Source of the DNA: Bacillota bacterium | Lineage (GTDB): Bacteria > Bacillota > Clostridia > Christensenellales > Pumilibacteraceae | Direction: 5' to 3' | Assembly (NCBI GenBank): GCA_009777485.1 | Contig: WRLT01000002.1 | Span: forward strand, 177,968-241,967 | Length of the DNA stretch: 64,000 nt | In this document: positions 1 through 64,000 of the stretch, piece by piece | Position numbering within the stretch: the first letter of the stretch is position 1 | How the letters are laid out: every line of letters starts with the position of its first letter | Translations under genes and position numbers: made by a program | Notes under the pieces: model-generated | The model's database searches: none | What the model was told of the DNA's origin: nothing | The model's input: the letters and a program-made list of their open reading frames with translations, nothing else

Positions 1-1
1 A

Positions 2-2902
2 AATCCAGTAGCTGGCACAGTTTTAGCTCATGCAAACAATGCGGTTAACGCATTAACAAATACCCATCCATTCAGCCAATTTGCCCACCTGATTACCGTA
101 TTTGTAATTCATGTTGAATCTGCAATCGCAGGGATTAATGGACATCTTGGCACAGTAGATGCGTCAGGAAATCATACCTCTGTTGGTATTAATCAAACTC
201 ATATAAGGCAATTAGCCGATGCTGTTGTTCCTCGCAGTGAACAAACAATGTTGCAAGTAATATCAAATGCAAAAAGCGGAACAGGCTATTCGCTTACGAA
301 TTGGCATGAACAACTTATTGTGAACATAGCTTCGACATCAATACGTAGGGATGCAAATCCAGCGGGCGGTAGCAATTCGGCATGGCCTAATGGAACAGCT
401 TGGCATGGGACAATAATACATGAATTTGGTCATTCATTCGGTATACTAGCGGACGAGCATGATGACAGAGATGAAAATGGCAAAGTAATAGCAACACGAG
501 ATAACAGGAGAGCAAACTCAACAGATGCGGCTGACGCAAATGTGAAATGGAATCATTGGGGCGGTTATGATAATGTTTTAGCAACGCCTACTCGGTTTGC
601 AGATGGTTGGGCTGTACCTGCTTTGGTAAGCGATACTTCTGGTGACAGCGGTTGCATTATGAGAGCATCTTGGGGAAATCGATATTTCTGCGGAGTCTGC
701 GCTGAAGAGCTTATGCGCCGAATGGGGATAGTTACGGGGTATATGCCCGATGTAAACGCGCTGGACTTTGCGGTAATTTCGCGCAGTATTGGCATTATAG
801 GGTTTAGAACATACACGGTAAGACTAATAAACACTAACCCTTTTGCGGCTATGGTTACCTACAACAGCCGAATGGCCTTCGGCAACCATGCTAGGGATTT
901 TACGAGTCTAGACCACTTAACCCACATTACAGTGCCTGCAAACGGCATAACGAATGTAGGTATTCAAGAGAATATCGGGGCAACACACATAACTATGAGC
1001 CTGCGCTTTGTAATCGGCCCCACCGAATTTAGAATGATTACCTACGCAGACGGTCTAACCCCTAATAGTAGCAATCCTCCGCAATACAATGTTTTAAATT
1101 TGGGCGTAGGGTTTAATGCCGTTAATTTAACCGCTACAACCGCAGAAATTACGGGCGCACGGGCTACGCCTGTCGGCAAGATTTATGTGCCGTATAGAAT
1201 AAACAATAGAGATGTTACCGCCATCGCCCCGTCCGCTTTTGCTAACCAAACCTCCCTTACCCACATATCAATCCCCGCAACCGTAACCTCCGTAGGCACA
1301 AACGCATTTGCCAATACCGCTATTTGGAACAATGCCGCCAACAACAGCATGGTGTATGCGGGTAATTGGGTAGTTGGGGTTAAGGGGCAAATAAGCGGTG
1401 CTGTTGGACTTGTTAATAACACAAGAGGAATAGGAGATTCTGCCTTTGCCAACCAAACCTCACGTTTCCCAATTAACATCCCCTCCACGGTAACATCGAT
1501 TGGGGACGGGAATTTAATTCGCGCTACGGATAACGGAGAAGTTTCTACAATGGCGGGCGGCGCGCCTGTAAGGGTTTCTGCGTGGGACAATGTGCCGACT
1601 GCGCCGTATATTAATGTTACAAGGGCTTTTGTAGATAACCTTCCTAGGTTTCCGCTTGACGGCACTACGGTTCATGACCATTTTGGGCATGTGTTTATCT
1701 TTGCGGGCGGCGCGCCGATACACGTAGATAACTGGGCAAATATCGGCGGAAGCAGGCCTTTTATCCGCGTAGACGGCGTTGCCCTAAGAACGCATACGGA
1801 GACGGGTCCGTTTAAACATGTCAGAGCGCATCCAGCGGACGGAACTGTTGTAAGGGTGCTTAACGGCAGTGCGTTTTCGTTTCTTGGCGGAGTTGCGTTG
1901 CCGTTGAACGGCGGTGCGCCCAATGCTACACTGGTAGATTTTGCGAGTATTCCGCATTTTACGGTGAGTCAACTATCTTTAAATCTGCGCACAGCAAGTA
2001 TAACGGGGATAACAAATTTGCCAAGCGTGCCCGTGGCACCGTTGAGCGAGGTTAGTATTCCTAGCGCAATCAATCTCAGCGGACAAGCACATACGGTTAC
2101 GGAGATAGGAATTTCTGCTTTCGCTAACCAAACCTCCCTTACCCAAATTACTATCCCTAGCAGTGTAGAAAGTATCGGGACATTGGCGTTTGACAGAGCA
2201 GGGTTGCATACAGTACATTTTGAAGGAAACAGCAAGCTGAAATCAATCGGCACAGCGGCGTTTCAAGATGCAAGCGCATTATCTTTGATTACAATTCCTG
2301 CAAGTGTTGAAAGTATAGGCACCTATGCCTTTCTTAGAAATACGTCTTTACAACATGTAACTTTTGAAAACGGAAGCAAATTAAGCACCATAGAATACGG
2401 CGCGTTTGCGAACTGTAGTCAACTCACCCAAATTAACATCCCTAACAGTGTAACGTCAATCGGGCTTGGTGCATTTTCGGGCTGTACTGCTTTAACTAGT
2501 ATAACGGTTCCTTTTGTGGGGCAAGCGCGTGATGCTGCAAGCAATTGGCATTTTGGCTATATATTCGGTTCTATTAGCCACAATTACTTTGTGCCGTCTT
2601 CGCTAAAAAGCATTACGGTTACGGACGGCACTATTTTTAAATTTCAAGCGTTTGAAGGTCTTTCAATAACAAGCGTAGTTATTCCTGCAAGCGTAACGCA
2701 TATTCAAGACGATGTGTTTAAAAACTGCAACGCTTTAGACGCTGTATACTACGGTGGCTTAAATGCGGCGCAATGGGCGGCAATCAATATGGGAAGCAAC
2801 GTCCTCCTCACAAACGCAACGCGTTATTATTTTTCTGCAACTCAACCAACAACGTCAGGAAACTTTTGGCGTTTTGTAGGCAGCACTCCTACCGCGTGGT
2901 AG
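2..2902 (+). CDS. Cell-surface protein, N-terminally truncated by the window edge. It has a zinc-metallopeptidase-like HExxH region (TIIHEFGHSFG) followed by BspA-type leucine-rich repeats.
   Basis: The reading frame stays open from base 2 with no stop before the listed ATG at 248. The HEFGH motif lies near nt 410. There are many repeats of the form L[TS]xIxIPxSVTSIGxxAF. The C-terminus (NATRYYFSATQPTTSGNFWRFVGSTPTAW) is nearly identical to that of the 41505..46856 ORF. Confidence 0.6.
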   Translation, partial: NPVAGTVLAHANNAVNALTNTHPFSQFAHLITVFVIHVESAIAGINGHLGTVDASGNHTSVGINQTHIRQLADAVVPRSEQTMLQVISNAKSGTGYSLTNWHEQLIVNIASTSIRRDANPAGGSNSAWPNGTAWHGTIIHEFGHSFGILADEHDDRDENGKVIATRDNRRANSTDAADANVKWNHWGGYDNVLATPTRFADGWAVPALVSDTSGDSGCIMRASWGNRYFCGVCAEELMRRMGIVTGYMPDVNALDFAVISRSIGIIGFRTYTVRLINTNPFAAMVTYNSRMAFGNHARDFTSLDHLTHITVPANGITNVGIQENIGATHITMSLRFVIGPTEFRMITYADGLTPNSSNPPQYNVLNLGVGFNAVNLTATTAEITGARATPVGKIYVPYRINNRDVTAIAPSAFANQTSLTHISIPATVTSVGTNAFANTAIWNNAANNSMVYAGNWVVGVKGQISGAVGLVNNTRGIGDSAFANQTSRFPINIPSTVTSIGDGNLIRATDNGEVSTMAGGAPVRVSAWDNVPTAPYINVTRAFVDNLPRFPLDGTTVHDHFGHVFIFAGGAPIHVDNWANIGGSRPFIRVDGVALRTHTETGPFKHVRAHPADGTVVRVLNGSAFSFLGGVALPLNGGAPNATLVDFASIPHFTVSQLSLNLRTASITGITNLPSVPVAPLSEVSIPSAINLSGQAHTVTEIGISAFANQTSLTQITIPSSVESIGTLAFDRAGLHTVHFEGNSKLKSIGTAAFQDASALSLITIPASVESIGTYAFLRNTSLQHVTFENGSKLSTIEYGAFANCSQLTQINIPNSVTSIGLGAFSGCTALTSITVPFVGQARDAASNWHFGYIFGSISHNYFVPSSLKSITVTDGTIFKFQAFEGLSITSVVIPASVTHIQDDVFKNCNALDAVYYGGLNAAQWAAINMGSNVLLTNATRYYFSATQPTTSGNFWRFVGSTPTAW

Positions 2903-2967
2903 AAATAATTAGGTAGAAATATTAAAGTTTCTGTTTCATTTGCTTGATTATTTGCAAGGGGATTTTC

Positions 2968-2997
2968 TTGACGGGGTGCCGTAGGCTATGCTACAAT
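2968..2997 (+). promoter_or_regulatory. Sigma-A-type promoter for hisS (TTGACG, 17 bp spacer, TACAAT)
   Basis: -35 TTGACG at 2968-2973 and -10 TACAAT at 2992-2997, upstream of the hisS ATG at 3004. Confidence 0.5.
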
Positions 2998-3003
2998 AGG
3001 GGT

Positions 3004-4299
3004 ATGTCAAAGCTTACTGAGCCGAAAACCTTGCAGGGCTTTATGGAATTGCTGCCCGACCGTCAAATATTGTTTAACCGTATGCGCGATACGATTTGCG
3101 GCGTGTACGAGCGGTTTGGATTTTTGCCCTTAGATACGCCTATTCTAGAATATTCTAGCGTGCTGTTGGCAAAGGCGGGCGGCGAAACCGAAAAGCAAAT
3201 TTACCGCTTTACAAAGGGCGATACGGATATGTCGCTGCGTTTTGATTTAACCGTTCCGCTTGCAAAATATGTGGCTAAAAATTATCATACGCTGGCTTTT
3301 CCGTTCCGCCGTTATCAAATAGGAAAGGTGTACCGCGGAGAGCGTCCGCAAAAGGGGCGGTTCCGCGAATTTTATCAGTGCGATATAGACGTGGTGGGCG
3401 ACGGGCAGTTATCCGTGCTTACCGATGCGGAGATGCCCGCCGTGATATATACGGTGTTTAAAGAATTAGGCTTTGAAAACTTTACGGTTCATATTGCTAA
3501 CCGCAAAATTATCAAGGGCTATTTGCAAGAAGCGGGGCTGACGGATAAGACGGCCGAGATTTCGGTTGTGCTGGATAAAATTAAAAAAATCGGTGCGGAA
3601 AAGGTAGCTGCGGAGCTTGCTGTTTTGGGTTTAAGTCAAGCGCAAATAAAGCCGCTTTTACAGCTAACCGCGCTAACGGGTGCGGATTTTGCCCGTTTTA
3701 GTTGCGTTGACGAAACGTTTAAAACGGGTGTGGCCGAATTGCAAACCGTTATCGACGGCATGAAGCGGTTTGGCGTTCCGGAAAAAAACTTTACCGTAGA
3801 CCTTTCGATTGTGCGCGGCTTAGATTATTACACCGGCACGGTGTACGAAACTTTTTTAGCGGGGCACGAAAATATAGGCAGTGTTTGTTCGGGCGGACGC
3901 TACGACAATTTAGCGGGCTATTACACCGATAAGCCGCTGCCGGGCGTAGGTATTTCAATCGGCTTAACGCGGCTTTTTGATAAGCTGGGCAGCGAAACGT
4001 CTGCTATTGCCCGCGCCGCGCAGGTGTTGGTAGTTTCGGCAGACGGCGCAATCGAGGCGTGTTTGCCCGTAGCCGCATCTTTTAGAGCGGCGGGCATTTC
4101 CGCGAGTGCTTATTTAGAGGACGCAAAGCTTAAAAACAAGTTTAAATACGCCGACCGATTAGGCATTCCGTTTATGGCGATTATCGGCGAAACCGAGCGG
4201 AAAAACGGCACGGTAACGCTTAAAAACCTTGCAAGCGGAGAGCAATTCGAGGGAATCACGGAAAATCAGGCGGCAATAAAGATAAAGGACGCACCATAA
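3004..4299 (+). CDS. hisS: Histidine--tRNA ligase
   Basis: Class II aaRS motifs and HisRS-like sequence (RFDLTVPLARY-like, GGRYD). The ATG at 3004 follows the promoter. The listed ORF start at 2944 has no RBS. Confidence 0.85.
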   Translation: MSKLTEPKTLQGFMELLPDRQILFNRMRDTICGVYERFGFLPLDTPILEYSSVLLAKAGGETEKQIYRFTKGDTDMSLRFDLTVPLAKYVAKNYHTLAFPFRRYQIGKVYRGERPQKGRFREFYQCDIDVVGDGQLSVLTDAEMPAVIYTVFKELGFENFTVHIANRKIIKGYLQEAGLTDKTAEISVVLDKIKKIGAEKVAAELAVLGLSQAQIKPLLQLTALTGADFARFSCVDETFKTGVAELQTVIDGMKRFGVPEKNFTVDLSIVRGLDYYTGTVYETFLAGHENIGSVCSGGRYDNLAGYYTDKPLPGVGISIGLTRLFDKLGSETSAIARAAQVLVVSADGAIEACLPVAASFRAAGISASAYLEDAKLKNKFKYADRLGIPFMAIIGETERKNGTVTLKNLASGEQFEGITENQAAIKIKDAP

Positions 4300-5012
4300 T
4301 GGCAACGGTACAATTTACAGACGTAACAAAAATTTATAAAACCGCCGATAAAAAAAAGAGCGTAGAAATTACCGCGCTAAACGGCCTTAGCTTTACGGTT
4401 GAAAGCGGCGAGTTTTGCGTGATTGTAGGCGAAAGCGGCAGCGGCAAAACTACGCTGTTAAATCTTTTGGGCGGCATGGATACCGTTACAAGCGGCGAGA
4501 TTTTGGTAGACGGGCGCGACATTGCAAAGCTTTCGGCAAAAGAGCTTACGCTGTATCGGCGCGGCGATGTGGGCTTTGTGTTTCAGTTTTATAACCTTAT
4601 GCCTAATCTTACCGCGCTTGAAAATGTAGAGCTGGCAACCGAAATTTGCAAAAACGCGTTAAAGCCCGCCGAGGTGTTAGACGGGGTGGGGCTGTCTGAG
4701 CGCAAGGCTAACTTTCCCGCACAGCTTTCAGGGGGCGAGCAGCAGCGCGTGTCGATTGCGCGGGCAATAGCTAAAAATCCTAAAATTTTGTTGTGCGACG
4801 AGCCGACGGGCGCGCTGGATTACGAAACGGGCAAGCGCATTTTAAAGCTGCTGCACGATTTGTGCCGCAAAGAAAAAAAGACGGTGATTGTGGTTACGCA
4901 CAACCGCGCCTTAACCGCTATGGCCGACCGCGTAATACATATCAAAAACGGCCGCGTAAAAAATTGCGAAATTATTCAAAGCCCCGCAGACATAGAAAAT
5001 TTAGAATGGTAG
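4299..5012 (+). CDS. ABC transporter ATP-binding protein of the MacB/LolD/FtsE type, with no adjacent permease gene
   Basis: Walker [10 protein letters not shown], signature LSGGEQQR, Walker [12 protein letters not shown]. Its start overlaps the hisS stop (ATAATG). Confidence 0.8.
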
Positions 5013-5141
5013 CGGAATTTGTTGACAAAACAAAAAAAATAGTTCATAGTTAAAACAGCTTTTTAACACCTGCATACCGTACAAAGAGCGGCGAAAACAG
5101 CGACAACATTTTTTAGCAGTAAGCCTTGCGGAGGGGCGTTT

Positions 5142-6269
5142 ATGAAAAATTATTACAAAATATTAGGCGTAGACAAATCAGCCGAACAAGACGAAATCAG
5201 GGTTGCGTACCGCTTAAACGCAAAAAAATACCACCCCGATTTAAACCCCGGCAACGAAAGCTACCGCTTGCGTTTTATCGAAATTAAAAATGCGTATGAA
5301 ACGCTGTCTAAGCCCGACGAGCGCACGGCATACGACCGTGAGCTTATTAAGCACCTACTAGCCAGAGAAGAGGCGTTAAAGGCGCAGGCCTCCGCAGCGC
5401 AAGCGCAGCCTACGCGCCCTCAGCCGACGCCCGCGCCGCAGCCTTCTCAACCGCCTCCTCCTCCGCCTGCGTTTGATAAAAAGCAAGCCGAGCTTATGGA
5501 AATTCACCGCTTAGAGTTAAAGCTGGTGCGCGCCTCTGCGCAGGAAGAAATTTTAAAGTTTAAAAAAGCCGAAAAGCAAAAATTTGACGCGTTTAAAAAA
5601 GCCGTTGCGCAAGACCGCAAAAAGCTGCGCGACAACTACAATAAATCCTTAGATAAGTTTGTTAAAAATTTAAAAAAATTCCGCGAAAACATCAAAAAAA
5701 GCGAATACCACCGCGGCGTAAAGGACGGCATTCAATCGGCGCAAAATTCGGTTCAGGCAACGCAGGAGTTAAATAACGAGCTGCAAAAGCAAATCGAATT
5801 GTTAGACCGTCTGTCTAAGGCAGAGCAGGAAGACTGCGGTATTTGCGAAACAAAAATTGCCGAAGCCGTAGCCGTCGAGTCGGACGCGCTTAAATTAAAG
5901 ATTACGGCATACGAGCAAGAAATTAACGACTTAAACGAAGAAATTCTGCGTCTTACCGATGCGTTAAAGCTGTGGCAGGCGTCCGGCGTTTGCGGCGCGG
6001 CCAGCGATAAAGAGTTAGAAGAGGTTCAAGAGTTTGAAGAAGAGCAGCTGGATAATGCTAAGGGTACGTTGTACGGCGTGCTGGGCGTATATTTAAACGC
6101 GATTCCCGACGAAATTAAGGAAGCCTACGATTCGCTGCGCCTCCGCTACGAAAACGAGGAAACATACGCCGAGCGTTTTAAAGCCGTACAAGAAGCGTAC
6201 AGGGTACTTTCTAACCCGCAGCTTAAAGCGCAGTACGATAGCAGTATAGATAATGAGCACGATATATAA
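5142..6269 (+). CDS. J-domain protein. It has an N-terminal DnaJ domain with HPD, a Pro/Gln-rich linker, a coiled coil and a degenerate C-terminal J-like domain.
   Basis: N-terminus YYKILGVDKSAEQDEIRVAYRLNAKKYHPDLNP. A PQ-rich tract lies at nt 5400-5470. A heptad-rich region lies in the middle. The C-terminus is LYGVLGVYLNAIPDEIKEAYDSLRLRYENEE...AYRVLSNPQLKAQYD, with no HPD. Confidence 0.7.
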   Translation: MKNYYKILGVDKSAEQDEIRVAYRLNAKKYHPDLNPGNESYRLRFIEIKNAYETLSKPDERTAYDRELIKHLLAREEALKAQASAAQAQPTRPQPTPAPQPSQPPPPPPAFDKKQAELMEIHRLELKLVRASAQEEILKFKKAEKQKFDAFKKAVAQDRKKLRDNYNKSLDKFVKNLKKFRENIKKSEYHRGVKDGIQSAQNSVQATQELNNELQKQIELLDRLSKAEQEDCGICETKIAEAVAVESDALKLKITAYEQEINDLNEEILRLTDALKLWQASGVCGAASDKELEEVQEFEEEQLDNAKGTLYGVLGVYLNAIPDEIKEAYDSLRLRYENEETYAERFKAVQEAYRVLSNPQLKAQYDSSIDNEHDI

Positions 6270-6300
6270 CAAAAATTTTTTACATAGGCTTTAAAGATGT

Positions 6301-6329
6301 TTGACGTGCGGCGAAAAATTTGCTACAAT
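6301..6329 (+). promoter_or_regulatory. Promoter for tRNA-Ala (TTGACG ... TACAAT)
   Basis: TTGACG at 6301 and TACAAT at 6324-6329, about 13 nt upstream of the tRNA 5' end. Confidence 0.45.
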
Positions 6330-6342
6330 GCCTATGTAGTAT

Positions 6343-6418
6343 GGGCCCATAACTCAGCTGGTAGAGTGTTACAATGGCATTGTAAAAGTCAGGAGTTCGA
6401 ATCTCCTTGGGTCCACCA
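6343..6418 (+). tRNA. tRNA-Ala (anticodon GGC), with CCA encoded
   Basis: I folded the cloverleaf by hand. The acceptor stem is GGGCCCA/TGGGTCC with the G3:U70 alanine identity pair. The D-arm is ACTC..GAGT. The anticodon stem TTACA/TGTAA carries loop ATGGCAT (U33, GGC, A37). The T-arm is AGGAG-TTCGAAT-CTCCT. Confidence 0.85.
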
Positions 6419-6469
6419 GCAGCCTTGTTACGAATGTAACAAGGCTGCAATTATATTTTTCCTACGGAA

Positions 6470-6640
6470 AAGTGATATTCGCAAGCGAATGATATTATTT
6501 TCGCAGAAAATAATGATATTTGCTTGCGCAAATGAAGGTTGGAAGGAAAAATATAATATCATTCGAGCAAAGCGAGAATATCATTACGAAGTAATATACT
6601 TCGTGCTTCGTTCATTGCCGTAGGCAATATCATTCATAAA
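6470..6640. repeat. About 170 bp imperfect long palindrome. It has three direct AATGATATT motifs followed by three inverted AATATCATT motifs. It may be MITE-like or iteron/operator-like.
   Basis: The motif occurs at about 6472, 6492 and 6517 in forward orientation and at about 6556, 6578 and 6627 in reverse orientation. Flanking GCGAA/TTCGC-type bases are also mirrored. It sits immediately 3' of tRNA-Ala at the start of the AT-rich island. Confidence 0.45.
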
Positions 6641-6684
6641 CATTTCAACTTGACTTCCCACTCATTTTCTGCTATCATAAACCC

Positions 6685-7032
6685 ATGAAAGAAGCCAACC
6701 CTCTTGTAGACCTTTCAAAGGCATTCGCCGTAGAAATCATAAACCTTTGCGATAACATAAAAGCAAAGGCAGCTTTGGTTAACCAACTTATCCGTAGCGG
6801 CACATCTATCGGTGCAAATATTCGTGAAGCACAATACGCACACGGAAAGAATGATTTTATCGCAAAACTAGAAATTGCGCTTAAAGAATGCTACGAAACA
6901 GAATATTGGCTTGAATTGCTTTTTGAAACAAAATCCATTGATGAAACCACTTTCAAAGACCTGCAACAAAAGGCAGGTGCAATCCGTAGAATGCTAATAG
7001 CGAGTTGTAAAACTGCAAAGGAGAATAGGTGA
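6685..7032 (+). CDS. Four-helix-bundle protein (the family called 23S rRNA intervening-sequence protein)
   Basis: About 115 aa with the recognisable pattern of this family (…IRSGTSIGANIREAQ…, …ECYETEYWLEL…). The family is frequent in mobile and defence islands. Confidence 0.6.
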   Translation: MKEANPLVDLSKAFAVEIINLCDNIKAKAALVNQLIRSGTSIGANIREAQYAHGKNDFIAKLEIALKECYETEYWLELLFETKSIDETTFKDLQQKAGAIRRMLIASCKTAKENR

Positions 7033-7580
7033 TGGGTTTATTTGGTTTATTCAAAAGAAAAAATAAAAAAACCACAACTCAACAAAGCAAACAAAAGCGT
7101 ATTATTATTGATGACGCTTTTATTGATGGGGGTTGGGGAATGGAAATCATAGAACCTCTATGGTTTGGTGTGGATATTTATAACTCTGCTAAGGAATATG
7201 AGGCTGACTTAGAGTCGTTTACACTTGCACAGCGATATGTTTTTGCGATTGAATGGTACAATGCGGAAGTGAATAATGGAGGACATAGTCAGTTTTATAC
7301 AAACTCCACAGGGATTGTTTGGGAAGATGCGATGAATGGATTTAAAGCTATCGGGGCAGATAAGCATTATGAGTTAATTAAGGAATCTGCCAAAAGAATG
7401 GGCGGCAACCCAAGTAAAACCAGAAATGAGCGCGAGGAAGAATATGAAAAGCACGACCCTGATTTTGAGGATTTAGATAATAAGTTTTATGAGTTGGAAA
7501 ACGAATTAGAGGACGCTATTAAAAAATATGTTCGCAGCAACAGAGAGTTATTCTACTTTGATGGATTTATAAAAATCTAA
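7029..7580 (+). CDS. DUF4375/DMP19-like protein (a possible DNA-mimic family), Lys-rich N-terminus
   Basis: It has an NNGGHSQFYTNS-type motif (compare the NGG..QFF core of DUF4375) and an acidic C-terminal half. Its ATGA start is coupled to the upstream gene. Confidence 0.35.
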   Translation: MMGLFGLFKRKNKKTTTQQSKQKRIIIDDAFIDGGWGMEIIEPLWFGVDIYNSAKEYEADLESFTLAQRYVFAIEWYNAEVNNGGHSQFYTNSTGIVWEDAMNGFKAIGADKHYELIKESAKRMGGNPSKTRNEREEEYEKHDPDFEDLDNKFYELENELEDAIKKYVRSNRELFYFDGFIKI

Positions 7581-7980
7581 CTTTTTATCCACTGCGTGTT
7601 GACCACAAAATAGCCGAGAAATAAAGGGTTTTGTGGGTCAAAATGACAATTCACTCACATTGTGAAAAATAAAAAAATAAAAGGAGTTTGAAAAATCAAA
7701 ACTGATGTTGAAACGAGCCGAAAGGTTCGTTTTTGTTTACAATTTGCGACCACCACGAAAGCCACCAAAACGGTAAGACAAAAGGTGGTGCGGCAGAGCG
7801 AGGGACAAGCCCTCTCGCTCCACCGCACGCACCCGCCTTTTTTTGCCCTTGTCGTTTTTTTGGTGTGCTTTTTGTCGTGGGTGTTTGCACGCAAACATCT
7901 TGGCGTTCTCTAAAATAATTTTGCTATACCACCCCAAAGGACTTGTCAAGTCCACTCTGTTTATGATATAAATATATAGA

Positions 7981-9837
7981 ATGAGATTTTTGGGGAACAA
8001 AACACGAATGTTGGAAAACATAAAAAAGGTTATTGACGACAATAAAATTGACGGCAATACTTTTTGCGATTTGTTTGCAGGGTCAAGTTGTGTTGGTGAT
8101 TTTTTCAAAGGAAAATATACTATCATATCCAATGAATACCTTTATTGTTTAAGCGTTATTAGTAGGGCAAAATTAAACAATAGCGAAACACCGAAGTTTG
8201 CTAATTTTAGAAAATCATACGGAACAGACCCATTCTCTTTTTTTAATAGCAAAAAATATGTCGCAGATAATCAATATTTTATTACACACAATTATTCACC
8301 CAAAGGGAATAGGATGTTTTTTACCGAAGATAATGCAACAAAGATTGACGGGATAAGAATTGATTTAGAGCAAATGTATCGTGATTTGATTTTTGATTTG
8401 AAAGAGTATAATTTTTTATTGGCTTCACTACTTGAAAGCGTTATGGGTGTATCAAACACAACAGGGACATATGAAGCATATTTGAAGCATTGGGATAATA
8501 GAGCATTAAAAACATTTACTATTGCCCCACTTGTATTGAATAAACCAAATGCTATAAATGAGAATGTAATTCACAATGAAGACAGCAATGCTTTATTGCG
8601 AAAAATACAAGGCGACATTCTCTACATAGACCCACCTTATACAGTTACGGAATATAACTCCGCATATCATCTGCTTGAAAGTATAGCCAAATATGATTAC
8701 CCAATAGTTAATGGGATTACAGGTCGCAGAAAAGATGAGAATAATAAATCAAAATATACACGAAAAGAGCAAGCATTAAAAAACTTTGAAGATTTATTTA
8801 GGCAAGCACAATTCAAACATATTCTCGTCAGTTATAGCAATCAAGGACTTGTATCGGTTAAAGAACTTGAAAACCTTGCCAAACGATTCGCCATAAACAA
8901 TGAAGTAAAGATTTTTGAGTTTCCGTTTAGAGAATATAAAAATATACGCACAAGTCAAAAAGGCGATGACTTAAAAGAAATTATACTGTATTTCAAAAAA
9001 GATAATGAAGTTATTAAATCGCCATTAAATTATACGGGCAGTAAATATAGTATCATTGACGAAATTGTTAAAATTTTGCCAAAACATATATCAACCTTTG
9101 TTGATGTTATGGGCGGTGCCTTTAATGTTGGTGTGAACATAGTCGCCGAGAGAGTGATTTACAATGAGTATTTGCCACATACATTTGAACTTATTAAGTT
9201 TTTGTTAAAGGACAGCAAGAAAGAACTTATTGATAAGATTTCAAAAATTGTTGCAAACTATTCATTGAAGAAAACCGAAAAAGAACCGTATTTGAAATTA
9301 AGGGAAGATTACAACAAAGAAAAAGATATATATAAACTTTTTGTTTTGCATATGTATTGTTTCCAAAATCAAATGAGATTTAATTCAAGTTTAGAGTTTA
9401 ATTCGCCTGTGGGTAATTGTTCATACAATGAAACGATAAATGAACGCATTAACCTTTTTATTCCAAAAACGAAAGATTATGAGTTGATAAACAAATCGTA
9501 TGAATTGCTAGATATAAACAAGTTTGATAAAGACACAGTTTTTTATTTTGACCCACCATATTTTATAACAAGTGCAACATACAATGACGGCAAGCGTGGT
9601 TTTGTCGGTTGGGACGCAAATGAAGAAACAAAACTTATGGATTTTATTGTAAACTTGCATAAAAAAGGATATAAGTTTATATTGTCAAATGTTATGACAC
9701 ATGGCGATTTAGTAAATAACATTTTACAAGAAGTAGTGAGAACACATAGTTTTTTTGTAAGACCCATATATGATGTTGGCTCGAAAAATAGTCGTGACGA
9801 AATAGTTGTCAGTAATTTTGATTGGAGAAAAAGTTAA
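7981..9837 (+). CDS. Fused tandem Dam-like (D12 class) N6-adenine DNA methyltransferase, M.FokI/M.LlaI-like, probably the Type IIS modification subunit
   Basis: It has two complete domains. Each has an FxGxG AdoMet motif (FCDLFAGSSCVG and FVDVMGGAFNVGVN) and a DPPY catalytic motif (LYIDPPYTV and FYFDPPYFI). The gene is AT-rich relative to the chromosome. Confidence 0.75.
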   Translation: MRFLGNKTRMLENIKKVIDDNKIDGNTFCDLFAGSSCVGDFFKGKYTIISNEYLYCLSVISRAKLNNSETPKFANFRKSYGTDPFSFFNSKKYVADNQYFITHNYSPKGNRMFFTEDNATKIDGIRIDLEQMYRDLIFDLKEYNFLLASLLESVMGVSNTTGTYEAYLKHWDNRALKTFTIAPLVLNKPNAINENVIHNEDSNALLRKIQGDILYIDPPYTVTEYNSAYHLLESIAKYDYPIVNGITGRRKDENNKSKYTRKEQALKNFEDLFRQAQFKHILVSYSNQGLVSVKELENLAKRFAINNEVKIFEFPFREYKNIRTSQKGDDLKEIILYFKKDNEVIKSPLNYTGSKYSIIDEIVKILPKHISTFVDVMGGAFNVGVNIVAERVIYNEYLPHTFELIKFLLKDSKKELIDKISKIVANYSLKKTEKEPYLKLREDYNKEKDIYKLFVLHMYCFQNQMRFNSSLEFNSPVGNCSYNETINERINLFIPKTKDYELINKSYELLDINKFDKDTVFYFDPPYFITSATYNDGKRGFVGWDANEETKLMDFIVNLHKKGYKFILSNVMTHGDLVNNILQEVVRTHSFFVRPIYDVGSKNSRDEIVVSNFDWRKS

Positions 9838-11222
9838 TGGCACAAAAGATAGTAATTACGGAAGAGTTTTTTAATTCATTAAAAAGTGGCAATAACGCAA
9901 CAATTTTGCGTGAGAAAGGTTTTTCTACACCACAATCATTTATCAATGAAATTATCGCCAAACTAAACAATGAGTTTAACTTTTTTGAAATAAATGGTTA
10001 TAGATTTCCGCTGACCGAAGAAGAAAAAGCCGATATAAGTATGTACAGTGCTTTTATTGACGGAGATATTTCGATATATGAAAAAGTTGTGGTTTTCTTT
10101 ACACCGATAGATGCAAAAGCAGGAAATGTAATTGTTGAACAAGGACTAATGCCAACGATATGCACAGAAATGGAAAAAGATATTGCATTCTTAATCAACC
10201 CACGCATTAAGAAAGTTGTTGTTTTGACTTCTAAAATTAACAATGAAAATATAATTTCTACTGATAGCAATTCGACACAACGAGATATAAATAGTTTGAA
10301 CTCATTAAACTTTGATGTTGTTTCTTTATTCAAAATTAAGAACTTATCAACAGATGTAAAGTTTAACTCACTCAATGAATATCTTGACTTATACTTGTTC
10401 TTACAAGCAAAAAACAAACATAATTCCCAATATAATTTATTGCCACTTGTGAAAAACACCTTATATGGTGATTATGAAGTTTCGCAATGGCAAGGACAAT
10501 TTCCTAAATCATTTTGTTTTAAGTTTTTGACTGCAATGCTTATAGGTGGAAATGACTACAAATACGACATATCACAAGCGGTTTCAAAGTTAAATGGCAA
10601 GAAAGATAGACAATTAACAAATCTTAAAAACTTTGTAGATTATGTAAATAACAATCAAATAAGGCAAACGGCATTTATCACACTGATAGATGACGATATT
10701 GTAGAGAGTGACGAAGAAATCAATAACGCAAATGATATACATAGAAAACCAGAGCAAGCATTTGATATAAACAACGGAAGAAAGAGATACAAAACTCAAA
10801 AGAAAGTTAGAGATATTGTTTTACAACAAGCAAATTATTTGTGTAATTGCCACGACTTAAAACACTTTTATTTTGAAGCGATGGACTTGAATAATTATGT
10901 TGAAGGACACCATATCGTTCCCATGAATAGACAAGAAGAATACTATTTTGGCAAAAATATAAACCTTGATATTCCACATAATATCGTTGCACTTTGCCCT
11001 AATTGTCATTCGCAAATACATCTTGGTAGCAGGCAGGCAAGATTAAAAATATTGAGTGAATTATTCGTGAGAAATAAATCGCAGTTAACCGCATTTGACA
11101 ATGATTTAAGTTTGGCTATTCTTGCGTCATTCTACAACATAGGGTTGGAGCAAGAAGAAGAAAATGATTGGCTCAAAAGGGCAACCGATATAGTTGCAAA
11201 AAAGCACAATAAACAAATATAG
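9838..11222 (+). CDS. HNH-family restriction endonuclease, the putative Type IIS R subunit, with an N-terminal recognition region and a C-terminal HNH nuclease
   Basis: The C-terminal motif is CNCHD…EGHHIVPMNRQ…NIVALCPNCHSQIH (a beta-beta-alpha-Me/HNH site with a Cys4 zinc site). Its start overlaps the methyltransferase stop (TAATG), with GGAGA upstream. The ORF-track start at 9822 is less likely. Confidence 0.65.
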
Positions 11223-11580
11223 ATTTTTTTGCTCTGGGGCAAGGTAGGGTTTCGGTTGGTAGGTCATATTTTTTTTCAAGTTTGGCAATTTGTTTCAACA
11301 TCATTTTACTATACTTGATATTTTCGTCTATTGCCCATTTCAAAAAATTTCGGTTCTCGGGAGATTGCGAAAAGGCAAAAACCATGGGTTCGTTTTGCAT
11401 AAATTCACGCACAATTTCACTCACACACAACTTAATATTTCTCTACTGTTTTCATTTTCAACTCAATTTAATTTATCCCTATTTTATTGAGTTTGGACAT
11501 GGACACGCAGTGGATAAAAAGTAAATCTAATTATTTTTTATTGACAATTAGAGTATTTAAACCTATAATAAAATTAACTT

Positions 11581-12114
11581 ATGAAGCAGATTGATAATAA
11601 AAAATCCAAAACTTTTTATGGAATGTATGCAAAATTAGCCGTAGTCCTTTGGGTTGTAGCTGCGATGCTTACGGCAGCAATTATTTTGGGGGTTTTTGTA
11701 GAGAATAATTATTTATTTTTGCTTATGCTGCTTGCGCCTCTTGTTTTTGTTACCATTGGAATTATTTTTTTTATTGATAGAATTTATATTGACGCCGAAA
11801 ATATCCGCATTGCGTTTTTAAAGAAAAAACAAACACACAAAATAATTGATTTAAAAGAAATTTATATTGATATAGATAGAGCCGGTTTGGCGTCAATATC
11901 TAAACTTGTGTTATGTTTTGAAAAAACACCGGATATAGCAAGAAAATCAATTTTTTCTTATATACAATATTGCAAAGAAAATCAAGTTTCATTTTGTGTA
12001 GTTGGGTACAATAAAAAATTATTACTATTGATTAAACATAGCTTTCAAGGCACATATATCCAACACGGTCAAAGCGTAGAGGGAAAAAGGTTGGAAAAGT
12101 TTTTAAAAAACTGA
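11581..12114 (+). CDS. Hypothetical membrane protein with two N-terminal TM helices
   Basis: ORF with hydrophobic segments (LAVVLWVVAAMLTAAIILGVFV, LLMLLAPLVFVTIGIIFFI). It is AT-rich and lies within the island. Confidence 0.4.
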   Translation: MKQIDNKKSKTFYGMYAKLAVVLWVVAAMLTAAIILGVFVENNYLFLLMLLAPLVFVTIGIIFFIDRIYIDAENIRIAFLKKKQTHKIIDLKEIYIDIDRAGLASISKLVLCFEKTPDIARKSIFSYIQYCKENQVSFCVVGYNKKLLLLIKHSFQGTYIQHGQSVEGKRLEKFLKN

Positions 12115-12163
12115 ATTAAAGCGGTAATGCGCTCCGCCAAAATATTCAAGTGATTATTCTGTT

Positions 12164-12814
12164 ATGAAAGAAAATGATAAAACTATACTGATTAAAAGGT
12201 CTACTTACAGAATGTTTCCCGACAAGGAAAGCGGGCTTATTTATTGCTCTGGCAGGGGCTTTTTTATAGTTGATACGGATAGCGGAAAAATGCTAAAAAC
12301 GTTTAAAACCATACCGTATGCCAATCAGCTTATTTGGGACGAAGAAAAAAAATACAGTACGGTAAAAAGCACCGTTGGTGAATTTGCAGTTTATCGCTAT
12401 GGTGATTTTACAGAACCTATATGGAGATTTAAGCTTAAAAAGGTGCAAAATACGGATGACGATTTTTTTGCGGCAAACAGCAAAATCTACGGACGCGCCC
12501 ATGCTTATGATGCCCGTCAAGAGAAATATCTTAATAAATATGTTATTATTGACATCGAAAAACAAGCAATCACGCAGTGTTCGGAAAGCGAAATTCCAAG
12601 CGAAATGCTTGTAAAAATTCAAAAAAATGCTAACAAAAAGCAAGCAAAATGGCTTGCGGGGAAAGCATCCTCCGCTACTAATTTATCAGGAGACGACATT
12701 CCCGAAAAATACGAAACAATCCCTTATGTGTCTTGCTACTTAGAAACGGAAAAGTATGAATACGTAGGTTCGTGGGAATGCTTGCGCATCATCCCTAAAA
12801 ATCAATATTTTTAA
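12164..12814 (+). CDS. Hypothetical protein
   Basis: 216-aa ORF between the two R-M systems. I recognise no motif. Confidence 0.35.
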   Translation: MKENDKTILIKRSTYRMFPDKESGLIYCSGRGFFIVDTDSGKMLKTFKTIPYANQLIWDEEKKYSTVKSTVGEFAVYRYGDFTEPIWRFKLKKVQNTDDDFFAANSKIYGRAHAYDARQEKYLNKYVIIDIEKQAITQCSESEIPSEMLVKIQKNANKKQAKWLAGKASSATNLSGDDIPEKYETIPYVSCYLETEKYEYVGSWECLRIIPKNQYF

Positions 12815-12887
12815 GAACCCCTATGGAAACATTTGATTTTTCTCTCTAAAAATGCTATAATTAAAAGCAGTATAAGGAGTGGTGCTA

Positions 12888-13865
12888 ATGAAAATTGTTT
12901 CTTTATTTGCAGGTGCAGGCGGTTTAGATTGCGGATTTGAAAAGGCTGGGTTTTCTACCATTTGGGCAAATGAATATGATAAGACGATTTGGGCGACTTA
13001 TGAGCTAAATTTTCCAAACGCTACGTTAGATAGGCGCAGTATCACGGACATTGACCCGAGCGATATTCCCGATTGTGATGGTATTATAGGCGGTCCGCCT
13101 TGCCAAAGTTGGAGCGAGGCAGGTGCAGGTCGCGGTATTAACGACAATAGAGGTAAACTCTTTTATGATTACATACGAATACTAAAAGAAAAACAACCTA
13201 AATTTTTTGTATGCGAAAATGTTGGCGGTATATTGCACCCAAAACACGCCGACAGTTTCAACGATTTTCTAAAACAATTTGAAAATTCAGGATATATTCT
13301 TTCTTGGAAATTGGTTGATGCGAATGATTATGATGTACCGCAAACACGCTTACGCGTTTTTATTATCGGTTATAGAAAAGACCTTAAAAAGCAATTTGTT
13401 TTTCCTGCACAAAAAGAATATAAGCCCGTTTTAAAAGATGCCATTTATGATTTAAGGCAAGCACAGCCTGCAAAAAAACAAAATAAGTCTTGGGGACTTG
13501 AACTACCTATGCCAAATCACGAATATATGCACGGTGGTTTCTCGACGATTTTTATGTCAAGAAATCGTGTCCGCTCTTGGGACGAACCCTCTTTTACTAT
13601 TCAAGCAGGCGGCAGACACGCACCAATCCACCCGCAAGCTCCTAAAATGGTTTTTGTGGAACAGAATGTCCGCATATTCGTAAAAGGCAAAGAGGATTTG
13701 TATCGTCGTTTATCTGTTAGAGAGTGTGCAAGAATACAGACATTCCCTGATAATTTTATTTTTATCTATAATGATATTGCCAACGGTTACAAAATGATTG
13801 GCAATGCTGTTCCCGTAAACTTAGCAAAAGCAATCGCAACTCAAATTATGGGGGACTTAAAATAA
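12888..13865 (+). CDS. DNA (cytosine-5)-methyltransferase, M.HaeIII-like
   Basis: Motif I is LFAGAGGLDCGF. The PCQ catalytic motif is GGPPCQSWSEAG. ENV is present. The C-terminus is GNAVPVNLA. The overall sequence closely resembles my recollection of M.HaeIII (…PNHEY…STIFMSRNRVR.W.EP.FT.QA.GR…HPQAP…LYRRL.VRECAR.Q.FPD.FIF.Y…GYKMIGNAVPVNLA). The ATG at 12888 has AGGAGT 7 nt upstream. The listed GTG at 12879 is less likely. Confidence 0.85.
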   Translation: MKIVSLFAGAGGLDCGFEKAGFSTIWANEYDKTIWATYELNFPNATLDRRSITDIDPSDIPDCDGIIGGPPCQSWSEAGAGRGINDNRGKLFYDYIRILKEKQPKFFVCENVGGILHPKHADSFNDFLKQFENSGYILSWKLVDANDYDVPQTRLRVFIIGYRKDLKKQFVFPAQKEYKPVLKDAIYDLRQAQPAKKQNKSWGLELPMPNHEYMHGGFSTIFMSRNRVRSWDEPSFTIQAGGRHAPIHPQAPKMVFVEQNVRIFVKGKEDLYRRLSVRECARIQTFPDNFIFIYNDIANGYKMIGNAVPVNLAKAIATQIMGDLK

Positions 13866-14821
13866 TGCCGTCAGCCAACAACTCAACGAAAAAGGGTAAA
13901 GCCTATGAATATGCTTGCGTGTTAGCGGTACAAGAAATTGTTTCGCCTATCCGTGCCATAGAGATTGTAGACAATTCAAGTTTACGCATTGCAAGACAAC
14001 GCTGGGGCGAAATTATTCAATCGGAGCAATCTGAAATGCTACGCTCTGCCGCCGCAGGAATTAAAACCATTATCAAAATGGAGCCGAAAATTATCGAGGA
14101 CGGCAACGACAAATTGACCGTTTTTTTGCAACCAGACAATGTGGCAAAACTTGGTGATGTGCGTGATATGCTGATTATTCGGCGTTCTATTCAATGGGAA
14201 ATAGGCGTTTCGGTCAAGCACAACCATTCTGCCTTAAAGCATTCTAGGCTTTCAACAAAATTAGACTTTGGCAACGTTTGGCTTGGTGTAAAATGCGCAC
14301 AAGGTTATTTTGACGAAATAAAGCCCATTTTTGATACCCTAACCGCAGAAAAAGCAAAAGGTACAAAATGGAGCGAATTAACCGCCAAAGACGATACCGT
14401 GTATGTGCCTATTCTTAATGCGTTTAAAAAGGAATTATTAAGATTAAATACGGCAGAAAATCAGGTTACGCAGGGTTTGGTTAAATATCTTATCGGCAGT
14501 AGCGGCAAGGATTATTATAAACTTATACATCGCAAAAACTTTACAACCGTTATGCCGTTTAACCTTTACGGTAGTTTGAACACATCGGCAACAAATACAG
14601 ACCCCGAAATTGATATTCCCGCGATAGAATTACCTACAAGAATGATTGACTTTTCATTTAAAGACCATTCAAAAAACACCCTTATTTTAACCATGAACAA
14701 CGGCTGGTCGATTTCGTTTAGAATACACAATGCAAGCACAATCGTAGAGCCGAGTTTGAAGTTTGATATTCAATTACAAAGCAAGCCAGAAAATATGTTT
14801 TACATGGATGTAAAATGGTAG
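13865..14821 (+). CDS. Putative Type II restriction endonuclease partnered with the C5-methyltransferase
   Basis: Its start overlaps the methyltransferase stop (TAATAATG). At 318 aa it has no matches I can recall, as is typical for restriction enzymes. The assignment rests on position and operon arrangement. Confidence 0.5.
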   Translation: MPSANNSTKKGKAYEYACVLAVQEIVSPIRAIEIVDNSSLRIARQRWGEIIQSEQSEMLRSAAAGIKTIIKMEPKIIEDGNDKLTVFLQPDNVAKLGDVRDMLIIRRSIQWEIGVSVKHNHSALKHSRLSTKLDFGNVWLGVKCAQGYFDEIKPIFDTLTAEKAKGTKWSELTAKDDTVYVPILNAFKKELLRLNTAENQVTQGLVKYLIGSSGKDYYKLIHRKNFTTVMPFNLYGSLNTSATNTDPEIDIPAIELPTRMIDFSFKDHSKNTLILTMNNGWSISFRIHNASTIVEPSLKFDIQLQSKPENMFYMDVKW

Positions 14822-14961
14822 TAATTTATTTAAAGCAAATAATTAACTGTAACAGAAAGTTATTTAGCAAAGTAGAATTGTTCAATAAAAACGTACAAAA
14901 ATTTTAAGCAAATTTTATAAAAAGTATTGCAATAAATTTTAAATTGCAGTATACTAAGGGT

Positions 14962-15354
14962 ATGAAGAAGTTTTTTAGTATGATAGCCGTGTTGGCGGCA
15001 GCTTTAAGTATCGGTGTGGTTTTTGCGGGGTGCGGCGCAACGCGCACCATAGACTATACCGTTAGCCACGAAGACAACTTAACGGTTAGGCTTTTTGTCG
15101 GAGAGGAATTGGCTGAAAAGGGCAGTTTTAAAAAGGGCACCGAAATTACTATCGAGATTGTTCTTAACGGAACGCATAACGGAGAGGTTGTAAGCGTTGC
15201 CAACGGGTACGGGGTTACTTTTGCCGTAGAGGGCGGTGGAGGCATGAACGGAGATTTAGCCGCCGCAGGGCAGTCTTTAATCGGCAGTATTACGCTTACG
15301 CATAATACGGTAGTTCAGTTTAGATTAACGAAGAATGACAGCGTAGTTGAGTAA
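14962..15354 (+). CDS. Small lipoprotein
   Basis: Signal peptide with lipobox (MKKFFSMIAVLAAALSIGVVFAGCGA). Promoter TTGCAA-17-TATACT at about 14920-14950. GC content returns to the chromosomal level. Confidence 0.6.
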   Translation: MKKFFSMIAVLAAALSIGVVFAGCGATRTIDYTVSHEDNLTVRLFVGEELAEKGSFKKGTEITIEIVLNGTHNGEVVSVANGYGVTFAVEGGGGMNGDLAAAGQSLIGSITLTHNTVVQFRLTKNDSVVE

Positions 15355-15374
15355 ATTTAAAAAAGGTATAGATC

Positions 15375-15983
15375 ATGGATAATGGCGTTATGTGGAATGT
15401 AGAACGGGGAAAAGCTGTTTTGCTGGTAGTGGACATGCAAAACGATTTTGTTTTGGAGGGCGCGGTTATGGAAGTGCCCGATGCCAAAAAGCAGCTGCCT
15501 AAAATAAAGGGGCTGATAGACGAATGCCGCAGGCTAGATATCCCCGTTATCTATACCGTACATATCACCGACGGTGTGTTTAATCCGTTAGAAATTGCCG
15601 CTTTTCCGCATTTAAAAAGCGCGGGTATGCGCGCGGGCACGAAGGGTGCGGAGGTTGTAGACGCGCTTAGACCGCACGCGGACGATATTATTATACGCAA
15701 ACGCCGTTTCAGCGCGTTTTATCAAACCGATTTAGAGCTTATTTTGCGCAGTCTGCGCGGCCGCGCCGTTGATACCGTGATAATTTGCGGAACGGTTAGC
15801 AACATCTGCTGCGAGTCAACGGCGCGCGATGCGTTTTTTAGAGATTTTAAGGTGGTGTTCGGCGCGGACATTTGTTCGGCCTTAAACCCGTCCGCGCATA
15901 ACGCAACGCTTGCAAACATGGAACTTTTCGGACGGGTAATGAAAGCGGATTCAATTATTAAAGCCTTGCAAAGGAACTGCTGA
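15375..15983 (+). CDS. Isochorismatase-family (cysteine) hydrolase
   Basis: LLVVDMQNDF N-terminal motif and a catalytic Cys region (ICGTVSNICCESTARDA). Confidence 0.7.
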   Translation: MDNGVMWNVERGKAVLLVVDMQNDFVLEGAVMEVPDAKKQLPKIKGLIDECRRLDIPVIYTVHITDGVFNPLEIAAFPHLKSAGMRAGTKGAEVVDALRPHADDIIIRKRRFSAFYQTDLELILRSLRGRAVDTVIICGTVSNICCESTARDAFFRDFKVVFGADICSALNPSAHNATLANMELFGRVMKADSIIKALQRNC

Positions 15984-16093
15984 AAGAGGTATAGCGCGAT
16001 TTTGCAGAATAGAAAAAAGAAAATGACCGTACTATTTTTGTAAGACGCAGTTATATGATTGTGTTTTTGTTTGAGATTTGATATTATAAAAGT

Positions 16094-17296
16094 ATGCAAA
16101 TTAAATTTTCTCCGCCCGATATTACAAATTTAGAAGCAGAAGCGGCTTGCGCCGCTTTAAAAAGCGGCTGGATTACCACAGGGCCTAAAACTAAATTATT
16201 TGAACAGCAAATTGCGCGTTATTGCGGGGTAAGTCGGGCTGCGGCGTTAAATTCGGCAACGGCTTGCTTAGAGCTTACGCTGCGTGTATTGGGTATTGGC
16301 CCGGGCGACGAGGTTATCACCAGCGCGTATACCTATACCGCGTCTGCTAGTGTGATACACCATGTAGGGGCAAAAATCGTATTGGTTGACACAGCCCCTG
16401 ACAGTTATTTTATTAGCCCCGATGCGTTAGAGAAAGCGATTACCAAAAAAACGAAAGCTGTTATACCCGTAGACATTGGCGGAGTTTTAGCCGATTATGC
16501 AGCTATAAATAAAATTGTAGAAGCTAAGCGCAGTATATTTACTGCGGCTAACCGTTATCAAGAAGCATTGGGGCGCATAGCCGTGATAGCGGATGCCGCA
16601 CATTCGTTTGGTTCGGAGTTTCAATCGATACGTGCGGGGGCGTTGGCGGATTTTACTTGTTTTAGTTTTCATGCGGTTAAAAATCTTACAACCGCAGAGG
16701 GCGGCGCAGTTGTATGGAAAGCTTTGCCGAATATCTCTTGCGATGAAATTTACCGCGAATTTATGCTATACAGCCTACATGGACAAGATAAAGACGCTTT
16801 GGCTAAATCACGGGCGGGTGCGTGGGAATACGATATTGTCAGGCTAGGATATAAATGCAACATGACAGACATTCTAGCCTCCGTAGGGCTTGTTCAATTA
16901 GAACGCTATCCAAATCTGTTAAATCAGCGCAAAAAAATTATTGTACAATACGGTAACGCGTTTAAAAATAAGAGAGTTTCCGTTTTAGAGCATTATTCAC
17001 CGCACCGTCAATCTAGCGGACACTTATACCTTACCCGAGTTAACGGAATTTTTCAAGAACAGCGCAATGCAATAATCGAGCAAATGGCGGAAGCGGGTGT
17101 TGCGTGCAACGTGCATTATAAACCGCTGCCGATGCACACGGCATATAAAAAACTGGGATTTAATATTGTGCAGTTTCCCAACAGCTATGCTCAGTATCAA
17201 AATGAAATTACGTTGCCGCTTTATTCGACTTTATCCGAAAAAGAAGTTGACTATATAGCAGAATCCTATATCAAAATAATTAATAGTATATCTTAA
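16094..17296 (+). CDS. DegT/DnrJ/EryC1/StrS-family PLP-dependent sugar aminotransferase
   Basis: Family-typical N-terminus (…KSGWITTGPK…) and the lysine motif FSFHAVKNLTTAEGG. Confidence 0.75.
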   Translation: MQIKFSPPDITNLEAEAACAALKSGWITTGPKTKLFEQQIARYCGVSRAAALNSATACLELTLRVLGIGPGDEVITSAYTYTASASVIHHVGAKIVLVDTAPDSYFISPDALEKAITKKTKAVIPVDIGGVLADYAAINKIVEAKRSIFTAANRYQEALGRIAVIADAAHSFGSEFQSIRAGALADFTCFSFHAVKNLTTAEGGAVVWKALPNISCDEIYREFMLYSLHGQDKDALAKSRAGAWEYDIVRLGYKCNMTDILASVGLVQLERYPNLLNQRKKIIVQYGNAFKNKRVSVLEHYSPHRQSSGHLYLTRVNGIFQEQRNAIIEQMAEAGVACNVHYKPLPMHTAYKKLGFNIVQFPNSYAQYQNEITLPLYSTLSEKEVDYIAESYIKIINSIS

Positions 17297-17760
17297 TCCT
17301 CAAACTCCCATGCTAATTGTTCGCAAACTTCGTTTTGCTGCGCGGCTTGCAGTGTGATTATGTAGTAGCGGCAATGCTGTTCTATCAGCGATATAAAATG
17401 CAGGTTAGTCAAAACGCTGTCGGAACTGCTTATAATATTTATGCAGAGAATTTTGTTCAGTTTTATAAGCGTACCTAAGTCGTGTGCGGTTTTTAGTGCG
17501 CTGCGCATGTTGCTTTCGGGTGTTTTGGGCGTACAGCCGTGCCATTCCGAAAGTATTTGATACAGCGTGTTAGCCGAAGCGTTCGGACGGCACGCAACCC
17601 GAAATAAAATCGCGTCCTTAAATAGGCAGTATCCCTTGCGTGAAGGGAATATGCCTACATAAATTAAAATCCTGCTTACCCATACGTCTAAATGCGGCAG
17701 GATTTTTTGCATGGCATAAGACGCATAACGAAATAGATTTTGATTCATTTTCTCCTCCAA
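17293..17760 (-). CDS. Hypothetical protein
   Basis: 155-aa ORF. Its 3' end overlaps the aminotransferase gene by 4 nt, and it is followed by a bidirectional terminator. Confidence 0.4.
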   Translation of the reverse strand: MEEKMNQNLFRYASYAMQKILPHLDVWVSRILIYVGIFPSRKGYCLFKDAILFRVACRPNASANTLYQILSEWHGCTPKTPESNMRSALKTAHDLGTLIKLNKILCINIISSSDSVLTNLHFISLIEQHCRYYIITLQAAQQNEVCEQLAWEFED

Positions 17761-17780
17761 AAAAATAAAATTATTTAAGG

Positions 17781-17824
17781 AAACACCGAATAAATATTTG
17801 TCGAAATTTATTCGGTGTTTCCTT
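17781..17824. terminator. Bidirectional intrinsic terminator hairpin
   Basis: GGAAACACCGAATAAAT…ATTTATTCGGTGTTTCC is a perfect 17-bp stem, with T-rich tracts on both strands. Confidence 0.6.
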
Positions 17825-18026
17825 CACCCTTTTTTTACGCCGAAATATCGGCGGTTTTAAAGAGTTGGATTTCTAGCATAAACGCATAAATAAAATTTGT
17901 CAAGGGGGTAAAATAAGGTGCAAACATAATAAAACAAGGAAAATAGACATCAGCCGTAGTTAGGTAAAATAAATCGTTCCAAAAAAGCGCGGAATTTTTT
18001 AACAATTTTTTCCAAAGCAAAAATTC

Positions 18027-18221
18027 TTAATGTTTTATGCGTTTAATTATGCCCATTGACATCTCAATTATAAATTGTTCGGGCGTTGGCTTAGCATCAA
18101 ACATATTGCAGATTTCTCCGTTTTTAAGCCAAGCATGGTCTATTGCCTTTTGCATTTCTTGTCTTACGGCATCAGACGTGGTGTTGTTCTTTTTTGCAAT
18201 TTCGTTAATTAGTTCTTCCAT
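18027..18221 (-). CDS. Small helical protein of 64 aa, divergently paired with an XRE regulator
   Basis: ORF with an upstream SD on the minus strand. It shares a palindromic operator region with the divergent HTH gene. Confidence 0.4.
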   Translation of the reverse strand: MEELINEIAKKNNTTSDAVRQEMQKAIDHAWLKNGEICNMFDAKPTPEQFIIEMSMGIIKRIKH

Positions 18222-18262
18222 TAGTTCTTCCTTTTATTTTTTTAATTACATATATTATCATA

Positions 18263-18291
18263 GTCGATATCGACTTGTCAAGTCGATATCG
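18263..18291. promoter_or_regulatory. Perfect 29-bp palindromic operator (GTCGATATCGAC-TTGTCAA-GTCGATATCGAC)
   Basis: Two self-complementary TCGATATCGA half-sites are arranged as a larger palindrome between the divergent small ORF and the XRE gene. Confidence 0.55.
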
Positions 18292-18316
18292 CATAAATTT
18301 TGGTAAAATAAAATAT

Positions 18317-18541
18317 ATGTTTGGTAATCGTTTAAAGGAATTAAGAGTAGAGAAAAATCTAAGTCAAGCACAGCTTGCGGCGGCGATAGGATTTTCTCAA
18401 TCTAATTTAGCTAAATGGGAAAGGGCAGTGCATGACCCTCCGACGGACGCTTTGATTGCGTTAGCTAAGTTTTTTGATGTATCCGTAGATTATTTGTTGG
18501 GCTTAGAAGATGAGTTCGGCAACATACTGCGGGAAAAATAA
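18317..18541 (+). CDS. XRE-family helix-turn-helix transcriptional regulator
   Basis: HTH region LSQAQLAAAIGFSQSNLAKWERAV. It is a paralog of the 51291..51500 product. The ATG at 18317 is preferred over the listed 18275. Confidence 0.7.
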   Translation: MFGNRLKELRVEKNLSQAQLAAAIGFSQSNLAKWERAVHDPPTDALIALAKFFDVSVDYLLGLEDEFGNILREK

Positions 18542-18660
18542 TTCTTGTATTCTTGTAAATTTTTAGGGCAATATGCTTTTGTTATTGTAAATAGTATGGT
18601 ATAATAGAGAAAACCGCACGGGCTTTTTGCGTAGCGGATAAGCAGTTGTAGGAGAATGTA

Positions 18661-21558
18661 ATGGATATTCAATCAATAGTTAAGCAATTGACGTTGGAAG
18701 AAAAGTGTTCGATGCTTTCGGGAAAAAGCTTTTGGGAAAGCCGTGATATAGAGCGGCTGGGCGTTCCTGCTATTTTTTTGGCGGACGGACCTCACGGTAT
18801 CCGCAAGCAAGCGGGCGCGGCTGACCATTTAGGGTTAAACGAAAGCTACAAGGCAACGTGCTTTCCTACCGCCGCTACGATGGCAAACAGCTTTAACACC
18901 GAGTTGGGCGAGGAAGTTGGCAAGGCGTTGGGCGTTGAGGCGGTTTGTCAAAAGGTAAACGTATTATTAGGGCCTGGCCTTAATATTAAGCGCAACCCTC
19001 TGTGCGGCAGAAACTTTGAATATTTTTCCGAAGACCCGTATTTGGCAGGTAAGATGAGCGCGGCGTATGTTAGGGGTATTCAAGCATCGGGCATTGCTGC
19101 ATGCTTAAAGCACTACGCCGCTAACAATCAAGAACACCGCCGAATGGTAGTGGATACGATTGTAGACGAGCGGACGCTGCGCGAAATTTACCTTACCAAT
19201 TTTGAAATCGGTGTAAAAGAGGGTAAATCCAAAACGATTATGAGCGCGTACAATAAAGTAAACGGCTATTACGCAAACGAAAGCGAACATCTTTTAGCGG
19301 ACGTATTGCGCAAAGACTGGGGCTTTGACGGCGTAATCGTATCGGACTGGGGCGGTCAGAACGACCGTGTTGCCGCCGTAAAAGCGGGCATGGAGTTAGA
19401 AATGCCTTCCTCTGGCGGAGAAACTAGCAAAGAGGTTTTGGCGGCGGTTCAAAGCGGTGCGTTAGACGAAAAACTAGTGGACGAATGCGTTATTAGATTG
19501 TTAGAGTTGGTAGTAGATACCGAAAAGCCTTTCGCGGGCAGAAATCCCGACGAGGTTACTCCGTTTGATGTAGACGCGCACCACGCGCTGGCGTTAAAGG
19601 CCGCAGAGGACAGCATAGTATTATTAAAAAATGATGCAAACGCATTGCCGCTTAAATCGGGCGAAAGGGTTGCCGTAGTGGGCGACTTTGCGCGCCGTTC
19701 GCGTTTCCAAGGCGCGGGCAGCAGCGGGGTAAATCCTACTAAAATAGATGCAACGTTAGACAGCATCGGTCAGTGCGGCATAACGTATGTCGGGTTTGAG
19801 GCGGGCTTTGAGCGTTTCGGCGAAAAAAGCGGCGGGCTATTAAAAAAAGCGGTTAGCTTAGCGCAAACTGCCGACACCGTTTTGGCGTACATAGGCTTAG
19901 ACGAAAAAACCGAAACCGAAGGCGCAGACCGCAAGGATATGCGTTTGCCCCAAAATCAACGCGACTTACTTAAAGCGTTAAAAGCAACCGGCAAAAAGGT
20001 TATAGCGGTTATTGCGGCGGGCGCGGCAATCGAGGTAGATTTCGACGACGACTGCAACGCGATTTTACACGGATATTTAGGCGGCCAAGCAGGCGCGGGC
20101 GCTATGCTTAACGTGCTTACGGGCAAGGTTAGCCCTAGCGGAAAGCTTGCCGAAACGTATCCTGTTGTGTATACGGATTGCCCCTCCGCTACAAATTTCC
20201 CCGGGGTGTACCGCAACGTAGAATACCGCGAGGGTATTTTTGTGGGTTACCGCTATTACGAAACCGCAGGCGAGCGCGTAAAATATCCGTTCGGCTACGG
20301 GCTGTCGTACACAAACTTTACGTATTCGGATATAAAGATTGACGAAAAAGGCGTATCGTTTATGATAGAAAATACGGGCGATACGGCGGGCGCGGAGGCG
20401 GCACAGCTGTACATCGGGCTGAAAGACAGCAAAATTTTCCGCGCTAATAAAGAGTTAAAGGGCTTTGCCAAAGTATATTTAGAGGCGGGCGAACGCAAAA
20501 AGGCGGTAATTCCGTTTGACGAATATTCGTTCCGTTATTTCAATGTTGCGACTAATAAGTGGGAAACAGAGGCGGGCGAGTACGATATTTATGTGGGCGC
20601 GTCTAGTGCGGATATCCGTTTAAGCGGAAAAATTTCCAAAAAAGGCACTACCGATGTTTTCCCCTACGATTTAAGCAAAATGCCTTCCTACGCTTCGGGC
20701 AAAGCGGGCAACGTGAGTCCCAAGGAATTTGAACTGTTGTACGGCAAGGAAGTGCCCGATTCGCGCTATCCGTTTTATAGACCCGGCCGCCTTTGGGCAG
20801 ACCACAATACGGGCATATCCGAATTGCGCTTTGCGCGCGGATGGCTGGGGCGGTTCTTTGCGTGGGTGGCTAAAAAGTTTTTTATACTGGGTATGGACCA
20901 AATGCCTTTGCGCGGACTGGTGCGCTTTGGCGGCGCGATGTCGCACGGGCAGTTAGACGGCTTAATCAGAGTATTTAACGGCAGTCCGCGTTCGGTAATT
21001 TACAGCCCCTTAATTGTCTGTATGATAGGGTTAATTCCTTTTACTTTAGGTTTAGGCGCCATTCCGATATTGTTGCTTGCCGCGCCGTGGCTGTTGTGGG
21101 ATTTACGCAAATTTCTTAAAGAAATGAAACTGCGCGGCTTAGAAAGCAAATTAGCGAACCTAGAAAAAAACGGAAAATTTGAATTTGAAATTTGGAAGGC
21201 CGAACAGAAAATTAAACAGCTTAAAAACGTGATTCCCAAAGGCTTAGCAAAAGAACTAAGAATACTTAAAAAGCAAGACGAAAAGAAGTTTGCCGCACAA
21301 ATTGCAAAGCTAGAACAACAAATCACCGCGATAAGCAACGAAAGGAAACAAAAAAACGCACCGCTTATTGCAGCCTTAGAAAATCAAATTACCGAATGGA
21401 AAAAAACTCCCGCTACCAAAGAACAGCTTGCCGAAACACAAGCGCGTATCGATAAGGTAAAGGCTAAAATAGCTAAGATAGATGCGGGGTATGCAAAATA
21501 TAAGGCTAAGTTTGACGCAAGGGTAGAAAAGCGGGCGAAGCGCAAGGCGAAGCGCTAA
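18661..21558 (+). CDS. Glycoside hydrolase family 3 beta-glucosidase fused to a C-terminal transmembrane segment and a Lys-rich coiled-coil tail
   Basis: GH3 N-terminal domain (…SGKSFWESRDIERLGVPAIFLADGPHGIR…, catalytic region GFDGVIVSDWGG) and a GH3 C-terminal domain. From about aa 760 there are hydrophobic helices (IVCMIGLIPFTLGLGAIPILLLAAPWLL) followed by about 150 aa of K/E/A-rich heptads. Confidence 0.75.
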   Translation: MDIQSIVKQLTLEEKCSMLSGKSFWESRDIERLGVPAIFLADGPHGIRKQAGAADHLGLNESYKATCFPTAATMANSFNTELGEEVGKALGVEAVCQKVNVLLGPGLNIKRNPLCGRNFEYFSEDPYLAGKMSAAYVRGIQASGIAACLKHYAANNQEHRRMVVDTIVDERTLREIYLTNFEIGVKEGKSKTIMSAYNKVNGYYANESEHLLADVLRKDWGFDGVIVSDWGGQNDRVAAVKAGMELEMPSSGGETSKEVLAAVQSGALDEKLVDECVIRLLELVVDTEKPFAGRNPDEVTPFDVDAHHALALKAAEDSIVLLKNDANALPLKSGERVAVVGDFARRSRFQGAGSSGVNPTKIDATLDSIGQCGITYVGFEAGFERFGEKSGGLLKKAVSLAQTADTVLAYIGLDEKTETEGADRKDMRLPQNQRDLLKALKATGKKVIAVIAAGAAIEVDFDDDCNAILHGYLGGQAGAGAMLNVLTGKVSPSGKLAETYPVVYTDCPSATNFPGVYRNVEYREGIFVGYRYYETAGERVKYPFGYGLSYTNFTYSDIKIDEKGVSFMIENTGDTAGAEAAQLYIGLKDSKIFRANKELKGFAKVYLEAGERKKAVIPFDEYSFRYFNVATNKWETEAGEYDIYVGASSADIRLSGKISKKGTTDVFPYDLSKMPSYASGKAGNVSPKEFELLYGKEVPDSRYPFYRPGRLWADHNTGISELRFARGWLGRFFAWVAKKFFILGMDQMPLRGLVRFGGAMSHGQLDGLIRVFNGSPRSVIYSPLIVCMIGLIPFTLGLGAIPILLLAAPWLLWDLRKFLKEMKLRGLESKLANLEKNGKFEFEIWKAEQKIKQLKNVIPKGLAKELRILKKQDEKKFAAQIAKLEQQITAISNERKQKNAPLIAALENQITEWKKTPATKEQLAETQARIDKVKAKIAKIDAGYAKYKAKFDARVEKRAKRKAKR

Positions 21559-21674
21559 GGCGCGCGTGATTCGCGCTACGCTTGCCTTACTGCCTCAGTC
21601 GCGTACATCTAGGTACAGCTGCCTTTGGCAGTAAGTCAACTGTTGCGCGACTGACGCACACCTTAGCACTTCGC
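21547..21674 (+). repeat. Structured intergenic element, copy A (variant 1), immediately after the GH3 gene stop
   Basis: Conserved blocks TACGCTTGC, GTACATCTAGGTAC and TCAACTGTTG. Internal paired segments are CTTACTGCC/GGCAGTAAG and TCAGTCGCG/CGCGACTGA. The outer inverted repeat is GCGAAGCGCTAAGG (the last 3 codons plus the TAA stop) against CCTTAGCACTTCGC. Confidence 0.7.
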
Positions 21675-21732
21675 GGCTTGTCGGGGCGCATAGCAAAAAA
21701 ATCAAAAACATAAAAAAAGGAGAGATAAACAA

Positions 21733-22902
21733 ATGTCGGAAGAAAACATTGCCGCAGAGGAAGAAAGCGGCAAACTGGCGGAAGAGCCTGTGGAACTGTT
21801 AGGTGAGGAGCGGATTAAACAACAGATTAAGCCGCTTAGCGAAAACGGTTTTGTGCGGTTTTTTCAAAAAATTTGGCGCGGCTATTTAACAGCGTGGCAC
21901 AGCTTTGCGGATAAACACCCCAAAGCCGCTAAGTGGATTTATATGCTGGCGTTCTTTATTTTGTTCAGTCAAGCCGTAACGGTGTTTCAGTTTTTAGTTT
22001 TTTACTTAGGACCGGCTATGACGCCCGGCTTATCAGGAAGCAACTGGGGCTGGCCCAACATACTAATGGGTACGAGCAGCGTAAATGGCGAAAACGTGTA
22101 TTTCCGCATTTTAGGCGCGGCGCCCAGATTTAATGAAGACGGTTCTTTGATAGAAAGAGTAGGCGCGGGCGGATTGTCGTATTTTATTTGGTTTATGGTA
22201 GGAACGTTTTTAGCGCAGTGTATCAACTTCCCTCTGCAACGCAACATTACGTTCCGCAGTAAAGGCAATGTGTGGTATCAATTAATGTGGTACTTTATCG
22301 GTTGGGTTTTAATTCAACCCGCTACAATGGCGTTAGGCAGCGCGTGGGAGGGCTTAGTAGCCATCCATTTAGGCGCGTGGCCGGGCATTGTAATAACCCT
22401 GCTTAATACGCTGATTATGGGCGGCGTTTCGATGGCAATCTTCTTCTGCATTTTCTTAGTAATTTTCCCCGATTTCAACAAGGTGGCAAAATCGCTGCGC
22501 AAGAAAGTAGACGCTATGAAGGCCGCAGGCGTATCGGGTATCAAGCTGGAAATGGCAGAGAAAAAGCTTGCGGACGCAGAGGTTAAGGCTAAGTTTTCGG
22601 TTACGGATAAGGCGGCGCGTAAAGCGTCGGCACAGGCTAGCGCAAAGGCTATGTCGTACTTTAAAACCGTTAAAGACGCCGAAAAAGCCACAGCGGCTGC
22701 GGCAAGTGCGCAAGGCGCAAAGCAAGAAAAAGCGGCGGCTAAGCAAACTAAACTGCAAGATTTAATTCCTGTCCGTTTAGAAAACGTTTCTAAAATGGTT
22801 GCGGTTAAGGATAAGGCGGCGGCGGAGTTTGCCGAAGCCAAAGCCGAATATGACGCGCATTTTGGTTTAAACAACGGCGGCGAAGAAAAAGCGGCTGCCT
22901 AA
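21733..22902 (+). CDS. Membrane protein, possibly GtrA-like, with an Ala/Lys-rich C-terminal tail
   Basis: It has a leading amphipathic segment and multiple TM helices. The C-terminal 130 aa are A/K/E-rich. The domain call is tentative. Confidence 0.4.
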   Translation: MSEENIAAEEESGKLAEEPVELLGEERIKQQIKPLSENGFVRFFQKIWRGYLTAWHSFADKHPKAAKWIYMLAFFILFSQAVTVFQFLVFYLGPAMTPGLSGSNWGWPNILMGTSSVNGENVYFRILGAAPRFNEDGSLIERVGAGGLSYFIWFMVGTFLAQCINFPLQRNITFRSKGNVWYQLMWYFIGWVLIQPATMALGSAWEGLVAIHLGAWPGIVITLLNTLIMGGVSMAIFFCIFLVIFPDFNKVAKSLRKKVDAMKAAGVSGIKLEMAEKKLADAEVKAKFSVTDKAARKASAQASAKAMSYFKTVKDAEKATAAAASAQGAKQEKAAAKQTKLQDLIPVRLENVSKMVAVKDKAAAEFAEAKAEYDAHFGLNNGGEEKAAA

Positions 22903-22906
22903 ACAA

Positions 22907-23368
22907 ATGACGCATCTATACTTTTACGATTTTCCGATAGGGCGGCTAGGAATTGCCGAAACCGCAGAAAAAATCAGCCATGTATCGTATGGGTTAAAAT
23001 TGCCCGCGCAGTACGAAAAGGCTGAAACCCCGCTTATCCGTCAAACGGCACAGCAGTTGACAGAATATTTTAACGGCGAACGGCAAGAATTTAGCGTACC
23101 GCTATGTGCGCAAGGCACGCCGTTTCAGCAATCCGTATGGAAAAGCTTAACGCAAATCCCGTACGGAAAAACCGTATCGTATCAAGACATTGCGCGTGCG
23201 GCGGGCAACCCTAACGCCTGCCGTGCCGCAGGGCTTGCCAACAACCGCAACCCCATAGCTATTTTAATTCCGTGCCACAGGGTAATCGGAAAAAGCGGCT
23301 GCCTTACGGGGTATGCGGGCGGCTTAGATAAAAAGCAGTTTTTGCTTGATTTAGAAAAGTCTTTTTAG
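22907..23368 (+). CDS. ogt: Methylated-DNA--protein-cysteine methyltransferase
   Basis: Active site PCHRVIG and the typical C-terminal domain. Confidence 0.85.
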   Translation: MTHLYFYDFPIGRLGIAETAEKISHVSYGLKLPAQYEKAETPLIRQTAQQLTEYFNGERQEFSVPLCAQGTPFQQSVWKSLTQIPYGKTVSYQDIARAAGNPNACRAAGLANNRNPIAILIPCHRVIGKSGCLTGYAGGLDKKQFLLDLEKSF

Positions 23369-23387
23369 TGTTCGGGAGGCAGTTGTT

Positions 23388-24722
23388 ATGAAAAAAAGAA
23401 TCGTTTCCGCCGTATTAGTAATTTTATCGGTTGCTTTTATTTTTCCCGCCTTTGCAGGCTGCGGCGCGGCGTCGCTAAGCGAGTACAAAATTGTGTATTC
23501 GATGAATGCAACGGGCTTAGAAAAGCACGCCGCCGAATTTTTATCCGATTATATTTTCGAAACATCGGGTATTCGGTTGGAGGTAAGCAACGACGCGGGC
23601 CCTGTTGCGGCCAAAGAAATTGTAATCGGGCAAACCAACCGCGCAGTTTCGGATAATGCGGCAAAATTGACGTACGGCAAAAACGATGTACTGGTGCGGC
23701 GCGACGGCAGACACATTGTGCTGTACGGCAACGATTTAATGATAGCGGGCGCGGTGGGTACGTTTGCCTCTCAGCACGTTACGGATGAGGGCGCGTTTAA
23801 GGGCGTTTCAAGCCGCGCGCGAACTACTCAGTATCAGCAGGTTGCCGCTAAAAACATCGTTTTACTGATAGGCGACGGCATGGGCTTTAACCATATCGAG
23901 TTGGCAAAAACCAGTGCCAGCACCTTTAAATTTTTTGGCGAAATGCTGCCTAATCACGGCGAGATGGAAACTGAATCATTAGGGCTGCCCAACAATCCCT
24001 CTTATCCTCCGTGCAGTGCGTCTAACGGAACGGCTATTGCTACGGGTACTATTACGTATGCAAACTATGTAGGCGTAGATAAAGACGGAAACAGTGTAAA
24101 AAACATTACCGAAATCGCGTCTGAAAACGGCTATCAAACGGCTATTGTTACTACCGACATAGACGCAGGCGCAACGCCCGCATCGTTTTCGGCGCATATA
24201 AATAACCGCAACAACTATACCGAAATCAGAGCGCAGCAGGAGGGGGCAAAGCGGGCGGGTACGCTTAACTATTTAAAGGGGACGGGGTCAAACCCTAATC
24301 AAGCGGGTACGCCTAACGGCGGCGCCATGCAAGAATACGTGGTAGAGGCACTTTGGCAAATTCGCGGAGAGCAAGGCTTTTTTATTATGATAGAGGATGA
24401 CGATATAGACAACTGGTCGCATCAAGGCAATTCTTTGCGCATTCCTAACGTAATCAACGCGGTACGGCGGTTTAACGAGGCGGTTGCTTATGCGGTATGC
24501 TTTGCGCTGGCGCATCCCGGCACGGCGATAATTGTTACGGCAGACCACGAAACAGGCGGCTTAACGCGTAATGCAAACGGTCAGTTTAATTTTACCTCTG
24601 TAATTCATTCCTTTGCAAATGTCCCGATTTTTGCCTTCGGCGCGGGCAGCGAAATTTTTAACGAACAGACGCATCATTTGACTAAGATATTTGACTATAT
24701 GAACGGTGTTATAACTAGTTAA
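23388..24722 (+). CDS. Alkaline-phosphatase-family lipoprotein
   Basis: Lipobox FAGC. The metal-site motif is IVLLIGDGMGFNH. The C-terminal motif is VTADHETGG. Confidence 0.65.
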   Translation: MKKRIVSAVLVILSVAFIFPAFAGCGAASLSEYKIVYSMNATGLEKHAAEFLSDYIFETSGIRLEVSNDAGPVAAKEIVIGQTNRAVSDNAAKLTYGKNDVLVRRDGRHIVLYGNDLMIAGAVGTFASQHVTDEGAFKGVSSRARTTQYQQVAAKNIVLLIGDGMGFNHIELAKTSASTFKFFGEMLPNHGEMETESLGLPNNPSYPPCSASNGTAIATGTITYANYVGVDKDGNSVKNITEIASENGYQTAIVTTDIDAGATPASFSAHINNRNNYTEIRAQQEGAKRAGTLNYLKGTGSNPNQAGTPNGGAMQEYVVEALWQIRGEQGFFIMIEDDDIDNWSHQGNSLRIPNVINAVRRFNEAVAYAVCFALAHPGTAIIVTADHETGGLTRNANGQFNFTSVIHSFANVPIFAFGAGSEIFNEQTHHLTKIFDYMNGVITS

Positions 24723-24837
24723 AATGCACGTGATCCGCGCTACGCTTGTCTTTGTTTGCGCGCTTGCGTACATCTAGGTACGCGGCACGCGCAAAAAAGA
24801 CAACTGTTGCACGGCTGACGCACATTTTAACTAGTTA
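24711..24837 (+). repeat. Structured intergenic element, copy B (variant 2), overlapping the alkaline-phosphatase stop
   Basis: Blocks TACGCTTG, GCGTACATCTAGGTACGC and AACTGTTG. The inner stem is GTCTTTGTTTGCGCG/CGCGCAAAAAAGAC. The outer inverted repeat is ATAACTAGTTAAAATGCACGT against ACGCACATTTTAACTAGTTAT, 21 bp with 2 mismatches, and it includes the last codons and the TAA stop. Confidence 0.7.
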
Positions 24838-24854
24838 TACAGCAAGAGGACGGC

Positions 24855-25973
24855 ATGAAAAGCACATCTAAAAAATATGATTATGTAATTGTCGGCGCGG
24901 GGCTTTTTGGCAGCGTGTTTGCGCGCGAGGCGGTGGACAAGGGCAAGCGCGTTTTGGTAATAGACAAGCGTTTGCGCACGGGCGGCAACTGTGCGTCGGA
25001 AATGCGCGACAATATAGACGTGCATCTATACGGCGCGCATATTTTTCATACCGATTACGAGGACGTGTGGGCGTATGTAAACCGCTTTACGCGCTTTAAC
25101 AATTTTATCAATTCGCCCGTTGCTAATTTTAAGGGCAAGCTGTACAACCTGCCCTTTAACATGAATACCTTTTACGCCTTATGGGGGGTAACCACGCCGC
25201 AGGAGGCGCACAGCAAGCTAACGGCGCAGCGTGCCGCCTATGCACATATCACAGACCCCAAAAACCTAGAAGAAAAGGCCTTAACGCTTGCGGGCAGCGA
25301 TGTGTACGAAACTTTAATAAAGGGCTATACCGAAAAGCAGTGGGGCAGAAAAGCAACCGAATTGCCGCCGTTTATTATTTCGCGTCTGCCGTTTCGTCTT
25401 ACATTTGACAACAATTATTTTACCGACCGATTCCAGGGCATTCCGCAAGACGGCTATGCGGCTTTTTTTAACCGCCTGTTAGACGGCATAGAGATTAAGC
25501 TGAATACCGACTTTTTTGCCGATAGAAAGCCGCTAGGGCAACTGGCGGATAATCTTATTTTTACGGGGCGCGTAGACGAATACTTTGATTTCCGTTTAGG
25601 CGCGCTGGAATACCGTTCGCTGAACTTTGTTACCGAAACGCTTGCGTTAGAAAACTTTCAAGGCGTTGCCGTAGTGAATTACACCGATGCCGAAACGCCC
25701 TATACGCGCGTGATTGAGCATAAGCATTTCCGCGCGGACGCTAAAAGCGCGCAAACAGTAGTTACCAAAGAATACCCCGCCGAATTTGTTAGCGGAGCAG
25801 AGCCGTATTATGTAATTAACGACTCCAAAAACAACGCGCTGTACGCCGAATATAAAAAGCTGGCAGACGCCGAAAAGGGCGTGTTGTTTGGCGGGCGTTT
25901 GGCAGAATACCGCTACTACGATATGGACGATGTAATTTTATCCGCCTTACAGGAGGCTAAAAAAATACGGTGA
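24855..25973 (+). CDS. glf: UDP-galactopyranose mutase
   Basis: FAD motif YDYVIVGAGLFGSVFA. It shows extensive similarity to Glf (…YGAHIFHT…, …IKGYTEKQWGR…, …GALEYRSL…, …GGRLAEYRYYDMDDVI…). Confidence 0.9.
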   Translation: MKSTSKKYDYVIVGAGLFGSVFAREAVDKGKRVLVIDKRLRTGGNCASEMRDNIDVHLYGAHIFHTDYEDVWAYVNRFTRFNNFINSPVANFKGKLYNLPFNMNTFYALWGVTTPQEAHSKLTAQRAAYAHITDPKNLEEKALTLAGSDVYETLIKGYTEKQWGRKATELPPFIISRLPFRLTFDNNYFTDRFQGIPQDGYAAFFNRLLDGIEIKLNTDFFADRKPLGQLADNLIFTGRVDEYFDFRLGALEYRSLNFVTETLALENFQGVAVVNYTDAETPYTRVIEHKHFRADAKSAQTVVTKEYPAEFVSGAEPYYVINDSKNNALYAEYKKLADAEKGVLFGGRLAEYRYYDMDDVILSALQEAKKIR

Positions 25974-26024
25974 ACCGCGCTGGCGCAAACTGTTGCACGG
26001 CTGACCGCATTTTTTTAGCCTCCT
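25951..26024 (+). repeat. Structured intergenic element, copy C. It is a truncated derivative that keeps AACTGTTG-CACGGCTGAC but lacks the first two blocks.
   Basis: The outer inverted repeat is AGGAGGCTAAAAAAATACGG (the glf C-terminal codons, with the TGA stop immediately after) against CCGCATTTTTTTAGCCTCCT. The core GAACCGCGC…AAACTGTTGCACGGCTGAC matches the ends of copy B. Confidence 0.55.
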
Positions 26025-26067
26025 GCGGGGGGGTTGAATTAAAATAATTTTAAAGGAGTAAGTTTTT

Positions 26068-26487
26068 ATGAAAAAAATGGTTAAATGGTTGTTGCCTTGC
26101 ATGCTGATTATGGCGGTTGCCGCATTAGCCGCTTGCGGGCCGTCCACGCCCGAAAAGGCGTATGACAAACTCAAAGCCGACATTGCGGCGGCGGGCTATA
26201 CCGTTACCGAATTTACCGCCGAACAAATCGAAGCGGCTAATTTTCCTGTCAAGGCGGATTCGGGCTTTAAAGCGGTTAAAGACGGGGAAACCTTTGTGTT
26301 AATTTTCTTTAACGACAGCTTAGAAGGCAAAACTTTGGATTTATCCGGCGGCTTTGCCTCACTTGGCGCAAACGGAGGATATGCGGGAAGCCACGGAAGG
26401 TTTGCTTATAGCAGTTCTACCCCCGACGAGGTCGAAGCGGGAAGAATTTTCAGCAAAATCATTAACAAAAACAACAGCGGTCAATAA
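26068..26487 (+). CDS. Small lipoprotein
   Basis: Signal peptide with lipobox LAAC (MKKMVKWLLPCMLIMAVAALAACG). Confidence 0.55.
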   Translation: MKKMVKWLLPCMLIMAVAALAACGPSTPEKAYDKLKADIAAAGYTVTEFTAEQIEAANFPVKADSGFKAVKDGETFVLIFFNDSLEGKTLDLSGGFASLGANGGYAGSHGRFAYSSSTPDEVEAGRIFSKIINKNNSGQ

Positions 26488-27092
26488 GCCGTTTTGCTTA
26501 CGCTTAATAGCTGCATAAACTTTTTTTTGTAGATGTCCTTAATAATAAAACCGTTTTCTGTTGCAAGCCGTTTTAGTTTTTTGTGTGTAAATAATTTATT
26601 ATCGCCCGCCTTTAAAAGCGGCGATATAATGTAATCAATAAAGGGTTTTAGCAAAAAGAATTTGGGTTCGCCTATAATAAGCGTACCGTTTGGCTTTAAT
26701 ATTCGATGCGCTTGTGTAAAAAAGCTTTGCGGATTGTTTAGGTGGTGTAATACGCAGCAAATAATTACGGTATCAAAATAGTTGTCCTCAAAGGGGATTT
26801 GTTCGCCGTTTGAAACTTTAAAATCAATGCCGTCATACCGCTTGCGGCATTCGGCAATCATCTGCGGCGATATATCAATTCCGTATGCGTGTATGTCTGC
26901 TTTTTGTTTTAGCGCATATATCAAGCTGCCGTTGCCGCACCCGACATCAAGCACCCTGTCGCCGTCGTTTAGCAAAACGGTATCTAGTATTTTTTGCTTG
27001 AATTTCGCTGTAAATTTTCCGTCAAAAGAGTTGTCGTAATCGCTTGCGATACGGTTGTACTTTTGTATGGATTGAAGTTCGTGTTTGTTCAT
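26481..27092 (-). CDS. Class I SAM-dependent methyltransferase
   Basis: AdoMet motif VLDVGCGNG and the Methyltransf_11-like region DTVIICCVLHHL. Confidence 0.75.
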   Translation of the reverse strand: MNKHELQSIQKYNRIASDYDNSFDGKFTAKFKQKILDTVLLNDGDRVLDVGCGNGSLIYALKQKADIHAYGIDISPQMIAECRKRYDGIDFKVSNGEQIPFEDNYFDTVIICCVLHHLNNPQSFFTQAHRILKPNGTLIIGEPKFFLLKPFIDYIISPLLKAGDNKLFTHKKLKRLATENGFIIKDIYKKKFMQLLSVSKTAY

Positions 27093-27093
27093 T

Positions 27094-27810
27094 TTATTTT
27101 CCCTTTTTTCTCATGCGCCGTACATTTCTGTTCATGGAGTGCCGCACAAAGTTGCGGAACATAAAGGTTTTAAAAGGTTTTGTGTTTTGTTTGTGCTTTA
27201 AAAACAATTCGTCCGGGGTGTCAAAAATGCCTAAGTCTTGCGTGATAGCGTCTTTTTGTATATAGGTGTCGTTTTCGTTCCATTCAATCGGCGGATTTTG
27301 TAAATCGGGTGTTGCCGCCGCATACGCATAAAACGGGCACTTGTAATCTTTAAACTTATTTTGCAATTGCGTAAGATAGGGTACATCTAAAATAAAGCCC
27401 TCTAAATTTAACCATTTTTCTTTATAAAAAATTTCAACCCATGAGTGCAGAATTTCTTTGGGTGCTTGCTGATAAAAAAAGCCTTTAATTGCCCCTTTCT
27501 GCATTTCTTTATCTACCATAAAACCGTGAATACGGCACGGAATACCCGTTGCGCGCAATAAGGCCATTAGCAAGATGCCTTTTGTGTTGCACTGCCCGTA
27601 GCCGTCCTTTAACACCTTTGAGGCTTTAATACGGTCGCTGATATTATAGCCAAAAGCAATCTCATCGCGCACAAAATTATAAACGGCGCGTATGCGTTCG
27701 GTATCGTTTAATTGTTTCCATCCTTTATTTTGGATTAAAGAAACAATTTTTTGGTGGGTGTAATTTAACAGCGGGGTAGCAATCTTTAAGTTTTCTAGTA
27801 AGCTTTCCAT
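27094..27810 (-). CDS. Transglutaminase-like cysteine protease superfamily protein
   Basis: Catalytic Cys region GYGQCNTKGILLMALLRATGIPCRIHGF. Confidence 0.55.
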   Translation of the reverse strand: MESLLENLKIATPLLNYTHQKIVSLIQNKGWKQLNDTERIRAVYNFVRDEIAFGYNISDRIKASKVLKDGYGQCNTKGILLMALLRATGIPCRIHGFMVDKEMQKGAIKGFFYQQAPKEILHSWVEIFYKEKWLNLEGFILDVPYLTQLQNKFKDYKCPFYAYAAATPDLQNPPIEWNENDTYIQKDAITQDLGIFDTPDELFLKHKQNTKPFKTFMFRNFVRHSMNRNVRRMRKKGK

Positions 27811-27913
27811 ACATAAAGTATACCATTTTTTACGCGCACAGTCAAAAAAAGCAGTATATTTTACATACTACTTTTAGTTGTATTTAGGCAAAGGCAAGCC
27901 AAATTGTTTTCAA

Positions 27914-29332
27914 TCATTTTATTATTTTGAGTTGTGATAATTGTTCACGACACTCATTAGGACAATCAAAAACCATATCGTCAGTAAGCCAACATACAAG
28001 TATATGGCGGTCATTTAATAAATAATCTATTATCCATTTTTGTACAGGCTTTTCTTGAAGTACTATACATAATTTTGCTTGAAAGAGTTTGTAATTAAAA
28101 CGATATTCATATAATTGTGCTATGGCTTTTCGTATTTGACTTAGTGCGTTTTGTTTATTATTTGACTTAACCTCAAAAATAAAATCTTGACCGTTTGCAT
28201 TACATAAAAGGTCAATATAAATATTGTTTTTAATTATGTAATCTTTTTGACTTAAAAGGGTTGCAAGGTTTTTTAAAATTTGTTCGTGGTCTTTGTTTGC
28301 TTTCTCTCTGCGAACCATAATTTCATAGGGGTTCGTTTTATTTCCGCTTGAAATAAAAGCGCGGGTTTCGTTCGCTTGAAAATCACGCATTTCGGGAAAA
28401 GTTTGCTCTGCATTTAGATTTATTTCAACTAATGCAGTAGGTTGTTCGCTATCTATTTCATAACTTTCCAAATCAAAAGTTTTTAATGCTTTTATAAGTT
28501 CTGGTCTTAATGTCCAAATAAAAACAGTTCTTTTTTCGACATATCTACCAATAAACGGAATGTTCCAACATAGTTTTTTCTTAACTTGCCTAATTTGAAC
28601 ATCGATGCCCGTAATATGAATAACTCTTTTTGCAAAACGTTCTAGACTTAAATTAATAGTTCCAACAGCTACATTATGTGCCTTAGCAATTTTTCCGCAG
28701 CTATTCTCATAATTTTCGCAGCCAAGCAAGTGTACAAGTGTCGGCATAAATGATTTTTTTAAAGTTAATTCATTTTCTATTACTTTTATCCATTGTTCAA
28801 CAGTTTTAACACGGGGCATATTTAGGTCTGCCGATTCATCGTCGATAGGAAAATCATGCGACTTTTGCACGCCGTTCAAATGGAGTTCAGGCTTAACAAT
28901 CATTGTCCTATTTGCAATTAGTGTATTTATTCTTTGAAAGCATTCGATGGATGTATCTTTAATTTTTTGCGGACGGCTAAATCCTTTAAAATCTTTTACG
29001 ATTGTCTTAATATCACTTGCCTCAATAAGCGGTTCAAATACTTTTATGCTATTCGTTTTTAAAAGATAACACTGCGATTCGTTGATTGTTTCTTTTACAT
29101 TTTCCAAAAAAACTGCACTTGCAATAATTCTACCCCTATATTGAAATAAAAATAAATCGTCTTTTTTAGAATTAAAAAAACGATTACAATAATACTTGCA
29201 AGCCCCGTCATTATTTCGTTTTATTAAAATATCTTGAAAAAAGTTCTTTTGAACGTCCAAATGGCTTTCGCCAACACCTTGCAAATTGCTTTCGTGCATT
29301 GCGACTATATAAATTTCAGGCACAGCTTTCAT
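27914..29332 (-). CDS. AT-rich hypothetical protein with a C-terminal PD-(D/E)xK nuclease-like motif. It is a candidate solitary or Type IV-like restriction or defence nuclease.
   Basis: It is a 472-aa ORF at about 33% GC, against about 50% in its neighbours. The C-terminus is YIDLLCNANGQDFIFEVKSNN…QIRKAIAQLYEY, an aspartate strand followed by an E-V-K strand, as in restriction-endonuclease-fold enzymes. The N-terminal 150 aa are uncharacterised. Confidence 0.4.
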   Translation of the reverse strand: MKAVPEIYIVAMHESNLQGVGESHLDVQKNFFQDILIKRNNDGACKYYCNRFFNSKKDDLFLFQYRGRIIASAVFLENVKETINESQCYLLKTNSIKVFEPLIEASDIKTIVKDFKGFSRPQKIKDTSIECFQRINTLIANRTMIVKPELHLNGVQKSHDFPIDDESADLNMPRVKTVEQWIKVIENELTLKKSFMPTLVHLLGCENYENSCGKIAKAHNVAVGTINLSLERFAKRVIHITGIDVQIRQVKKKLCWNIPFIGRYVEKRTVFIWTLRPELIKALKTFDLESYEIDSEQPTALVEINLNAEQTFPEMRDFQANETRAFISSGNKTNPYEIMVRREKANKDHEQILKNLATLLSQKDYIIKNNIYIDLLCNANGQDFIFEVKSNNKQNALSQIRKAIAQLYEYRFNYKLFQAKLCIVLQEKPVQKWIIDYLLNDRHILVCWLTDDMVFDCPNECREQLSQLKIIK

Positions 29333-29458
29333 TATAAAATTATATCAAAAAATGTCGGAAAAAGTCAAATCATTTGTTGAAACTATATAAAAAAATGAGT
29401 GCCGTTTTAATAGCACTCATTTTGCAGTTGTTTATATAGGGGGGGCAGGGAATTTGGG

Positions 29459-30349
29459 TTACTTATCTGTAAGGCGGGAGTTTTCGCGGCCTAAAAAGGT
29501 TACGCCGAATACGCCGCTGCCTGTGTGCGCGCCGATAATCGGGCCTATCCACCCGATGCTTACGGGGCATTCGGGATATTTTTCCGCTAAACGACGCCCG
29601 AGTTCCTTAGCGTTTTCGTGCGCGTTTGCGTTTACTACAATAAATTCTCCGCTAGAAAAGTCTGCTTTATGCTGGGCAACCATATCTAGGATAAAGTTCA
29701 TGGCTTTGGCAACGCCGTGCGCTTTTTTAACTACCGCTAGTTTGCCTTCGTGGTTGATTATCAGTACGGGCTTAATTTTTAACAACGTACCGATAACCGC
29801 GCTTGCGCCGCTTACTCTGCCGCCGCGCTTTAGGTGGTGTAAATCGTCCACCATAAACCAGTGGTGTATGCGGCCTGCAAAATCCGCTAATTGCTTTGCC
29901 GCGTCCGCACCTTCAACTTGCGTATCTCTTAGCCGAAGTCCTTCCTTTAAAATATGGTTATGGCCTTGTGTGGCAGACAGCGTATCCACAATATAAATTT
30001 GCGCGCCGCTGATTTTTTCCATAACCTCCGCCGCCGCAATCCGCGCCGAATTAACCGTTTCGGACAATCCGCCCGAAAGCGTTAGGTGTACAATGGGTAC
30101 GGTTTTATCGGCCGCTAAAATATTTTCAAAAAACTCTGCGTGCGCAAACGAGTTGATTTGGCTGGTTGTGGGCATTGCGCCGCTTTTTAATAAATCGTAA
30201 AAAGCTTGATACTGCGCGTCCGAATCAAAATTATCTTCGCTGGTTTCGCCCTTAACAGTGTACGTCAACGGTATCCACGGCACATTTAAGCCGTCTAATT
30301 CGCTTCTAAATACATCGCACGCCGTGTCGGTGGTTAAGGTAAATTTCAT
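29459..30349 (-). CDS. DegV-family fatty-acid-binding protein
   Basis: N-terminus MKFTLTTDTACDV and a TSQI-type motif. The length is typical for DegV. Confidence 0.8.
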   Translation of the reverse strand: MKFTLTTDTACDVFRSELDGLNVPWIPLTYTVKGETSEDNFDSDAQYQAFYDLLKSGAMPTTSQINSFAHAEFFENILAADKTVPIVHLTLSGGLSETVNSARIAAAEVMEKISGAQIYIVDTLSATQGHNHILKEGLRLRDTQVEGADAAKQLADFAGRIHHWFMVDDLHHLKRGGRVSGASAVIGTLLKIKPVLIINHEGKLAVVKKAHGVAKAMNFILDMVAQHKADFSSGEFIVVNANAHENAKELGRRLAEKYPECPVSIGWIGPIIGAHTGSGVFGVTFLGRENSRLTDK

Positions 30350-30596
30350 ATATTCCGTCCTTTACTTAGAGAAACTAAGTATCTATATTTCTAAGTATAG
30401 TATATGCAAAAAAAATTTGCAACTTTTTAGCGAATTATCCAACATTAAAAATAGATTAAAATTTTTCTTTTACTAAATAAAGAATAAATTAAAGTTTGCT
30501 TAAAAATAAAAAATGTATGTAAAGATACTAGATTTTATGTAAATAGTATGGTATACTGTAAGTAAGTTAAGAAACCCCAAAAGGAGGTATCGGATA

Positions 30597-31187
30597 ATGT
30601 GGTGGCATGCGCTAACGATTTTCCAACAAGTTTTATTTATATTTGGCTGTTGCGCGGGCGGAATTTTAATTATTTCTATTATTATGACGCTTATCGGCAT
30701 GGGCGGCGATTCGACGTTTGATTACGAGGCTGACGCGGCCTTAGATGCAGACACTTTTAACAACGACGGTTTTTCTGGCGCGTTTGGTTTAAAGCTGTTG
30801 TCGTTTCGTTCGATTAACGCATTTGTCGGCGTGTTTTCGTGGACTACCTTTACCGTATTGTTTTTTTGGCCGATTTGGGGTGCGGTGCTGCTGGGCGTAG
30901 GCGGAGGGCTTGCGGCGGCTACGATTATGGCGTACGCGCTGTATTCTATGCAAAAGTTACAGCAAAGCGGAAACATCAGCATAGAAAACGCAGTAGGCAA
31001 AACGGCGGACGTTTATTTGCGTATAGGCGAGGCGCGTACCTCGGTAGGTAAAATTCAAATCACGGTGCAAGAACGACTGCGCGAATACGGCGCGCTTACC
31101 GATGCCGACCGTCAGCTTAAAACGGGCGAGAAGGTAAAGGTGGTTGGAGTGGTTAATGAGGATACGCTGTTAGTAGAACCATTCTAA
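30597..31187 (+). CDS. NfeD-like (YuaF-type) membrane protein, partner of flotillin
   Basis: N-terminal TM helices plus a C-terminal OB-fold-like segment (GKIQITVQERLREYGALTDADRQLKTGEKVKVVGV). It is immediately upstream of an SPFH gene. Confidence 0.6.
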   Translation: MWWHALTIFQQVLFIFGCCAGGILIISIIMTLIGMGGDSTFDYEADAALDADTFNNDGFSGAFGLKLLSFRSINAFVGVFSWTTFTVLFFWPIWGAVLLGVGGGLAAATIMAYALYSMQKLQQSGNISIENAVGKTADVYLRIGEARTSVGKIQITVQERLREYGALTDADRQLKTGEKVKVVGVVNEDTLLVEPF

Positions 31188-31291
31188 GAAGCTTTCTTAG
31201 CCGAATGGAAATCAGAGTTTACAAGGTGTTTAAAAAAGCACTGTAAATGCAATAATAAATAAATACAATAAAAAAAGGAGAAAGGTATAAG

Positions 31292-32710
31292 ATGCATTGG
31301 GGTTTTATTTTATTAATCGTGTTTGGGGCGTTGTCGATGTTCAGCTTTTTAATGGTGCTGGCGGCGCGCTACAAAAAATGTCCGTCCGACAAAATTTTAG
31401 TCGTGTACGGCAAGGTAGGTAAAAACAAGGACGGCACTAACCGAAGCGCAAAGTGTATACACGGCGGCGCGTCGATAGTTTGGCCTATTCTGCAAGCGTA
31501 CAGCTATTTAGATTTAACGCCTATGTCTATCAACGTAGACCTTAAAAAGGCACTGTCGCGCCAAAATATCCGTATCGACGTACCGAGTGTTTTTACGATA
31601 GGTATATCCACCGAAAACGGCGTAATGCAAAACGCGGCGGAACGCTTGCGCGGCTTACCGCTTAAAGAAATTCAAGACCTTGCGCGCGATATTATTTTGG
31701 GTCAGCTGCGCCTTATTATCGCGTTGATGGATATTGAAGAAATCAACACCGACCGCGACAAATTTTTAGAGTCCGTGTCGGGCAACGTAGAAACCGAATT
31801 AAAGAAAATCGGATTACGGCTTATCAACGTAAACATCACCGACATTATGGACGAGTCGGGCTATATCGAGGCGTTAGGTAAGGAAGCGGCGTCCCGCGCG
31901 ATTAACGACGCTAAAATTACCGTTTCGCAAAAAGAACGCGACGGTGCAATCGGTGTTGCGAATGCAGAACGCGATAAGCGTGTTGCGGTAGCGCAGGCCA
32001 ACGCAATAGCGGTAGAGGGCGAAAACGAAACACTGGCGCAAATCAGTCAGTCCAACGCGCACCGCCGCGAGGTAGAGGCCGAAGCCGAACGCTTAGCAAC
32101 GGTTGCCGAAATGACGGCGGAGGCAAACGCAAAGCGTGCGGCGTATCAAGCCGAACAGCAAGCAGAAGCTGCCCGTGCCGCGCGTGAGAAATCCACCTTA
32201 GAAGCCGACATCATTGTAAAGACGGAAATTCAAAAACGCAAAGTAGAGTTAGAGGCTGAGGCCGAGGCCGAAATGATTCGCCGCAAAGCAAAGGGTGAGG
32301 CGGACGGTATTAAGGCGATGCGTCTTGCCGAAGCGGAAGGTATTTTTGCGGTTTTAGTAAAACAAGCCGACGGCTTTGGGCAAATTGTAAAATCTGCGGG
32401 CGGAACGGCCGACAACGCGGTTAAGCTTATGATGGCGGATAAAATCGAAACGCTGGTGGCAACGCAGGTAGAGGCGATTAAAAACATCAAAATCGACAAG
32501 GTTACGGTGTGGGACTCTATGGGCGGAGGAAACGACGGAACGACTACCACCGCAGGGTTTTTATCCGGCATGGGGCGTTCTATCCCGCCGCTGAATGACT
32601 TGTTTAAAATGTCGGGCTTACAGCTGCCAGAGTTTTTAGGCAAAGAGGTAAAGCCCGCCGACAAGCCTGCCGCCGCGCCTGCCGCCGACAAGCCGTCCGC
32701 AAAAAAATAA
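31292..32710 (+). CDS. Flotillin-like SPFH/band-7 protein
   Basis: N-terminal TM, then an SPFH domain, then a long AEAEA-rich coiled coil (EAEAERLATVAEMTAEANAKRAAYQAEQQAEAARAAREK…). Confidence 0.8.
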   Translation: MHWGFILLIVFGALSMFSFLMVLAARYKKCPSDKILVVYGKVGKNKDGTNRSAKCIHGGASIVWPILQAYSYLDLTPMSINVDLKKALSRQNIRIDVPSVFTIGISTENGVMQNAAERLRGLPLKEIQDLARDIILGQLRLIIALMDIEEINTDRDKFLESVSGNVETELKKIGLRLINVNITDIMDESGYIEALGKEAASRAINDAKITVSQKERDGAIGVANAERDKRVAVAQANAIAVEGENETLAQISQSNAHRREVEAEAERLATVAEMTAEANAKRAAYQAEQQAEAARAAREKSTLEADIIVKTEIQKRKVELEAEAEAEMIRRKAKGEADGIKAMRLAEAEGIFAVLVKQADGFGQIVKSAGGTADNAVKLMMADKIETLVATQVEAIKNIKIDKVTVWDSMGGGNDGTTTTAGFLSGMGRSIPPLNDLFKMSGLQLPEFLGKEVKPADKPAAAPAADKPSAKK

Positions 32711-32839
32711 TCCGTAAAACACTTGACAAATATTTTTAAACAGTTTATTCTATATATAATGGCTTCCGAAGTACTAGTCAACTTGCCAAAAAGGTTGAAC
32801 GTTTCCGGTCCAAAATATGTAAAGGAGGTTTCAACCTAA

Positions 32840-33010
32840 ATGGCAGATAAAACTCTGATTTGCAAAGATTGCAATAAAGAATTCGTCTTTACCGAAGGCG
32901 AGCAAGCGTTCTATCAAGAAAAAGGCTTCACTAATGAGCCTGCACGCTGCCCCGAATGCCGCAAAGCCAAAAAAGCCCAGCGCAATTTCGACCGCCGCGA
33001 CAGACACTAA
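32840..33010 (+). CDS. Small zinc-ribbon protein of 56 aa with CxxC…CPxC. It is not in the ORF track because it falls below the length cut-off.
   Basis: ATG at 32840 with AAAGGAGG 9 nt upstream. The product is MADKTLICKDCNKEFVFTEGEQAFYQEKGFTNEPARCPECRKAKKAQRNFDRRDRH. It is followed by tandem terminators. Confidence 0.6.
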   Translation: MADKTLICKDCNKEFVFTEGEQAFYQEKGFTNEPARCPECRKAKKAQRNFDRRDRH

Positions 33011-33017
33011 ACAAAAC

Positions 33018-33098
33018 GCAAAAAGCGCACCGCTACTATACGGTGCGCTTTTTTAGTGTCTTTGCGCACCGTATAATTAGCGGTGCGCTTTTTTAGTG
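33018..33098 (+). terminator. Tandemly duplicated intrinsic terminator, two GCGCACCG…CGGTGCGC hairpins each followed by TTTTTT
   Basis: AAAAAGCGCACCGCTACTATACGGTGCGCTTTTTTAGTGTC, then TTTGCGCACCGTATAATTAGCGGTGCGCTTTTTTAGTGTC. Confidence 0.7.
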
Positions 33099-33250
33099 TC
33101 ATAGTTAAAAAATATTTGTTTTTTCTTTTTTTTACGGTCATATGCTTGACAAGCTTTTTCTATTAACATATACTGTATAAGTATAACAACTACTGCAAAG
33201 GTTAAAAAATTTACGTATAAAACACAAAATTGGCACTAGGAGAAACACTT

Positions 33251-36200
33251 ATGCTGACGAAAAGAAGAGTTTGGGTTTATGGTTTGGTACTGTTTGCGCT
33301 TATAGCGGGCATGACGGTTTTAATGCTGTTTGGGGGCGCGCCGCGTGTAGCAAGCGGCATCCAAGGAAACGGAACGGCCGACAATCCGTACATACTTTCA
33401 AGCGCGGAGGATTTAGCGCAGCTTGCACAAGAAACCAACGCTTCGGGCGGCGCGAGCGGCGTTTATTATGCGCTGGGCAACGATATAGATTTAACGCACT
33501 ATCTATCGGTGTCGGGTGCGGGCTATAACGGCGGCAAGGGTTTTGTGCCGATAGGCTTAGATGCGCAGCATGCGTTTCGCGGCGTTTTAGACGGCGGCGG
33601 CTATACCGTTACGGGTTTATTTATCCACGATACTTCGCTTAAATACGCGGGGCTGTTCGGCTATACCTACGGAACGGTGCGCGATATTAATATAGAGGGT
33701 GCGGAAATTACCGCCGCCGAGCATGTAGGCACGGTTGCGGGCTTTGTGAATGCGGGCGTCATTTTAAATGCGCAGGTTACCGATAGTGCGGTGCGCGGTT
33801 CTAAGCGCGTGGGCGGTATAGTAGGAGAATTGTATAATAGTAGTTCTGGGCTTAGCCGCAGCAGCTTTTCGGGCAGTGTACAAGGCGCGGGCAGCGGCAG
33901 TGCGTTTGACGAAATCGGCGGGCTTACGGGCTACATCGCCAACAGCAAAATTGCGCAAAGCTTTGTGTACGGTGCGGACGTTTCGGGGCGCGACAGCGTG
34001 GGCGGCATTGTGGGGCATATCAGCAGCAGCGCAACCCCTAGTATCATAGAGCAGTGTTATTTTGTAGACGGTACGGTTTCGGGACGCAACTATGTGGGGG
34101 GCATTGCGGGCGATGTAAACCGCACCAACGCAAACGCAAACAGCTTTATTATTAACTGCTACGCCTCCGGCAGTGTACGTGCAAGAAACTTTGCGGGCGG
34201 CATTGCGGGTTATCTGTACGACGGCAGTATTACGTCCAGCGCGGCATTAAACCAAAGCGTGGTGGCGGATATAACGGATAACGGCGGGGCGCAGATAGGT
34301 TCGGCGGGGCGCATTACGGGCTATAAAAACGCGGGCACGCTTTCTAATAACATCGCGTTTTCGCGCATGCAAAGCGTTGACGGCTTAGATGTAGGCGCGG
34401 CGTTTTTATCGGGTGAGTTCGGGCTTGACCGATTAAACGGCGAGGATATTAAGTCGGGAGAAATTTTATTCGATGCAACGCTGGGCGGACGCTTTAACGC
34501 CCCCGTTTGGACGGTAGAGGAGGGCAAGTTGCCTAGCTTTGATACTCCGCACAGCGTACCTAATTATTTATTGCCGCTTGCAATCAATGCGGGAATGTTT
34601 AACGCGGTTGCTGCCCAAACCTACAACGGCCTTGCGCATACGCCGCAGGTAAGCGCGGTAAACGGAGAGGTTACCTTTACCATTACCGCCTACCGCAACA
34701 ACGTAAACGCAGGGCTTGCGGAGATAGAGGTTGCAGGGACGGGCGACTGGGGCGGCACGGCAGAGATTGCCTTTACCATAAATCAAGCAGTTCCCGCATT
34801 TACAGAGCCGCTTAATCTAACGGCTGTTTACGGCGATACGCTGGCGGATGTAGCATTGCCCGAAGGCTGGGCGTGGGTAGATAATCTTGCAACTTCCGTA
34901 GGTACGGCGGGAGAGCGGGGATTTTTAGCAACCTTTACGCCCGTCGATACGGATAATTTTATAACCATTGTGTTTGAGCTTACCTTAAACGTTGCCTTGC
35001 AACCCGTAGCCATACCGCAAGTTATTGCGGGATTAGTGTTTAACGGCGAGTCGCAAACAGGTGTAGACTTTGATAATACGCTTACCGCATACGAACTGGT
35101 AGGCGGTTTCACATCTGGCACAACCGCAGGTACCTATATAGTGCGTTTTAGTCTAAGGGACAATTATATTTGGTCGGACGGCACAAGCGGCGATATAAGC
35201 TTAACGTGGACTATCGGCACGCTTTCGGGCGCGGCGCAGGTAAGCATGCCTGATTTTGTGTTCAGCGGAAACGCGGCCGCGCCGTCGGTAGCTATACTAT
35301 CAGGAGAATGGGACAGCACGGTATTTGAATTTAGTTCTGATAACTTTACCTCACGGCTTGCCGCCGCACCTATTGACGCAGGGGTTTATTATGTGCGTGC
35401 CGTTTTAACGCAAAGCCCTAATCAGTACGCGGATTTACTAACCGACAGCGTGCAATTTAAAATTCTGCCCTTAACGCTTACCAATCAGCTAGGCTTAGTG
35501 AGCGGACAATTTATATACAACGGGCTGCCGCATACCCCCGCGCCCGCATTGCACGGGGATATGAGAACAGCGCGCGACTACACGGTATCGTATCAAAACA
35601 ATGTGCATGTCGGCCTTGCCACCGTAACCGTTACGGGCGTAGGCAATTATGCGGGTGCTATCAGCGTAACGTTTGCTATTGTCCCTGCGCCGCTTACCGT
35701 AACTCCCGTTGCGGGGCAAAGCAAGATATTCGGTGAAAGCGACCCGACCTTAGCTTTTACGGCGGAAGGGCTTTACGGCGGCGATACGTTAAGCGGATTA
35801 TTATCGCGGCAGGCGGGAGAAAATGCGGGGCAATACCTTATCCAAATAGGCACGCTTGCAAATCCCGACTACCAAATACAGTTTGTTTCGGAGGTTATAT
35901 TTACCGTTGAAAAGGCGCACGCGGACGCGCCGCTGCTGCGCATTGCATCTGCAACCGATAACAGCCTTACCGTAAGCGCGGTGGAGGGTGCGGAGTATAA
36001 ACTAAATAACGGCGAATGGCAAAGTTCTAATGTGTTTACGGGGTTAGACGCAAAGACCGATTACACGGTATATATCCGTTTTGCCGAAACCGAAAACTTT
36101 TATCAGTCCGAAGAATCGTCGGCGCACTTTGTAACCGCGCCGCCGCCGCGCCGCGTGCCGTTATGGCTGTGGTTTATTATCGGGCTAATCATCGGCAGTA

Positions 36201-36271
36201 TACTAACGGTTGTATGCTGGTTTGTTGTAAAGAAAAAAAAGACGGACGAAAAGCCGCGCGTAAACGCGTAA
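33251..36271 (+). CDS. Large surface protein with GLUG-motif repeats, tandem Ig-like (MBG-like) domains, a fibronectin-III-like domain and a C-terminal TM anchor with KKKK
   Basis: Promoter TTGACA-17-TATACT at about 33140-33170. Signal/TM at the N-terminus. Repeated VGGIVG/VGGIAG/AGGIAG GLUG-like motifs. Two YNG..HTP…Y.NNVN.GLA…VTG.GNY copies. An FN3-like segment (…YKLNNGEWQSS…TDYTVYIRF…). The C-terminus is LWLWFIIGLIIGSILTVVCWFVVKKKK. Confidence 0.6.
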   Translation: MLTKRRVWVYGLVLFALIAGMTVLMLFGGAPRVASGIQGNGTADNPYILSSAEDLAQLAQETNASGGASGVYYALGNDIDLTHYLSVSGAGYNGGKGFVPIGLDAQHAFRGVLDGGGYTVTGLFIHDTSLKYAGLFGYTYGTVRDINIEGAEITAAEHVGTVAGFVNAGVILNAQVTDSAVRGSKRVGGIVGELYNSSSGLSRSSFSGSVQGAGSGSAFDEIGGLTGYIANSKIAQSFVYGADVSGRDSVGGIVGHISSSATPSIIEQCYFVDGTVSGRNYVGGIAGDVNRTNANANSFIINCYASGSVRARNFAGGIAGYLYDGSITSSAALNQSVVADITDNGGAQIGSAGRITGYKNAGTLSNNIAFSRMQSVDGLDVGAAFLSGEFGLDRLNGEDIKSGEILFDATLGGRFNAPVWTVEEGKLPSFDTPHSVPNYLLPLAINAGMFNAVAAQTYNGLAHTPQVSAVNGEVTFTITAYRNNVNAGLAEIEVAGTGDWGGTAEIAFTINQAVPAFTEPLNLTAVYGDTLADVALPEGWAWVDNLATSVGTAGERGFLATFTPVDTDNFITIVFELTLNVALQPVAIPQVIAGLVFNGESQTGVDFDNTLTAYELVGGFTSGTTAGTYIVRFSLRDNYIWSDGTSGDISLTWTIGTLSGAAQVSMPDFVFSGNAAAPSVAILSGEWDSTVFEFSSDNFTSRLAAAPIDAGVYYVRAVLTQSPNQYADLLTDSVQFKILPLTLTNQLGLVSGQFIYNGLPHTPAPALHGDMRTARDYTVSYQNNVHVGLATVTVTGVGNYAGAISVTFAIVPAPLTVTPVAGQSKIFGESDPTLAFTAEGLYGGDTLSGLLSRQAGENAGQYLIQIGTLANPDYQIQFVSEVIFTVEKAHADAPLLRIASATDNSLTVSAVEGAEYKLNNGEWQSSNVFTGLDAKTDYTVYIRFAETENFYQSEESSAHFVTAPPPRRVPLWLWFIIGLIIGSILTVVCWFVVKKKKTDEKPRVNA

Positions 36272-36299
36272 CCAAAGGCACAAAGGAGGCTACATTAAC

Positions 36300-37616
36300 A
36301 TGGACGCATTATATATTATTTTATTGCTGATGGCAGGGCTTATGGCGGGCGCGGGCGTAACGTATACGATATTGTACTTGTTGCAGTTAAAGGCTGCGGC
36401 GCGGCAAGGGCTTGAATTCTGCGCGCCTACCGAGCTTGCCAAGCATTCTAAGGAAGAGGATATCAGCTTATTTATGCAGCTGGGCGCAGAGCAAGAGTTG
36501 ACGCTTGCCGAAATTGCGGATATTCATGCCGAAGAGGCGGAGGCGGAAAAAACGCCTCAGTTTAAGCAGTTTGCCCGCGCCGAAGAAGCGGCGGCGCAAG
36601 GCGGCGAGGCTACGCTTGATGAAGAAATGTTGCGCAATCTTGCGCAGGCAAACGCCGAAACGGAGGCTTTTATCTTAGAAAAAAAGGCTAACGGCAGCGC
36701 GGCAGTTCCCGCGTTAAGGTTTACTTTATCGCGCGAGGATGTATTTGATTACATAGACGATATGTGGGAGGCACTTTGCGCGGCAGAAGAAAACCCCGTT
36801 TTGCCTGGTGTTGTGCTGCGTGCAAAAAAACATTACTGCGATGCCCTGCATTGCGGCGAGTGGTGCTTTGCGCTGATGTACGAGCGCGGCAATGTGCTTA
36901 AATTTATTGTGCGCTTAGACGATGCAACCGCCGCCGAAGTTGCTGCGCGTCATACGGCGTTTAAGCGCGCGCAATTTCCAAAGGGCGAAAACTTTTACAG
37001 CCTAATCGTAGACCAATCGTTTACTAGCAAGGAAGAGGTGTATAAGATTTTAGACGCAGCCTTTGCTTACGTTTTAAATCTTTATTACCGTCAAGAGTTA
37101 AGCCGTTACGTTACGGATATAGAGGCGGCGCGGCTGGATGCGCACAAAATTCAGCAGCAGGCGGCGCAAAATGCGGACACGGCGGACGAAATGTACGCGG
37201 CGGCAATTGCCGAATACAACGAGGCGTTAAAAATCTTTATGCAGCGAAACAAGCCCGCCTTTTTTATGACGCGCAAACGCATGCTGCATTATGTGCGCAA
37301 AAGCTTACCCGATACCGCTATCACCGAACGCGAAAAGCGGTACATGCCCGCAAGCTTAAAAATCAATCAAAAAACGTACGCGCTGGTATACGAAAAAATA
37401 GACCATAGCAGTACGGATAACCTTCAAACATACGTATCGCTAATCGTGCGCATTTCGGATGCTTACGCAAAATGGCTGTGTCATCGCCACCCTAGGGTGC
37501 GCCGTGCGCGTTTCCCCAACAACCGCAATTGGTACGTTGTGCCCGTAGACGGGTCTTTTTACAGCGCGCAAATGGCGTACCGCGTGCTTAAACACGCCAA
37601 ACAATTTGTTCAATAA
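36300..37616 (+). CDS. Hypothetical protein with an N-terminal TM helix, co-directional with the upstream surface-protein gene
   Basis: 438-aa ORF with a hydrophobic N-terminus (IILLLMAGLMAGAGVTYTILYLL). I recognise no motifs. Confidence 0.4.
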   Translation: MDALYIILLLMAGLMAGAGVTYTILYLLQLKAAARQGLEFCAPTELAKHSKEEDISLFMQLGAEQELTLAEIADIHAEEAEAEKTPQFKQFARAEEAAAQGGEATLDEEMLRNLAQANAETEAFILEKKANGSAAVPALRFTLSREDVFDYIDDMWEALCAAEENPVLPGVVLRAKKHYCDALHCGEWCFALMYERGNVLKFIVRLDDATAAEVAARHTAFKRAQFPKGENFYSLIVDQSFTSKEEVYKILDAAFAYVLNLYYRQELSRYVTDIEAARLDAHKIQQQAAQNADTADEMYAAAIAEYNEALKIFMQRNKPAFFMTRKRMLHYVRKSLPDTAITEREKRYMPASLKINQKTYALVYEKIDHSSTDNLQTYVSLIVRISDAYAKWLCHRHPRVRRARFPNNRNWYVVPVDGSFYSAQMAYRVLKHAKQFVQ

Positions 37617-37654
37617 GATTTTAAAATACCATTTAACACAAGGAGAAAAAAATT

Positions 37655-38047
37655 ATGAAAAACAGTGCTAACCAAAAATTTGCTTTGTGCGCACACTGCG
37701 GCAACCTGGTAGGGATGATTCAAGATGCAAGCGTTCCTCTTGTATGCTGCGGACAAGAAATGAAAGTGCTGACGCCGCACACCGCAGAAGCGGGTGTAGA
37801 AAAGCATTTGCCTGTTGTAAGTCTATCGTATGATTCCGCGCACGTTAAAATCGGTTCGCTGCCGCACCCGATGGAAGAGGCGCACCATATTTCGTTTGTG
37901 TTTGTCGAAACCCAAAACGGCGGGCAGCGCAAACGGTTAAGCGTGGGCGATAAGCCCGAAGTCGCATTTAGCTTTATAGACGATAAACCGCTAGCGGTGT
38001 ACGCATACTGCAATCTGCACGGTCTATGGAAAACGCAAATAAAGTAG
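37655..38047 (+). CDS. dfx: Desulfoferrodoxin (superoxide reductase)
   Basis: N-terminal desulforedoxin-like CxxC…CC motif (LCAHCGNLV…VCCGQEM) and the C-terminal SOR site (…H…H…CNLHGLW). Confidence 0.8.
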   Translation: MKNSANQKFALCAHCGNLVGMIQDASVPLVCCGQEMKVLTPHTAEAGVEKHLPVVSLSYDSAHVKIGSLPHPMEEAHHISFVFVETQNGGQRKRLSVGDKPEVAFSFIDDKPLAVYAYCNLHGLWKTQIK

Positions 38048-38053
38048 TTAGTT

Positions 38054-38178
38054 GTGAGTGATTGCAGAATTTGTCTGACGCTTAAATAGTTAAAATGTTA
38101 TAAATTAATTAGATAGTTAAAATAAAGCAAAAGAGGGGGAGAGTTTTTGTATTTGGCGAAAGGAGGATAGAAAAACTT
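38054..38178 (+). promoter_or_regulatory. Conserved promoter and leader cassette, copy 1
   Basis: …TGACGCTTAAATAG…GTTATAAATTAATTAGATAG…AAGAGGGGGAGAGTTTTTGTATTTGGCGAAAGGAGGATAGAAAAACTTATG. It is shared with the copies at 39531 and 40231. Confidence 0.6.
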
Positions 38179-38739
38179 ATGAAAAAAACGTTAATAAATA
38201 TTTTGGCGATAGGGGTGATTTTAATTATGGGATTAGGAGGATGCAGTGCAAAAGACCCGAACTTTGGTCAAATAAAAGGCTTAGAAAACGCTGCGTTTGC
38301 CGCGCGTTTTTATAAAAGAGATTTTTTTATAGAGCCTGAACAAATAGACGTAAGTGAGGCGTTTGTATCCGTAATCAACAATAAAGCCGAGTTAAGTATA
38401 TGGAACGAAACCGAACAGCAATCGGGACTTCTATATAACGATATTGACGAATGGAACAATTTTTATTTAGAACATATAGATATCTACGATAATGATTTTT
38501 TTGAAAAGAATCAACTGGTGTTGATTGTGTTTTTAGACGGACTTGCATTTCATAATTGTAGCGTAAATGAAATTCGTTTTCAAGATAATGTATTATATGT
38601 GAACTTTGAAACAGCCTTAGTACGCAAGGGATGTCAAAGTTACGGTGTTTTTCCAGCCATGCCGCCCGTCAGACTTGCCGTTATAGAAATTACAAAAATA
38701 ACCAACAACTTGAAAGTAGAATTTAGTTTTTTCAAGTAG
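38179..38739 (+). CDS. Lipoprotein, paralog family member 1
   Basis: Lipobox LGGC (MKKTLINILAIGVILIMGLGGCSA). It is preceded by the conserved promoter and leader. Confidence 0.6.
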   Translation: MKKTLINILAIGVILIMGLGGCSAKDPNFGQIKGLENAAFAARFYKRDFFIEPEQIDVSEAFVSVINNKAELSIWNETEQQSGLLYNDIDEWNNFYLEHIDIYDNDFFEKNQLVLIVFLDGLAFHNCSVNEIRFQDNVLYVNFETALVRKGCQSYGVFPAMPPVRLAVIEITKITNNLKVEFSFFK

Positions 38740-38755
38740 TAAAAATTTTGATTGA

Positions 38756-38800
38756 AAGGTTGACGCTTAAAAAATAAATTGATATAATAAATATAAGATT
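38756..38800 (+). promoter_or_regulatory. Fourth copy of the TTGACGCTTAAA…GATATAATAAAT promoter, with a different leader, upstream of 38845
   Basis: GGTTGACGCTTAAAAAATAAATTGATATAATAAAT. Confidence 0.55.
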
Positions 38801-38844
38801 GTTTGCAACTTAAATCTACTAATTTCTGTTGAGGAGGTTTTTAA

Positions 38845-39462
38845 ATGCTTTGCAAGGACTGTAAACAAATGAATGATACAGACGCAGAAGTTTGCATTTA
38901 TTGCGAAAAGCGTTTAAAAACAAACAGCTTTACCGAAAGAAGCAACACGGAAATAAGTAAAAATGAAAATCATACGGTATGGGGAATAGCGGAAAACACA
39001 CAAAGCAAAAAGAATCTTATTCTAAAAGTAATGATTCTTTTAAGCCCAGCCATTATTTTTACAATTGGTCAATTTGTACAGCTTTTTATACGGCTTGCCG
39101 ATTCTTATCCCTCAAGCTATATAAGGCAGAATGTTTTAATTGGGTTCTTTGTAAGTTTTATTTATGAAGTATTTCTTATTATTTTATTGCCGCTGACGGT
39201 ATGTGCGATATTGTATATATTCGGAAACAAAAAATATAACCGCCGAATAATCCTATTTTTTCAAGTACTGCTGGTGCTGTCATTTACCGCAGCACTTGTT
39301 TATCCAACGCTATCTCTTATTATAGCAGGAGCGTATAATATAGAGGGCTTTGTTGCAATATCTGTTTATTTATTGGTAGTTATCTTTTTTATGATTGACA
39401 CAGCTGCGTTATTAAAAAACTCCAAAAAACACAAAAGGAGATACAAAATGAAAAAAAGTTAG
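38845..39462 (+). CDS. Membrane protein with an N-terminal zinc-ribbon (CKDC…CIYC) and 4-5 TM helices
   Basis: MLCKDCKQMNDTDAEVCIYCEK followed by hydrophobic helices. Confidence 0.55.
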   Translation: MLCKDCKQMNDTDAEVCIYCEKRLKTNSFTERSNTEISKNENHTVWGIAENTQSKKNLILKVMILLSPAIIFTIGQFVQLFIRLADSYPSSYIRQNVLIGFFVSFIYEVFLIILLPLTVCAILYIFGNKKYNRRIILFFQVLLVLSFTAALVYPTLSLIIAGAYNIEGFVAISVYLLVVIFFMIDTAALLKNSKKHKRRYKMKKS

Positions 39463-39660
39463 ATTATAGGACTGCCGTATTATTTGCGGCGTTTTTATAT
39501 CGTCTTAGGTGAAACAAAACATAATTATTTGTGAGGAATTTGTAGAATTTGGTTGACGCTTAAATAGGTAAAATGATATAATAAATTAGATAGTAAGAAT
39601 AAAACAAAAAAGAGGAGAGCTTTTGTGTTTGGCGAAAGGAGAATAGAAAAAACTATAAAA
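39449..39660 (+). repeat. About 210 bp repeat unit (cassette junction, promoter and leader), copy 2
   Basis: ATGAAAAAAAGTTAGATTATAGGACTGCCGTATTATTTGCGGCG…TTGTAGAATTTGGTTGACGCTTAAATAGGTAAAATGATATAATAAAT…GAGCTTTTGTGTTTGGCGAAAGGAGAATAGAAAAA. It is near-identical to 40144..40348. Confidence 0.65.
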
Positions 39661-40119
39661 AAAACAATAACAAAAATTTTAACAATGGGGATGATTTTAA
39701 TTATGGGATTAGGAATTTTTGCGGGGTGTGGCAACAATAAAAGGCATCCGAATTCAGACCCTGACATTGAAACAGAATTAGAAATTAAGATAAGGCAGAA
39801 CTATATTAAGAAGCTTCCAAAAAATTCAAGGGTTAAAATGAATAATCTTTGGGTTAGCAAATATTATGGCACATTTGATGAAAGTGTTGTGCTAATATTT
39901 CAAACCAGCCTATCGGAGTCTTCTATTTTGCCTGATGGTGGTCTTGGAAATATTACTAAAGAAACAATTGCAGGCTTTGAGTTTATTTTTGGCACATCAT
40001 CCTGGATTAATGTTTGGTACAATGGAAATTTTTACAGCTTACTTGATGCTTACAATGATGGACTGTTAACATCAGACGACATTGAAAGTATTTGGTTACA
40101 ACGACAATCTAAAAACTAA
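39625..40119 (+). CDS. Lipoprotein, paralog family member 2 (start ambiguous)
   Basis: Signal peptide …ILTMGMILIMGLGIFAGCGNN. The ATG used by member 1 is ATA here (…ACTATAAAAAAAAC). The frame opens at GTG 39625, or at an internal ATG at about 39682. Confidence 0.5.
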   Translation: MFGERRIEKTIKKTITKILTMGMILIMGLGIFAGCGNNKRHPNSDPDIETELEIKIRQNYIKKLPKNSRVKMNNLWVSKYYGTFDESVVLIFQTSLSESSILPDGGLGNITKETIAGFEFIFGTSSWINVWYNGNFYSLLDAYNDGLLTSDDIESIWLQRQSKN

Positions 40120-40143
40120 ATAAGATTAAGAAAAACGGAGAAT

Positions 40144-40348
40144 ATGACAATGAAAAAAGTTAGATTATGGACTGCCGTATTATTTGCGGCGTTTTTTATA
40201 TCGATTTAGGTGAAACAAAACATAATTATTTGTGAGGAATTTGTAGAATTTGGTTGACACTTTAAAAATAAGTTGATATAATAAAGTAGCTAGTAGGCAC
40301 AGGCAAAAAAAGAGGAGAAGTTTTGTGTTTGGTGAAAATAGGTTTTTC
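40144..40348 (+). repeat. About 210 bp repeat unit (cassette junction, promoter and leader), copy 3
   Basis: ATGACAATGAAAAAAGTTAGATTATGGACTGCCGTATTATTTGCGGCG…TTGTAGAATTTGGTTGACACTTTAAAAATAAGTTGATATAATAAAG…GAGAAGTTTTGTGTTTGGTGAAAATAGG. Confidence 0.65.
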
Positions 40349-41455
40349 ATGGCTAAAAAACTAACAGGAATGGTCGTTATAGCGCTAATGCTGCTTGGAT
40401 TGACGCTGTTTTCTGTAGGATGCAACCATATAAACGACTATTCGGACGGGGACGCGCCGTTTTATTTTGACGAACAGTATCTTTTTTTGAAAGTAGGCGA
40501 AACAGCCGATTTAAATATTCGTGAAATATTCAAACATAGCGGAATAAACATTAACAAGTATTCGTTGCGTAGCAGTTCGGAGTGGGTTGCTAGCGTGAAA
40601 AACGAAACAGTTACGGCACTTCGAGCAGGGAATCAAAGCATTGGCTTTATAGGTCATACAACGATTCATGCCACATTATATGATAGCAGCACCAAGAAAA
40701 AACATAATGTCCTAGTTGCCCAAGTTTTTGTAATTAATGAATCGGAAATGACTGCGGTGAGTTCAGCAGAGGATTTAATTGCAATTAAAGAGGATTTAGG
40801 CGGTTGGTACGTTTTAAAGGCTAATATCGATTTAGACGGCGCAGAGTGGCAAGGATTGGGTACTTTTACTGGGATGCTTGTGAATAGCGGGGAATTCGTC
40901 ATAAGCAACCTTTCCGGCACCACAGGATTGTTTGCTGCAAACGAAGGCTATATTAGCGGCATTATACTAGAAAATGTGTCCATTAATAAGACGTCCGACG
41001 ATGAGTTTATCCAACTTGGCACGATTGCGTCAATAAATACTAAAGGTGCAACTATCGCTAATTGCAGCGTAAAAGGTGTAATAAAATCAAGCGGTGTTAC
41101 AGGAGGGATAGTAGGCTACAATACTAGCAGCATAATCAACTGTTCGTTTGACGGAATGGTAACAAGCCAAAGCAATAGAACGGCGGATGAAATTCTTGAA
41201 AGCGAGAATTTTTATGATGTAGCGGGCGGTATCGTTGGAATAAACAGCGGAATAGTGGTACACTCAACCGCAAAAGGTCAAATTTCGTCAATGTTGATAG
41301 CGGGTGGAGTTGTCGGTATCCATTTCACGGCGATGTCAGACGGTCGGGTGGTCAATTGTGATTTTGACTTTGTTCAAGAGTTACCCAATAGAATTGTTGC
41401 CCCTATATGGGGCCGCACCATAGGTTGGGAGCAGACGCTTGTAAATAGAGTTTAG
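40349..41455 (+). CDS. Secreted or lipoprotein product with GLUG-like repeats and an Ig-like N-terminal domain
   Basis: Lipobox-like FSVGC. GGIVG-type motifs occur at several positions. The ATG at 40349 is preferred, because the leader region reads through as in the paralogs. Confidence 0.5.
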   Translation: MAKKLTGMVVIALMLLGLTLFSVGCNHINDYSDGDAPFYFDEQYLFLKVGETADLNIREIFKHSGININKYSLRSSSEWVASVKNETVTALRAGNQSIGFIGHTTIHATLYDSSTKKKHNVLVAQVFVINESEMTAVSSAEDLIAIKEDLGGWYVLKANIDLDGAEWQGLGTFTGMLVNSGEFVISNLSGTTGLFAANEGYISGIILENVSINKTSDDEFIQLGTIASINTKGATIANCSVKGVIKSSGVTGGIVGYNTSSIINCSFDGMVTSQSNRTADEILESENFYDVAGGIVGINSGIVVHSTAKGQISSMLIAGGVVGIHFTAMSDGRVVNCDFDFVQELPNRIVAPIWGRTIGWEQTLVNRV

Positions 41456-41504
41456 CAAATTAAAGAAAATAAAAAAATGACATTTTGTCACAAAGGAGTA
41501 AAAA

Positions 41505-44500
41505 ATGAAAATAGCAAGCAAAAGTAAGAAAAAGATGGTAGGTATATTTTTAGTTTTGTGCCTTGCGGCAGCAGCAAGCCTAATCATTTTCATGCGGCCA
41601 AGTTCAACGGTCGCTCATGCATCCACAGAACTAGAGCAAAAACACATTGAATGGACAAATTCAGACATTCTGATGGACGGCGAAGGTACGATACAAAACT
41701 ATCGCACAAATCGCTATACAAACGGTGTTTCAGTTACGTCATCAGCAATGACGGTAACTGGCAATGATCCAATTATACATATAATTCCCGTGGAAGAGTT
41801 CTCAACTTTAGGGTTGAGAACATTTATGGGCGAAGAGTATGGTTGGATAATCGATGTGTTCAATGATTCATGGGGCATCCGTCGGGCGCTTATCCAAGTA
41901 ATAGATATTACTGTTAAATGGGAAAAAGTTTTAGACTACGAGTTTATGATTTCACCTTTGTTTGAGTACGAATATGCGGTAATTCCTGCAGGCACTGGAC
42001 AGGTGCGAGTAAGGCACTGCAATGTAGAGGGTCGTGTAGAGGGAGATTATGTATATACCGCGACTAATTTGCGAAACAAAACTCTAAGCTACACCAACAA
42101 CACGGGTGCGCAAAGAGTTGTTGCAATGCCTTTAATACATACACCTACAAGATTTACAGAGCGAATATCGTTTTGGGGATCAAGGAAATATAATATTCAA
42201 AACTTTTCTGTTGCAGCAGAGTTAGCTAACAGATTCGCTCCCAATCCTTGGGATACAAATTACGACTTAGACACGGATTTAGGTGCGTTCTTTTGTTTTT
42301 CGGAGTTATTATACAAGAATACGGGCATTAATGTCAGCCCCTATGATCCATGGCATACAGTAAAATTTGGTGCGTCAGTTGCGACTATTGGGTTTGATGG
42401 ACTCTTTCAATATATTGATTTATTAGTTGAGTTTTATAATTTAGTGGCAAATTCAGTAGAACCAAATGAGAAAACGTATAACGCAGTACAATATGGGGCT
42501 AGTGAATTAAGAGCTACTTATTTTGGTGATCGCTTGCAACAAAAAAGACCCCCTGATTTGCCTCTGCATGAAGATCCTGGCTATGGTAAATTGATTAAAC
42601 TTGCTTCGGTTGATGTTTTTGCAGATTTAAACAGACCTTTAAGACCACAACCATTGGATAGATATAATTCACACGGTGCAGACCACAAGGGAGGTAGATT
42701 TGGCATAGTGTGGAATGCGGAGAACTCGTCGCAATTAGTAACGACATATCAGTTTACTGTTAAAGATATGACTTTTGGTCCCACATTAAAACTTGTAAAT
42801 GGTGTTCGATATAAAAACATTGGTCTTGGTGCTGATTTGATTACTCAAAATAATGTTGTTACAGGATTTGTACCTCCCCCTAATTTCAATGGTATTTTAG
42901 AAATTCCTAATGGAGCTACAGCTATTGCTTCAAATGCTTTTGCCAACCAAGCCCAACTAACTCAAATCTTGATACCTGAATCCGTAACTACAATAGGAAA
43001 TAACGCTTTCCACGCCAACACATTGGTGAACTGGCAAGGGAACTATTCGTTTAGAGGATCACAATTTTTAGGCATTTTAGGTGGGCAGACAAGCTTTTCT
43101 TTGCCATCGACCATTGCAGGTATAAATATTACTTCAATAGCTACCGATGCTTTCTCTAACCAAACCCAGCTTTCTTACATTACCATTCCTCCAAGCATAA
43201 CCAGTATTAGCAGTTTTGCGTTTCAAGGTTGCACTGGTTTAACCTCTATTATTATACCTAAAAGTGTAACCAGTATCGGGCAAAATGCGTTTAATGGATG
43301 CCATAACTTAACCATTTTTGCCGAAGCTTCAAGTAAGCCGAATGGTTGGGATAATTTATGGAATCCGCATAATCAAACCGTAGTGTGGAGTTTTAACTCT
43401 GCCTTGCCTTTTGCAATTACAGACGGCGCGTATTATGTACTGGAAGGAGGCGAAACGGTTTTAAGACGGTATATAGGTAACGAAAGTCAATTTTCTTTAC
43501 CCGATTCTGTTGTAATTGACGGAGTTAGCCGTCCCGTGACAAGCATTATGCGGGGTGCGTTTGAGGGCGCGAATAACTTAGAGTTAATCGAATTGCCGTT
43601 TATAGGTGAAAGAGCAGACGGAACGGGTGCAACGCATTTTGGTTGGATATTCGGCTCAACGCACGCTGTTGTGCAAGGCTACCATATTCCGCAATCGCTA
43701 AAAACGGTGGAAATTGTAAATAGCGGTAATAGTATCCGAATCGAAGATGATGCGTTTCACGGTTGCGCAAATATTTGGTATATTCATATACCTGCTAATG
43801 TTACCTATATTTCTGATAAAGTTTATTTTAGTGCGTTTGAGGGCTGCTCAAGCTTAATTAAAATTATTGTTAACGGCGGAAATTTGCACTATGCAAGCAC
43901 TGATGACGGAATATTATATGATATAGAGAAAACCCGTATTATTTATGTGCCGCATGGTATTAGCGGAGATATTGAGTTGCCGTCCTCGTTAATCAGTATT
44001 TCAGAGCGGGCGTTTGAAAATCGCGTAGACATTACAAGCATTGTTATTCCCGAAAGCGTTACGCATATCGGATTAAATGCGTTTAGTAATACGGTTGTTT
44101 TGGAAATAGAGGATGACGTAATTTATGCGGGAAACTGGGCAGTAGGATTTTTGCACAAGAATGGTTATTATGACTCAAACGGTAATTTTATGTATGAAGT
44201 TACGGTTTCGCTAAGACCTGGTACTGTGGGGATTGCTGACAGGGCATTTAGTAGTGCTAATTCTTTAACAAGTATCCATCTACCTGATAGCTTAAAATAT
44301 ATCGGAAATGGGGCTTTTTGGTTTGCAACGAAATTAGCTGAAATAGACATCCCCGAAGGTGTGGTAAGTATCGGCGAGGAAGCGTTTTTGCGCTGTGATT
44401 CTTTGCGCAGTGTTAAGCTACCCGACAGCTTAACGTATCTTGGCTATCGTGCATTTTTTAACTGCGGTCGCCTTTTGGAAATAAATTTACCAATTGGCAT

Positions 44501-46856
44501 AGAACATGTAAAAGCGGGAGCATTTTTGGGTTGTTCGAACTTGGCGAAGGTCATTTTTTCTAGTGACTTAAGAGAAATTGATGCTGGAGCATTTGCAATG
44601 ATATCTGAATTGACAAGCATAGTTATACCTAATTCTGTGGAGCGTATTGGACAAGGTGCATTTCACAGTAGTTTTATAGAAACTATAAGTTTACCGTTTG
44701 TAGGTGAAAGAGCAGACGGAATGGGTGCTAGGAATTTTGATTATATATTTCGTGAGAGCGAGTTATATTCTAGTTTTTGGTTAAGACTTGATAGCGCAAC
44801 TATAATGGGTGGAGATATTTCATCGAATGCATTTAATGGTTTAGATGAGCTAACAAATGTTGTCCTTTCTAGTGGCGTAGTGAACGTAGAAGCAAACGCA
44901 TTTCAAGATTGCACCAATTTAACGATTTATGTCGAAGAGGAAAGTCAACCGCTTAATTGGGCAACTAATTGGAATTCTGGTCGCCCCGTTATATACGGTA
45001 CTACATTGTCGGTGGACACATTATATATTGAATCAATTATAAAGACTACGGATATGCATAATGGGCATGTAATTTCTGCGCCTTCACGTGCAGACCATGT
45101 TTTTAGCGGCTGGAATACGGCGACGGATGGAAGCGGCACCAACTATTTATTTACAACTCAATTGGATTACAACGCTATACCAAACGGAACTAAATTATAT
45201 ACTATGTGGGTGCATGTTTTGGATATTATTAATGTGATAAGTAATGATGAATTGATAATTGTTTGCGATAACACTTTGCCTAAATTTGAGGCAGCAGAGT
45301 TTACAATACGCGGAGTAGAGTCTTTGGCGTTTTTTTATGGCAATTCATTTGACAATACTATTTCTGAGTTTAATTTATTAGATGTGCTTCATCTTGCGCC
45401 CGAAACTTATGTGCTTGATACGTTGATTATTAAATATAGACTTAAATTTGAAGAAAGACCTTGGACAAAAAATTTTGAAAAAGAAGTATGTGCTTTATTT
45501 GGCGGTAAATTAATGCTTGACGGAATAACATATGAAATTATAAATAGTGAGCGGCACTTAAGAAATATAAGGGCAGAGGGAAATTATATTTTAACTCATA
45601 ATATAAATATCGATTCTAATTGGACACCGCTTTCAATAAATTTCAGTGGCCTATTTAATGGGAATGGGAATAGTATCACGGCTGCTAATTTAATTGTAAT
45701 ATCGGATAATTTATTTGCCAATAATAACGGAGAGATTATAAATCTAGATGACCCCTATGCTGGGCTTGATATAGTAGGCAATACCGTTACAGGCTACTTC
45801 GGCACCTCTGCCGCAATCGCTATCCCCGAAGAGGTTGACGGAATAGCGGTAACGTCTATCGCCGCAGGCGCATTCGCCGACAATACAAGCCTAACCAGCG
45901 TTTCCATTCCGCACAGCGTAACCTCTATCGGTTTAGGCGCGTTTAGCGGCACGGAGAGCCTAGAAAACCTAAGCATTCCGTTTAGCGGGCAAAACCGCAA
46001 CGGCGGCAATAACACGCACTTCGGCTACATATTCGGCGCGCAAAACATGAACGGGCAAGCCTCCTTTATTCCGCAATCGCTAAAAACGGTGCGCATAGAC
46101 GGCTTAAACGGTACGCAAATCGCCAACAACGCGTTTAACGGCATAGGCGGCGTAGAAACCGTAATCATCGCAGACGGCGTAACCACAATCGGCAGCGACG
46201 CGTTCCGCAACAATTCCGCGCTTACCTTTATAGAAATTGCCTCTACCGTTTCCAACATCGCCAACGCATTCGGCAACAGCCCCAACGCGGCGGTCAAGTG
46301 GCATTTTAACGCCGGCGCGGCGGTTAATAATTTCCGCATGAACCTAACGGAGGTTGTCATTCCCGACACCGTTACGGCACTCCCGAACAACGCCTTCCGC
46401 GACTGCGTGAACCTAGTTAGCGTAACAATCCCCGCCAGCGTAACGTCTATCGGCAACAGCGCGTTTCAAGGTTGTGTAAGCCTAACCGAAATCGCACTGC
46501 CCGCAAGTGTTACGGAAATAGGGGCGCACGCGTTTAACGGCGCAACAAGCTTAACCGACATCATTATTCCGCACGGCGTAACCACCATCCGCGACAACAC
46601 CTTTAGCGGTTGCAGCGCACTAACTAGCATTGTCATTCCCGCCAGCGTAACGCAAATCCAAAGCGACGCGTTCCGCAACTGCAACGCCTTAACTACCGTC
46701 TACTACGGCGGCGAAAGCGCGGCGCAGTTTAACGCCATAAACACAGGCAACAACGCACAGGTTGTAAACGCAACGCGCTACTATTATTCCGAAACCGAAC
46801 CCGCAACACAAGGAAACTTTTGGCACTTTGCAGACGGCGTTCCCACCGCGTGGTAA
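41505..46856 (+). CDS. Giant cell-surface protein of 1783 aa with BspA-type leucine-rich repeats
   Basis: Signal peptide. It has dozens of repeats of the form [IL]xIPxSVTxIGxxAFxxCxxLTxI. The C-terminal block YYGGESAAQFNAINTGNNAQVVNATRYYYSETEPATQGNFWHFADGVPTAW is paralogous to the C-terminus of the 2..2902 product. Confidence 0.7.
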   Translation: MKIASKSKKKMVGIFLVLCLAAAASLIIFMRPSSTVAHASTELEQKHIEWTNSDILMDGEGTIQNYRTNRYTNGVSVTSSAMTVTGNDPIIHIIPVEEFSTLGLRTFMGEEYGWIIDVFNDSWGIRRALIQVIDITVKWEKVLDYEFMISPLFEYEYAVIPAGTGQVRVRHCNVEGRVEGDYVYTATNLRNKTLSYTNNTGAQRVVAMPLIHTPTRFTERISFWGSRKYNIQNFSVAAELANRFAPNPWDTNYDLDTDLGAFFCFSELLYKNTGINVSPYDPWHTVKFGASVATIGFDGLFQYIDLLVEFYNLVANSVEPNEKTYNAVQYGASELRATYFGDRLQQKRPPDLPLHEDPGYGKLIKLASVDVFADLNRPLRPQPLDRYNSHGADHKGGRFGIVWNAENSSQLVTTYQFTVKDMTFGPTLKLVNGVRYKNIGLGADLITQNNVVTGFVPPPNFNGILEIPNGATAIASNAFANQAQLTQILIPESVTTIGNNAFHANTLVNWQGNYSFRGSQFLGILGGQTSFSLPSTIAGINITSIATDAFSNQTQLSYITIPPSITSISSFAFQGCTGLTSIIIPKSVTSIGQNAFNGCHNLTIFAEASSKPNGWDNLWNPHNQTVVWSFNSALPFAITDGAYYVLEGGETVLRRYIGNESQFSLPDSVVIDGVSRPVTSIMRGAFEGANNLELIELPFIGERADGTGATHFGWIFGSTHAVVQGYHIPQSLKTVEIVNSGNSIRIEDDAFHGCANIWYIHIPANVTYISDKVYFSAFEGCSSLIKIIVNGGNLHYASTDDGILYDIEKTRIIYVPHGISGDIELPSSLISISERAFENRVDITSIVIPESVTHIGLNAFSNTVVLEIEDDVIYAGNWAVGFLHKNGYYDSNGNFMYEVTVSLRPGTVGIADRAFSSANSLTSIHLPDSLKYIGNGAFWFATKLAEIDIPEGVVSIGEEAFLRCDSLRSVKLPDSLTYLGYRAFFNCGRLLEINLPIGIEHVKAGAFLGCSNLAKVIFSSDLREIDAGAFAMISELTSIVIPNSVERIGQGAFHSSFIETISLPFVGERADGMGARNFDYIFRESELYSSFWLRLDSATIMGGDISSNAFNGLDELTNVVLSSGVVNVEANAFQDCTNLTIYVEEESQPLNWATNWNSGRPVIYGTTLSVDTLYIESIIKTTDMHNGHVISAPSRADHVFSGWNTATDGSGTNYLFTTQLDYNAIPNGTKLYTMWVHVLDIINVISNDELIIVCDNTLPKFEAAEFTIRGVESLAFFYGNSFDNTISEFNLLDVLHLAPETYVLDTLIIKYRLKFEERPWTKNFEKEVCALFGGKLMLDGITYEIINSERHLRNIRAEGNYILTHNINIDSNWTPLSINFSGLFNGNGNSITAANLIVISDNLFANNNGEIINLDDPYAGLDIVGNTVTGYFGTSAAIAIPEEVDGIAVTSIAAGAFADNTSLTSVSIPHSVTSIGLGAFSGTESLENLSIPFSGQNRNGGNNTHFGYIFGAQNMNGQASFIPQSLKTVRIDGLNGTQIANNAFNGIGGVETVIIADGVTTIGSDAFRNNSALTFIEIASTVSNIANAFGNSPNAAVKWHFNAGAAVNNFRMNLTEVVIPDTVTALPNNAFRDCVNLVSVTIPASVTSIGNSAFQGCVSLTEIALPASVTEIGAHAFNGATSLTDIIIPHGVTTIRDNTFSGCSALTSIVIPASVTQIQSDAFRNCNALTTVYYGGESAAQFNAINTGNNAQVVNATRYYYSETEPATQGNFWHFADGVPTAW

Positions 46857-46929
46857 AAGTAAAGGCGCGCGAAAAAGCTTGCGGCAAAAACTCATGTCGT
46901 AAACTGTTAAAAAACTTAGTTAAATTTAG

Positions 46930-47255
46930 TTGACATATTTTAATAAATAGGGTAGTATATAAGCGTTACAAGCAGATGAGTAATCTCACCGTGCGGCAAG
47001 CGGCTGGCTACGGTAACGCAAAAATCAGATTTCAAAAGTGTTTTTAAAGCACTTTTTAAATACTTTTGCGGGTAGAGATAGTCATCTCTACCCGTTTTCT
47101 TTTTTTTGCCGATATCTTTTTAATAAATTTCCGTTTTTTTTTGCCCCTATTACGTAGCGTTGCTACGCTTTTGGGTCAAAAAAAATCGCAAATTTTTTTA
47201 AAAATCTATTCGGCAAAAATTGTCCCCTAAATTATCCCTAAGGAGGGTAAAGCCC
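46930..47255 (+). promoter_or_regulatory. Promoter plus infC-rpmI-rplT leader, with an attenuator hairpin (L20-type autoregulatory leader)
   Basis: TTGACA at 46930 and TAGTAT at 46953. The leader is about 300 nt and structured. The intrinsic terminator GCGGGTAGAGATAGTCATCTCTACCCG plus a T-run lies at 47068-47108, inside the leader before infC. Confidence 0.5.
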
Positions 47256-47774
47256 ATTAATTTTAAAGATGTGGAAATCAATCAAAGAATCCGCGACCGC
47301 GAGGTGCGCGTGATTGCCGCCGACGGTGCACAGCTAGGCATTATGAGCGCGGCAGACGCTAACCGTCTTGCGGATGAGAAAAATCTTGACTTGGTTAAAA
47401 TTTCGCCTACCGCCAAACCGCCCGTATGCAAGATTATGGATTTTGGCAAATTTAAGTTTGATACGCAAAAGCGCGAAAAGGAAACGCGCCGCAACCAAAA
47501 GGTTTCGGAGCTTAAAGAGGTTTGGCTTTCGATGACTATCGATAAGCACGACTTAGAAACCAAAGCAAAGCACGCGCGCAAATTTTTAGCGGCGGGCGAC
47601 AAGGTAAAGGTTTCTATCCGTATGCGCGGACGGCAAGCCGCGCACGCAACGCTGGGCGTTAAGGTAATGGAAGATTTTTATGTTTTATGCGAGGATTTAT
47701 CGGTTCAGGATAAAAAGCCGTCTACGGAGGGCAGAAGTATCATCATGATACTGGTGCCCAAAAAAGCAACCTAA
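47256..47774 (+). CDS. infC: Translation initiation factor IF-3, with an ATT start codon
   Basis: IF-3 sequence (INFKDVEINQRIRDREVRVI…). AAGGAGGG lies 8 nt upstream of ATT at 47256. A non-AUG start is characteristic of infC autoregulation. The track's upstream ATG at 47220 precedes the SD. Confidence 0.8.
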   Translation: MNFKDVEINQRIRDREVRVIAADGAQLGIMSAADANRLADEKNLDLVKISPTAKPPVCKIMDFGKFKFDTQKREKETRRNQKVSELKEVWLSMTIDKHDLETKAKHARKFLAAGDKVKVSIRMRGRQAAHATLGVKVMEDFYVLCEDLSVQDKKPSTEGRSIIMILVPKKAT

Positions 47775-47821
47775 ACACTAACTAATTATACAGCAAACAG
47801 TAAAAAGGAGGGTATGCAGAC

Positions 47822-48019
47822 ATGCCTAAAATGAAAAGCCACAGCGGTGCAAAAAAACGCTACCGCGTAACCGCAAACGGAAAGGTAAAGCACGGAAGTC
47901 CCGGCAAAAGCCACATTCTTACCAAAAAGCCGCGCAAACGTAAAGCCGACCTGCGCGAGGGTTCGTATTTAGAGTCGGAAAAGCAGGCACGGGCAATTAA
48001 ATCGCTGCTGCAAAAATAA
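47822..48019 (+). CDS. rpmI: 50S ribosomal protein L35
   Basis: [22 protein letters not shown]…. Confidence 0.9.
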
Positions 48020-48051
48020 ATGCGGCAACCACTAATTAAGGAGATACTATC

Positions 48052-48414
48052 ATGAGAATTAAAAGAGCGGTAAACGCGCAAAAGAAAAAAAGAAAAATAA
48101 TGAAGCTTGCCAAAGGCTACTGGGGTTCTAAATCCCGTTCGTACCGCGTCGCGCGCGAAGCGGTTATGAAAAGCTTGATGTACGCATATATCGGCCGTCG
48201 TTTAAAAAAGCGCGATTTCAGAAAGCTTTGGATTACGCGTATTAACGCGGCGGCGCGTCAAAACGGATTGTCGTATTCTAAATTTATGTTTGGTTTAAAG
48301 GCATCAGGTATAGAACTTAACCGCAAAATGCTGGCGGAAATCGCGGTTTCCGATGCGGCGGCATTCACCGCACTTGCAAATAAAGCTAAAACAGCCGTTG
48401 CAAAATTAGGTTAA
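48052..48414 (+). CDS. rplT: 50S ribosomal protein L20
   Basis: [29 protein letters not shown]…. Confidence 0.9.
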
Positions 48415-48433
48415 ATAATAAGCTGCGTACAGT

Positions 48434-49216
48434 ATGGAAGTTATACGTTCGGCGGACAATTTAAAACTCAAACACGTTAAAAAGCTGTTGGCGGATAAAG
48501 CGTACCGCGCCGAAAACGCACAATACGTTGTAGAAGGAGCGCGTTGGGTTTTAGATGCCGCTAATTTTAAGCCGCAAGCTTTTTGCGCGGTATTTGTTTG
48601 CCAAAGCCGCGCCGAAAAATTTTCGGAGCTGCTAGCAGTAGTGCATCAAAGCGTAAAAGCGTCTTTAATTTTTACGGTTGAAAGCCGCGTTTTTGATAAA
48701 ATAGCCGATACCGAACATAGTCAAGGAATACTGGCTGTATTAGCACAAGATACTGCTATCCGCGCGTTGGGCGATTTTTGTTTATATCTTAACGGCATCC
48801 GCGACCCCGGAAATTTGGGCACTATTATCCGTACCGCCGCCGCCGCGGGCTTTAACGATGTAATACTAGACGCTTGCGCCGATGTGTATAATCCTAAAAC
48901 CGTGCGCAGTTCGATGAGCGCGTTATTAAAGGTACATGTATTTTGCGCACAAGATATAAGCTTAGGCGCGTTAAAGCAAAACGGATACACCGTATACGCC
49001 GCCGATATGCGCGGCGAAAATATTTTTTCGGCAACGCACCGTCCTAAAAAAGCCGTATTGATTATCGGCAGCGAGGCGGACGGCGTAGACGGCGGGCTTT
49101 TACAGCTTGCCGATACCGTAGTTTCAATTCCTATGCGCGATACAGAATCGTTAAACGCCGCCGTAAGCGCGGGCATTATACTGTATCAATTAAAAAATTT
49201 TGAGGGAAGCCTATAA
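48434..49216 (+). CDS. TrmH/SpoU-family RNA 2'-O-methyltransferase
   Basis: SPOUT motifs (GIRDPGNLGTIIRTAAAAGF, VVSIPMRDTESLNAAVSAGIILY). Confidence 0.75.
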   Translation: MEVIRSADNLKLKHVKKLLADKAYRAENAQYVVEGARWVLDAANFKPQAFCAVFVCQSRAEKFSELLAVVHQSVKASLIFTVESRVFDKIADTEHSQGILAVLAQDTAIRALGDFCLYLNGIRDPGNLGTIIRTAAAAGFNDVILDACADVYNPKTVRSSMSALLKVHVFCAQDISLGALKQNGYTVYAADMRGENIFSATHRPKKAVLIIGSEADGVDGGLLQLADTVVSIPMRDTESLNAAVSAGIILYQLKNFEGSL

Positions 49217-49941
49217 TGGCAGGACATAGCAAGTGGTCTACTATCAAGCGTCAAAAAGGCAAAACAGACGCGGCGCGCGCTAAGGTTTTTACTAAAATCG
49301 GGCGCGAGTTAGCCGTTGCGGTAAAGTTTGGCGGTGCAGACCCGTCCGCAAATTCGCGTCTGCGCGATGCGATTGCCAAAGCAAAGGCAGCGAATATGCC
49401 GTCGGATAATATTTTTCGCGGCATTAAAAAAGCGGCGGGCGAGTTACACGCTATTCAGTACGAATCCATTATATACGAGGGCTACGGGCCGGGCGGCGTA
49501 GCGGTAATTGTAGAAACGCTAACCGACAACAAAAACCGTACCGCTAGCGAGATGCGCTACATCTTTGACAGGGCGGGTGGCGCGATGGGTACAACGGGCT
49601 GCGTGTCGTATTTGTTTGAAAGCAAGGGCGTTTTAGTTATCGAAAAAACTGCCAAAATCGGCGAAGATGCGGTTATGATGGATGCGTTGGACGCAGGCGC
49701 GGAGGATTTTTTTAGTCAAGACGAGGCTTACGAGGTGCTTACCGCGCCCGAAAACCTTTCTGCCGTCCGCGAGGCACTGCAAGCAAAGGGCTATACGGTG
49801 TTATCTAGCGGCATAGAAAGAATTCCGCAAACTCACGCAACGCCCTCCGATGCCGACAAGTTTAACAAAATGTTGGATATGTTCGACGATAACGACGACG
49901 TGCAAGAGGTGTACCACAACGCCGAAATGCAGGAAAATTAA
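49216..49941 (+). CDS. yebC: YebC/PmpR-family transcriptional regulator
   Basis: MAGHSKWSTIKRQKGKTDAARAK… is the canonical N-terminus. Confidence 0.85.
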   Translation: MAGHSKWSTIKRQKGKTDAARAKVFTKIGRELAVAVKFGGADPSANSRLRDAIAKAKAANMPSDNIFRGIKKAAGELHAIQYESIIYEGYGPGGVAVIVETLTDNKNRTASEMRYIFDRAGGAMGTTGCVSYLFESKGVLVIEKTAKIGEDAVMMDALDAGAEDFFSQDEAYEVLTAPENLSAVREALQAKGYTVLSSGIERIPQTHATPSDADKFNKMLDMFDDNDDVQEVYHNAEMQEN

Positions 49942-49951
49942 GGAGTAATTT

Positions 49952-51193
49952 ATGACCACTATTAAACAACAATGTTTGGTAGCAAGAAATCACAGCGGCT
50001 ATATCGGCATGCGTTCCTCCGCCGAAAAAAACCGTATGCTGCAAATTATTGCCGACAGCTTAGTGCAAAACGCGCCGTACATCATACAGGCTAATCAATC
50101 CGACGTTGCGGCGGCCGTAGATAAGCCTGCCCATTTTATAGACCGCTTAACGCTTACTGAAAAGCGGATTGAGGATATGGCAAAGGGCTTAGAGGCACTG
50201 ATAGCGCTGCCCGACCCGATAGGCGAGATAGATGCAGAATGGAAGGTTGCGTCCGGCTTGCGGATTCAAAAGGTGCGCGTTCCGTTGGGTCTTATCGCCA
50301 TAATTTACGAGGCGCGCCCTAACGTAACGGCGGACGCAATAGGTTTATGCTTAAAAACAGGCAACGCCATAGTACTGCGCGGCAGTAAGGACGCGCTAAA
50401 ATCTAACGCGACTATTGTAAAGGTTATCAAAAACGCCTTAAAGCAAAATAACTTTAACCCCGAATTTATTCAGTTTATAAACGATGCTTCACGCGAGGGC
50501 GCGTCCGCGCTTATGCAATGCAGCGGCATTGTAGACGTGCTGATTCCGCGCGGTTCTGCGGGGCTTATCAAAACGGTGGTAGAAAATTCGTCCATTCCCG
50601 TTATTCAAACAGGGGCAGGCAACTGCCACGCGTATGTGCATGCCTCCGCCGATTTGGATATGGCAGAAAAAATTATCCTAAACGGAAAGCTTTCGCGCCC
50701 CGCCGTTTGCAACGCGTTAGAAAGCCTGCTAATCGATAAAGAAATCGCCAAAGAATTTTTGCCGCGCATGGTAGCCGCATTGATAACAAACGGCGTAGAA
50801 ATTGTAGGATGCGAACAAACGGTTAAAATATGCAAAAAAGGGGTAACGTCCGCCACAGAGGAAGATTACTACGAGGAGTTTTTGGCGTTAAAAATCGCCG
50901 TTAAGGTGGTAGAAAATATACAAGAGGCGATTGACCATATCAACCGTTACGGCACTATGCACAGCGAAACCATTATTGCCCGCGATAAAGATGCGGCGGA
51001 GTATTTTTTAAACGCGGTAGACAGCGCGGCGGTTTACCACAATGCGTCTACGCGCTTTACCGACGGCTTTGAGTTTGGTTTCGGTGCGGAAATGGGCATT
51101 TCTACCCAAAAGCTGCACGCGCGCGGCCCTATGGGTTTAAAAGAGCTTACCAGCTTAAAGTACAAAATTTTCGGCAGCGGCAATGTCCGCTGA
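49952..51193 (+). CDS. proA: Gamma-glutamyl phosphate reductase (glutamate-5-semialdehyde dehydrogenase)
   Basis: ProA-like throughout (…IYEARPNVTADA…, catalytic Cys GAGNCHAY…). Confidence 0.85.
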   Translation: MTTIKQQCLVARNHSGYIGMRSSAEKNRMLQIIADSLVQNAPYIIQANQSDVAAAVDKPAHFIDRLTLTEKRIEDMAKGLEALIALPDPIGEIDAEWKVASGLRIQKVRVPLGLIAIIYEARPNVTADAIGLCLKTGNAIVLRGSKDALKSNATIVKVIKNALKQNNFNPEFIQFINDASREGASALMQCSGIVDVLIPRGSAGLIKTVVENSSIPVIQTGAGNCHAYVHASADLDMAEKIILNGKLSRPAVCNALESLLIDKEIAKEFLPRMVAALITNGVEIVGCEQTVKICKKGVTSATEEDYYEEFLALKIAVKVVENIQEAIDHINRYGTMHSETIIARDKDAAEYFLNAVDSAAVYHNASTRFTDGFEFGFGAEMGISTQKLHARGPMGLKELTSLKYKIFGSGNVR

Positions 51194-51236
51194 ACCCTGT
51201 ATACATAAATGCTAATGCAAATAATTTTCCGCGTAA

Positions 51237-51270
51237 CCCCAAAAGTACTTGCACAAGTATTTTTGGGGTT
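51237..51270 (+). terminator. Intrinsic terminator after proA
   Basis: CCCCAAAAGTACTTG…CAAGTATTTTTGGGG hairpin followed by TT. Confidence 0.55.
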
Positions 51271-51290
51271 GATAATATACAATATATGGT

Positions 51291-51500
51291 ATGGAAATCT
51301 TTGCGGAAAGGTTAAAAGAATTGCGAATCGAAAAAGGGCTTAGTCAAATGGCGTTATCAAAATGTTTTGATTTTATCAGCCAGTCCGCTATCGCGCATTG
51401 GGAAACAGGCGACCGCGTGCCTACTGCCGAAGCAGTTGTGCTGCTAGCTAAGTTTTTCGGGGTTACCACAGATTACTTGTTGGGGGTGTCGGACGATTAA
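51291..51500 (+). CDS. XRE-family HTH regulator, paralog of 18317..18541
   Basis: LSQMALSKCFDFISQSAIAHWETG. Its stop overlaps the start of the next gene (TAAATG). Confidence 0.7.
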   Translation: MEIFAERLKELRIEKGLSQMALSKCFDFISQSAIAHWETGDRVPTAEAVVLLAKFFGVTTDYLLGVSDD

Positions 51501-52496
51501 ATGGATAAAGACTTTTTAAAAGAAATAGAAAATTTGGTAGAAGAAACCGAGTTGGAAATGAAAGGCAAGTCCGCGCCGTCTGCAAAGCAAAGCGGCAAGC
51601 CGCGCCCAAAACTTAAACATCCGCATGCGGGGCATCGCGGGCGCATGAAGCAATCGGCAGATTCAGACCCCGATTTTATGGTGTTTAGCGATATTGAAAT
51701 GTTAGAATATTTGTTGTTCAACACCATTCCGCGCGTAGATACCAATGTTTTAAGCCATCTGTTGATTGATACGTTCGGTTCGTTTTCGGGTGTATTAAAC
51801 GCAAACGTCAACGAGCTTAAAGCTTACGTTACCGAAGAAACTGCACGCATGCTTACCAGCATTTTACCTGCGGCGCGAAAGGCGGAGATTGCACGGCTGC
51901 GCAACAATACGTTTATCCGAAACACTACCGAAGCGGTGCGGTTTTTAGCCCCGTACTTTATGAACCGCAGTAAAGAATACATATACCTAGCCTGCATAAA
52001 CAATTCGGAGCGCGTTATCAATATAGATTTAGTCGCGGTAGGCGATACCAATTTTTCCGCCGTAGAAATTAAAAAAATTGTCGAAACCGCTTGCCGCCAT
52101 AAAGCCACCAACGTGGTTATCGCGCACAACCACCCGTCGGGCAATCTAAGCCCGTCAGAGGAAGACCTTCATTTAACCAGCCGCTTAAATATCGCGCTGC
52201 TGTCGATTAACATAAAGCTGTTAGACCACGTTATTTTTTCCAGCGAGGGCTATTACAGTTTGTTTGCCAATCGGGATTTTGAAGCAATTTACGCACAGGC
52301 GGATAAGATTTTTAACACCAACTTTCTGCAAGAAATACGCTTAAAGCCGAAAAACTACCGCGAGGGAATTTACCCCTCCGGCCGCGACGAATTGTTTGAA
52401 GACGCCGCCTTACCCATCTACGACGACGACCGCGAAAAAATGTCGTATTCGCTAGGCCACCCCGATTTAAGAAATTTTAAAATCAAAAAACCCTAA
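51501..52496 (+). CDS. radC: RadC-like JAB-domain protein with an extended N-terminus
   Basis: JAMM motif AHNHPSG and an upstream HhH-like segment. It is about 100 aa longer at the N-terminus (basic, low-complexity) than typical RadC. Confidence 0.7.
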   Translation: MDKDFLKEIENLVEETELEMKGKSAPSAKQSGKPRPKLKHPHAGHRGRMKQSADSDPDFMVFSDIEMLEYLLFNTIPRVDTNVLSHLLIDTFGSFSGVLNANVNELKAYVTEETARMLTSILPAARKAEIARLRNNTFIRNTTEAVRFLAPYFMNRSKEYIYLACINNSERVINIDLVAVGDTNFSAVEIKKIVETACRHKATNVVIAHNHPSGNLSPSEEDLHLTSRLNIALLSINIKLLDHVIFSSEGYYSLFANRDFEAIYAQADKIFNTNFLQEIRLKPKNYREGIYPSGRDELFEDAALPIYDDDREKMSYSLGHPDLRNFKIKKP

Positions 52497-52544
52497 TGCC
52501 GAAATTAGCAGAATCGTAGCAATTCTCCATAGTTAAAAATGGAT

Positions 52545-52579
52545 TGACAAAAGCTTTTAACTTTGTTACAATCTTTACT
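52545..52579 (+). promoter_or_regulatory. Consensus sigma-A promoter (TTGACA-17-TACAAT) for dnaN
   Basis: ATTGACAAAAGCTTTTAACTTTGTTACAATC. Confidence 0.55.
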
Positions 52580-52607
52580 ATACACACGCAAAAGGAGTTA
52601 TAGGTTT

Positions 52608-53708
52608 ATGAAATTAGTTTGCAACGGTAATGATTTAAGCGCGGCGGTGGGTCAGGTTATTAAGGCGGCCGCATCTAAAACTACCAACCCGATTTTAGAG
52701 GGCATACACTTAAAGGCGGCGGCAGGGACGCTTACGCTTACCGCTACCGATTTAGAATTAGCCATAGAAAAGCATATCCGTGCCGATGTTAAAATCGAGG
52801 GCGAAACGGTTGTGCCGGGACGCTTTTTTGCCGAGTTTGTAAAAAAACTTACGCAAGAGCAAATCGAGCTTAGCTGTACCGACAGCCGCTTAAAAATTCG
52901 GTACACCGATTCGGAGGGAACGCTGCAATGCTTACCCGCCGCCGAATTTCCGCCCGTTAAAGAGCTTTCGGACGCGCAAAAGTTTACGATTATCCGCAGT
53001 GAATTTAAAGACCTTATCCATAAAATCGCATTTTCGGTAAGCTTAGACGATGCGCGCCCGATGTTAAAAGGCGTATTGTTGGAAGTAGGCGATGTGTCGG
53101 TAACGGGCGTTGCGTTAGACGGCTACCGCTTAGCCAAATGCGTAAAGCCTATCGAAAAAACTACCGCTATGTTCAGCGCGGTAGTGCCGAGCCGCTGCTT
53201 AAACGAAATTGCGCGTATTTTAGACGATTCGTCCGACCCCGTTGAAATCAGCATTCAAAAAAATTACTTAATGGTAAATTTAGACCATACGCGCATTACT
53301 ACGCGTCTGTTAGACGGCGACTATATCAATTATAAGCAAATCATTCCTACTAATTTTGAGTCACAAGTTACCGTCCCGCGCGAGGCTTTCGAGCAAGGCT
53401 TAGAGCGCGCCATTTTATTAGCCAAAGCCGAGCGCAACAATTTGGTTAAGTTTGATATTAAAGACGATGTGATGCGCTTAGAATCCAACTCTGAAATCGG
53501 CAACATTTTAGAAAAAATTCCCGTAAAAATCAGCGGCATGGATATTACCATTGCGTTTAACGCGCGGTATTTTACCGAGCTTTTGCGCTATATCACCGTA
53601 GACCACATCGTAATCAAATTTATCAATTCGGTATCGCCCTGTATAGTCGCGCCGAGCGGCGGGGCGGAGGATTTTATGTACTTAATCCTACCCGTCCGCA
53701 TGATTTAG
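52608..53708 (+). CDS. dnaN: DNA polymerase III beta sliding clamp
   Basis: MKLVCNGNDL… beta-clamp three-domain sequence. AAAAGGAG lies 8 nt upstream of the ATG at 52608. The listed start at 52563 lies within the promoter. Confidence 0.85.
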   Translation: MKLVCNGNDLSAAVGQVIKAAASKTTNPILEGIHLKAAAGTLTLTATDLELAIEKHIRADVKIEGETVVPGRFFAEFVKKLTQEQIELSCTDSRLKIRYTDSEGTLQCLPAAEFPPVKELSDAQKFTIIRSEFKDLIHKIAFSVSLDDARPMLKGVLLEVGDVSVTGVALDGYRLAKCVKPIEKTTAMFSAVVPSRCLNEIARILDDSSDPVEISIQKNYLMVNLDHTRITTRLLDGDYINYKQIIPTNFESQVTVPREAFEQGLERAILLAKAERNNLVKFDIKDDVMRLESNSEIGNILEKIPVKISGMDITIAFNARYFTELLRYITVDHIVIKFINSVSPCIVAPSGGAEDFMYLILPVRMI

Positions 53709-53831
53709 CTGTTTCAATTTTGGCTTGAAAAGCACTACGCTTTGTTTTTTTGCGCGCTTGCGTACATCTAGGTACGCGGCACGCGCAAAAAAATAAACTG
53801 TTGTACAACTTGCACTCAAAATTGAAACAGC
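53708..53831 (+). repeat. Structured intergenic element, copy D (variant 2), between dnaN and dnaX
   Basis: Blocks CTACGCTTTG, TTGCGTACATCTAGGTACGC and AACTGTTG. The inner stem is TTTTTTTGCGCGC/GCGCGCAAAAAAA. The outer perfect 15-bp inverted repeat is GCTGTTTCAATTTTG (starting at the dnaN stop) against CAAAATTGAAACAGC. Confidence 0.7.
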
Positions 53832-53919
53832 CACGCCTTGTTTCGTTTTTAAACTTCCGCGAGACCTTTCTTAGTATTAAATAAAAAGCATAAAATAAAT
53901 AAAAGCATTAAAGGAGTAT

Positions 53920-55443
53920 ATGAGCAGCAGCTATACCGCATTGTACCGCAAATACCGTCCTAAGTCTTTTGCGGATGTTATCGGGCAGGAGCCTATTGCC
54001 GCGACGCTTACCAATCAGGTTTCGTTGGGGAGGATTAGCCATGCCTATTTATTTACGGGTTCGCGCGGGACGGGAAAAACTTCGTGCGCTAAAATTTTCG
54101 CGCGCGCGGTTAATTGCCAAAAGCCTAAAAAAGGTTCTCCGTGCGATAAGTGCGCTGCGTGCAAGGCGTTGGCAGAGCCTGCCAACATGGATATTTTAGA
54201 AATTGACGCCGCCTCTAACAACAAGGTAGACGAGGTGCGCGAAATACGCGAGCGCGTTAAGTATCTGCCCGTTAGCGGAAAGTACAAGGTATACATTATA
54301 GACGAGGTACACATGTTGACGGATTCGGCGTTTAATGCACTGTTGAAAACGCTGGAAGAGCCGCCCGCCCATGTAGTATTTATACTAGCCACTACCGAAC
54401 CGCATAAGCTGCCCGCTACAATATTGTCGCGCTGTATGCGGTTTGATTTCCGTCTAGTACCACTGGGCGTACTGACGGCACATCTGCAAAAGGTTTTCGA
54501 TTTAGAAAAAAAAGCGTACGAACAACAAGCGGCGGAGTATATTGCCGCCGCTGCCGAGGGCAGTGTGCGCGATATGCTGTCTATTGCCGACACGTGTATT
54601 CATTTTTCGGACGGCACGCTTACCCGCGCGGACGTTTTGCGCGTGCTGGGCGCGTCGGGGTTAGAACAGGTTGCCGACTTTTTTGCCGCCCTGCAAGCGG
54701 GGGATGACGGCGGCGCATTAACGCACATCGACGAATTTATTAAAAGCGGAAAGTCGGCAGGGCTTTTGGCAAAGGATACGGCGGCGTATGCGCGCGATTT
54801 ATTAGCAATTAAAACGGGGGCGCAGCAGCTGATAAGCCGCGCAAAAGAGGATATACAAAGCATGGCTGCGGCGGCGGAGTGTGCGGAAAAGGATTTTTTG
54901 GTTTACGTGATTACCGAATTTTCGCGCATAGACTCCGAGCTTAGGTACAGCGTTTCTCCGCGCATTGTGTTAGAGGCCGCCGCTTTGCGCGCCGCAAGAT
55001 TTTCCGCAGGCGGCGTTTCGCCCGTACCCGTAGCCGCGCCCGCGCCTGTGCGCACCCAAGCAAAGCCGCCGCCCGAAACCACCGTACTGCCCGTGCACAC
55101 CATCGCGGACGCAGTTAAGGCGGTTAAAGAAGAAGACGCCAAAAGCATTTGGGGGCGGCTGGTTACACGGTTTAGAAAAAGCGGCGATATGAATTTATAT
55201 ACGCTGTTGGGCGAACATTCCGATTACGTGATTGAGGGCGGCAGTTTAATAATCACTGCACAAGACGATAAGTATTTGCGCTTTTCCGACCCTTCCGCCG
55301 TTGCCGAAATCGAGCGCGCGCTGTCGGAATCGGGCATACCGTACCGCGTCCGTATAGAAAAAGCCGCGCAAGGGGTAGATATGGATAAAGAAATCGTGCG
55401 CGTGCAAAAGCTAACGGGCATAAAACCTAATATAGAAAAATAA
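53920..55443 (+). CDS. dnaX: DNA polymerase III subunits gamma/tau
   Basis: AAA+ motifs (GSRGTGKTS, IIDEVHML) and the zinc module CDKCAAC. Confidence 0.9.
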   Translation: MSSSYTALYRKYRPKSFADVIGQEPIAATLTNQVSLGRISHAYLFTGSRGTGKTSCAKIFARAVNCQKPKKGSPCDKCAACKALAEPANMDILEIDAASNNKVDEVREIRERVKYLPVSGKYKVYIIDEVHMLTDSAFNALLKTLEEPPAHVVFILATTEPHKLPATILSRCMRFDFRLVPLGVLTAHLQKVFDLEKKAYEQQAAEYIAAAAEGSVRDMLSIADTCIHFSDGTLTRADVLRVLGASGLEQVADFFAALQAGDDGGALTHIDEFIKSGKSAGLLAKDTAAYARDLLAIKTGAQQLISRAKEDIQSMAAAAECAEKDFLVYVITEFSRIDSELRYSVSPRIVLEAAALRAARFSAGGVSPVPVAAPAPVRTQAKPPPETTVLPVHTIADAVKAVKEEDAKSIWGRLVTRFRKSGDMNLYTLLGEHSDYVIEGGSLIITAQDDKYLRFSDPSAVAEIERALSESGIPYRVRIEKAAQGVDMDKEIVRVQKLTGIKPNIEK

Positions 55444-55470
55444 GTATAAAAATTTTGGAGGTATAGTAAT

Positions 55471-55794
55471 ATGAAATTCGGCGGGTTCGGGGGCGGCGGC
55501 ATGAACATGCAAGCAATGATGCGTCAAGCCCAAAAAATGCAAGAACAAATGAAACAGGCGCAAGAAGAATTAGAGGCGGCTGAGGTTGAGGGCAGCAGCG
55601 GCGGCGGTTTAGTAACCGTATCGTTAAACGGCAAAGGAAAAATGCTGGGCATTAAAATCAAGCCCGAAGCCGTAGACCCCGACGATATCGAGATGCTGGA
55701 AGATTTAATTACAGCCGCCTTTACTTCCGCATCCGAACAAGCGGAGGCGTTGGAGGCGGAAAAAATGCCCGCCGGCATGGGCGGCCTATTTTAA
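55471..55794 (+). CDS. ybaB: Nucleoid-associated protein YbaB/EbfC
   Basis: …MMRQAQKMQEQMKQAQEEL…GGLVTVSLNGKGKMLGIKI…. Confidence 0.85.
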   Translation: MKFGGFGGGGMNMQAMMRQAQKMQEQMKQAQEELEAAEVEGSSGGGLVTVSLNGKGKMLGIKIKPEAVDPDDIEMLEDLITAAFTSASEQAEALEAEKMPAGMGGLF

Positions 55795-55917
55795 CGGCAC
55801 AAATATGCCGTATACGAACTACGCTTGCCTTGCCGCCTCAGTTGTGTACATCTAGGTACACGCCCTTCGGCGGCGCGGCAACTGTTGTCCGTCTACGACA
55901 CATTTGTGCCGTTAAAA
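55789..55917 (+). repeat. Structured intergenic element, copy E (variant 3), between ybaB and recR
   Basis: CCGTATACG-AACTACGCTTGCC-TTGCCGCC-TCAGTTGTGTACATCTAGGTACACGCCCTTCGGCGGCGCGGCAACTGTTG-TCCGTCTACG. The outer inverted repeat is TTTTAACGGCACAAATATG (including the ybaB TAA stop) against CACATTTGTGCCGTTAAAA. Confidence 0.7.
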
Positions 55918-55943
55918 ACCGATAAGGTTTTTGAGCGAATTTT

Positions 55944-56531
55944 ATGAAACAATTAGACAGTATTGCTAAGTTAATCAACCGTTTTTGTAAGCTACCGGGT
56001 GTGGGGGCTAAAACGGCGCAGCGGTATGCTTACGGCGTTATCGGTATGTCCGATGAAGATGCCCAAGCTTTTTGCGATGCGATAAAAGAAGTTAAGCAAA
56101 AAGTTTGCTACTGTGAGGTGTGCGGCAATTTTGCCGATGCGCAAATCTGCGCGATTTGCAGCGTGCGCAAGCCCTCTTGCATTATAGTTGTTTCGTATCC
56201 GAAAGATGTGTTAGCGTTTGAAAAAGCGGGCGGGGTAAGCGGCGTATACCATGTGCTGCACGGCACAATTTCTCCCTTAGAGGGGCGCGGGCCTAACGAT
56301 ATCCGCATCAAAGAATTACTTGCGCGCCTAAAAGAGGGCACGGAAGAAATTATTTTAGCTACAAATCCCGATGTAGAGGGCGAGGCGACCGCTATGTATA
56401 TAGCTAAGCTTATAAAGCCTATGGGTGTGCGTGTAACGCGCATTGCGCAAGGCATTTCTATGGGAAGCGATATCGAATACGCAGACGAGGTTACGCTGCA
56501 ACGCGCCTTAGAGGGTAGAATTGTTTTGTAA
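55944..56531 (+). CDS. recR: Recombination protein RecR
   Basis: HhH region LPGVGAKTAQR, the C4 zinc finger CEVCGNF…CAIC and a Toprim domain. Confidence 0.9.
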   Translation: MKQLDSIAKLINRFCKLPGVGAKTAQRYAYGVIGMSDEDAQAFCDAIKEVKQKVCYCEVCGNFADAQICAICSVRKPSCIIVVSYPKDVLAFEKAGGVSGVYHVLHGTISPLEGRGPNDIRIKELLARLKEGTEEIILATNPDVEGEATAMYIAKLIKPMGVRVTRIAQGISMGSDIEYADEVTLQRALEGRIVL

Positions 56532-57518
56532 AAATTCTACGGTTTCGCTTAACGATTCTTTAATATCGCGCGGATTATACTGTAATTCGCGCGTTGCTTT
56601 TTCGTGCGAGTAGTTAGAATTGCTTTTAAGCGTGTACAGCGAGTACCCTGTGTACAGCGGCCGCGTTTTTTTAATTTTTGCCGCCAGCGACAAAAACGGC
56701 AAGCCCAGCTTTGCCACCCAAATCGGCAGCACCTTTTTAAGCTTTTTAAGCCCCGTTATTTCGTGCAGCATATCCATTACGTCTTTGATAGGGTAGTAGC
56801 GGTTAGAAAGCAAGTAACATTCTCCCGAAACAAAGTTCTCCTCCGCCGCGATAATTCCGTCGCAAACATCGCGCACATCTACAAAATCGTAGCCGCCTTT
56901 GGTAGCCGCAGGAATTTTACCCGCCATATAATCCGCCGCTAATTGCGTAAGATGAGAGTTTCCGTAATCGTTCGGCCCGACAATTCCGCTAGGATGTACC
57001 ATTGCCGCTTGCAAGCCCTTGTTTGCAACCGCGTCTAACACCAGCGCACTGCCCTCAGCCTTAGATTTTGCGTACGCGCCCTTAACCTTTTTAGGGTCGA
57101 ATGCGGACACTTCGTGCATGAGTGCGCGTTTTTTAAGTTCGGGGATAGCATGTACCGAACTAACGTGCAAGAGGCGCGCGTTATGCGCCAAACAGCACTC
57201 AATTACATTTTTTACGCCGTTAATATTAACATCGCGCATTATTGCATGTTCACGTCTATTGCCGCCGATTAAAACAACCGCCGCCGTATGGATTACGCGG
57301 TATTCTGCGTCCGTTTCACAAAACAGCTGTTCTAGCGCGGCTTTATCGCGGATATCGCCGTAAAACACTTTTGCGGCGGTATCGGGCAAGGCCTTTGCCG
57401 CTTTTTCTTCACTGCGCGCAAGCGCGTGTACCGTTTTACCTTGTTGTATCAGCTTAGGAATCAGGTTGCATCCTACAAACCCCGTCGCGCCCGTTACAAC
57501 GTAAATCGTTTTATCCAT
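56508..57518 (-). CDS. NAD-dependent epimerase/dehydratase (3-beta-HSD family)
   Basis: Rossmann motif VTGATGFVG and the YxxxK motif YAKSK. It is convergent with recR and overlaps it by 24 nt. Confidence 0.75.
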   Translation of the reverse strand: MDKTIYVVTGATGFVGCNLIPKLIQQGKTVHALARSEEKAAKALPDTAAKVFYGDIRDKAALEQLFCETDAEYRVIHTAAVVLIGGNRREHAIMRDVNINGVKNVIECCLAHNARLLHVSSVHAIPELKKRALMHEVSAFDPKKVKGAYAKSKAEGSALVLDAVANKGLQAAMVHPSGIVGPNDYGNSHLTQLAADYMAGKIPAATKGGYDFVDVRDVCDGIIAAEENFVSGECYLLSNRYYPIKDVMDMLHEITGLKKLKKVLPIWVAKLGLPFLSLAAKIKKTRPLYTGYSLYTLKSNSNYSHEKATRELQYNPRDIKESLSETVEFLQNNSTL

Positions 57519-57750
57519 AGTTGATTATTAAATCCTCCAAAAGTTAAACATCTTAGTTTGCCGTCATCGTAGGCAGCATGGTTTCTTATATTCTACAAAA
57601 TATCGCACCATAATGCAAGCACAATAGATAAAAGTACGCAAAATAGAAAATATTCGCTTTTGCATTTGCTAAATATTATAAAGATAAGTCTTGACAAAAG
57701 GGCATATATACCTATATAATATAGGTAATCTTTTTACGGAGGCAGAGAAA

Positions 57751-58684
57751 ATGAAAACCGCAGGAAAAAAAAGCAATAGGACTGCTAGCCTTGTTTTTGT
57801 TATGCGTTACGGTTTTTTCTGCGTGTGAACTTTTTGGCGGCGTTAAGGACGGGCGCACGTTGGAAGGCGTAACCATGACAACCGAAAGCTTAACGTATCC
57901 GCGTGATGTAGAAGTTATTACGGTTATTTGGGAAAACAATACCGACAAAAACTTGCTTTTCGGCGATTACTATCATTTGGAAAGACAATCCAATAACAAA
58001 TGGCAAACGGTCAAGTCCAAAAACACGGACTTTAACGATATCGGCTACGATTTAGCGCCCCACTCCGCGCATAGCCACAGCTATCCTATAAAGTTTGGGT
58101 ATAGCAATCTTAAAGCAGGCAAGTATAGACTGGCAGCCCACTTTTTTGATTTTTCCGATATCCCCGTTACCGAAGACGATAAATATTGGGTGTATGCGGA
58201 ATTTGATTTGCTAACGGATAAAGCGGCACGTGCAGCGGGGCATTTTTTTATGACGGGTTTCGGCGGCGGGCTGCAAAACTTTCCGTTTGAAACTTATCGT
58301 CCTGACCATCAGCCTGAATATTATTACCCTTTAATAATTCCTATAACAAGCAAAGAACAAACAGCCGTTTTTTCCGAAGTGCATTCACAAACATGGAACG
58401 GCTTTTGGGAAAAGAACAACATATTTACCGACTTAATCGCAAGCTACGACGATGCCTTTTTTAAAGACAAGCAGCTGATAACTTTTTTTGTTACGGCGGC
58501 GGGCGGCGCGTATAGGTTTGAGTTGTCGCTAACCGTTTACGCAGACGGGGTTTTAAGGATTTACCTAAATCATTTTTCAATAGGAGGAGGACACGACGCA
58601 TTAGTTGATTGGTTTGCTATTGTTGAGGTTGATAAAATTCCTGCGGATACCGAAATAGAAATAATAATCAATAATCGGTGGTAA
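57751..58684 (+). CDS. Lipoprotein gene interrupted by a +1 frameshift in an A8 homopolymer. It is a candidate phase-variable gene or a sequencing indel.
   Basis: The ATG at 57751 has GGAGGCAGAG upstream and encodes MKTAGKK, then leaves frame after the A8 run at 57765-57772. With seven A's it reads MKTAGKKAIGLLALFLLCVTVFSAC…, a perfect lipobox, continuous with ORF 57791..58684. Confidence 0.5.
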
Positions 58685-58724
58685 TTTATTTTTTAGTTTT
58701 TTTAAAAAAGTGCTGAAAAACTGT

Positions 58725-58759
58725 TGACAATTATTTTGAATTTTACTATAATAACTAAG
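58725..58759 (+). promoter_or_regulatory. Consensus sigma-A promoter (TTGACA-17-TATAAT) of the S10 operon
   Basis: TTGACAATTATTTTGAATTTTACTATAAT. Confidence 0.55.
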
Positions 58760-58846
58760 CTTGGCGTTTGCTAGGTATTTTTTATCCGTGCTAAAATGGC
58801 ACACCCGACCCAGTTGTCAAAACTGTAAAAAAGAGGTAACCGTCCT

Positions 58847-59155
58847 ATGGCAAGTCAGAAAATCAGAATTAAATTAAAAGCATACGACCACGAGCTTTTA
58901 GATAGTTCGGCGGCGCGTATTGTAGAAACCGCCCGCAAAACAGGCACTAGGGTAACAGGCCCGCTGCCGCTGCCTACCGATAAAGAGGTAGTTACCATAC
59001 TGCGCGCGGTGCATAAGTATAAGGATTCGCGCGAGCAGTTCGAAACTAAAACGCATAAACGTCTTATCGACATTTACAGCCCGTCCTCTAAAACGGTGGA
59101 TTCGCTTATGAAGTTGGATTTGCCCGCAGGCGTAGACATACAGATTAAATTATAA
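58847..59155 (+). CDS. rpsJ: 30S ribosomal protein S10
   Basis: [19 protein letters not shown]…. Confidence 0.9.
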
Positions 59156-59188
59156 CAAGGTTCGTTATTTGTTAAAAAAGGATTGAAC

Positions 59189-59821
59189 ATGGAAAAGGCT
59201 ATTATAGGTAAAAAATTAGGCATGACCCAGGTCTTCGATGAAACAGGAATTATGATACCTGTTACCGTAGTTGAGGCCGGGCCTATGACGGTAGTACGTA
59301 AAAAAACGTTAGAGCGCGACGGTTATGCCGCGCTGGTAACGGCTTTTGGCGCGGCAAAAGAAGATGCTTTAAACCAACCCGAAGCGGGGCTTTTTAAAAA
59401 GGCCAAGCTGTCGGCTAAAAAGGTATTAAAAGAGTTTAAGTTTTCCGATTGCGAAAAGTTTGACATAGGCAGCGATATCAAATGCGACATTTTTTCTAAC
59501 GGCGATGTCGTAGACGTAAGCGGCGTAAGCAAAGGGCACGGTTTTGCGGGAACGATTAAACGGTGGGGGCACAGCCGCCTTAAAGAAACGCACGGTACGG
59601 GCCCCGTTGTGCGGCACGGCGGTTCGCAAGGCGCGCGTTCTACCCCAGGGCGCGTTATAAAAGGAATGAAAATGCCCGGTCAATACGGCAGCGAAAACGT
59701 AACGGTTCAAAATCTTAAAATAGTTAAAGTAGACCTTGCCCGCAACGTATTACTGATAAAGGGTGCGGTTCCGGGCCCTAACGGCGGATTAGTTACGGTA
59801 AAACAAGCCGTCAAACAATAG
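59189..59821 (+). CDS. rplC: 50S ribosomal protein L3
   Basis: MEKAIIGKKLGMTQVFDE… The ATG at 59189 lies 6 nt after AAAAAAGGA. The listed start at 59183 is a TTG. Confidence 0.9.
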   Translation: MEKAIIGKKLGMTQVFDETGIMIPVTVVEAGPMTVVRKKTLERDGYAALVTAFGAAKEDALNQPEAGLFKKAKLSAKKVLKEFKFSDCEKFDIGSDIKCDIFSNGDVVDVSGVSKGHGFAGTIKRWGHSRLKETHGTGPVVRHGGSQGARSTPGRVIKGMKMPGQYGSENVTVQNLKIVKVDLARNVLLIKGAVPGPNGGLVTVKQAVKQ

Positions 59822-59841
59822 AAAGGAGCAAACTGGCAAAC

Positions 59842-60531
59842 ATGGCTAACGTAAATGTATATAAGCAAACGGGCGAGAAAAAAGGCTCGGTAAAGTTGGA
59901 CGACTCGGTTTTCGGGGCGGAGTTCAACGAGCCGCTCGTGCATCAGGTAATTACGGCACAGCGCAACAACGCCCGTCAAGGCACGAAGTGCAGCTTAACG
60001 CGTACCGAAGTGCGCGGCGGCGGCAAAAAACCGTGGCGGCAAAAAGGCACGGGGCGTGCGCGGCACGGTTCTAGCCGTTCGCCTATTTGGACAGGCGGCG
60101 GTGTAGCATTCGCGCCTAAGCCCCGCGATTTTTCGCAAAAGATTAACAAACAACAACGGCGCGGCGCATTGATTTCGGTGCTGTCGGAAAAGGTAGCCAA
60201 AGACCAGTTTCTTATTATAGACGAGATCAATTTAAAAGATGTTAAAACCAAAGAAATGTCCGCAATTTTTGAAGCGTTTAAATTAGATATAAAAACGCAT
60301 ACCGTAACGGACGACGCAGGCAAAAAGGTACAAAAGGTAAGTAAGGCATTGCCGAAAATTTTACTGGTAGTAGGCGAAAACGATGCAAACGTAGTGCGCG
60401 CCGCAAAAAACATACCGTATGTAAAAACCGTTTCAGGCGCGTTGGTAAACGTATACGATTTGGTGGTAAGCGATAAATGCGTAGTTACGTTGGAGGCGGC
60501 AAAAAAAATCGAAGAGGCCTACAAGGATTAA
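59842..60531 (+). CDS. rplD: 50S ribosomal protein L4
   Basis: MANVNVYKQTGEKKGSVKLDD…. Confidence 0.9.
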   Translation: MANVNVYKQTGEKKGSVKLDDSVFGAEFNEPLVHQVITAQRNNARQGTKCSLTRTEVRGGGKKPWRQKGTGRARHGSSRSPIWTGGGVAFAPKPRDFSQKINKQQRRGALISVLSEKVAKDQFLIIDEINLKDVKTKEMSAIFEAFKLDIKTHTVTDDAGKKVQKVSKALPKILLVVGENDANVVRAAKNIPYVKTVSGALVNVYDLVVSDKCVVTLEAAKKIEEAYKD

Positions 60532-60653
60532 ACGGTTTATACGCACCGTATACGCACTACGCTTGCCTTGCCGCCTCAGTTGAGTACATCTGAGTACACG
60601 CCTTTCGGCGGCGCGGCAACTGTTGTCCGTCTACGGCACGTCTAAACCGTTTA
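60529..60653 (+). repeat. Structured intergenic element, copy F (variant 3, about 92% identical to copy E), between rplD and rplW inside the S10 operon
   Basis: CCGTATACG-CACTACGCTTGCC-TTGCCGCC-TCAGTTGAGTACATCTGAGTACACGCCTTTCGGCGGCGCGGCAACTGTTG-TCCGTCTACGG. The outer inverted repeat is TAAACGGTTTATACG (including the rplD TAA stop) against CGTCTAAACCGTTTA. Confidence 0.7.
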
Positions 60654-60678
60654 AATAAACTCATCTAAAGGAGATATT

Positions 60679-60969
60679 ATGGATATTTACGAAATCATTA
60701 AAAAGCCGATACTTACCGAAAAATCTACCGCAGGTATTGCGGTTAAAAAATATGCGTTTGTAGTAGATGTGCGCGCCACAAAAACGCAAATCAAATCGGC
60801 GGTAGAACAGCTGTTTAACGTAAAAGTCGAAAAAGTAAACACCGTAAACGTGCGCGGCAAGTTTAAACGTCAAGGCCGCAATGAGGGCTATACCTCTAAA
60901 AGTAAAAAAGCATACGTCAAGCTGAAAGAGGGCGAAAAGCCCATTCCGTTCTTTGAAGGACTGGTGTAA
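60679..60969 (+). CDS. rplW: 50S ribosomal protein L23
   Basis: [16 protein letters not shown]…. Confidence 0.9.
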
Positions 60970-60980
60970 GGAGCAAACAA

Positions 60981-61811
60981 ATGGCAGTAAAAAGATTTAA
61001 ACCTATAACGCCCGGTACGCGGTTTAAAACCGTCCCCGATTTTGCCGAACTTACCAAAGACGCAAAGCCGGAGAAGTCGCTTTTGGTTTCTAAAAACCGC
61101 AAGGGCGGCCGCAACAACACGGGCAGAATTACCGTGCGCCATATCGGCGGCGGCAACCGCATTAAATACCGCATTATAGATTTTAAGCGCAACAAGGACG
61201 ATATTCCCGCAAAGGTACACGCTATCGAATACGACCCTAACCGTTCTGCGTATATTGCACTGCTGCATTATGCCGACGGCGAAAAACGTTATATTCTTGC
61301 GCCCTTAGGGCTTAGCGCGGGCGACACCGTAATAAGCGGCGGCGCGGCGGATATAAAAGCAGGAAACGCAATGCCGCTTAGCGCAATCCCCGTAGGTACT
61401 ATGGTGCATAACATCGAAATGCAGCCTAACCGCGGCGGACAGCTGGCAAAGTCGGCAGGAACGGCCGCGCAGCTTATGGCAAAAGAAGGCAAGTACGCTA
61501 CGCTGCGTCTGCCCTCCGGCGAAATGCGCATGGTGCCGATTACGTGCCGCGCCACTATCGGACAGGTAGGCAACGTAGAGCATGAGCTGATTTCTATCGG
61601 AAAAGCAGGGCGCAAACGCCATATGGGCATTAAGCCCACCGTGCGCGGCGTGGTTATGAACCCTTGCGACCATCCGCACGGCGGCGGCGAAGGAAAATCT
61701 CCTATCGGCAAAGCAGGGCCTGTAACCCCGTGGGGCAAACCTACGTTAGGGTACAAAACGCGTAAAAAGCGTAAAGGCAGCAGCAAATTTATAGTAAAGC
61801 GCATCAACTAA
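60981..61811 (+). CDS. rplB: 50S ribosomal protein L2
   Basis: [15 protein letters not shown]…. Confidence 0.9.
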
Positions 61812-61864
61812 TCCGATTAAAAGTAAAATGATTAAATCCCGCGTTAAGGAGTACATCTAAGCTT

Positions 61865-62146
61865 ATGAGCAGAAGTATAAAAAAAGGTCCCTACGTCGAA
61901 CCCAAGCTTTTAAAAAAAGTGGAGGCGATGGGCAAACTTCAAGATAAAAAAGTAATTAAAACGTGGTCGCGCGCGTCTACGATTTTTCCCGAATTTGTAG
62001 GCTGCACCATTGCGGTTCACGACGGTAAAAAACACGTTCCTGTGTATTGCACCGAGTCTATGGTCGGGCATAAGCTGGGCGAGTTTGCCCCCACGCGCAC
62101 CTTTAAGGGGCACGCAGGCGCAAAAACCACGAAGGGTAAGAGGTAG
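61865..62146 (+). CDS. rpsS: 30S ribosomal protein S19
   Basis: [19 protein letters not shown]…. Confidence 0.9.
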
Positions 62147-62151
62147 TTTAT

Positions 62152-62547
62152 ATGGCAACCAGAATGAACGAAAAGAAAATCCGCAACAAGGAAATGCGGG
62201 ATACGCGTCCTCGTGCAGAGGCCCGTTATATACGCATCTCTCCGTTTAAGGTGCGCGTAGTATTAAACCTGCTGCGCGGAAAATCCGTAAACGAGGCGCT
62301 TGCGATTTTAGAATCTACGCCGAAAGCGGCATCCGAGCCTGTAACCAAGCTGATACGTTCTGCAACGGCAAACGCCGAGCATAATCAAGGCTTATCGCGC
62401 GCGGACTTGCGGGTTGCCGAAATTTACGCGGGCGCAGGCCCTATCTTAAAGCGTATGCAGCCTCAATCCAAAGGCAGAGGCCACAGGATTAACAAACGCA
62501 CGTCCCACATCACGGTGATTTTGGATACCGCAAAGGAGAGTAATTAA
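62152..62547 (+). CDS. rplV: 50S ribosomal protein L22 (N-terminally extended)
   Basis: …[30 protein letters not shown]…. Confidence 0.85.
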
Positions 62548-62549
62548 TT

Positions 62550-63224
62550 ATGGGTCAAAAGGTTCATCCGCACGGGCTGCGCGTAGGCATCATCGAGGGC
62601 TGGAACGCCAACTGGTACGCAGGTAAAAAGGATTTCGGCGCACTGTTATACGAAGACCATAAGCTGCGTACGTTTATCAAAAAAAAGTATTACGCGTACG
62701 GTATCAGCAAGGTAACCACCGAACGTCCGCAAGGCAAGGTTATTATTAACATCTTTACCTCTAAGCCGGGTATGATTATCGGTCAAAAGGGCGCGGGAAT
62801 TGAGCAGTTAAAAAAAGAATTGCAAAAAATCGCGCCCGATAAATCACTCCACATCAATATCATGGAAGTGAAACGCCCCGACATGGATTCGGTTCTTGTA
62901 GCAGAATCTATCGCGGCGCAGCTTGAAAAACGCGCGTCCTTCCGCCGCACCATGAAACAAGCCATGGGCAGGGTAATGCGTTCGGGCGCAAAGGGTGTAA
63001 AGGTAATGGTTTCGGGAAGGCTTGACGGTGCGGAAATCGCCCGAAGCGAGCATTACCACGACGGGTCAATTCCGCTGCAAACCTTACGTGCGGATATAGA
63101 TTACGGAACCGCAACCGCCCGTACCACATTCGGCGCAATCGGCGTTAAGGTGTGGATTTACAAGGGCGAGGTACTGCCCAAGTCTAAGGGCGAGGGAAGA
63201 GCCAACTCTTACAACAACGATTAA
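62550..63224 (+). CDS. rpsC: 30S ribosomal protein S3
   Basis: [14 protein letters not shown]…. Confidence 0.9.
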
Positions 63225-63281
63225 AAAAATCAAATTCAATAGCAGCAGTACGTAAACTTGCTGACTATTCGGAGAAAAACT

Positions 63282-63764
63282 ATGTTAATGCCAAAAAGAG
63301 TAAAACGCCGCAGGGTTCACCGCGGCAGAATGACCGGAAAAGCCACTAAGGGCAATGTAATCGCATACGGCGACTACGGGCTTGTGGCAACCGAATCGGG
63401 ATGGGTAACGTCTAATCAAATAGAGTCTGCCCGTATCGCTATGACGCGTTATATTAAACGCGGCGGCAAGGTATGGATAGATATTTTCCCGCATAAGCCC
63501 GTAACTAAAAAGCCTGCCGAAACGCGCATGGGTTCGGGTAAAGGCAGCCCAGAGTACTGGGTAGCCGTAGTAAAGCCGGGCCGCGTTATGTTTGAAATGA
63601 GCGGAGTAGCCGAAGACGTTGCGCGCGAGGCCTTGCGTCTTGCCATGCACAAGCTTCCCGTTAAATGTAAGTTTATGCGCAAAGAAGAAACCGTATCGGC
63701 GGACGCGCCTGAACCTAAACCCCAAAAAGAAAATAAAGCAGCAGAGGAGGGAGGGAAAGCATGA
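63282..63764 (+). CDS. rplP: 50S ribosomal protein L16, with a short acidic/Lys-rich C-terminal extension
   Basis: [25 protein letters not shown]… The ATG at 63282 follows GGAGAAAAACT. The listed start at 63258 has no SD. Confidence 0.85.
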
Positions 63765-64000
63765 AAACTGAAAAATTTCACGAATTAAAAATGGACGAGC
63801 TGACGAATCGGCTGCGCGAACTAAAAGAAAAACTGTTCCGTCTCCGTTTTTCCCACGCCACAGGACAATTAGCCAACCCTATGGAAATGGCGGGCTGTAA
63901 AAAGGATATTGCAAGGGTAAAAACCGTATTGCGCGAGCGCGAAATTAAAGCGTTAGCGGCGGGGCTGAAAAAGCAAGCTGTAAAAAATGAGGCAAGCAAA
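63761..64000 (+). CDS. rpmC: 50S ribosomal protein L29, running to the window edge
   Basis: [30 protein letters not shown]… Its ATGA start overlaps the rplP stop. Confidence 0.8.

Follow-up and report, generated by a model that had tools for sequence, protein, structure and literature searches.

Described Repeats and Hairpins Close to the Family

REP sequences and REPINs are non-autonomous, short imperfect palindromes of intergenic transcribed DNA that form hairpins of ~100 nt with conserved asymmetric bases within the stem and, possibly, a strand bias relative to replication. A family with these features is hosted by the genome of an uncultured gut Clostridia, in which a hairpin DNA repeat of ~100 bases lies just 3' of stop codons; six copies (A-F) are located in the window (the whole stretch of 64,000 nucleotides analysed here), all at the positions given in the earlier note, and two others (G and H) just outside it, corresponding to eight copies in ~73 kb of a single genome. 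The 5' block always contains CTAC and the 3' arm either CTAC or CTGAC, both at mismatch positions; CTAC (GTAG on the other strand) recalls the GTAG motif of REPs, which we take to be a lead only. Unlike in REPINs, the two motifs lie on the same strand and are not inverted; moreover, mirror copies of the flank that differ from locus to locus and stems including the upstream stop codon are not known from REPINs, and no RAYT or TnpA gene occurs in the 73 kb examined. In particular, a Pfam scan revealed no RAYT (Y1_Tnp) among the ~60 genes of the window, and none is present in L021.

MITEs such as Correia, ERIC/IRU, and RUP share with the family a size of ~100-130 bp, hairpin potential, insertion into operons, the existence of subfamilies and internally deleted copies, and terminal inverted repeats common to all copies, represented here by the basal stem (CGTGAT.CGCGCTACGCTTG / CAACTGTTGC.CG.CTGACGC and variants). 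However, the copies show neither a direct target-site duplication of fixed length nor a consistent TA or direct repeat, their flanks being inverted, 12-17 bp long, and unique to each locus, and no parent IS with the same ends was found by blastn against plasmids and phages or in viral contigs (0 matches).

The attC sites of integrons (59-base elements, VCRs) are imperfect hairpins of 60-140 bp placed directly after stop codons, with structure conserved over sequence, fixed unpaired bases, a bottom strand that folds better, and the same orientation in all copies, as in the present family. In contrast to integrons, both intI and an array of promoterless cassettes are lacking here (no integrase was found in the window), and the neighbouring genes dnaN, dnaX, ybaB, recR, rplD, rplW, rplF, and rplR belong to core housekeeping operons; in addition, the RYYYAAC/GTTRRRY ends are absent in A, C, and D, while E and, loosely, B show them by virtue of the TAAC at the stop. 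IS1397 and ISKpn1 are mobile DNA at the centre of a palindrome (PMC1525189); their palindrome is a pre-existing and constant genomic repeat, whereas here the end of the local gene makes up each palindrome and no two are alike.

Template-switch (quasipalindrome) mutation resembles the present case in that one arm templates the other, perfect stems as long as ~25 bp arise in a single step, and multi-base compensatory changes and loop inversion occur. This mutational route was reportedly treated by Ripley in 1982 and by Lovett in 2004 and 2017. Template switching makes perfect stems, expands the arms of inverted repeats (a single event took them from 7 to 25 bp), and yields multi-base compensatory changes and spacer inversion (PMC8794818; PMC13100816). 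It is, however, a general mutational process and not an element, while here it is apparently recruited systematically by a mobile hairpin family, at every copy and always toward the gene end. On the whole, we regard the family as an unusual form of bacterial repeat elements already known and not as a new kind of system; its host is a little-sampled lineage of Clostridia.

Structure of the Core and Middle Stem

Each copy is a single long imperfect hairpin consisting of a conserved core, a variable middle stem, and an outer stem. The core has the organization CTACGCTTG / GTAC-N6-GTAC / CAACTGTTG with fixed 1x1 mismatches at which the invariant blocks sit; CTACGCTT and AACTGTTG are found in all five full copies, whereas GTACATCTAGGTAC occurs in four of them and has two mismatches in copy F. 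The RNA MFE z-scores range from -5.6 to -9.0, and none of 200 shuffles is equally stable. The earlier view of conserved blocks separated by stems that differ and still pair is borne out by 11 distinct sequences, in which 93% of the middle-stem cells are paired versus 28-49% in slid controls; the covariation is strong, with both partners replaced in 15 of 26 pairs, and none of 500 shuffles reaches the observed values. Two-sided changes (49) prevail over one-sided ones (10) with few G:U intermediates and, in the sister strain L002, the sole SNP in 2.2 kb (60583 A>T, inside copy F) restores a base pair.

The three core variants previously recognized are present inside the window, while genome-wide copy G adds a fourth. 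Three other MAGs or contigs of Clostridia contain relatives of the core, located at unrelated loci, and the invariant blocks at fixed mismatches in several organisms and at unrelated loci show that the conserved core is what moves. An Rfam scan of the window gave tRNA alone above the gathering threshold; the best sub-threshold match on copy E, MIR5534 (31.6 bits vs a threshold of 79), is a generic long hairpin.

Outer Arms and Genomic Position

All six copies of the window are on the + strand. Copy A (21547..21674; R1 94.8 bits) is 3' of a GH3 glycosidase gene (18661-21558, Pfam) and its 14-bp outer stem pairs GCGAAGCGCTAAGG (21547-21560, with the stop TAA at 21556-21558) with CCTTAGCaCTTCGC (21661-21674) around a core at 21561-21660. 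Copy B (24710..24839; 91.8 bits) lies between an alkaline-phosphatase-like gene and glf, with a stem of 17 bp formed by TATAACTAGTTAAAATG (24710-24726, stop TAA at 24720-24722) and 24823-24839 around the core 24727-24822. Copy C (25950..26025), located 3' of glf, is internally deleted and was not detected by R1; its 16-bp stem joins CAGGAGGCTAAAAAAA (25950-25965), wholly coding, to 26010-26025, and the glf stop TGA (25971-25973) is supplied by the residual core (25966-26009). Copy D (53708..53831; 87 bits), between dnaN and dnaX, has a 15-bp stem whose left arm (53708-53722) starts from the last base of the stop TAG (53706-53708), followed by the core (53723-53816) and the right arm (53817-53831). 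Copy E (55789..55917; 102.9 bits), between ybaB and recR, shows 16 bp between TTTTAACGGCACAAAT (55789-55804, stop TAA at 55792-55794) and 55902-55917, with the core at 55805-55901. Finally, copy F (60528..60654; 95.1 bits) separates rplD from rplW in the S10 operon, whose promoter is at 58724-58752, and has 12 bp between TTAAACGGTTTA (60528-60539, stop TAA at 60529-60531) and 60643-60654 around the core 60540-60642.

The arms differ at every locus, as the earlier note had stated, and are perfect except in A (one mismatch), but their length is 12-17 bp instead of the 15-25 bp first estimated; the chance probability of a 12-bp match is ~6e-8 per site. The proposal that the left arm includes the stop codon holds for A, B, E, and F; it fails for D, which has the last base of the stop only, and for C, in which the arm is all coding and the stop falls inside the element.

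The left arm is the end of the upstream gene and the right arm its mirror copy. In fact, YbaB ends in ...GLF* and L4 in ...EEAYKx*, with the same C-terminus and stop position in relatives, so the sequence copied is that of the native gene end. Moreover, since rplD and rplW overlap by 1-4 nt in the three nearest available relatives, compared with a spacer of 147 nt at locus F, no hairpin pre-existed at this locus, in agreement with the earlier idea of a right arm copied from the gene end. The closest relatives are 74-84% identical in protein, and no nucleotide-level empty site or strain polymorphism was found. A flank-derived stem is present in 8/8 copies of this genome, in the relative L009 (10 bp), and in the distant L017 element (9 bp); L006 and L008, although of the same core family, have the conserved termini GTGACRGCGTATAC.../...GTCTACGCCGTCAC with an extra pairing of +1 and +3 bp alone, i.e., essentially without locus-specific arms.

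Reading the outer stems as intrinsic terminators is rejected, as anticipated: they have no T-runs, none is called as a terminator, and three copies are internal to operons (F in S10, G in spc, and E in dnaX-ybaB-recR); terminator-like counts did not exceed those of shuffles (8 vs 10.4 and 17 vs 14.8).

The insertion points cluster 2-14 nt after stop codons (P ~2e-6 to 2e-8 vs uniform intergenic insertion); template switching does not explain this clustering, which needs targeting or purifying selection. The orientation specificity claimed in the earlier note holds for 6/6 copies in the window and for 8/8 with the two extra ones, but it cannot be tied to transcription because the whole window is leading strand, which confounds the directions of replication and transcription, and it is not universal because L009, in another organism, is antisense to its ribosomal operon.

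Probable Templating Between Arms and Decay of the Copies

Several features point to copying from one arm to the other. In copy C the basal stem contains one more base pair than in B, with an additional nucleotide in either arm (ACGGTGA/TGACCGCA vs ACGTGA/TGACGCA). Bare stop-codon hairpins without this core occur at the end of ybaB in L010 and L013 and of rplV in L022; the two ybaB hairpins are orthologous and each is perfect (21 and 15-18 bp), the stems remaining so even though the left arms differ at several positions, and L013 contains its hairpin twice with the loop inverted (CTTTA vs TAAAG). In copy C, the 20 nt outside the perfect arm are still 55% complementary.

The copies can be arranged in a decay series from full copies to C, with its 44-nt residual core, to H, whose 18-nt loop keeps the family 3' terminus TACGCCGTC, and to bare hairpins with 3-5-nt loops; a structured family that turns over, with one internally deleted copy, had been correctly recognized. 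In the clade, perfect stop-spanning inverted repeats of at least 9 bp are found at 25/205 gene ends in comparison to 1-3/205 control positions. As H retains the core 3' terminus in an otherwise bare hairpin, the bare hairpins are more plausibly remnants left by deletion. As far as the sequences tell, the paired indels, the inverted loop, the arms perfect beside diverging flanks, and the deletion remnants match the published signature of template switching.

The explanation tentatively preferred, with a probability of about 45%, is that of a REPIN/MITE-like non-autonomous mobile hairpin. Fold-back copying would lengthen its stem into the flanking sequence, and internal deletion would later erode the copy; the mirror-image gene end beside each copy is probably due to DNA polymerase folding back on the hairpin. 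A copy would lodge a few bases past a stop codon and, during replication, its strong hairpin would let the nascent strand fold back; the polymerase may then copy the nascent strand's own upstream flank, which is the gene end, and return to the template, i.e., switch templates. The far side would thus gain the mirrored gene end, and the stem would lengthen toward the outside into a perfect helix, specific to the locus, in which the stop codon is engulfed. This templating would also keep the arms matched, with paired indels and two-sided changes as the outcome, and deletion would remove the interior of palindromes that become too perfect, so that bare hairpins of the gene end remain. Copying is seen from left to right alone, as copying the other way would write over the end of the gene. 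A buried stop codon, uncoupled neighbour genes, and any other effects on the mRNA would be consequences and not the reason for the arms.

Fold-back copying leaves unaccounted a stretch of ~25 nt with a new RBS in the spacer of locus F, and an extra assumption, i.e., selection for recognition or against long perfect palindromes, is needed for the core 1x1 mismatches, which are not corrected by templating. Furthermore, the presence of a flank-derived stem in every copy of this genome and in both L009 and L017 is a surprising uniformity for a mutation that strikes sporadically and would be the natural outcome of copying coupled to insertion.

Alternative Explanations

Every copy might indeed have been born as flank - core - mirror-flank, a rather doubtful option in which the 5' end of a single-stranded hairpin would be joined to the target 3'-OH and its paired 3' end would prime DNA synthesis along the upstream target strand. 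Besides the uniformity just mentioned, the perfect or nearly perfect arms, the upstream side always serving as the template, the insertion points packed 2-14 nt past stops, and the invariant asymmetric blocks at fixed mismatches, which resemble a site recognized by a protein on single-stranded DNA in its folded form, speak for it. To our knowledge, such insertion-coupled inverted-duplication chemistry has no precedent, and no transposase, RAYT, TnpA, or RT was found in the window or in the examined flanks; in addition, the paired indels, the loop inversion, and the decayed outer complementarity of C show that templating continues after insertion. In a stricter and still less likely form, the mirror copy would be the obligatory product of an undescribed single-strand hairpin transposition that copies the target from a hairpin primer and prefers sites a few bases past stops, and whose decay products seed gene-specific hairpins at gene ends; if true, the target-site duplication would be inverted and not direct, and the decay products would possibly represent a natural route to attC-like structures. 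Inverted target duplication by transposition chemistry, one of the two options of the earlier note, is not required, given that L006 and L008 share the core without arms and that the arm features fit template switching (PMC8794818; PMC13100816).

It is improbable that gene-end hairpins pre-existed as the target and that the core inserted into the centre of their palindromes, as IS1397 does into REP loops. The bare hairpins at ybaB and rplV, the excess of stop-spanning inverted repeats at clade gene ends, and the documented IS elements aimed at REP hairpins (PMC1525189) are consistent with this view. Yet removal of the cores would leave loop-less perfect palindromes of 24-34 bp at six unrelated genes, which would need their own generating mechanism; the rplD/rplW overlap leaves no room for a hairpin, H holds the core 3' terminus, and the window contains no stop-spanning hairpin lacking the element. 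Long loop-less perfect palindromes are expected to be unstable.

A selected 3'-end structure of the sense RNA, whose buried stop would regulate termination, coupling, or mRNA decay, is very improbable. Liang, Rudd, and Deutscher (2015) reportedly attributed such effects to REPs near stop codons in E. coli. As the operons that contain the copies are transcribed, the RNA hairpin must form; the copies are always near stop codons, and the covariation is strong. Nevertheless, 17 matching bases are beyond point mutation and selection and need a copying step anyway, G:U intermediates are few, and the host genes differ at every locus with no common function. This second option of the earlier note is weakened by the complementary strand, which folds 2.5-22 kcal/mol better in 9/9 copies, and by the antisense position of L009.

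Repeats often break or mis-join metagenome assemblies and several related contigs are short, but an assembly artefact or chimeric joins, a possibility raised in the earlier note, have practically no chance, as loci D, E, and F are identical (0-1 SNP), with intact and syntenic flanking genes, in assemblies obtained independently by different centres from different samples (ENA ERZ27257348, ENA ERZ27257296, and JGI 3300002469).

Significance

About 1/8 of the gene ends of the clade carry a stop-spanning hairpin. If the preferred reading, a mobile hairpin extended by fold-back copying, is true, new gene-specific stem-loops arise over stop codons through the combined action of a selfish hairpin repeat and a commonplace error of replication, and this happens even in ribosomal-protein operons. 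The two-sided, apparently compensatory changes are here probably DNA-templated and are therefore no proof of selection on RNA structure, which is a caution for covariation analysis. The origin of long stems is a long-standing puzzle, and the family would represent a tangible origin in nature for perfect 3'-end hairpins, from which terminators, RNA-stability elements, and recombination-site-like structures could be built.

Sequence and Fold of the Copies

The six hairpin elements in the window (copies A to F), described in the earlier note as a structured family placed at gene ends, were confirmed at exactly the places that had been assigned to them. The five full copies have in common CTACGCTT(G), an apical GTAC-N6-GTAC, and (C/A)AACTGTTG, and each copy forms a single long hairpin of 76–130 nt with an energy 5.6–9 SD below that of dinucleotide shuffles. 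When the arms are laid out against each other, three layers are recognized in each element: a basal stem, a middle stem, and an apical GTAC stem. In the basal stem, 5' CGTGAT.CGCGCTACGCTTG pairs with CAACTGTTGC.CG.CTGACGC 3', and 1x1 mismatches (G.G, T.C, C.A, T.T, and C.C, plus one G:T) recur in a conserved rhythm; the middle stem has a different sequence from copy to copy. Outside these layers lies a perfect locus-specific stem of 12–17 bp (the arms), whose left arm is the end of the upstream gene and whose chance probability is at most about 6 × 10⁻⁸ per arm pair. The claim that the left arm includes the stop codon holds for A, B, E, and F. In D only the final base of the stop belongs to the arm, which starts there, and in C the claim fails: the arm lies in coding sequence, and the element itself supplies the TGA stop.

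Pairing exceeds chance across 11 distinct family sequences, in which 93% of the cells are paired versus 28–49% with slid partners, 15 of 26 pairs are changed on both sides, and the observed values are reached by no shuffle. The complementary strand folds better by 2.5–22 kcal/mol in all nine copies tested. Rfam contains no family for the element, the only match being a sub-threshold plant miRNA hairpin. An imperfect hairpin with 42-nt arms is also located upstream of infC (47117–47203), and its apex has GCTACGCTT, the same 9-mer as the 5' block of the family, the rest of the core (the conserved mobile part) being absent there.

Genomic Setting and Insertion Points

According to Pfam scans and neighbour tables, the surroundings are those of an ordinary Clostridia chromosome, and neither a transposase nor an RT or integrase is among the genes seen in the window and its extension. 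Copy D is located between dnaN and dnaX, copy E between ybaB and recR, and copy F between rplD and rplW; a perfect S10-operon promoter lies upstream of F. Two more copies came to light by extending the contig past the window: G, in the rplF/rplR spacer, reaches 57.7 bits with the family model and has arms TAAAGCCGATTA/TAATCGGCTTTA that begin at the TAA, and H, after infA, has 13-bp arms with no more than 18 nt between them, the last of these being TACGCCGTC, the 3' terminus of the family.

The insertion point lies 2–14 nt past the stop codon in every copy, a zone that comprises only 11% of intergenic bases (P about 2 × 10⁻⁶ for six copies and 2 × 10⁻⁸ for eight; 7 × 10⁻⁵ within the hit spacers alone). 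The orientation shared by all six copies cannot tell transcription from replication, because GC skew is positive over the whole window and 56 of its 62 genes are on the + strand.

Different known arrangements were considered and set aside. The outer stems are not terminators, as had been maintained, since a terminator scan calls none of them; attC sites of integrons are dismissed by the lack of R boxes and by neighbours that are core genes. Insertion of the IS200/IS605 type, 3' of a fixed tetranucleotide, was dropped because the left junctions are alike only in A/T-richness, and a TA target duplication because it suits F, G, and H and not the remaining copies. A right arm acting as a guide that pairs with the target would have to be constant, which is impossible with arms that differ at every locus.

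The arm TTTTAACGGCAC of E (55789–55804) is identical at 11 of 12 positions to the arm TTTAACGGCGC of an rplV stop hairpin on another contig (L022, 8937–8975), the genes being unrelated, and the flank of E, ACGGCAC, is the same sequence as F has at its 3' terminus (CTACGGCAC; 60630–60639). This likeness reflects either a TAACGG target preference or an arm part carried along on moving, the copies being too few to separate the two.

Search for Sites Lacking the Element

No empty site was found at the nucleotide level: contigs with identical proteins belong to the same strain (0–1 SNP) and have the elements, and the RecR and L4 relatives are 74–84% identical (RecR 84–74%, L4 76–74% in the nearest ones) with unalignable spacers. 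The lone SNP of the sister strain sits in F and restores a pair. At rplD/rplW, the genes overlap (ATGA or TAATG) in all three relatives, with the rplW RBS inside rplD and no pre-existing hairpin, and the L4 stop has the same position in the relatives and in the window. Two caveats apply: these relatives are distant, and the spacer of the window additionally holds some 25 nt that include a new RBS.

The ybaB/recR junctions of two relatives have a perfect hairpin without the core, made of the last ybaB codons, the stop, and 6–8 nt around a 3–5-nt loop (L013 9537–9580 and 9846–9889; L010 9821–9865). These hairpins are orthologous, with ...TTATCT after the stop in both contigs, and each is perfect even though several positions of the left arm are not the same in the two contigs; L013 has two copies of the hairpin, whose loops are inverted relative to each other (CTTTA versus TAAAG). 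A third hairpin family, beginning ATGATGTTTTCGCTTGCGCGAAAATGA, follows each of these hairpins.

Relatives in Other Genomes

The family is rare in public collections. A scan with the pattern of the three conserved blocks gave four matches in genome contigs of species representatives, the source genome not being among them (three real and one chance match in Saprospiraceae), one in metagenome contigs, and no member in viral contigs; in plasmids and phages, a BLAST search with the core gave no match. The same blocks occur in two contigs of a Hadza gut Clostridia MAG (L006, L008) and in the human-gut MAG HGM11380 (L005), where GTACATCTTTGTAC forms the apex and the conserved termini, GTGACRGCGTATAC.../...GTCTACGCCGTCAC, are longer. 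The TGA of this terminus is the stop of the upstream ORF in L006 as well as in L008, and pairing beyond it extends by only 1 and 3 further bases; therefore these copies are without locus-specific arms. In L009 the core separates rplC from rplD and is antisense to both genes; a local inverted repeat of 10 bp accompanies it about 100 nt from the rplC stop; in its 83% identical relative no family member was found. A distant relative (18 bits) follows rpsN in L017, where a 9-bp stem TAATAAAAG/CTTTTATTA covers the stop.

Other Repeats and Genes Nearby

A second, unrelated hairpin family of about 100–130 nt is present in relatives (L010 4755–4905, 5420–5560, 12525–12735, 13185–13305, and 14010–14295; L022 6918–7147 and 11488–11720; L013 9600–9740; many r-protein junctions of L019) and occupies many ribosomal-operon junctions. 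Its arms are locus-dependent tandem heptamers or octamers, namely (TGATAAA)n from a TGA stop, (GGAAGTA)n, (GTGCAGTA)n, (AAACGAA)n, (CAATTAT)n/(TGTGCAT)n, and (TAAGATG)n, around a core starting (C/A)GGAT(G/A)A, and the right arm often ends in ATTGGAG, the RBS of the next gene. Another relative, L014, has inverted pairs of a GC-rich REP-like repeat (GTGCGGGTCGCAGAGGACTGCGACCCCTACATGT; 9700–9900, 12250–12475, 14755–15146, and 19900–20100), one of them in its ybaB/recR gap.

In the window, dense nested inverted repeats (6420–6680) lie directly after the only tRNA (6343–6415) and upstream of a 23S-rRNA-IVP/Avd-like gene (6685–7032) and a DMP19-like gene (7029–7580). A low-GC island (7981–14821; GC 0.31 at 8–12 kb) contains the gene of a D12-class adenine methyltransferase (618 aa) along with several ORFs that have no Pfam match; genes for a Dcm-type methylase and a HaeIII-family endonuclease come next. 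At 248–2902 and 41505–46856 the window encodes two BspA-type leucine-rich-repeat proteins of very large size (884 and 1783 aa); such proteins are typical surface proteins of gut-associated Clostridia. About 2.8 kb past the right edge (L021 12769–13755), ribosomal protein L5 has an N-terminal extension of about 170 aa, Ala/Lys/Pro-rich with AAKP/KPAAA repeats and histone-H1-like, the L5 domains starting from residue 172; the L5 of relatives is long too (253–265 aa).

Origin of the Arms

Polymerase template switching, in which one arm of an inverted repeat is copied from the other, makes arms perfect and longer (in one event, from 7 to 25 bp), produces compensatory changes of several bases at once, and can leave spacers inverted (PMC8794818, PMC13100816, citing Ripley 1982, Lovett 2004/2017). 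In the family, indels are paired across both arms between B and C, two-sided changes, mostly Watson-Crick, number 49 versus 10 one-sided ones, and complementarity in C is decayed outside a perfect inner arm. Together with perfect arms beside diverging flanks and the loop inversion, these features match the published signature of template switching. Stop-spanning perfect repeats of at least 9 bp are present at 25 of 205 gene ends of the clade, versus 1–3 at control positions.

A strong hairpin inserted beside a gene end would be an ideal seed for this process: on the nascent + strand, the 3' half of the element, once copied, would fold onto the 5' half and then copy its own upstream flank. Copying the other way would replace the gene end, and its products would be lost. 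Full copies, C, H, and bare hairpins form a series that suggests erosion by internal deletion, with gene-end hairpins left behind.

The earlier note had proposed an inverted target duplication or a selected 3'-end RNA structure, an interpretation that is supported in part. Were the fold-back step built into insertion, the duplication would be obligatory and would represent a new transposition pathway; the arms found at every copy of the source genome would follow more simply from such coupling, but the arm-less copies of L006 and L008 speak against it as a family-wide rule, and this reading is considered unlikely and is not the preferred one. A putative protein recognizing the folded single strand is suggested by the preference for sites close to stop codons and by the conservation of the mismatches, and no candidate enzyme was found in the accessible sequence (window and extension). 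A precedent for a possible effect at the RNA level is that REPs within 15 nt of stop codons reportedly cause ribosome stalling (Liang, Rudd and Deutscher 2015). With template switching as the preferred origin of the arms, the elements are best classed with REPIN/MITE-like hairpin repeats, their unusual trait being that template switching extends them systematically into the end of the upstream gene.

Follow-up and report, generated by a model that had tools for sequence, protein, structure and literature searches.

We predict that the gene at positions 27914..29332 (minus strand) of the 64,000-nucleotide window, the whole stretch of DNA analyzed here, most likely encodes a stand-alone modification-dependent endonuclease. 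The favored reading, which we consider probable, is that of a single-chain Type IV-like enzyme in which a PUA-like domain, a winged helix (wH), and a PD-(D/E)xK nuclease are joined in that order; its dependence on modification is what we infer. The computed support comprises three folds, catalytic conservation, a Type II origin of the nuclease, sensor modules that have Type IV partners elsewhere, and no adjacent DNA methyltransferase. The parts are of known kinds, and what is new is the way they are combined. The protein shares with Type IV enzymes the fusion of a nuclease to a known modification-reader fold (predicted) and the lack of a cognate DNA methyltransferase, the latter being the partner that a Type II restriction–modification (R-M) locus carries.

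The open reading frame, taken from the ORF list, is complete (472 aa plus stop, ATG start), and its product is identical to NCBI MAG protein FWH03_03450. The sequence is present on three assemblies with 100% identity over 21 kb; these were rejected as independent occurrences because they probably derive from the same reads, and they back the assembly rather than recurrence. The gene has a GC content of 0.316 (GC3 0.237) and its flanking genes 0.48–0.49 (GC3 0.51–0.56), close to the 33% in a 50% neighborhood that the earlier note had given. The low-GC stretch runs from ~26481 to 29400 and takes in two genes that lie downstream on the same strand (GC 0.39). Across the window, which has a mean GC of 0.438, low-GC patches are not uncommon, with 8.5% of 1419-bp intervals at or below 0.33. 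Searches of the island edges for mobile-element scars, tRNA, integrase, and flanking repeats gave nothing convincing, so that it is composition by itself that suggests horizontal acquisition. An empty-site test for transfer was attempted via the flanking DegV gene, for which the sole relative found was 33% identical, making a synteny comparison impossible.

Transcription of the gene appears to be autonomous at its 5′ side. A promoter-like site, TTGACT-18-TATAAT with an extended -10 TG (29339..29368, minus strand; 11/12 matches by scan), places the end of the -10 hexamer 6 nt upstream of the ATG, and a Shine-Dalgarno sequence is absent, so that the mRNA may be leaderless. The intrinsic terminator of the upstream DegV gene (29392..29423, minus strand), identified by scan as a 12-pair stem followed by a T run, separates the gene from upstream transcription. 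The other neighbors are a transglutaminase-like protein and a 203-aa UbiE-type methyltransferase, and no defense genes directly adjoin the target. A functional link with this downstream pair was rejected on the grounds of GC content (0.39, versus 0.32 for the target), the promoter-like site that the pair itself possesses, and the lack of such pairing near relatives. The terminator scan called none between the target and the downstream genes, and co-transcription is possible.

The C-terminal module C (aa 335–472; 27917..28330, minus strand) is assigned as a PD-(D/E)xK nuclease core resembling AHJR and the BpuJI C-terminal domain, on the basis of the structural model, Foldseek, and homology. The two halves of the protein were modeled separately, and AlphaFold gave module C the topology α-βββ-α-β-α-β with a core pLDDT of 90–98 (model elements H50–77, E81–84, E90–94, E97–104, H111–128, and E135–140). 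Every Foldseek match, namely XisH, AF2093, PaqCI, Hjc, BspD6I, EcoO109I, LmuA, and Cdn1, is a PD-(D/E)xK nuclease. The C-terminal restriction-endonuclease fold that had been claimed from the letters is thus borne out by an α-βββ-α-β core with pLDDT >90 and by nuclease structural neighbors, and structure prediction returned not a non-nuclease fold but a canonical PD-(D/E)xK one. The catalytic signature D374...E387-V-K389 (28166..28213, minus strand), recognized from conservation and the AlphaFold model, lies within residues 366–392 (IIKNNIYIDLLCNANGQDFIFEVKSNN). All three residues are conserved in more than 140 homologues. E387 and K389 do not vary, and conservation of D374 reaches at least 90%, which puts the signature far beyond a chance short motif. 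In the model, D374 opens β2, and E387 and K389 lie on its hairpin partner β3, which is followed by a helix; the hairpin register suggests that the three residues cluster in space. As modeled, module C therefore combines the fold and the catalytic-motif features of the PD-(D/E)xK superfamily.

The closest relatives of this module lie in R-M systems. Module C is 54–62% identical to the C-termini, that is, the cleavage domain, of a family of ~505-aa endonucleases (P0002–P0102) that occur in m5C-methyltransferase/endonuclease/Vsr cassettes in two unrelated contexts, and a BpuJI_N-like N-terminus (PF11564) is present in the ~505-aa homologues P0004, P0022, P0042, and P0081. The likeness extends into the linker that precedes the nuclease (aa 291–334; 28331..28462, minus strand; model residues 1–49, pLDDT 51–79), where an FPEMRxFQ motif conserved in the ~505-aa family falls in a low-confidence part of the model and where the alignment to P0004 starts, at aa 293. 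Judged by sequence, then, the nuclease module appears to derive from a genuine Type II R-M family. Pfam matches are weaker: homologue P0025 matches the AHJR-like model only at E = 0.033, and for PDDEXK_9 the E-values of homologues straddle the threshold, from 7.9e-6 to 0.07.

The N-terminal region comprises two independent modules. Module A (aa 1–145; 28898..29332, minus strand) is a PUA-like domain of the ASCH/YTH/EVE-like kind and a putative modified-base reader, with a fold nearer to those of ASCH and YTH than to that of EVE and with McrB-N also among its PUA-like likenesses. It is connected by a flexible linker (aa 146–165; 28838..28897, minus strand; pLDDT <50 at residues 150–162) to module B (aa 166–290; 28463..28837, minus strand), a putative DNA-binding or sensor domain that is confidently modeled as a winged helix-turn-helix and belongs to an uncharacterized family. 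The conserved residues of module B are W181, W256 (WNIPF), and W273-x-L-R-P-E278-L-x-x-A282. The winged-helix fold is generic, and the best matches of module B are transcription factors. No match to the PUA, ASCH (PF04266), EVE (PF01878), YTH, or SRA Pfam models was found either for the query at E ≤ 1 or for module A alone, and no Pfam model matched module B; module A would accordingly lie within the PUA-like fold and outside the described sequence families. A modification reader, which had been suggested for this large N-terminal region, is supported by the models at the level of fold, as a PUA-like domain plus a winged helix, and by the Type IV partners of both modules elsewhere.

These partners were revealed by family searches. 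Modules A and B are mobile, occurring alone and in both orders, and the two families have between them at least 134 representative clusters (E ≤ 0.001, 50%-identity library). In other proteins they are joined to McrA-type HNH, McrB-type GTPase, NOV_C, GmrSD, Mrr_N, and EVE domains, and the partner matches include McrA-type HNH (6ghc, 4e-12) and McrB GTPase (6hz4, 1e-28). PADLOC labels 16/79 and 14/56 relatives as mREase_IV and others as PD-T4-1, in each case recognizing them only via their other effector domains. PDB profile searches with the A, B, and C alignments likewise retrieved the partner domains only (McrA HNH and McrB GTPase), leaving the modules themselves unmatched, and when the N-terminal half was compared with phage genomes by tblastn, the hits were only marginal, the best (1e-2) lying under an HNH gene.

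Among 5.8 billion proteins, no other shows the full architecture, which comes from one metagenomic population. Relatives with the same three-part plan and other nucleases are P0121 (387 aa; A+B+HNH), which is the nearest A+B relative of the query, P0132, P0128, and P0145 (A+B+NOV_C), and P0122 (A+B+DUF3427+NOV_C); P0218 combines module B with a related nuclease. A DUF3427 assignment was also considered for the C-terminus of P0110, and Pfam gave no confirmation. Whole-query searches returned only sub-threshold HSDR_N (E = 0.13) and HTH_70 in Pfam, nothing useful in NCBIfam or PHROGs, no match in a PDB sequence search, and 0 families at E ≤ 1 in PADLOC-DB v2, which does not recognize the protein. 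One full-length alignment of A, B, and C fragments was discarded, as MAFFT had placed B fragments against module C. All three modules retain family-invariant residues in an intact ORF.

The sole nearby methyltransferase (26481–27092) is the 203-aa protein, a class I enzyme of the Methyltransf_11/UbiE type and not a DNA methyltransferase, so that the earlier claim of no adjacent cognate methyltransferase is essentially right. No cognate DNA methyltransferase is present within the island, and the closest are 14–20 kb off: a tandem D12 N6-adenine methyltransferase (7981–9837) adjoined by an HNH protein, and an m5C methyltransferase beside an R.HaeIII-family gene (12879–14821), each already paired with its own nuclease gene. 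At the gene level these also agree with the suggestion that the genome itself makes m5C and m6A marks. The relative P0122 similarly has no methyltransferase within 6 kb on either side. As the host encodes m5C (HaeIII-like) and Dam-family m6A methyltransferases of its own, some specificities of the target enzyme would be self-toxic.

A mechanism can be proposed for a Type IV-like enzyme of this design. The N-terminal modules would recognize foreign DNA carrying a base modification that the host does not make, with the PUA-like domain flipping out and inspecting the modified base and the winged helix binding the duplex. Sensor binding would lift the repression of the C-terminal nuclease, which is probably dimeric and shows little preference for sequence, as does the C-terminal domain of BpuJI, and the cut would fall near the modified site, not within it. 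Unmodified host DNA would be spared, making a protective methyltransferase unnecessary. Base flipping, the switch from repression to activation, and cleavage at a distance are all steps that we infer for this enzyme. G6mATC is disfavored as the modification read. A bolder version, which we regard as unlikely, is that A and B form an undescribed two-part reader, of m6A outside GATC, 4mC, or a hypermodified phage base, and that the gene records a natural and recent conversion from Type II to Type IV by a swap of the recognition half.

Three other explanations deserve consideration. The protein could be a conventional methylation-sensitive Type IIS-like endonuclease, in which a specific unmodified sequence is read by the winged helix, alone or together with the PUA-like domain, in the manner of the BpuJI N-terminal domain, and a methyltransferase elsewhere protects the host. 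Module C does come from a true Type II family, winged helices are classic sequence readers, the genome strongly avoids many restriction sites, and the window holds two DNA methyltransferases at 14–20 kb. Each of these two, however, has its own adjacent nuclease (HNH or R.HaeIII-family), and elsewhere A and B accompany McrA-, McrB-, and GmrSD-type Type IV effectors without neighboring methyltransferases. The PUA-like fold, moreover, is a base-flipping reader rather than a sequence reader, and a Type II enzyme that arrived horizontally and unprotected would kill its host; we therefore hold this explanation to be highly improbable. Alternatively, the PUA-like domain might bind a free modified nucleotide or modified RNA and thereby switch the nuclease on; the protein would then be an RNA-directed nuclease or, as in abortive infection, one activated by a signal. 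ASCH and YTH domains, most of which have RNA or nucleotides as targets, are among the closest structural matches of module A, stand-alone copies of module A exist, and free m6-dAMP is reported to trigger a PUA-Cal-HAD defense system (PMC12871103). Yet module A is here joined to a predicted winged-helix duplex binder and to a DNA-cleavage module of R-M cassettes, its partners elsewhere are the DNA-restriction effectors McrA HNH, McrB, and GmrSD, and RNA-related domains or neighbors were not seen, which makes this proposal very unlikely.

The gene might also lack any working role in defense, as a housekeeping structure-specific nuclease (Holliday-junction-resolvase-like or for repair) or as a recent functionless chimera. 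This explanation would fit the label ‘Holliday junction resolvase’ that JGI gives to some homologues, the presence of Hjc among the structural matches, the singleton architecture, the failure of any defense-system model to match, and the lack of defense genes directly beside the target. It sits poorly with the foreign composition (GC3 0.237), unlike that of a housekeeping gene, with an intact ORF that keeps family-invariant residues in all three modules behind its own strong promoter, and with nearest module C relatives that are restriction enzymes, not resolvases. We consider it to have little probability, and the Type IV-like modification-dependent endonuclease remains the preferred reading.

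Modification-dependent endonucleases matter both in phage defense and as practical tools for mapping DNA modification. The target draws attention to two sensor families for which Pfam has no model, one PUA-like and one winged-helix, which recur across McrA-, McrB-, GmrSD-, NOV_C-, and HNH-type enzymes, and the re-use of a Type II cleavage domain linked to m5C methyltransferases behind a predicted Type IV-style sensor provides direct evidence that the two restriction strategies exchange modules. Were the specificity new, the enzyme itself, or A and B on their own, could be turned into a reagent; were a common mark such as 5mC read, the enzyme would be one more member of a crowded class. If the two-part reader and the conversion were both true, the gain would be a new epigenetic reagent together with a clear case of one restriction strategy turning into the other, from methylation-sensitive Type II to methylation-dependent Type IV by swapping only the recognition half.

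Among known systems, MspJI-type enzymes are modification-dependent endonucleases that join an SRA-like domain to a PD-(D/E)xK nuclease, and the target differs from them in its extra winged helix and its other nuclease family. VcaM4I and TspA15I, modification-dependent endonucleases of the EVE-HNH type, show no sequence-level relationship to the target, which again has an extra winged helix and a different nuclease family. Closer in plan are HhiV4I/HHPV4I and HtuIII, G6mATC-dependent Type IV endonucleases of PUA-wH-HNH architecture (PMC10101028, PMC11037411). Like the target, they are single chains of ~380–500 aa with a PUA-superfamily domain, winged helix, and nuclease in this order, need no methyltransferase partner, and share their HNH with P0121, the query's nearest A+B relative; the nuclease differs, being PD-(D/E)xK in the target. 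Descent from a G6mATC reader was considered and rejected, as no homology to the DpnI winged helix or to HHPV4I was found. Alignment with hhalign to HHPV4I, for which the HHPV4 genome record was used, gave a probability of 6%, only in the HNH part of relatives, and BLASTP gave nothing; the A/B profile against the validated DpnI sequence gave 0.2%, the PDB profile search did not retrieve DpnI, and the DpnI/HHPV4I recognition-helix motif NNHI[KR]xKIRQQLQ (DpnI K229/R231/Q235) is absent from the target. G6mATC specificity is therefore not transferable to the target. In addition, the PUA-like domain is dispensable in HHPV4I (PMC10101028), so that the presence of such a domain is no proof of its function.

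YenY4I, a PUA-like–DUF3427–PD-(D/E)XK enzyme that restricts 5mC/5hmC DNA (Lutz et al. 2019, PMC6765204), also places two putative sensors before a C-terminal PD-(D/E)xK nuclease in a stand-alone gene, and the A+B relative P0122 carries DUF3427 and NOV_C as YenY4I does. In contrast to YenY4I, the second sensor of the target is a winged helix rather than DUF3427, its nuclease resembles the BpuJI-CTD/AHJR kind rather than DUF3883/NOV_C, and module A is closer in fold to ASCH/YTH than to EVE. For the nuclease half, the ~505-aa endonucleases retain a BpuJI_N-like, sequence-reading N-terminus and stand beside an m5C methyltransferase and Vsr, whereas in the target this N-terminus is replaced by the PUA-like and winged-helix modules and neither methyltransferase nor Vsr is present. 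BpuJI itself is a Type IIS enzyme (CCCGT) with a motif, YD348...E367VK369, that was verified by mutagenesis, and its non-specific C-terminal nuclease is released from repression once DNA is bound by the N-terminal domain (PMC1874659). The target carries an equivalent D...EVK signature, and the repressed-nuclease arrangement of BpuJI may serve as the best available mechanistic model for the target.

The 472-aa protein encoded at 27914–29332 (minus strand, ATG start) is very probably a PD-(D/E)xK nuclease with a PUA-like and winged helix (wH) N-terminus. The D…EVK motif that the earlier note had placed in the C-terminus was found at residues 366–392 (IIKNNIYIDLLCNANGQDFIFEVKSNN). Across 33 diverse relatives, E387, K389, N395, Q399, R401, Q406–R411, D441, R442, and W448 of this C-terminal module C are invariant, and A345, N346, H349, and D374 are nearly so. 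The AlphaFold model of module C (mean pLDDT 87.6; core 90–98) has the canonical α-β-β-β-α-β-α-β order; strand β2 begins with D374, and β3 of the same hairpin holds E387 and K389, such that D374 would lie opposite E387, judging by the hairpin register. All significant Foldseek neighbours are PD-(D/E)xK nucleases (AF2093, XisH, R2 restriction-like endonuclease, the cleavage domain of Type IIS PaqCI, Hjc, BspD6I, Cdn1, LmuA, and EcoO109I), and the non-nuclease fold that would have overturned the earlier assignment is therefore not seen.

In a search of 5.8 billion proteins, the sole full-length match to the target was the target itself. The remaining 142 matches, mostly of ~505 aa, covered only the C-terminal ~180 residues (54–62% identity), and a homologue, P0110, has the N-terminal 290 residues in common with the target and a different C-terminus. 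An exhaustive HMMER search with residues 1–292 retrieved at least 134 representative clusters (E ≤ 0.001, 50%-identity library). This region consists of two independently mobile modules, A (residues ~1–145) and B (~160–290, wH), which are found singly, ordered A-B or B-A, or within proteins of 100–1100 aa. Specifically, A and B together accompany HNH in P0121 (387 aa), NOV_C in P0132, P0128, and P0145, and DUF3427 plus NOV_C in P0122, and B is joined to a distant relative of module C in P0218. The three-part plan of the target is thus also present with other nucleases. Among distant C-module proteins, P0117 carries the module alone, and P0108, with a weak EVE match, adjoins a system of PLD-helicase and Eco57I-type methyltransferase.

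Residues 1–292 were modelled confidently (mean pLDDT 89), with disorder in the 150–162 linker only. In the model, domain A is PUA-like, with Foldseek matches to ZmASCH (E = 6e-4) and VcaM4I (E = 5e-3). Proteins containing A carry HNH (21/56), HNH_2 (11/56), NOV_C (6/56), and further AAA_5, GmrSD_C, DUF3427, or DUF4357 domains. Those containing B carry HNH (18/79), AAA_5 (17/79), NOV_C (15/79), HNH_2 (9/79), and Mrr_N (3/79), and more rarely EVE, MrcB_N, HARE-HTH (2/79 each), or GmrSD (1/79). STAND-type domains likewise occur among the fusion partners of A/B relatives (P0121–P0252). The partner HNH domains are McrA-type (6ghc, 4e-12) and the partner AAA domains McrB-type (6hz4, 1e-28); PADLOC assigned a Type IV methyl-directed restriction enzyme label to 16/79 and 14/56 relatives, and PD-T4-1 to others. 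On the modelled folds, modules A and B look like modification sensors, and the PUA-like model and Type IV fusion partners lend computational support to the N-terminal modification reader suggested earlier. The predicted sensor pair comprises two undescribed sequence families, with no Pfam model for either among P0121–P0252.

The gene has a GC content of 0.316 (GC3 0.237) compared to 0.48–0.49 (GC3 0.51–0.56) for the genes on either side, confirming a low-GC gene in a higher-GC neighbourhood. This compositional anomaly is strong, yet other such patches exist: the window averages 0.438, GC is ≤ 0.33 in 8.5% of 1419-bp windows, and besides the island with the target (26481–29400) two more low-GC islands lie at 7029–14821 and 38179–40119. 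The last of these (GC 0.33–0.35) holds three small ORFs, one with a weak phage-holin match (E = 0.0025), and may be a prophage remnant. Around the target, low GC extends over both downstream same-strand genes (each GC 0.39), a transglutaminase-like gene (27094–27810, minus strand) and a gene for a 203-aa Methyltransf_11/UbiE-type protein (26481–27092, minus strand), which is not a DNA methyltransferase. This pair is separated by 1 nt, and the 3′ end of the UbiE-type gene overlaps a convergent 139-aa gene (26068–26487) by 7 nt; its methyltransferase domain matches PADLOC mad2 (1e-25) over the generic SAM-binding region only. The target and the pair may be co-transcribed, since a terminator scan called none between them; the terminator of the DegV gene sits upstream of the target. 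The promoter is near-consensus (TTGACT-18-TATAAT, with an extended –10 TG), and the mRNA may be leaderless because the –10 hexamer ends 6 nt ahead of the ATG (29330–29368, minus strand) with no Shine-Dalgarno sequence preceding the start. Horizontal acquisition, as proposed earlier, is suggested by composition only: neither repeats, tRNA, nor integrase were found at the island edges, and a synteny test had no close relatives to draw on. The 21 kb including the target are 100% identical across three assemblies (NCBI, ENA, and JGI), which validates the assembly, although all three probably share the same reads.

Directly downstream of tRNA-Ala (6343–6418), a low-GC restriction-modification island (6343–14821; GC 0.30–0.39) encodes a DMP19-like DNA-mimic protein (7029–7580), a tandem two-domain D12 N6-adenine methyltransferase (7981–9837) adjoining a 466-aa HNH protein (9822–11222), and an m5C methyltransferase (12879–13865) adjoining an R.HaeIII-family endonuclease (13865–14821; 1e-113). 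T4 Dam aligns end-to-end with the C-terminal half of the tandem enzyme (4e-33). Both predicted activities accord with the earlier statement that this genome makes m5C and m6A marks. For a Type IV enzyme to be tolerated here, it has to leave such marks unread, presumably GG(m5C)C among them, and also the site at which the tandem enzyme sets m6A. Base composition predicts ~240 GATC sites for the window, where 9 occur (Markov O/E 0.07), and the three low-GC islands have none (~40 expected); this avoidance, common to the presumably foreign islands and the host, implies a donor pool under the same GATC-directed restriction. Six of the nine sites fall within 1.3 kb (41766–43057) inside a 1783-aa ORF (41505–46856; GC 0.42). 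Also depleted in the window are CCGG (O/E 0.13), GGCC (0.37), CCWGG (9 sites), and many restriction sites of 5 or 6 bases, such as GAGAC (0.13), GGACC (0.27), CTGCAG (0.10), GGTACC (0.11), GGCGCC (0.16), and CCGCGG (0.18); CTATAG and TCGCGA are missing (24 and 17 expected), and GGATG is not avoided. The lineage appears to face strong pressure from restriction of many specificities. Should GATC be the site of the Dam-family enzyme, the host would still present targets to a G6mATC reader, which mildly disfavours this specificity; if the enzyme spares GATC, the host would be nearly invisible to such a reader.

We consider it probable, with some reserve, that the target is a functional modification-dependent restriction enzyme. 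Modules A and B would recognise modified foreign DNA, and binding would free the C-terminal nuclease, probably dimeric and non-specific like that of BpuJI, to cut close to the modified site; a methyltransferase would not be required. P0122 has no methyltransferase in the 6 kb to either side. Around the ~505-aa relatives, several with BpuJI_N-like N-termini, the gene order is m5C DNA methyltransferase, endonuclease, and Vsr. The cassette is chromosomal for P0028 and, for P0050, part of a mobilisable element (loci L005–L008) with large serine recombinases, MobA/MobL, TraG-like, and TnpV/TnpW genes; P0050 is on 233 contigs, and its cassette is therefore widely disseminated. A Type IIS-like enzyme that is methylation-sensitive, with host DNA shielded by a methyltransferase encoded at a distance, is improbable. 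A nuclease that senses nucleotides or RNA is scarcely more probable, and a housekeeping nuclease or dead chimera is again unlikely. As far as computation reaches, the candidate defence nuclease proposed earlier is supported.

BpuJI is a Type IIS enzyme in which the N-terminal domain reads CCCGT and the AHJR-type, dimeric, non-specific C-terminal nuclease is derepressed only by binding of the N-domain. The catalytic residues of BpuJI, YD348…E367VK369, verified by mutagenesis (PMC1874659), form the same signature as ID374…E387VK389 of the target. Modification-dependent endonucleases include, as an established class, fusions of PUA-superfamily domains to nucleases (PMC6765204, PMC7897488). In the G6mATC-dependent PUA-wH-HNH enzymes HhiV4I/HHPV4I and HtuIII, reading is done by the wH, and the PUA-like domain can be dispensed with (PMC10101028, PMC11037411); according to the authors of PMC11037411, the GATC/6mA motif is present in only ~10% of wH fusions, and the specificity of the remainder is unknown. 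Against the A/B profile, DpnI (sequence validated against PDB 4esj) showed no relationship (hhalign probability 0.2%), and HHPV4I (KY264020 ORF6) reached 6%, confined to the HNH part of relatives, with no BLASTP match; the DpnI-type motif NNHI[KR]xKIRQQLQ is absent. These comparisons gave no sign of membership in the HhiV4I/DpnI wH family, and G6mATC specificity therefore cannot be inherited by homology: HhiV4I has its plan in common with the target, but the target is not a detectable member of its family. New here is the unique domain combination, to which a Type II endonuclease family contributed its cleavage half, set behind a Type IV-style sensor pair of PUA-like and wH domains. Specialists expect modular shuffling among restriction enzymes, and the target would be of more interest if the modification it senses proves new; for two stacked sensors with a PD-(D/E)XK nuclease, YenY4I offers a precedent (PMC6765204).

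Follow-up and report, generated by a model that had tools for sequence, protein, structure and literature searches.

A repeated regulatory segment lies 5′ of each of four consecutive + strand genes (A, B, C, and D, starting at 38179, 38845, 39625, and 40325). Positions refer to the window (the whole 64,000-nt stretch of DNA that was analyzed), and genes A–D, their cassette copies, and the LRR gene described below lie on its + strand. The copies are clustered in tandem within 2.3 kb. We think it probable that a single 5′ module was copied locally across non-homologous surface-protein genes in an acquired island and that the copies were then partly recombined.

A Low-GC Island of Surface-Protein Genes

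Genes A–D sit in a low-GC island (38050–46880), delimited by composition profile and Pfam, in which GC content is 32–41% versus about 48–52% in the flanks (composition profile). The island is bounded by desulfoferrodoxin (37655–38047) and infC (47220–47774), and it also contains a gene for a 1,783-aa BspA-type LRR surface protein (41505–46856; Pfam LRR_5, E = 1e-137). The 49 nt between gene D and the LRR gene hold no cassette, no promoter match at 11–12 of 12 consensus positions, and no terminator-like site (promoter/terminator scan); thus, the LRR gene is probably cotranscribed with D from promoter D. A 1,295-aa BspA entry at NCBI, considered as a structural variant, was rejected as a shorter start call. 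Upstream lies a 438-aa gene whose homologs (about 53% identity) sit in differing contexts, so there is no "empty site" for comparison. The host is an uncultured termite-gut Clostridia lineage (a Bacillota/Clostridia MAG).

What do the four genes encode? As a lipoprotein criterion, we took a PROSITE-type lipobox, [LVI..][ASTVI..][GAS]C, with the cysteine at residues 15–35 and a basic n-region. A, C, and D each conform to this rule—as a previous reading of this DNA from sequence only had proposed—and all three are predicted to be lipidated. Gene A (38179–38739) encodes a predicted 186-aa lipoprotein with Cys22 in the lipobox LGGC. It is an ORFan: its sole match among 5.8 billion proteins is itself, the chance of an open frame so long is about 1e-7, and modeling it from the single sequence with AF2 gave no information (pLDDT 31). 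Gene C (39625–40119) encodes a predicted 164-aa lipoprotein (Cys35, counted from GTG), the mature part of which is a member of a widespread but unnamed family of domains about 110 aa long (652 representatives with E ≤ 1e-3; AF2 pLDDT 88). Gene D (40325–41455) encodes a predicted 376-aa lipoprotein (Cys33 from GTG, Cys25 from ATG 40349) with a GLUG/M26-N-like region (Pfam). The GLUG assignment stood, but not the description of GLUG proteins as interspersed among the lipoproteins, since the protein with the GLUG hit, D, is the third lipoprotein of the series. Gene B (38845–39462 in the ORF list; 205 aa) carries, as read from its sequence, an N-terminal CxxC-x10-CxxC zinc ribbon followed by about four hydrophobic segments, in line with the zinc-ribbon membrane protein suggested before; Pfam gave nothing above threshold for it. 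Searches of PHROGs, PADLOC, and NCBIfam returned nothing meaningful for A–D.

Predicted Promoters of Two Alternating Subtypes

A sigma-70–type promoter with a TG-extended −10 is predicted ahead of each of the four genes, one copy per gene, with activity suggested by the match to consensus. At two or fewer mismatches, GGTTGACGCTTAAA has six matches in the 64 kb against 1.0 expected, and four of the six fall at 38073, 38758, 39551, and 40252. A promoter scan placed near-consensus sites with TG at 38760, 39553, and 40254, where promoters B, C, and D score 11–12 of 12 consensus positions with TG ahead of each −10. In copy A (38054–38178; delimited by alignments and in-frame translation), the −35 is CTGACG (38075–38080), the spacer 18 nt, and the −10 TATAAA (38099–38104); by consensus, this promoter appears degenerate and weak. 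Copy B (38758–38794) is a promoter without the shared leader (TTGACG, 17 nt, TG-TATAAT; 11/12 in the scan), 91% identical to promoter D over 34 nt and 89% identical to promoter C over 36 nt. Promoter C is TTGACG-18-TATAAT (39553–39582), and promoter D is TTGACA-17-TG-TATAAT (40254–40282; 12/12). The subtypes alternate along the locus, with an 18-nt spacer in A and C and a 17-nt spacer in B and D. The sequence-only reading was thus right to count four promoter copies, but the exact string it gave is present once, in copy C, and the promoter is not uniform: B and D have the 17-nt spacer of the other subtype, and A is degenerate. One between-sample SNP (40286 G>T in L036) changes the tail of promoter D to the base of B and C.

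Leaders and Start Codons

The leader core TTTTGTGTTTGGCGAAAGGAG recurs at 38145, 39621, and 40321 with one, zero, and three mismatches, respectively (0 expected in shuffles), and 17–21 nt of core are conserved in the leaders of A, C, and D. The leader as a whole is common to A and C and only partly to D, which keeps the first half, while the second half is not conserved. Three conserved leader copies, as first described, can therefore be upheld for the core before A, C, and D, but D has the first half only.

Where does translation start? In-frame translation shows that copy A has a dead GTA (38149) in the GTG position and an SD2, AGGAGG, 12 nt before ATG 38179. Copy C has SD1 GAGGAG (39612–39617), GTG 39625, and SD2 AAGGAG, with ATA 39655 replacing ATG; copy D has SD1 GAGGAG (40312–40317) followed by GTG 40325, and its SD2 has decayed. 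Gene B has its own SD, GAGGAGG, 7 nt before ATG 38845. Both C and D keep the upstream GAGGAG–7 nt–GTG, so translation probably runs through the "leader" in these two copies, with the GTG inside it as their probable real start; the NCBI annotation also uses the GTG starts (164 and 376 aa). As its working start, A would then have kept ATG, and both C and D would have kept GTG, with ATG possible in D. The suggestion that GGCGAAAGGAG doubles as the SD could hold for gene A only, given the ATG-to-ATA change in C and the decayed SD in D. Each of two alternative in-frame start sites has thus been lost, in different copies, and the locus flags ambiguities of start codon and annotation.

Relations among the Copies

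Copies C (39447–39654) and D (40144–40348) extend furthest upstream. C comprises a mini-ORF remnant, a hairpin with a T-run, a 47-nt block, the promoter, SD1/GTG, and SD2/ATA; D comprises a mini-ORF, a hairpin with a T-run, the 47-nt block, a consensus promoter, SD1, and GTG. A 106-nt upstream module with the terminator-like hairpin is common to these two only. The mini-ORF is intact in D (21 codons, 40144–40209; MTMKKVRLWTAVLFAAFFISI) and a frameshifted remnant in C; no parent gene for the peptide was found in the window. The hairpins (39473–39491 in C and 40173–40191 in D) are directly followed by T5–6 and have fold energies of −15.5 kcal/mol (z −3.6) and −12.1 kcal/mol (z −2.1), respectively. 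Both show the GC-containing stem-loop and U-run of a Rho-independent terminator and may act as such. Repeat C starts 14 nt ahead of the gene B stop codon, and repeat D about 25 nt past that of gene C. The junction repeats, then, lie close to the preceding genes' 3′ ends, but not exactly at them as had been claimed: one starts inside B and the other beyond C.

How similar are the copies? The two junction repeats of about 210 bp are indeed homologous, but they are about 85–87% identical overall rather than near-identical, with one exact run of 53 nt that could serve as a substrate for RecA-type recombination. The 47-nt block just ahead of the −35 is the same in both (47/47), and identity drops to 59–78% downstream of it. 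Functional constraint on a regulator site or UP element, instead of recent conversion, could account for this block. Within 150 nt of the starts, upstream identity is 84% over 132 nt for A–C and 86% over 151 nt for C–D; A and C are 81% identical in the leader and 72% identical in the signal peptide, and in the latter the remaining pairs are at background. The copies form a mosaic: the upstream part is the same in C and D, the promoter spacer pairs A with C and B with D, and the leader plus signal peptide pairs A with C. The upstream segments are homologous copies, and the mosaic implies past duplication or recombination among them. Past recombination is likely, in line with the origin by homologous recombination that the sequence-only reading had put forward.

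The genes behind the copies tell of no such kinship. BLASTP, profile comparison (hhalign), and local DNA alignment found no similarity among the mature parts of A, C, and D; against shuffles, the mature parts score z of about 0 and the cassettes z = 59. The sole aligned part is the signal peptide of A and C (about 25 codons), in which codons 1–22 of gene A and their counterpart in C are homologous and similarity ends at the lipobox cysteine. The signal peptide of D shares no homology with that of A or of C. The label of paralogous lipoprotein genes must consequently be dropped.

Beyond the locus, no further cassette copies were found in about 85 kb (the 64-kb window plus 21 kb of another contig). 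Scans for the leader pattern in GTDB species genomes, JGI metagenome contigs, and IMG/VR gave 12, 18, and 4 hits, respectively, each an isolated 21-mer lacking extended similarity, and since these scans did not return the source contig itself, they have no bearing on genome-wide copy number. An alignment search with the shared N-terminal peptide gave no candidate, and as the query's own proteins were likewise not recovered, this outcome carries no information. The locus had no blastn match in phage and plasmid collections. Travel of the cassette with the C family was also considered and rejected: the region upstream of the closest C homolog (P0021, L040; 47% identity) is unrelated, so the cassette is not linked to that family. 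Another candidate cluster member, P0008/L039, was rejected as unrelated.

Weighing the Explanations

In the explanation we favor, the low-GC island would have been acquired horizontally and would hold a short series of surface-protein genes expressed independently of one another. Its ancestral 5′ module would have had five parts: 1) a terminator-like hairpin; 2) the 47-nt upstream block; 3) a sigma-70–type promoter with TG-extended −10; 4) a roughly 60-nt leader in which two initiation sites lie in frame, SD1 GAGGAG plus GTG and SD2 AAGGAGG plus ATG; and 5) a lipoprotein signal peptide up to the lipobox. Copy C has parts 1–5, copy A has parts 2–5 (of part 2, the proximal portion only), copy D has parts 1–4a, and copy B has part 3. 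The module would have been duplicated locally and then partly recombined; after the duplication, C and D would have exchanged sequence in their upstream halves in a manner resembling gene conversion. Local copying and recombination of the module would let non-homologous genes share expression and export signals. Counting against this explanation are the promoter of copy A, weak by consensus, and the 12 nt that separate its SD2 from the ATG.

Do the cassettes still recombine in the population, by gene conversion, copy-number change, or shuffling? The mosaic, the SNP at 40286, and the 53-nt exact C–D run, which flanks gene C as 700-bp direct repeats, would all fit such activity. However, exact matches between copies other than C–D are 23 nt or shorter, and the order B-C-D is unchanged, at 99.9% identity or higher, in five assemblies (the NCBI MAG; ENA ERZ27257348, ERZ27257296, and ERZ27257302; and JGI 3300002469), among which no deletion or hybrid contigs were found. 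Because assemblies collapse minority variants, this static order is weak negative evidence; even so, we judge present-day homologous recombination unlikely, and ongoing variation, including the amplification and copy-number variation raised earlier, is unsupported. A two-gene unit (an 18-nt-spacer promoter with a lipoprotein gene, then a 17-nt-spacer promoter with a second gene) duplicated in tandem long ago, giving A-B and C-D with coding regions later replaced or diverged beyond recognition, would explain why the promoter subtypes alternate and why the periods are nearly equal (1,476 nt from A to C and 1,494 nt from B to D). Yet the equal spacing rests on unequal gene and spacer lengths that cancel by chance, B is a membrane protein whereas D is a predicted lipoprotein, and the coding parts have no residual similarity while noncoding parts are still 80–86% identical—the opposite of what simple divergence predicts. 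We consider this history improbable.

Could the leader instead be a cis-regulatory RNA (riboswitch, attenuator, thermosensor, or sRNA target) that coregulates the three lipoprotein genes posttranscriptionally? Its core is conserved in all three leaders, and a hairpin encloses SD2 in copy A alone (−10.9 kcal/mol, z = −3.6). Against this, a search of Rfam relaxed to E ≤ 5 stayed empty, and shuffled sequences fold about as well as leaders C (z −0.2) and D (z +0.2). A consensus fold reaches −2.1 kcal/mol, with 0 compensatory pairs (from three sequences only, hence of low power), and the core is probably coding in C and D; such a role is therefore highly improbable. Least credible of all is a phase-variable locus like Mycoplasma vsp/vpma, in which a site-specific recombinase would switch the expressed gene via sites in conserved 5′ regions, with DNA inversions placing one promoter beside each gene by turns. 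In the vsp/vpma/vlp loci, clustered lipoprotein genes have dissimilar mature regions behind a 5′ UTR and a prolipoprotein signal peptide that are conserved (PMC2268961). A and C share both UTR and signal peptide, D has the UTR part only, and B has the promoter only. Unlike those loci, however, this one has no inversions, single-promoter logic, or intragenic repeats; its genes are co-oriented, no variation is seen between assemblies, and every gene is preceded by a promoter copy, in place of a lone active promoter that serves silent copies. The promoters have no flanking inverted repeats, and no adjacent tyrosine recombinase (Xer1/Mbr/HvsR type) or other recombinase/integrase domain was found by Pfam in the neighboring genes scanned (at about 24.8–49.2 kb and 0.2–17.3 kb).

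Local copying of a 5′ module recalls putative mobile promoters, defined by non-homologous CDSs that follow at least 50 nt of homologous sequence, no less than 80% identical and located in the roughly 150 nt ahead of the translation starts (Matus-Garcia, Nijveen & van Passel 2012, PMC3488235). The A–C and C–D pairs exceed these values, B falls below the length because its match spans only 34–36 nt (89–91%), and in the CDSs only the A/C signal peptide aligns. Riboswitches, IS, and MITEs, which are excluded from that class, left no sign here, with no Rfam match, flanking inverted repeats, or phage/plasmid match. Further likenesses are the small family (two to four members), the lack of an IS or riboswitch signature, and higher variability near the start codon. 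In contrast to mobile promoters, the copies are in tandem rather than dispersed, and homology extends past the start codon as far as the signal peptides of A and C and, upstream, to the terminator-like hairpins of C and D. The Staphylococcus aureus lpl cluster also has tandem lipoprotein genes with repeated 5′ regions on an acquired island. Its mature proteins are true paralogs (DUF576), whereas those here are unrelated.

Implications

We regard the locus as real yet ordinary reuse of regulatory sequence, with no new mechanism indicated. It is doubtful that the module is a portable "express-and-export" adaptor, in which recombination at the 5′ part and the lipobox boundary recruits new coding sequences and C–D recombination is still shuffling them. 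If that were true, the locus would be a recruitment site for new surface proteins, the ORFan gene A included, and cassettes would continue to be shuffled or lost in the population through C–D recombination. As it stands, the locus illustrates cleanly and on a small scale the reuse of regulatory and export signals by unrelated genes in an acquired island, with a module boundary that coincides with the lipobox. Candidate strong promoters and a lipoprotein leader for this uncultured termite-gut Clostridia lineage can also be taken from it.

Results and Discussion

What do the repeated upstream modules precede? Four consecutive plus-strand genes open a low-GC island (~38050-46880; 32-41% GC vs. 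about 48-52% in the flanks) bordered by a desulfoferrodoxin gene upstream (37655-38047) and infC downstream (47220). These are A (38179-38739, 186 aa), B (38845-39462, 205 aa, combining a CxxC...CxxC zinc ribbon with hydrophobic stretches), C (39625-40119, 164 aa), and D (40325-41455, 376 aa, with a GLUG/M26-N-like region), followed on the same strand by a gene for a 1783-aa BspA-type LRR protein (41505-46856). A, C, and D all pass the lipobox rule and are predicted lipoproteins. The region is represented at NCBI by proteins MCL2061668-74 (locus tags FWH03_03480 to about 03510) of a MAG named "Firmicutes/Bacillota bacterium," and neighboring genes have homologs in the ENA series that includes ERZ27257348, one named "Clostridia bacterium FACS1894211." A second low-GC island (7981-14821, about 30-36% GC) holds two restriction-modification modules, one pairing a D12-class adenine methyltransferase with an HNH protein and the other a C5 cytosine methylase with a HaeIII-type endonuclease.

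The sequence-only reading had described paralogous lipoprotein genes that share a promoter and leader. The repetition itself was confirmed: three matches to the leader core carry 1, 0, and 3 mismatches (100 shuffles gave none), and the locus contains four copies of the -35 block plus flank (6 matches in the whole window vs. 1.0 expected). Paralogy, in contrast, did not hold up, as protein, profile, and DNA comparisons align no mature parts. The signal peptide is the sole part of A and C aligned by BLASTP, and it alone aligns when A and D are each compared with a 32-sequence C-family profile by hhalign; in local DNA alignment the mature parts stay at shuffle level (z -1.2 to 1.1), whereas the cassettes reach z = 59. 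C is a member of a large domain family that has no name (652 representatives), and the upstream region of C's closest homolog, from a related metagenome, is unrelated to the C cassette; D has a GLUG match. A is an ORFan, the sole match among 5.8 billion proteins being A itself, and is almost certainly coding, because an open frame this long has a chance of about 1e-7. The promoter, leader, and signal peptide of this ORFan lipoprotein gene (38179-38739) are all borrowed.

How similar are the cassettes, segment by segment? The mini-ORF and hairpin segment is 90% identical between C and D, differing mostly by single-base indels in homopolymer runs, and the next 47 nt, ending at the -35, are identical (47/47); in A this block is reduced to its proximal ~30 nt, with about 79% identity by manual count. 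Promoters come in two subtypes, with spacers of 18 nt and 17 nt (A-C 84%, B-D 86%, C-D 78%). The first leader segment is 73% identical in A-C and 72% in C-D, the second 81% and 59%, and the signal peptide 72% in A-C, with the remaining pairs at shuffle level. Exact runs reach 53 nt in C-D, 23 nt in A-C, and at most 14 nt elsewhere. The junction repeats of C and D, once called near-identical, share only 85-87% over about 200 nt. Judged from these alignments, the cassette family is a mosaic, a pattern implying that copies at some time recombined or converted one another.

Promoter and terminator activity, the choice of start codon, and lipidation are all inferred here. In a promoter scan, the sites at 38760, 39553, and 40254 matched the consensus at 11-12 of 12 positions and had TG ahead of the -10; copy A is degenerate (CTGACG-18-TATAAA). 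The promoter string originally proposed matches literally in copy C and in no other copy. Translated in frame, the leaders contain two SD-start pairs sharing one frame. The first (GAGGAG, 7 nt, GTG) occurs in both C (39625) and D (40325), whereas the linked codon in A is GTA. The second (AAGGAGG, 12 nt, ATG) is intact in A (38179); in C its ATG is ATA, and in D its SD has decayed to AAATAGG, with the ATG at 40349 still there. The suggestion that the leader doubles as the SD therefore survives for A only. In C and D the conserved leader core probably encodes extra N-terminal residues (MFGERRIEK... and MFGENRFF...), and the NCBI annotations of 164 and 376 aa agree with the GTG starts. In the NCBI annotation B is 197 aa and begins at M9 (38869), so that its zinc ribbon loses the first CxxC; the 205-aa start at 38845, with GAGGAGG 7 nt before it, is better supported.

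A stem-loop followed by a T-run occurs at 39473-39491 in copy C and 40173-40191 in copy D (-15.5 and -12.1 kcal/mol, z -3.6 and -2.1), fitting candidate intrinsic terminators of the preceding genes. Overlapping the hairpin in copy D is an intact, hydrophobic 21-codon mini-ORF with its own SD (40144-40209; MTMKKVRLWTAVLFAAFFISI). Its counterpart in copy C (39449-39505) is frameshifted, and its first codons there are the C-terminus of B (...KMKKS*). No parent gene was found elsewhere in the window; the mini-ORF is probably a leftover of some gene's 5' end. Because the scan found neither a terminator-like site nor an 11-12/12 promoter match between D and the BspA gene, transcription of both probably starts at promoter D. 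In their 49-nt spacer, just 5' of the BspA gene's SD, a TGACA-TTT-TGTCA palindrome (41478-41490) could be an operator site.

Does the locus vary between assemblies? ENA contig ERZ27257348:k141_2288666 is 100% identical to the window over 28179-46618, and two JGI 3300002469 contigs are at least 99.7% identical. Four further contigs from four samples each cover part of the locus (L034, 39328-40941; L036, 38841-40578; L002, to 39918; L033, from 39852), all with unchanged gene order. Differences are single SNPs; one, 40286 G>T in L036 (ERZ27257302), converts D's -10 tail from AATAAAG to AATAAAT, as in B and C, and hints at most at micro-conversion. The suggested copy-number change or rearrangement was not seen among the assemblies compared; of the proposed recombination among cassettes, only a likely past exchange is supported.

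Farther downstream, the JGI contig L033 tracks the window into the BspA gene, with Ns and mismatches building up from 46619 (46619-46880; L033 6768-10173). Past 46876 it carries a 518-aa LRR_5/Flg_new gene and a Band_7/zinc-ribbon gene where the window has infC. The ENA contig ends at exactly 46618, and the final ~240 nt of the BspA gene share 68% identity with the 3' end of an 884-aa LRR gene at 248-2902. The divergence suggests either that the assembly is ambiguous here or that BspA paralogs recombined at their 3' ends.

Could the repeats belong to another kind of element? Rfam gave no match to a known RNA family at E<=5, and leader fold tests came out against conserved RNA structure. A recombinase-driven switch finds no recombinase among nearby genes and no inverted repeats flanking the promoters. 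As to a dispersed element, neither the remainder of the window nor 21 kb sampled from a second contig of this genome contains a further copy; searches gave no support for a phage- or plasmid-like locus. Likeness to Mycoplasma vsp/vpma loci is limited to a conserved UTR and signal peptide, whereas neither the recombinase nor the inversions that define those loci were seen here (PMC2268961). Operational criteria for "putative mobile promoters" have been published (PMC3488235), and the locus, tested against them, qualifies.

The evidence best fits a 5' module, composed of terminator, promoter, leader, and signal peptide, that spread locally. Within an acquired island of surface-protein genes, it would equip unrelated genes with signals for transcription, initiation, and lipoprotein export, and subsequent exchange would have homogenized C and D in their upstream halves. 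The feature noticed from sequence is real, although its interpretation was only partly right: the locus is an ordinary case of an already known phenomenon.

Follow-up and report, generated by a model that had tools for sequence, protein, structure and literature searches.

Hairpin-forming interspersed repeats with an inverted copy of the upstream flank at gene ends of gut Clostridia: a candidate mobile element with proposed completion by fold-back synthesis

A 64-kb stretch of DNA (hereafter, the window) from a metagenome-assembled genome (MAG) labeled 'Firmicutes bacterium' was found to contain six copies (A–F; five full and one short, C) of a hairpin-forming element, all on the + strand. Every copy consists of an upstream arm X, a core, and a downstream arm X′, in which X′ is a near-perfect inverted copy of 12–17 nt from the upstream flank; this X–core–X′ architecture is the new feature here. 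The copies probably represent a previously undescribed family of non-autonomous interspersed repeats hosted by uncultured gut Clostridia/Bacillota. Our best explanation (probability of approximately 0.6) is a non-autonomous mobile hairpin element that is tolerated in mRNA and integrates or matures via fold-back DNA synthesis. Empty orthologous sites in relatives, a reconstructed insertion in glf, and the decayed apex of copy F point first to mobile insertion. The copies and the genes around D, E, and F are located as follows.

21547–21674, + strand: copy A, 3′ of a GH3 glycosidase gene; 93.4 bits with the covariance model
24710–24839, + strand: copy B, at the end of an alkaline-phosphatase-like gene; 91.2 bits with the covariance model
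25950–26025, + strand: copy C, short form in glf, without the middle stem and apex
52563–53708: DnaN, three beta-clamp domains (Pfam)
53708–53831, + strand: copy D, whole; begins at the G of TAG, the stop codon of dnaN
53920–55443: DnaX (Pfam)
55471–55794: YbaB (Pfam); stop codon TAA at 55792–55794
55789–55917, + strand: copy E, whole; begins 3 nt ahead of the ybaB stop codon
55944–56531: RecR (Pfam)
59842–60531: L4 (rplD; Pfam); stop codon TAA at 60529–60531
60528–60654, + strand: copy F, whole; begins 1 nt ahead of the rplD stop codon
60679–60969: L23 (rplW; Pfam)

The start of dnaN in the gene calls of the same-species contig L011 corresponds to position 52608 of the window, and a seventh copy lies just beyond the window between rplF and rplR of the same genome (17760–17886 of L011). 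The gene identities bear out the original prediction, which had placed D, E, and F in the dnaN–dnaX, ybaB–recR, and rplD–rplW junctions, with F inside the S10 ribosomal-protein operon between L4 and L23. Tight packing and co-transcription had been claimed for all three junctions. Both hold for E and F, which account for 129 of the 149 nt between ybaB and recR and 127 of the 147 nt between rplD and rplW; the next start codon is only 18–26 nt away. The claim does not hold in the same way for D. Because the dnaN–dnaX gap is 211 nt, including 88 AT-rich nt 3′ of D, and we know of no canonical operon with this gene pair, co-transcription is only plausible there, and a common transcript of dnaN and dnaX is an assumption.

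The family consists of imperfect hairpins of 120–130 nt with invariant boxes (CTACGCTTG, GTACATCT, and AACTGTTG) and strong covariation. In the core of ~95 nt, two conserved boxes are opposed across fixed pyrimidine–pyrimidine mismatches, and a variable yet complementary middle stem connects them with the apex, a conserved GTAC–loop–GTAC. The insertion point is at the stop codon of the upstream gene or within about 14 nt of it, almost always in the orientation of that gene. In L018a and throughout this genome, the 5′ arm of each copy includes coding sequence, the stop codon, or both; the near-perfect outer arms differ from copy to copy (17, 17, 15, 16, 12 + 3, and 14 pairs; 17 in the related genome L018). 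Since X′ on the 3′ side inverts X, the whole 120–130 nt element folds as a hairpin with the stop codon in its base. The parts of the copies other than C are listed below.

21547–21560, + strand: arm X of copy A, the final 3 codons, the stop codon TAA, and 2 nt more; X′ at 21661–21674
24710–24724, + strand: arm X of copy B, 10 coding nt, the stop codon TAA (24720–24722), and 2 nt; X′ at 24825–24839
53708–53722, + strand: arm X of copy D, GCTGTTTCAATTTTG, upstream flank beginning with the final stop-codon base of dnaN; 15 perfect pairs with 53817–53831
53723–53816, + strand: core of copy D, with box CTACGCTTT, middle stem, apical GTACATCTAGGTAC, and box AACTGTTG
53817–53831, + strand: arm X′ of copy D, CAAAATTGAAACAGC, the inverted copy of X
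55789–55804, + strand: arm X of copy E, TTTTAACGGCACAAAT, with TTT and TAA, the final codon and stop of ybaB; 16 perfect pairs with 55902–55917
55805–55901, + strand: core of copy E; covariance match at 55807–55903 (102.5 bits)
55902–55917, + strand: arm X′ of copy E, ATTTGTGCCGTTAAAA
60528–60543, + strand: arm X of copy F, TTAAACGGTTTATACG, with the TAA that ends rplD; pairs with 60639–60654 over 12 perfect and 3 further positions, separated by one mismatch
60544–60638, + strand: core of copy F; covariance match at 60545–60641 (94.3 bits)
60639–60654, + strand: arm X′ of copy F, paired with X

In copy B, the outermost 17 pairs are perfect and comprise X/X′ and the terminal TG:CA pairs of the core. 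Copy D matches the covariance model at 53723–53819 (86.9 bits, E = 1e-21) and folds with −53.7 kcal/mol (z = −7.7), and copy E folds with −65.9 kcal/mol (z = −9.1). The core of F is 89% identical to that of E over 110 nt, but its apical motif is mutated to GTACATCTGAGTAC, with the loss of one pair.

The five full copies score 87–102 bits (E = 1e-21 to 5e-26, all on the + strand), which they do by construction because the covariance model was built from them. No other comparable match was found in the rest of the window with the search filters off. Independent members were detected by the model in other genomes: two in L018 (E = 2e-12 and 2e-9), two in L009 (2e-8 and 9e-8), and a second copy in L001 (1e-5). 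Every hairpin folds 7–9 standard deviations better than dinucleotide shuffles, with stems of −52 to −66 kcal/mol. Among 14 distinct copies, 87.5% of cells are paired (67.8% in shuffles), and 19 of 25 pairs are changed on both sides; none of 500 shuffles reached the observed values. A coupling small ORF of the MIRU type was rejected, as no ORF is conserved (an ATG is present in E and absent from F), and no match to parS, dif, or DnaA boxes was seen by eye.

Copy C is the sole copy with a fully reconstructed empty site.

25950–25965, + strand: arm X of copy C, part of the original coding region of glf (Q E A K K)
26009–26025, + strand: arm X′ of copy C, the inverted flank copy
26026–26047, + strand: filler of 10 nt, CGGGGGGGTT, and then the original end of glf in its displaced position, GAA TTA AAA TAA (E L K stop)

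The truncated core of this copy provides the codons I and R and a stop codon to glf. Removal of 25965–26035 gives back ...A K K E L K stop, in agreement with the C-termini of the closest Glf relatives (AKKEL followed by G, Y, or S and the stop codon) and with the DNA of L013, which reads GTG AAA AAG GAA TTG TAT TAA. The reconstructed site has no direct duplication. It also has no palindrome, and insertion into pre-existing palindromes or terminators was rejected for this reason. A direct duplication of TA or TTAA fits E and F by eye and fails for A, B, C, and D.

Here, we propose how the inverted flank copy might arise, based on the seven copies of this genome and the two of L018. A + strand of the core with a free 3′ end would snap back onto its own hairpin. 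The 3′ end would then be extended along the upstream flank and joined to the downstream DNA. Such synthesis may be target-primed or hairpin-primed and would occur during integration; a later template switch during replication is a less likely source of X′. Two copies in a Hadza-gut MAG have the same outer 14 nt (GTGACRGCGTATAC), which counts against fresh copying each time: either the flank is not recopied at every insertion or old flank copies travel along. No transposase, reverse transcriptase, or integrase domain was found in the ~55 ORFs of the window, and no mobilizing enzyme was identified in the roughly 70 kb of the genome that were read. The element would presumably be mobilized in trans. 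The lack of a direct target-site duplication and of a conserved terminal inverted repeat sets it apart from a classical MITE.

The original prediction held that the elements are not terminators and must allow read-through, and this is well supported by inference from their sequence context. An intrinsic terminator is a G+C-rich stem-loop with a U-tract directly behind it, and terminator scans match none of the six copies; the tails 3′ of the hairpins read CACGCC, ACCGAT, and ATAAAC. Genuine terminators with U-tracts do occur in the window, for example, near 33025–33060 and 47070–47110. Independent promoters of dnaX, recR, and rplW would have spoken for termination, but the intervals between the elements and their downstream genes contain no sigma-70-like site. 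RNA polymerase must therefore read through elements that lie inside mRNAs and carry no terminator features. That the elements are terminators or attenuators, with downstream genes expressed from their own promoters, is highly improbable. The stability of the stems and the weak AU-rich mini-hairpin with GTTTTT that follows D would suit this reading, but it is at odds with the features above, with the short distance from E and F to the next start codon, and with copies within the ribosomal-protein operons of several genomes.

In the relatives L007, L009, and L010, rplD and rplW abut or overlap and the C-terminus of L4 is unchanged; thus, F is a derived insertion, and transcription must cross it. 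Other genomes carry family copies in the rplC–rplD, rplX–rplE, rpsN–rpsH, and rplB–rpsS junctions. In L018, enlarged gaps filled by hairpins are found at about 10 junctions of the S10–spc cluster, and most ribosomal-protein junctions of L018 and L020 carry hairpins. The occupied junctions vary among relatives, with empty orthologous sites. Contigs L006, L011, and L012 have the same copies as the window, that is, no presence/absence polymorphism was observed between these close strains. An exact 24-base pattern scan gave three real loci in GTDB genomes (L001, L002, and L004), one match in JGI metagenomes (L005), and no match in IMG/VR. A further match in a Saprospiraceae genome (L003) was judged from its sequence, without scoring, to be due to chance, and two IMG/VR matches to a looser 20-base pattern (14–19 bits by the model) were rejected as chance. 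Searches of the window for the heptamer-array type of hairpin found none. With Rfam, only a tRNA passed the gathering threshold in the whole window, and the elements match no family; at E values up to 10, they match generic hairpin models only, far below threshold. Copy E had no blastn match in plasmids and phages. Searches of the literature by sequence and for inverted target-site duplications yielded nothing but PCR primers and papers on plant miRNAs.

These data also bear on the possibility that the mRNA hairpin is itself the selected product, acting as a 3′ exonuclease barrier, an RNase III site, or a protein-binding site that sets the relative stability or expression of neighboring cistrons, with the boxes and apex recognized by a protein in RNA. 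The extensive compensatory changes are in line with such a role, as are the boxes and apical loop, which do not vary even between distant hosts with just 52% identity in L4. Of 17 copies, 16 run in the same direction as the rRNA or gene upstream. The location at the stop codon is constant, the downstream ribosome-binding site is kept (e.g., AAAGGAG ahead of rplW), and hairpins stand at most ribosomal-protein junctions of L018 and L020. The invariance between hosts and the 16/17 co-orientation could equally reflect selection for a transcript function. However, the occupied junctions vary and their orthologous sites are empty, one family member is antisense to rplC–rplD, and three copies stand in tandem 3′ of a 5S rRNA gene. 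The apex of F has decayed, and the outer arm appears to stem from a templated DNA event rather than stepwise compensation. Reading the transcribed strand from the pair changes was attempted and rejected: G·U-type (44) and A·C-type (45) pairs are balanced, so that neither strand is favored as an RNA would predict. We therefore consider a host-selected RNA element unlikely as the primary explanation, although it is the strongest of the alternatives. Within the mobile-element reading, the elements may plausibly also influence RNA stability or processing, and any such effect could be incidental. The original prediction is supported in part: well for read-through, whereas the roles that it put forward in mRNA processing or stability or as protein-binding sites are candidates. 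As RNA, the very stable stem-loops would be expected to stop 3′-to-5′ exonucleases or to be cleaved by a double-strand-specific RNase, and blocked decay or cleavage would uncouple the flanking cistrons.

The fixed mismatches are T·C, T·T, and C·C on the + strand, which correspond to purine–purine mismatches on the − strand. Because of this mismatch type, the − strand folds 2.5–22 kcal/mol better in all six copies of the window as well as in the four from the pattern scans (L001, L002, L004, and L005). Extrahelical bases mark one strand of attC sites and of IS200/IS605 ends, and the fixed mismatches resemble them. The hairpin or cruciform, or the duplex boxes, might thus serve the host at the DNA level as a binding or recombination site (a REP-like site for gyrase or nucleoid proteins, or attC-like single-strand recombination), with only an incidental relation to the transcript. 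The fixed mismatch type, the more stable − strand, and the uniform orientation of the copies in this genome, perhaps set by the direction of replication, would fit. On the other hand, the ends have no attC core sites (RYYYAAC/GTTRRRY), dnaN, rplD, and the other neighboring genes are not cassettes, the window encodes no recombinase or RAYT, and the element is 3–5 times the size of a REP. A host function of this kind is improbable, more so than the RNA-level one.

The mobile hairpin element remains the preferred reading, and it would have several consequences. The copies represent a limit case of operon tolerance: stem-loops of >120 nt and about −60 kcal/mol stand between genes that abut or overlap in relatives (rplD–rplW) and have not destroyed the operon, and nearly all ribosomal-protein junctions are occupied in sister lineages. 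Known transposition chemistries would hardly yield the X–core–X′ architecture; to our knowledge, the target-site duplication is direct in every known transposase class. The inverted upstream-flank copy of near-constant length and the one reconstructed empty site with filler point to polymerase-dependent fold-back integration, and this insertion signature offers a testable handle on the spread of such repeats. More speculatively, the hairpin core could exemplify a new mode of bacterial DNA mobility, in which it integrates by stop codons and completes itself via snap-back synthesis on its own stem, leaving an inverted target-site duplication of a fixed ~15 bp; related elements with heptamer-array arms might then have colonized most ribosomal-protein cistron junctions in sister lineages. 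Annotation is affected as well, since genes are cut short or given a new end by the elements; Glf, for example, lacks its final three residues. They put stop codons in all three frames, which matters in annotating gut metagenome-assembled genomes.

Among known repeats, the family is most readily compared with ERIC/IRU of enterobacteria and yersiniae and Correia (NEMIS) of Neisseria. These are interspersed non-autonomous imperfect palindromes of about 100–155 bp, often located between genes of the same operon and by stop codons; they are co-transcribed, and the resulting long RNA hairpins influence mRNA stability or serve as RNase III substrates. The elements here likewise are long imperfect palindromes interspersed inside transcription units (ybaB–recR, rplD–rplW, and rplF–rplR) beside stop codons. 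Unlike ERIC and Correia, whose terminal inverted repeats are conserved and whose TA duplication is direct, they have copy-specific termini, internal conserved parts, and an inverted flank duplication of 12–17 nt, and they share no sequence similarity with these families. The same features distinguish them from MITEs: the outermost 12–17 nt are wholly different among copies, conservation starts subterminally (TGYRCGTGAT/CTGACGCACA), and the flanks are inverted copies, not direct target-site duplications.

REP, BIME, and REPIN sequences are similar in being extragenic palindromes at gene 3′ ends, of high copy number and transcribed with the upstream gene. A REP is recognized as a single-strand hairpin with a GTAG tag, and box 1 here contains GTAG on the − strand, but not flanking a short palindrome. 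A REP has 20–40 nt and a GTAG or CGTC tag, and a REPIN combines two conserved inverted REPs with a variable center; the unit of 120–130 nt here, with variable ends and a conserved center, is the opposite. In copy E, both GTAG motifs are on the same strand, whereas those of a REPIN are on opposite strands, and the RAYT transposase that pairs with REP/REPIN is not encoded in the window. The attC sites are also imperfect hairpins (57–141 nt), lying immediately behind an ORF in the same orientation, in which structure and fixed unpaired bases define the site more than sequence does and one strand is active. In contrast, the ends of A–F lack the R″ (RYYYAAC) and R′ (GTTRRRY) core sites, with partial likenesses only (e.g., GTTAAAA in E) that are not common to the copies, and the neighbors are housekeeping genes with no integrase.

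The closest likeness to X′ itself may be the quasi-palindrome of the Ripley type, in which template switching or fold-back priming is reported to write a perfect reverse complement of nearby sequence in one event and thereby to make or extend a hairpin (PMC10710096, PMC7954356). X′ resembles the product of such an event. Quasi-palindromes of this type are made by a sporadic mutational process, whereas here every copy shows the same type of event, with a near-constant length, where its core ends on the 3′ side.

The six element copies of the window (A–F) are imperfect hairpin repeats of 120–130 nt, with copy C as a short form. All lie on the + strand, as do their flanking genes. Gene identities assigned with Pfam bear out the three junctions named in the original prediction: dnaN–dnaX holds copy D, ybaB–recR copy E, and rplD–rplW copy F.

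Element copies and Pfam-identified genes at three junctions
21547–21674, +, copy A, 3′ of a GH3 glycosidase gene
24710–24839, +, copy B, overlapping the stop codon of an alkaline-phosphatase-like gene
25950–26025, +, copy C (short form), inside the glf 3′ end
52563–53708, +, DnaN (start probably 52608, from the gene call on the same-species contig L011)
53708–53831, +, copy D, dnaN–dnaX junction
53920–55443, +, DnaX
55471–55794, +, YbaB
55789–55917, +, copy E, ybaB–recR junction
55944–56531, +, RecR
59842–60531, +, L4
60528–60654, +, copy F, rplD–rplW junction
60679–60969, +, L23

The covariance model R1, built on the five full copies, gave 87–102 bits on these same copies, and with the filters off no further match above 23 bits was found on the + strand of the window. 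On the opposite strand of the same loci, R1 scored only 29–38 bits, so the polarity of the element is clear. Every copy forms a single long hairpin (−52 to −66 kcal/mol as + strand RNA; z −7.1 to −9.4 against shuffles) composed of five parts. The outermost part is a copy-specific, nearly perfect stem of ~14–17 pairs. It is followed by a subterminal conserved segment, which is TGYRCGTGAT../..CTGACGCACA in copies A, B, C, and G (the organism's seventh copy, just beyond the window) and ..CCGTATACG/CGTCTACGR.. in E and F. Box 1 (CTACGCTTG) then lies opposite box 2 (CAACTGTTG), with six Watson–Crick pairs, an invariant G·T, and invariant T·T and C·C mismatches. The middle stem differs among subfamilies with complementarity kept (CCTTGCCGCC/GGCGGCGCGG, TTTTTTTGCGCGC/GCGCGCAAAAAAA, and GGAAAGCCG/CGGCTTTCC), and the apex, GTAC-ATCTAG-GTAC, is conserved. 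The apex of copy F has drifted from CTAGG to CTGAG with the loss of one stem pair, as expected for a copy freed from constraint.

Among 14 distinct copies from seven genomes, 87.5% of the cells were paired versus 67.8% in shuffles, and 19 of 25 pairs had changes on both sides; the observed values were reached by none of 500 shuffles. Pairing fell to 28–47% when the 3′ partners were slid. The − strand folds better by 2.5–22 kcal/mol in the six window copies and in four copies from the pattern scan (L001, L002, L004, and L005). Pairs specific to the + strand (G·U) number 44 and those specific to the − strand (A·C on the + strand) 45, so the better fold is not a G·U signal; it arises because the fixed mismatches are pyrimidine–pyrimidine on the + strand and purine–purine on the − strand. 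The comparison thus gives no evidence of selection on the transcript of either strand, and maintenance at the DNA level would explain the covariation equally well.

All seven copies of the organism (A–G) share the layout X–core–X′, in which a conserved core (~95 nt, truncated in C) is preceded by an upstream flank and followed by an inverted copy of that flank. X′ measures 14–16 nt from the conserved core end ...GCACA, and X includes sequence of the upstream gene in seven of seven copies: A and B take in the final codons along with the stop, C has coding sequence alone, D has just the third base of the stop codon, and E, F, and G have the whole stop codon and the 0–3 bases ahead of it. In L018, a contig from another genome, the copy 3′ of rplX pairs X with X′ perfectly over 17 bp, and the paired stretch takes in ATT GTA TAG, the final two L24 codons with the stop. 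X is native to the gene, which identifies X′ as the copy. In other genomes X′ can be shorter (11 nt in L005) or shared (GTGACRGCGTATAC, common to L002 and L004), so the element may carry along flank copies from earlier events.

Copy C allows the empty site to be reconstructed completely. The window glf gene reads GCT AAA AAA, then 71 nt (25965–26035), then GAA TTA AAA TAA (E L K stop). Without the 71 nt, a normal glf end is restored, with 14 of 18 positions identical to orthologous DNA of L013 (AAA AAG GAA TTG TAT TAA); Glf ends in ...ILSALQEAKKIR in the window and in ...ILSAL..AKKEL[G/Y/S] in the closest relatives. The insert consists of a truncated core, ATTTTTTTAGCCTCCTG, and a 10-nt filler, CGGGGGGGTT, in that order, and ATTTTTTTAGCCTCCTG is the exact reverse complement of native glf coding sequence, CAGGAGGCTAAAAAAAT, just upstream. 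Insertion into a pre-existing palindrome is excluded for this copy. At the site of copy F, rplD and rplW abut or overlap in L007, L009, and L010 (...TCATGA, ...TAATG), whose L4 proteins are 71–76% identical to that of the window, and the rplW ribosome-binding site GAGGAGG sits within rplD. The L4 C terminus (...IEEAYK[D/S/A]*) is the same in all three and the window. From this comparison of the junctions, the 147-nt spacer of the window is derived.

A strand that reads X–core, with a free 3′ end where the core stops, could fold onto the core's own stem, be extended on X to give X′, and then be joined to downstream DNA; the G-rich filler of copy C would fit an untemplated or end-joining step. 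The extension might occur during integration, either as target-primed synthesis templated by RNA or DNA or as polymerase extension once an HUH-type enzyme has made the 5′ joint. Alternatively, the flank could have been copied once the element was in place, by a template switch during replication. That X′ recurs, and at a nearly constant length, favors copying during integration. No candidate mobilizing enzyme was found in the window. That the inverted flank duplication represents a truly new integration mechanism is doubtful, with perhaps one chance in four.

Two observations concern individual arms. A 12–13-nt tandem duplication, GGCGAAGCGC(T)AA, lies at the GH3 gene end (21534–21562), directly ahead of arm X of copy A and extending into it; the core of this copy also starts with GGCG. 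The 5′ arm of copy F (60530–60551) is 82% complementary over 22 nt to an rplD segment 100 nt upstream (60412–60433, codons IPYVKTV), probably by chance, since the window has similar pairs elsewhere.

Insertion points fall between 12 nt upstream and 14 nt downstream of the stop-codon end, even where the native spacer was 60–100 nt (A, D, and G). Much of this placement can be accounted for by selection against insertions into the downstream ribosome-binding site or 5′ UTR, without any need for active targeting. Of 17 family members, 16 share the orientation of the upstream gene, or of the 5S rRNA in L001; the sole reversed member is antisense between rplC and rplD in L005. This bias is nominally significant (~3 × 10−4), is confounded with replication direction, and includes non-independent copies from the same genome.

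Copies D, E, and F are unchanged in same-organism contigs from two other assemblies. Copy G occupies the rplF (L6)–rplR (L18) junction (L011 17760–17886; R1 E value 6.5 × 10−14), its hairpin starting at the rplF TAA. The L4 of the window organism is MCL2061690.1, and the nearest other L4 proteins among 5.8 billion sequences are only 76% identical. A scan of 185,579 reference genomes with an exact 24-base pattern gave three real loci, of which one is in a human-gut Clostridia MAG and two are in a single Hadza-gut Clostridia MAG; the pattern gave one locus in JGI metagenomes and none in IMG/VR. Diverged members were found in relatives by R1: at rplX–rplE and rpsN–rpsH in L018, 3′ of a PfkB-family gene and at rplB–rpsS in L009, and, as a weak match, at rpsN–rpsH in L007. 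R1 also found a second copy in L001. A canonical copy lies at rplC–rplD in L005 (734–852), whose host L4 is 52% identical to that of the window. In L001 (4200–4700, − strand; the human-gut MAG), two full copies and one partial copy are arranged in tandem immediately 3′ of a 5S rRNA gene and its terminator, a context that is not protein-coding. No match was found in Rfam, plasmids, phages, or the literature searched by sequence.

None of the six window copies is directly followed by a T-run, and scans of the window found no terminator-like or promoter-like site at or just after any of them; the real terminators of the window are ordinary hairpins with T-runs. The gap to the next start codon is 26 nt for E and 24 nt for F. 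Copies occur in ribosomal-protein operons of five genomes, and the S10–spc cluster of L018 carries hairpins of 126–215 nt at ~10 junctions. Together, these features point to read-through, which would be the sole tenable reading. The earlier proposal that the elements are not terminators and allow read-through thus stands as a deduction from sequence; co-transcription of dnaN and dnaX across copy D is an assumption of that proposal. Separately, a 40-nt unit with a canonical intrinsic terminator (GCGCACCG...CGGTGCGC, then TTTTTT) is tandemly duplicated at 33015–33102.

Host relatives from termite-gut samples (L4 71–74% identical) have a second type of junction hairpin, which occupies the majority of their intergenic sites, almost all ribosomal-protein junctions among them.

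Second-type hairpins
L013: 950–1170, 2998–3145, 4072–4186, 5948–6047, 6825–6988, 9538–9687, 11453–11577, 12232–12376
L014: 12250–12408
L018: 10690–20115
L020: 2209–11920

In each arm, a heptamer or octamer particular to the site is repeated in tandem, as in (TGATAAA)n, (AGTGTAC)n, and (TTAGGAA)n. The two arms mirror each other, begin at the stop codon, and enclose a center with a common motif (CGGAT/CGGT ... CCACAA). The heptamer at the L3–L4 junction differs between two strains. R1 did not match these hairpins.

The window has several other features. A defense or restriction-modification island (6685–14821) comprises a 23S-rRNA-IVP-family and a DMP19-like protein (6685–7580), a large D12-class N6-adenine methyltransferase (7981–9837), three ORFs without Pfam matches, and, after these ORFs, a C5 cytosine methylase (12879–13865) adjoining a HaeIII-type endonuclease (13865–14821). 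Paralogous small ORFs without Pfam matches (38179–38739, 38845–39462, and 39625–40119, within 38062–40337; the start of 40325–41455 may be a fourth) share a ~110-nt upstream region with a TTGAC..N17..TATAAT-like promoter and a leader, GAGGAGAG..TTTTGTGTTTGGCGAAA. An AT-rich hairpin with 42-nt arms (47117–47203), without a match in Rfam, lies just upstream of infC (47220–47774; rplT, 48052–48414) and may be the leader of the infC–rpmI–rplT operon; it includes GCTACGCTTT by coincidence. Two very large BspA-type leucine-rich-repeat proteins (248–2902 and 41505–46856) are the source of most direct-repeat families (D1–D4, D9, and D11).

Compared with known systems, the element family lacks the conserved terminal repeats and direct duplication of MITEs, the core sites of attC, and the U-tract of terminators, and it departs from REP/REPIN in size and conserved ends. 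Functionally closest are ERIC/IRU, Correia, and REP/BIME, which are co-transcribed palindromic repeats at gene ends.
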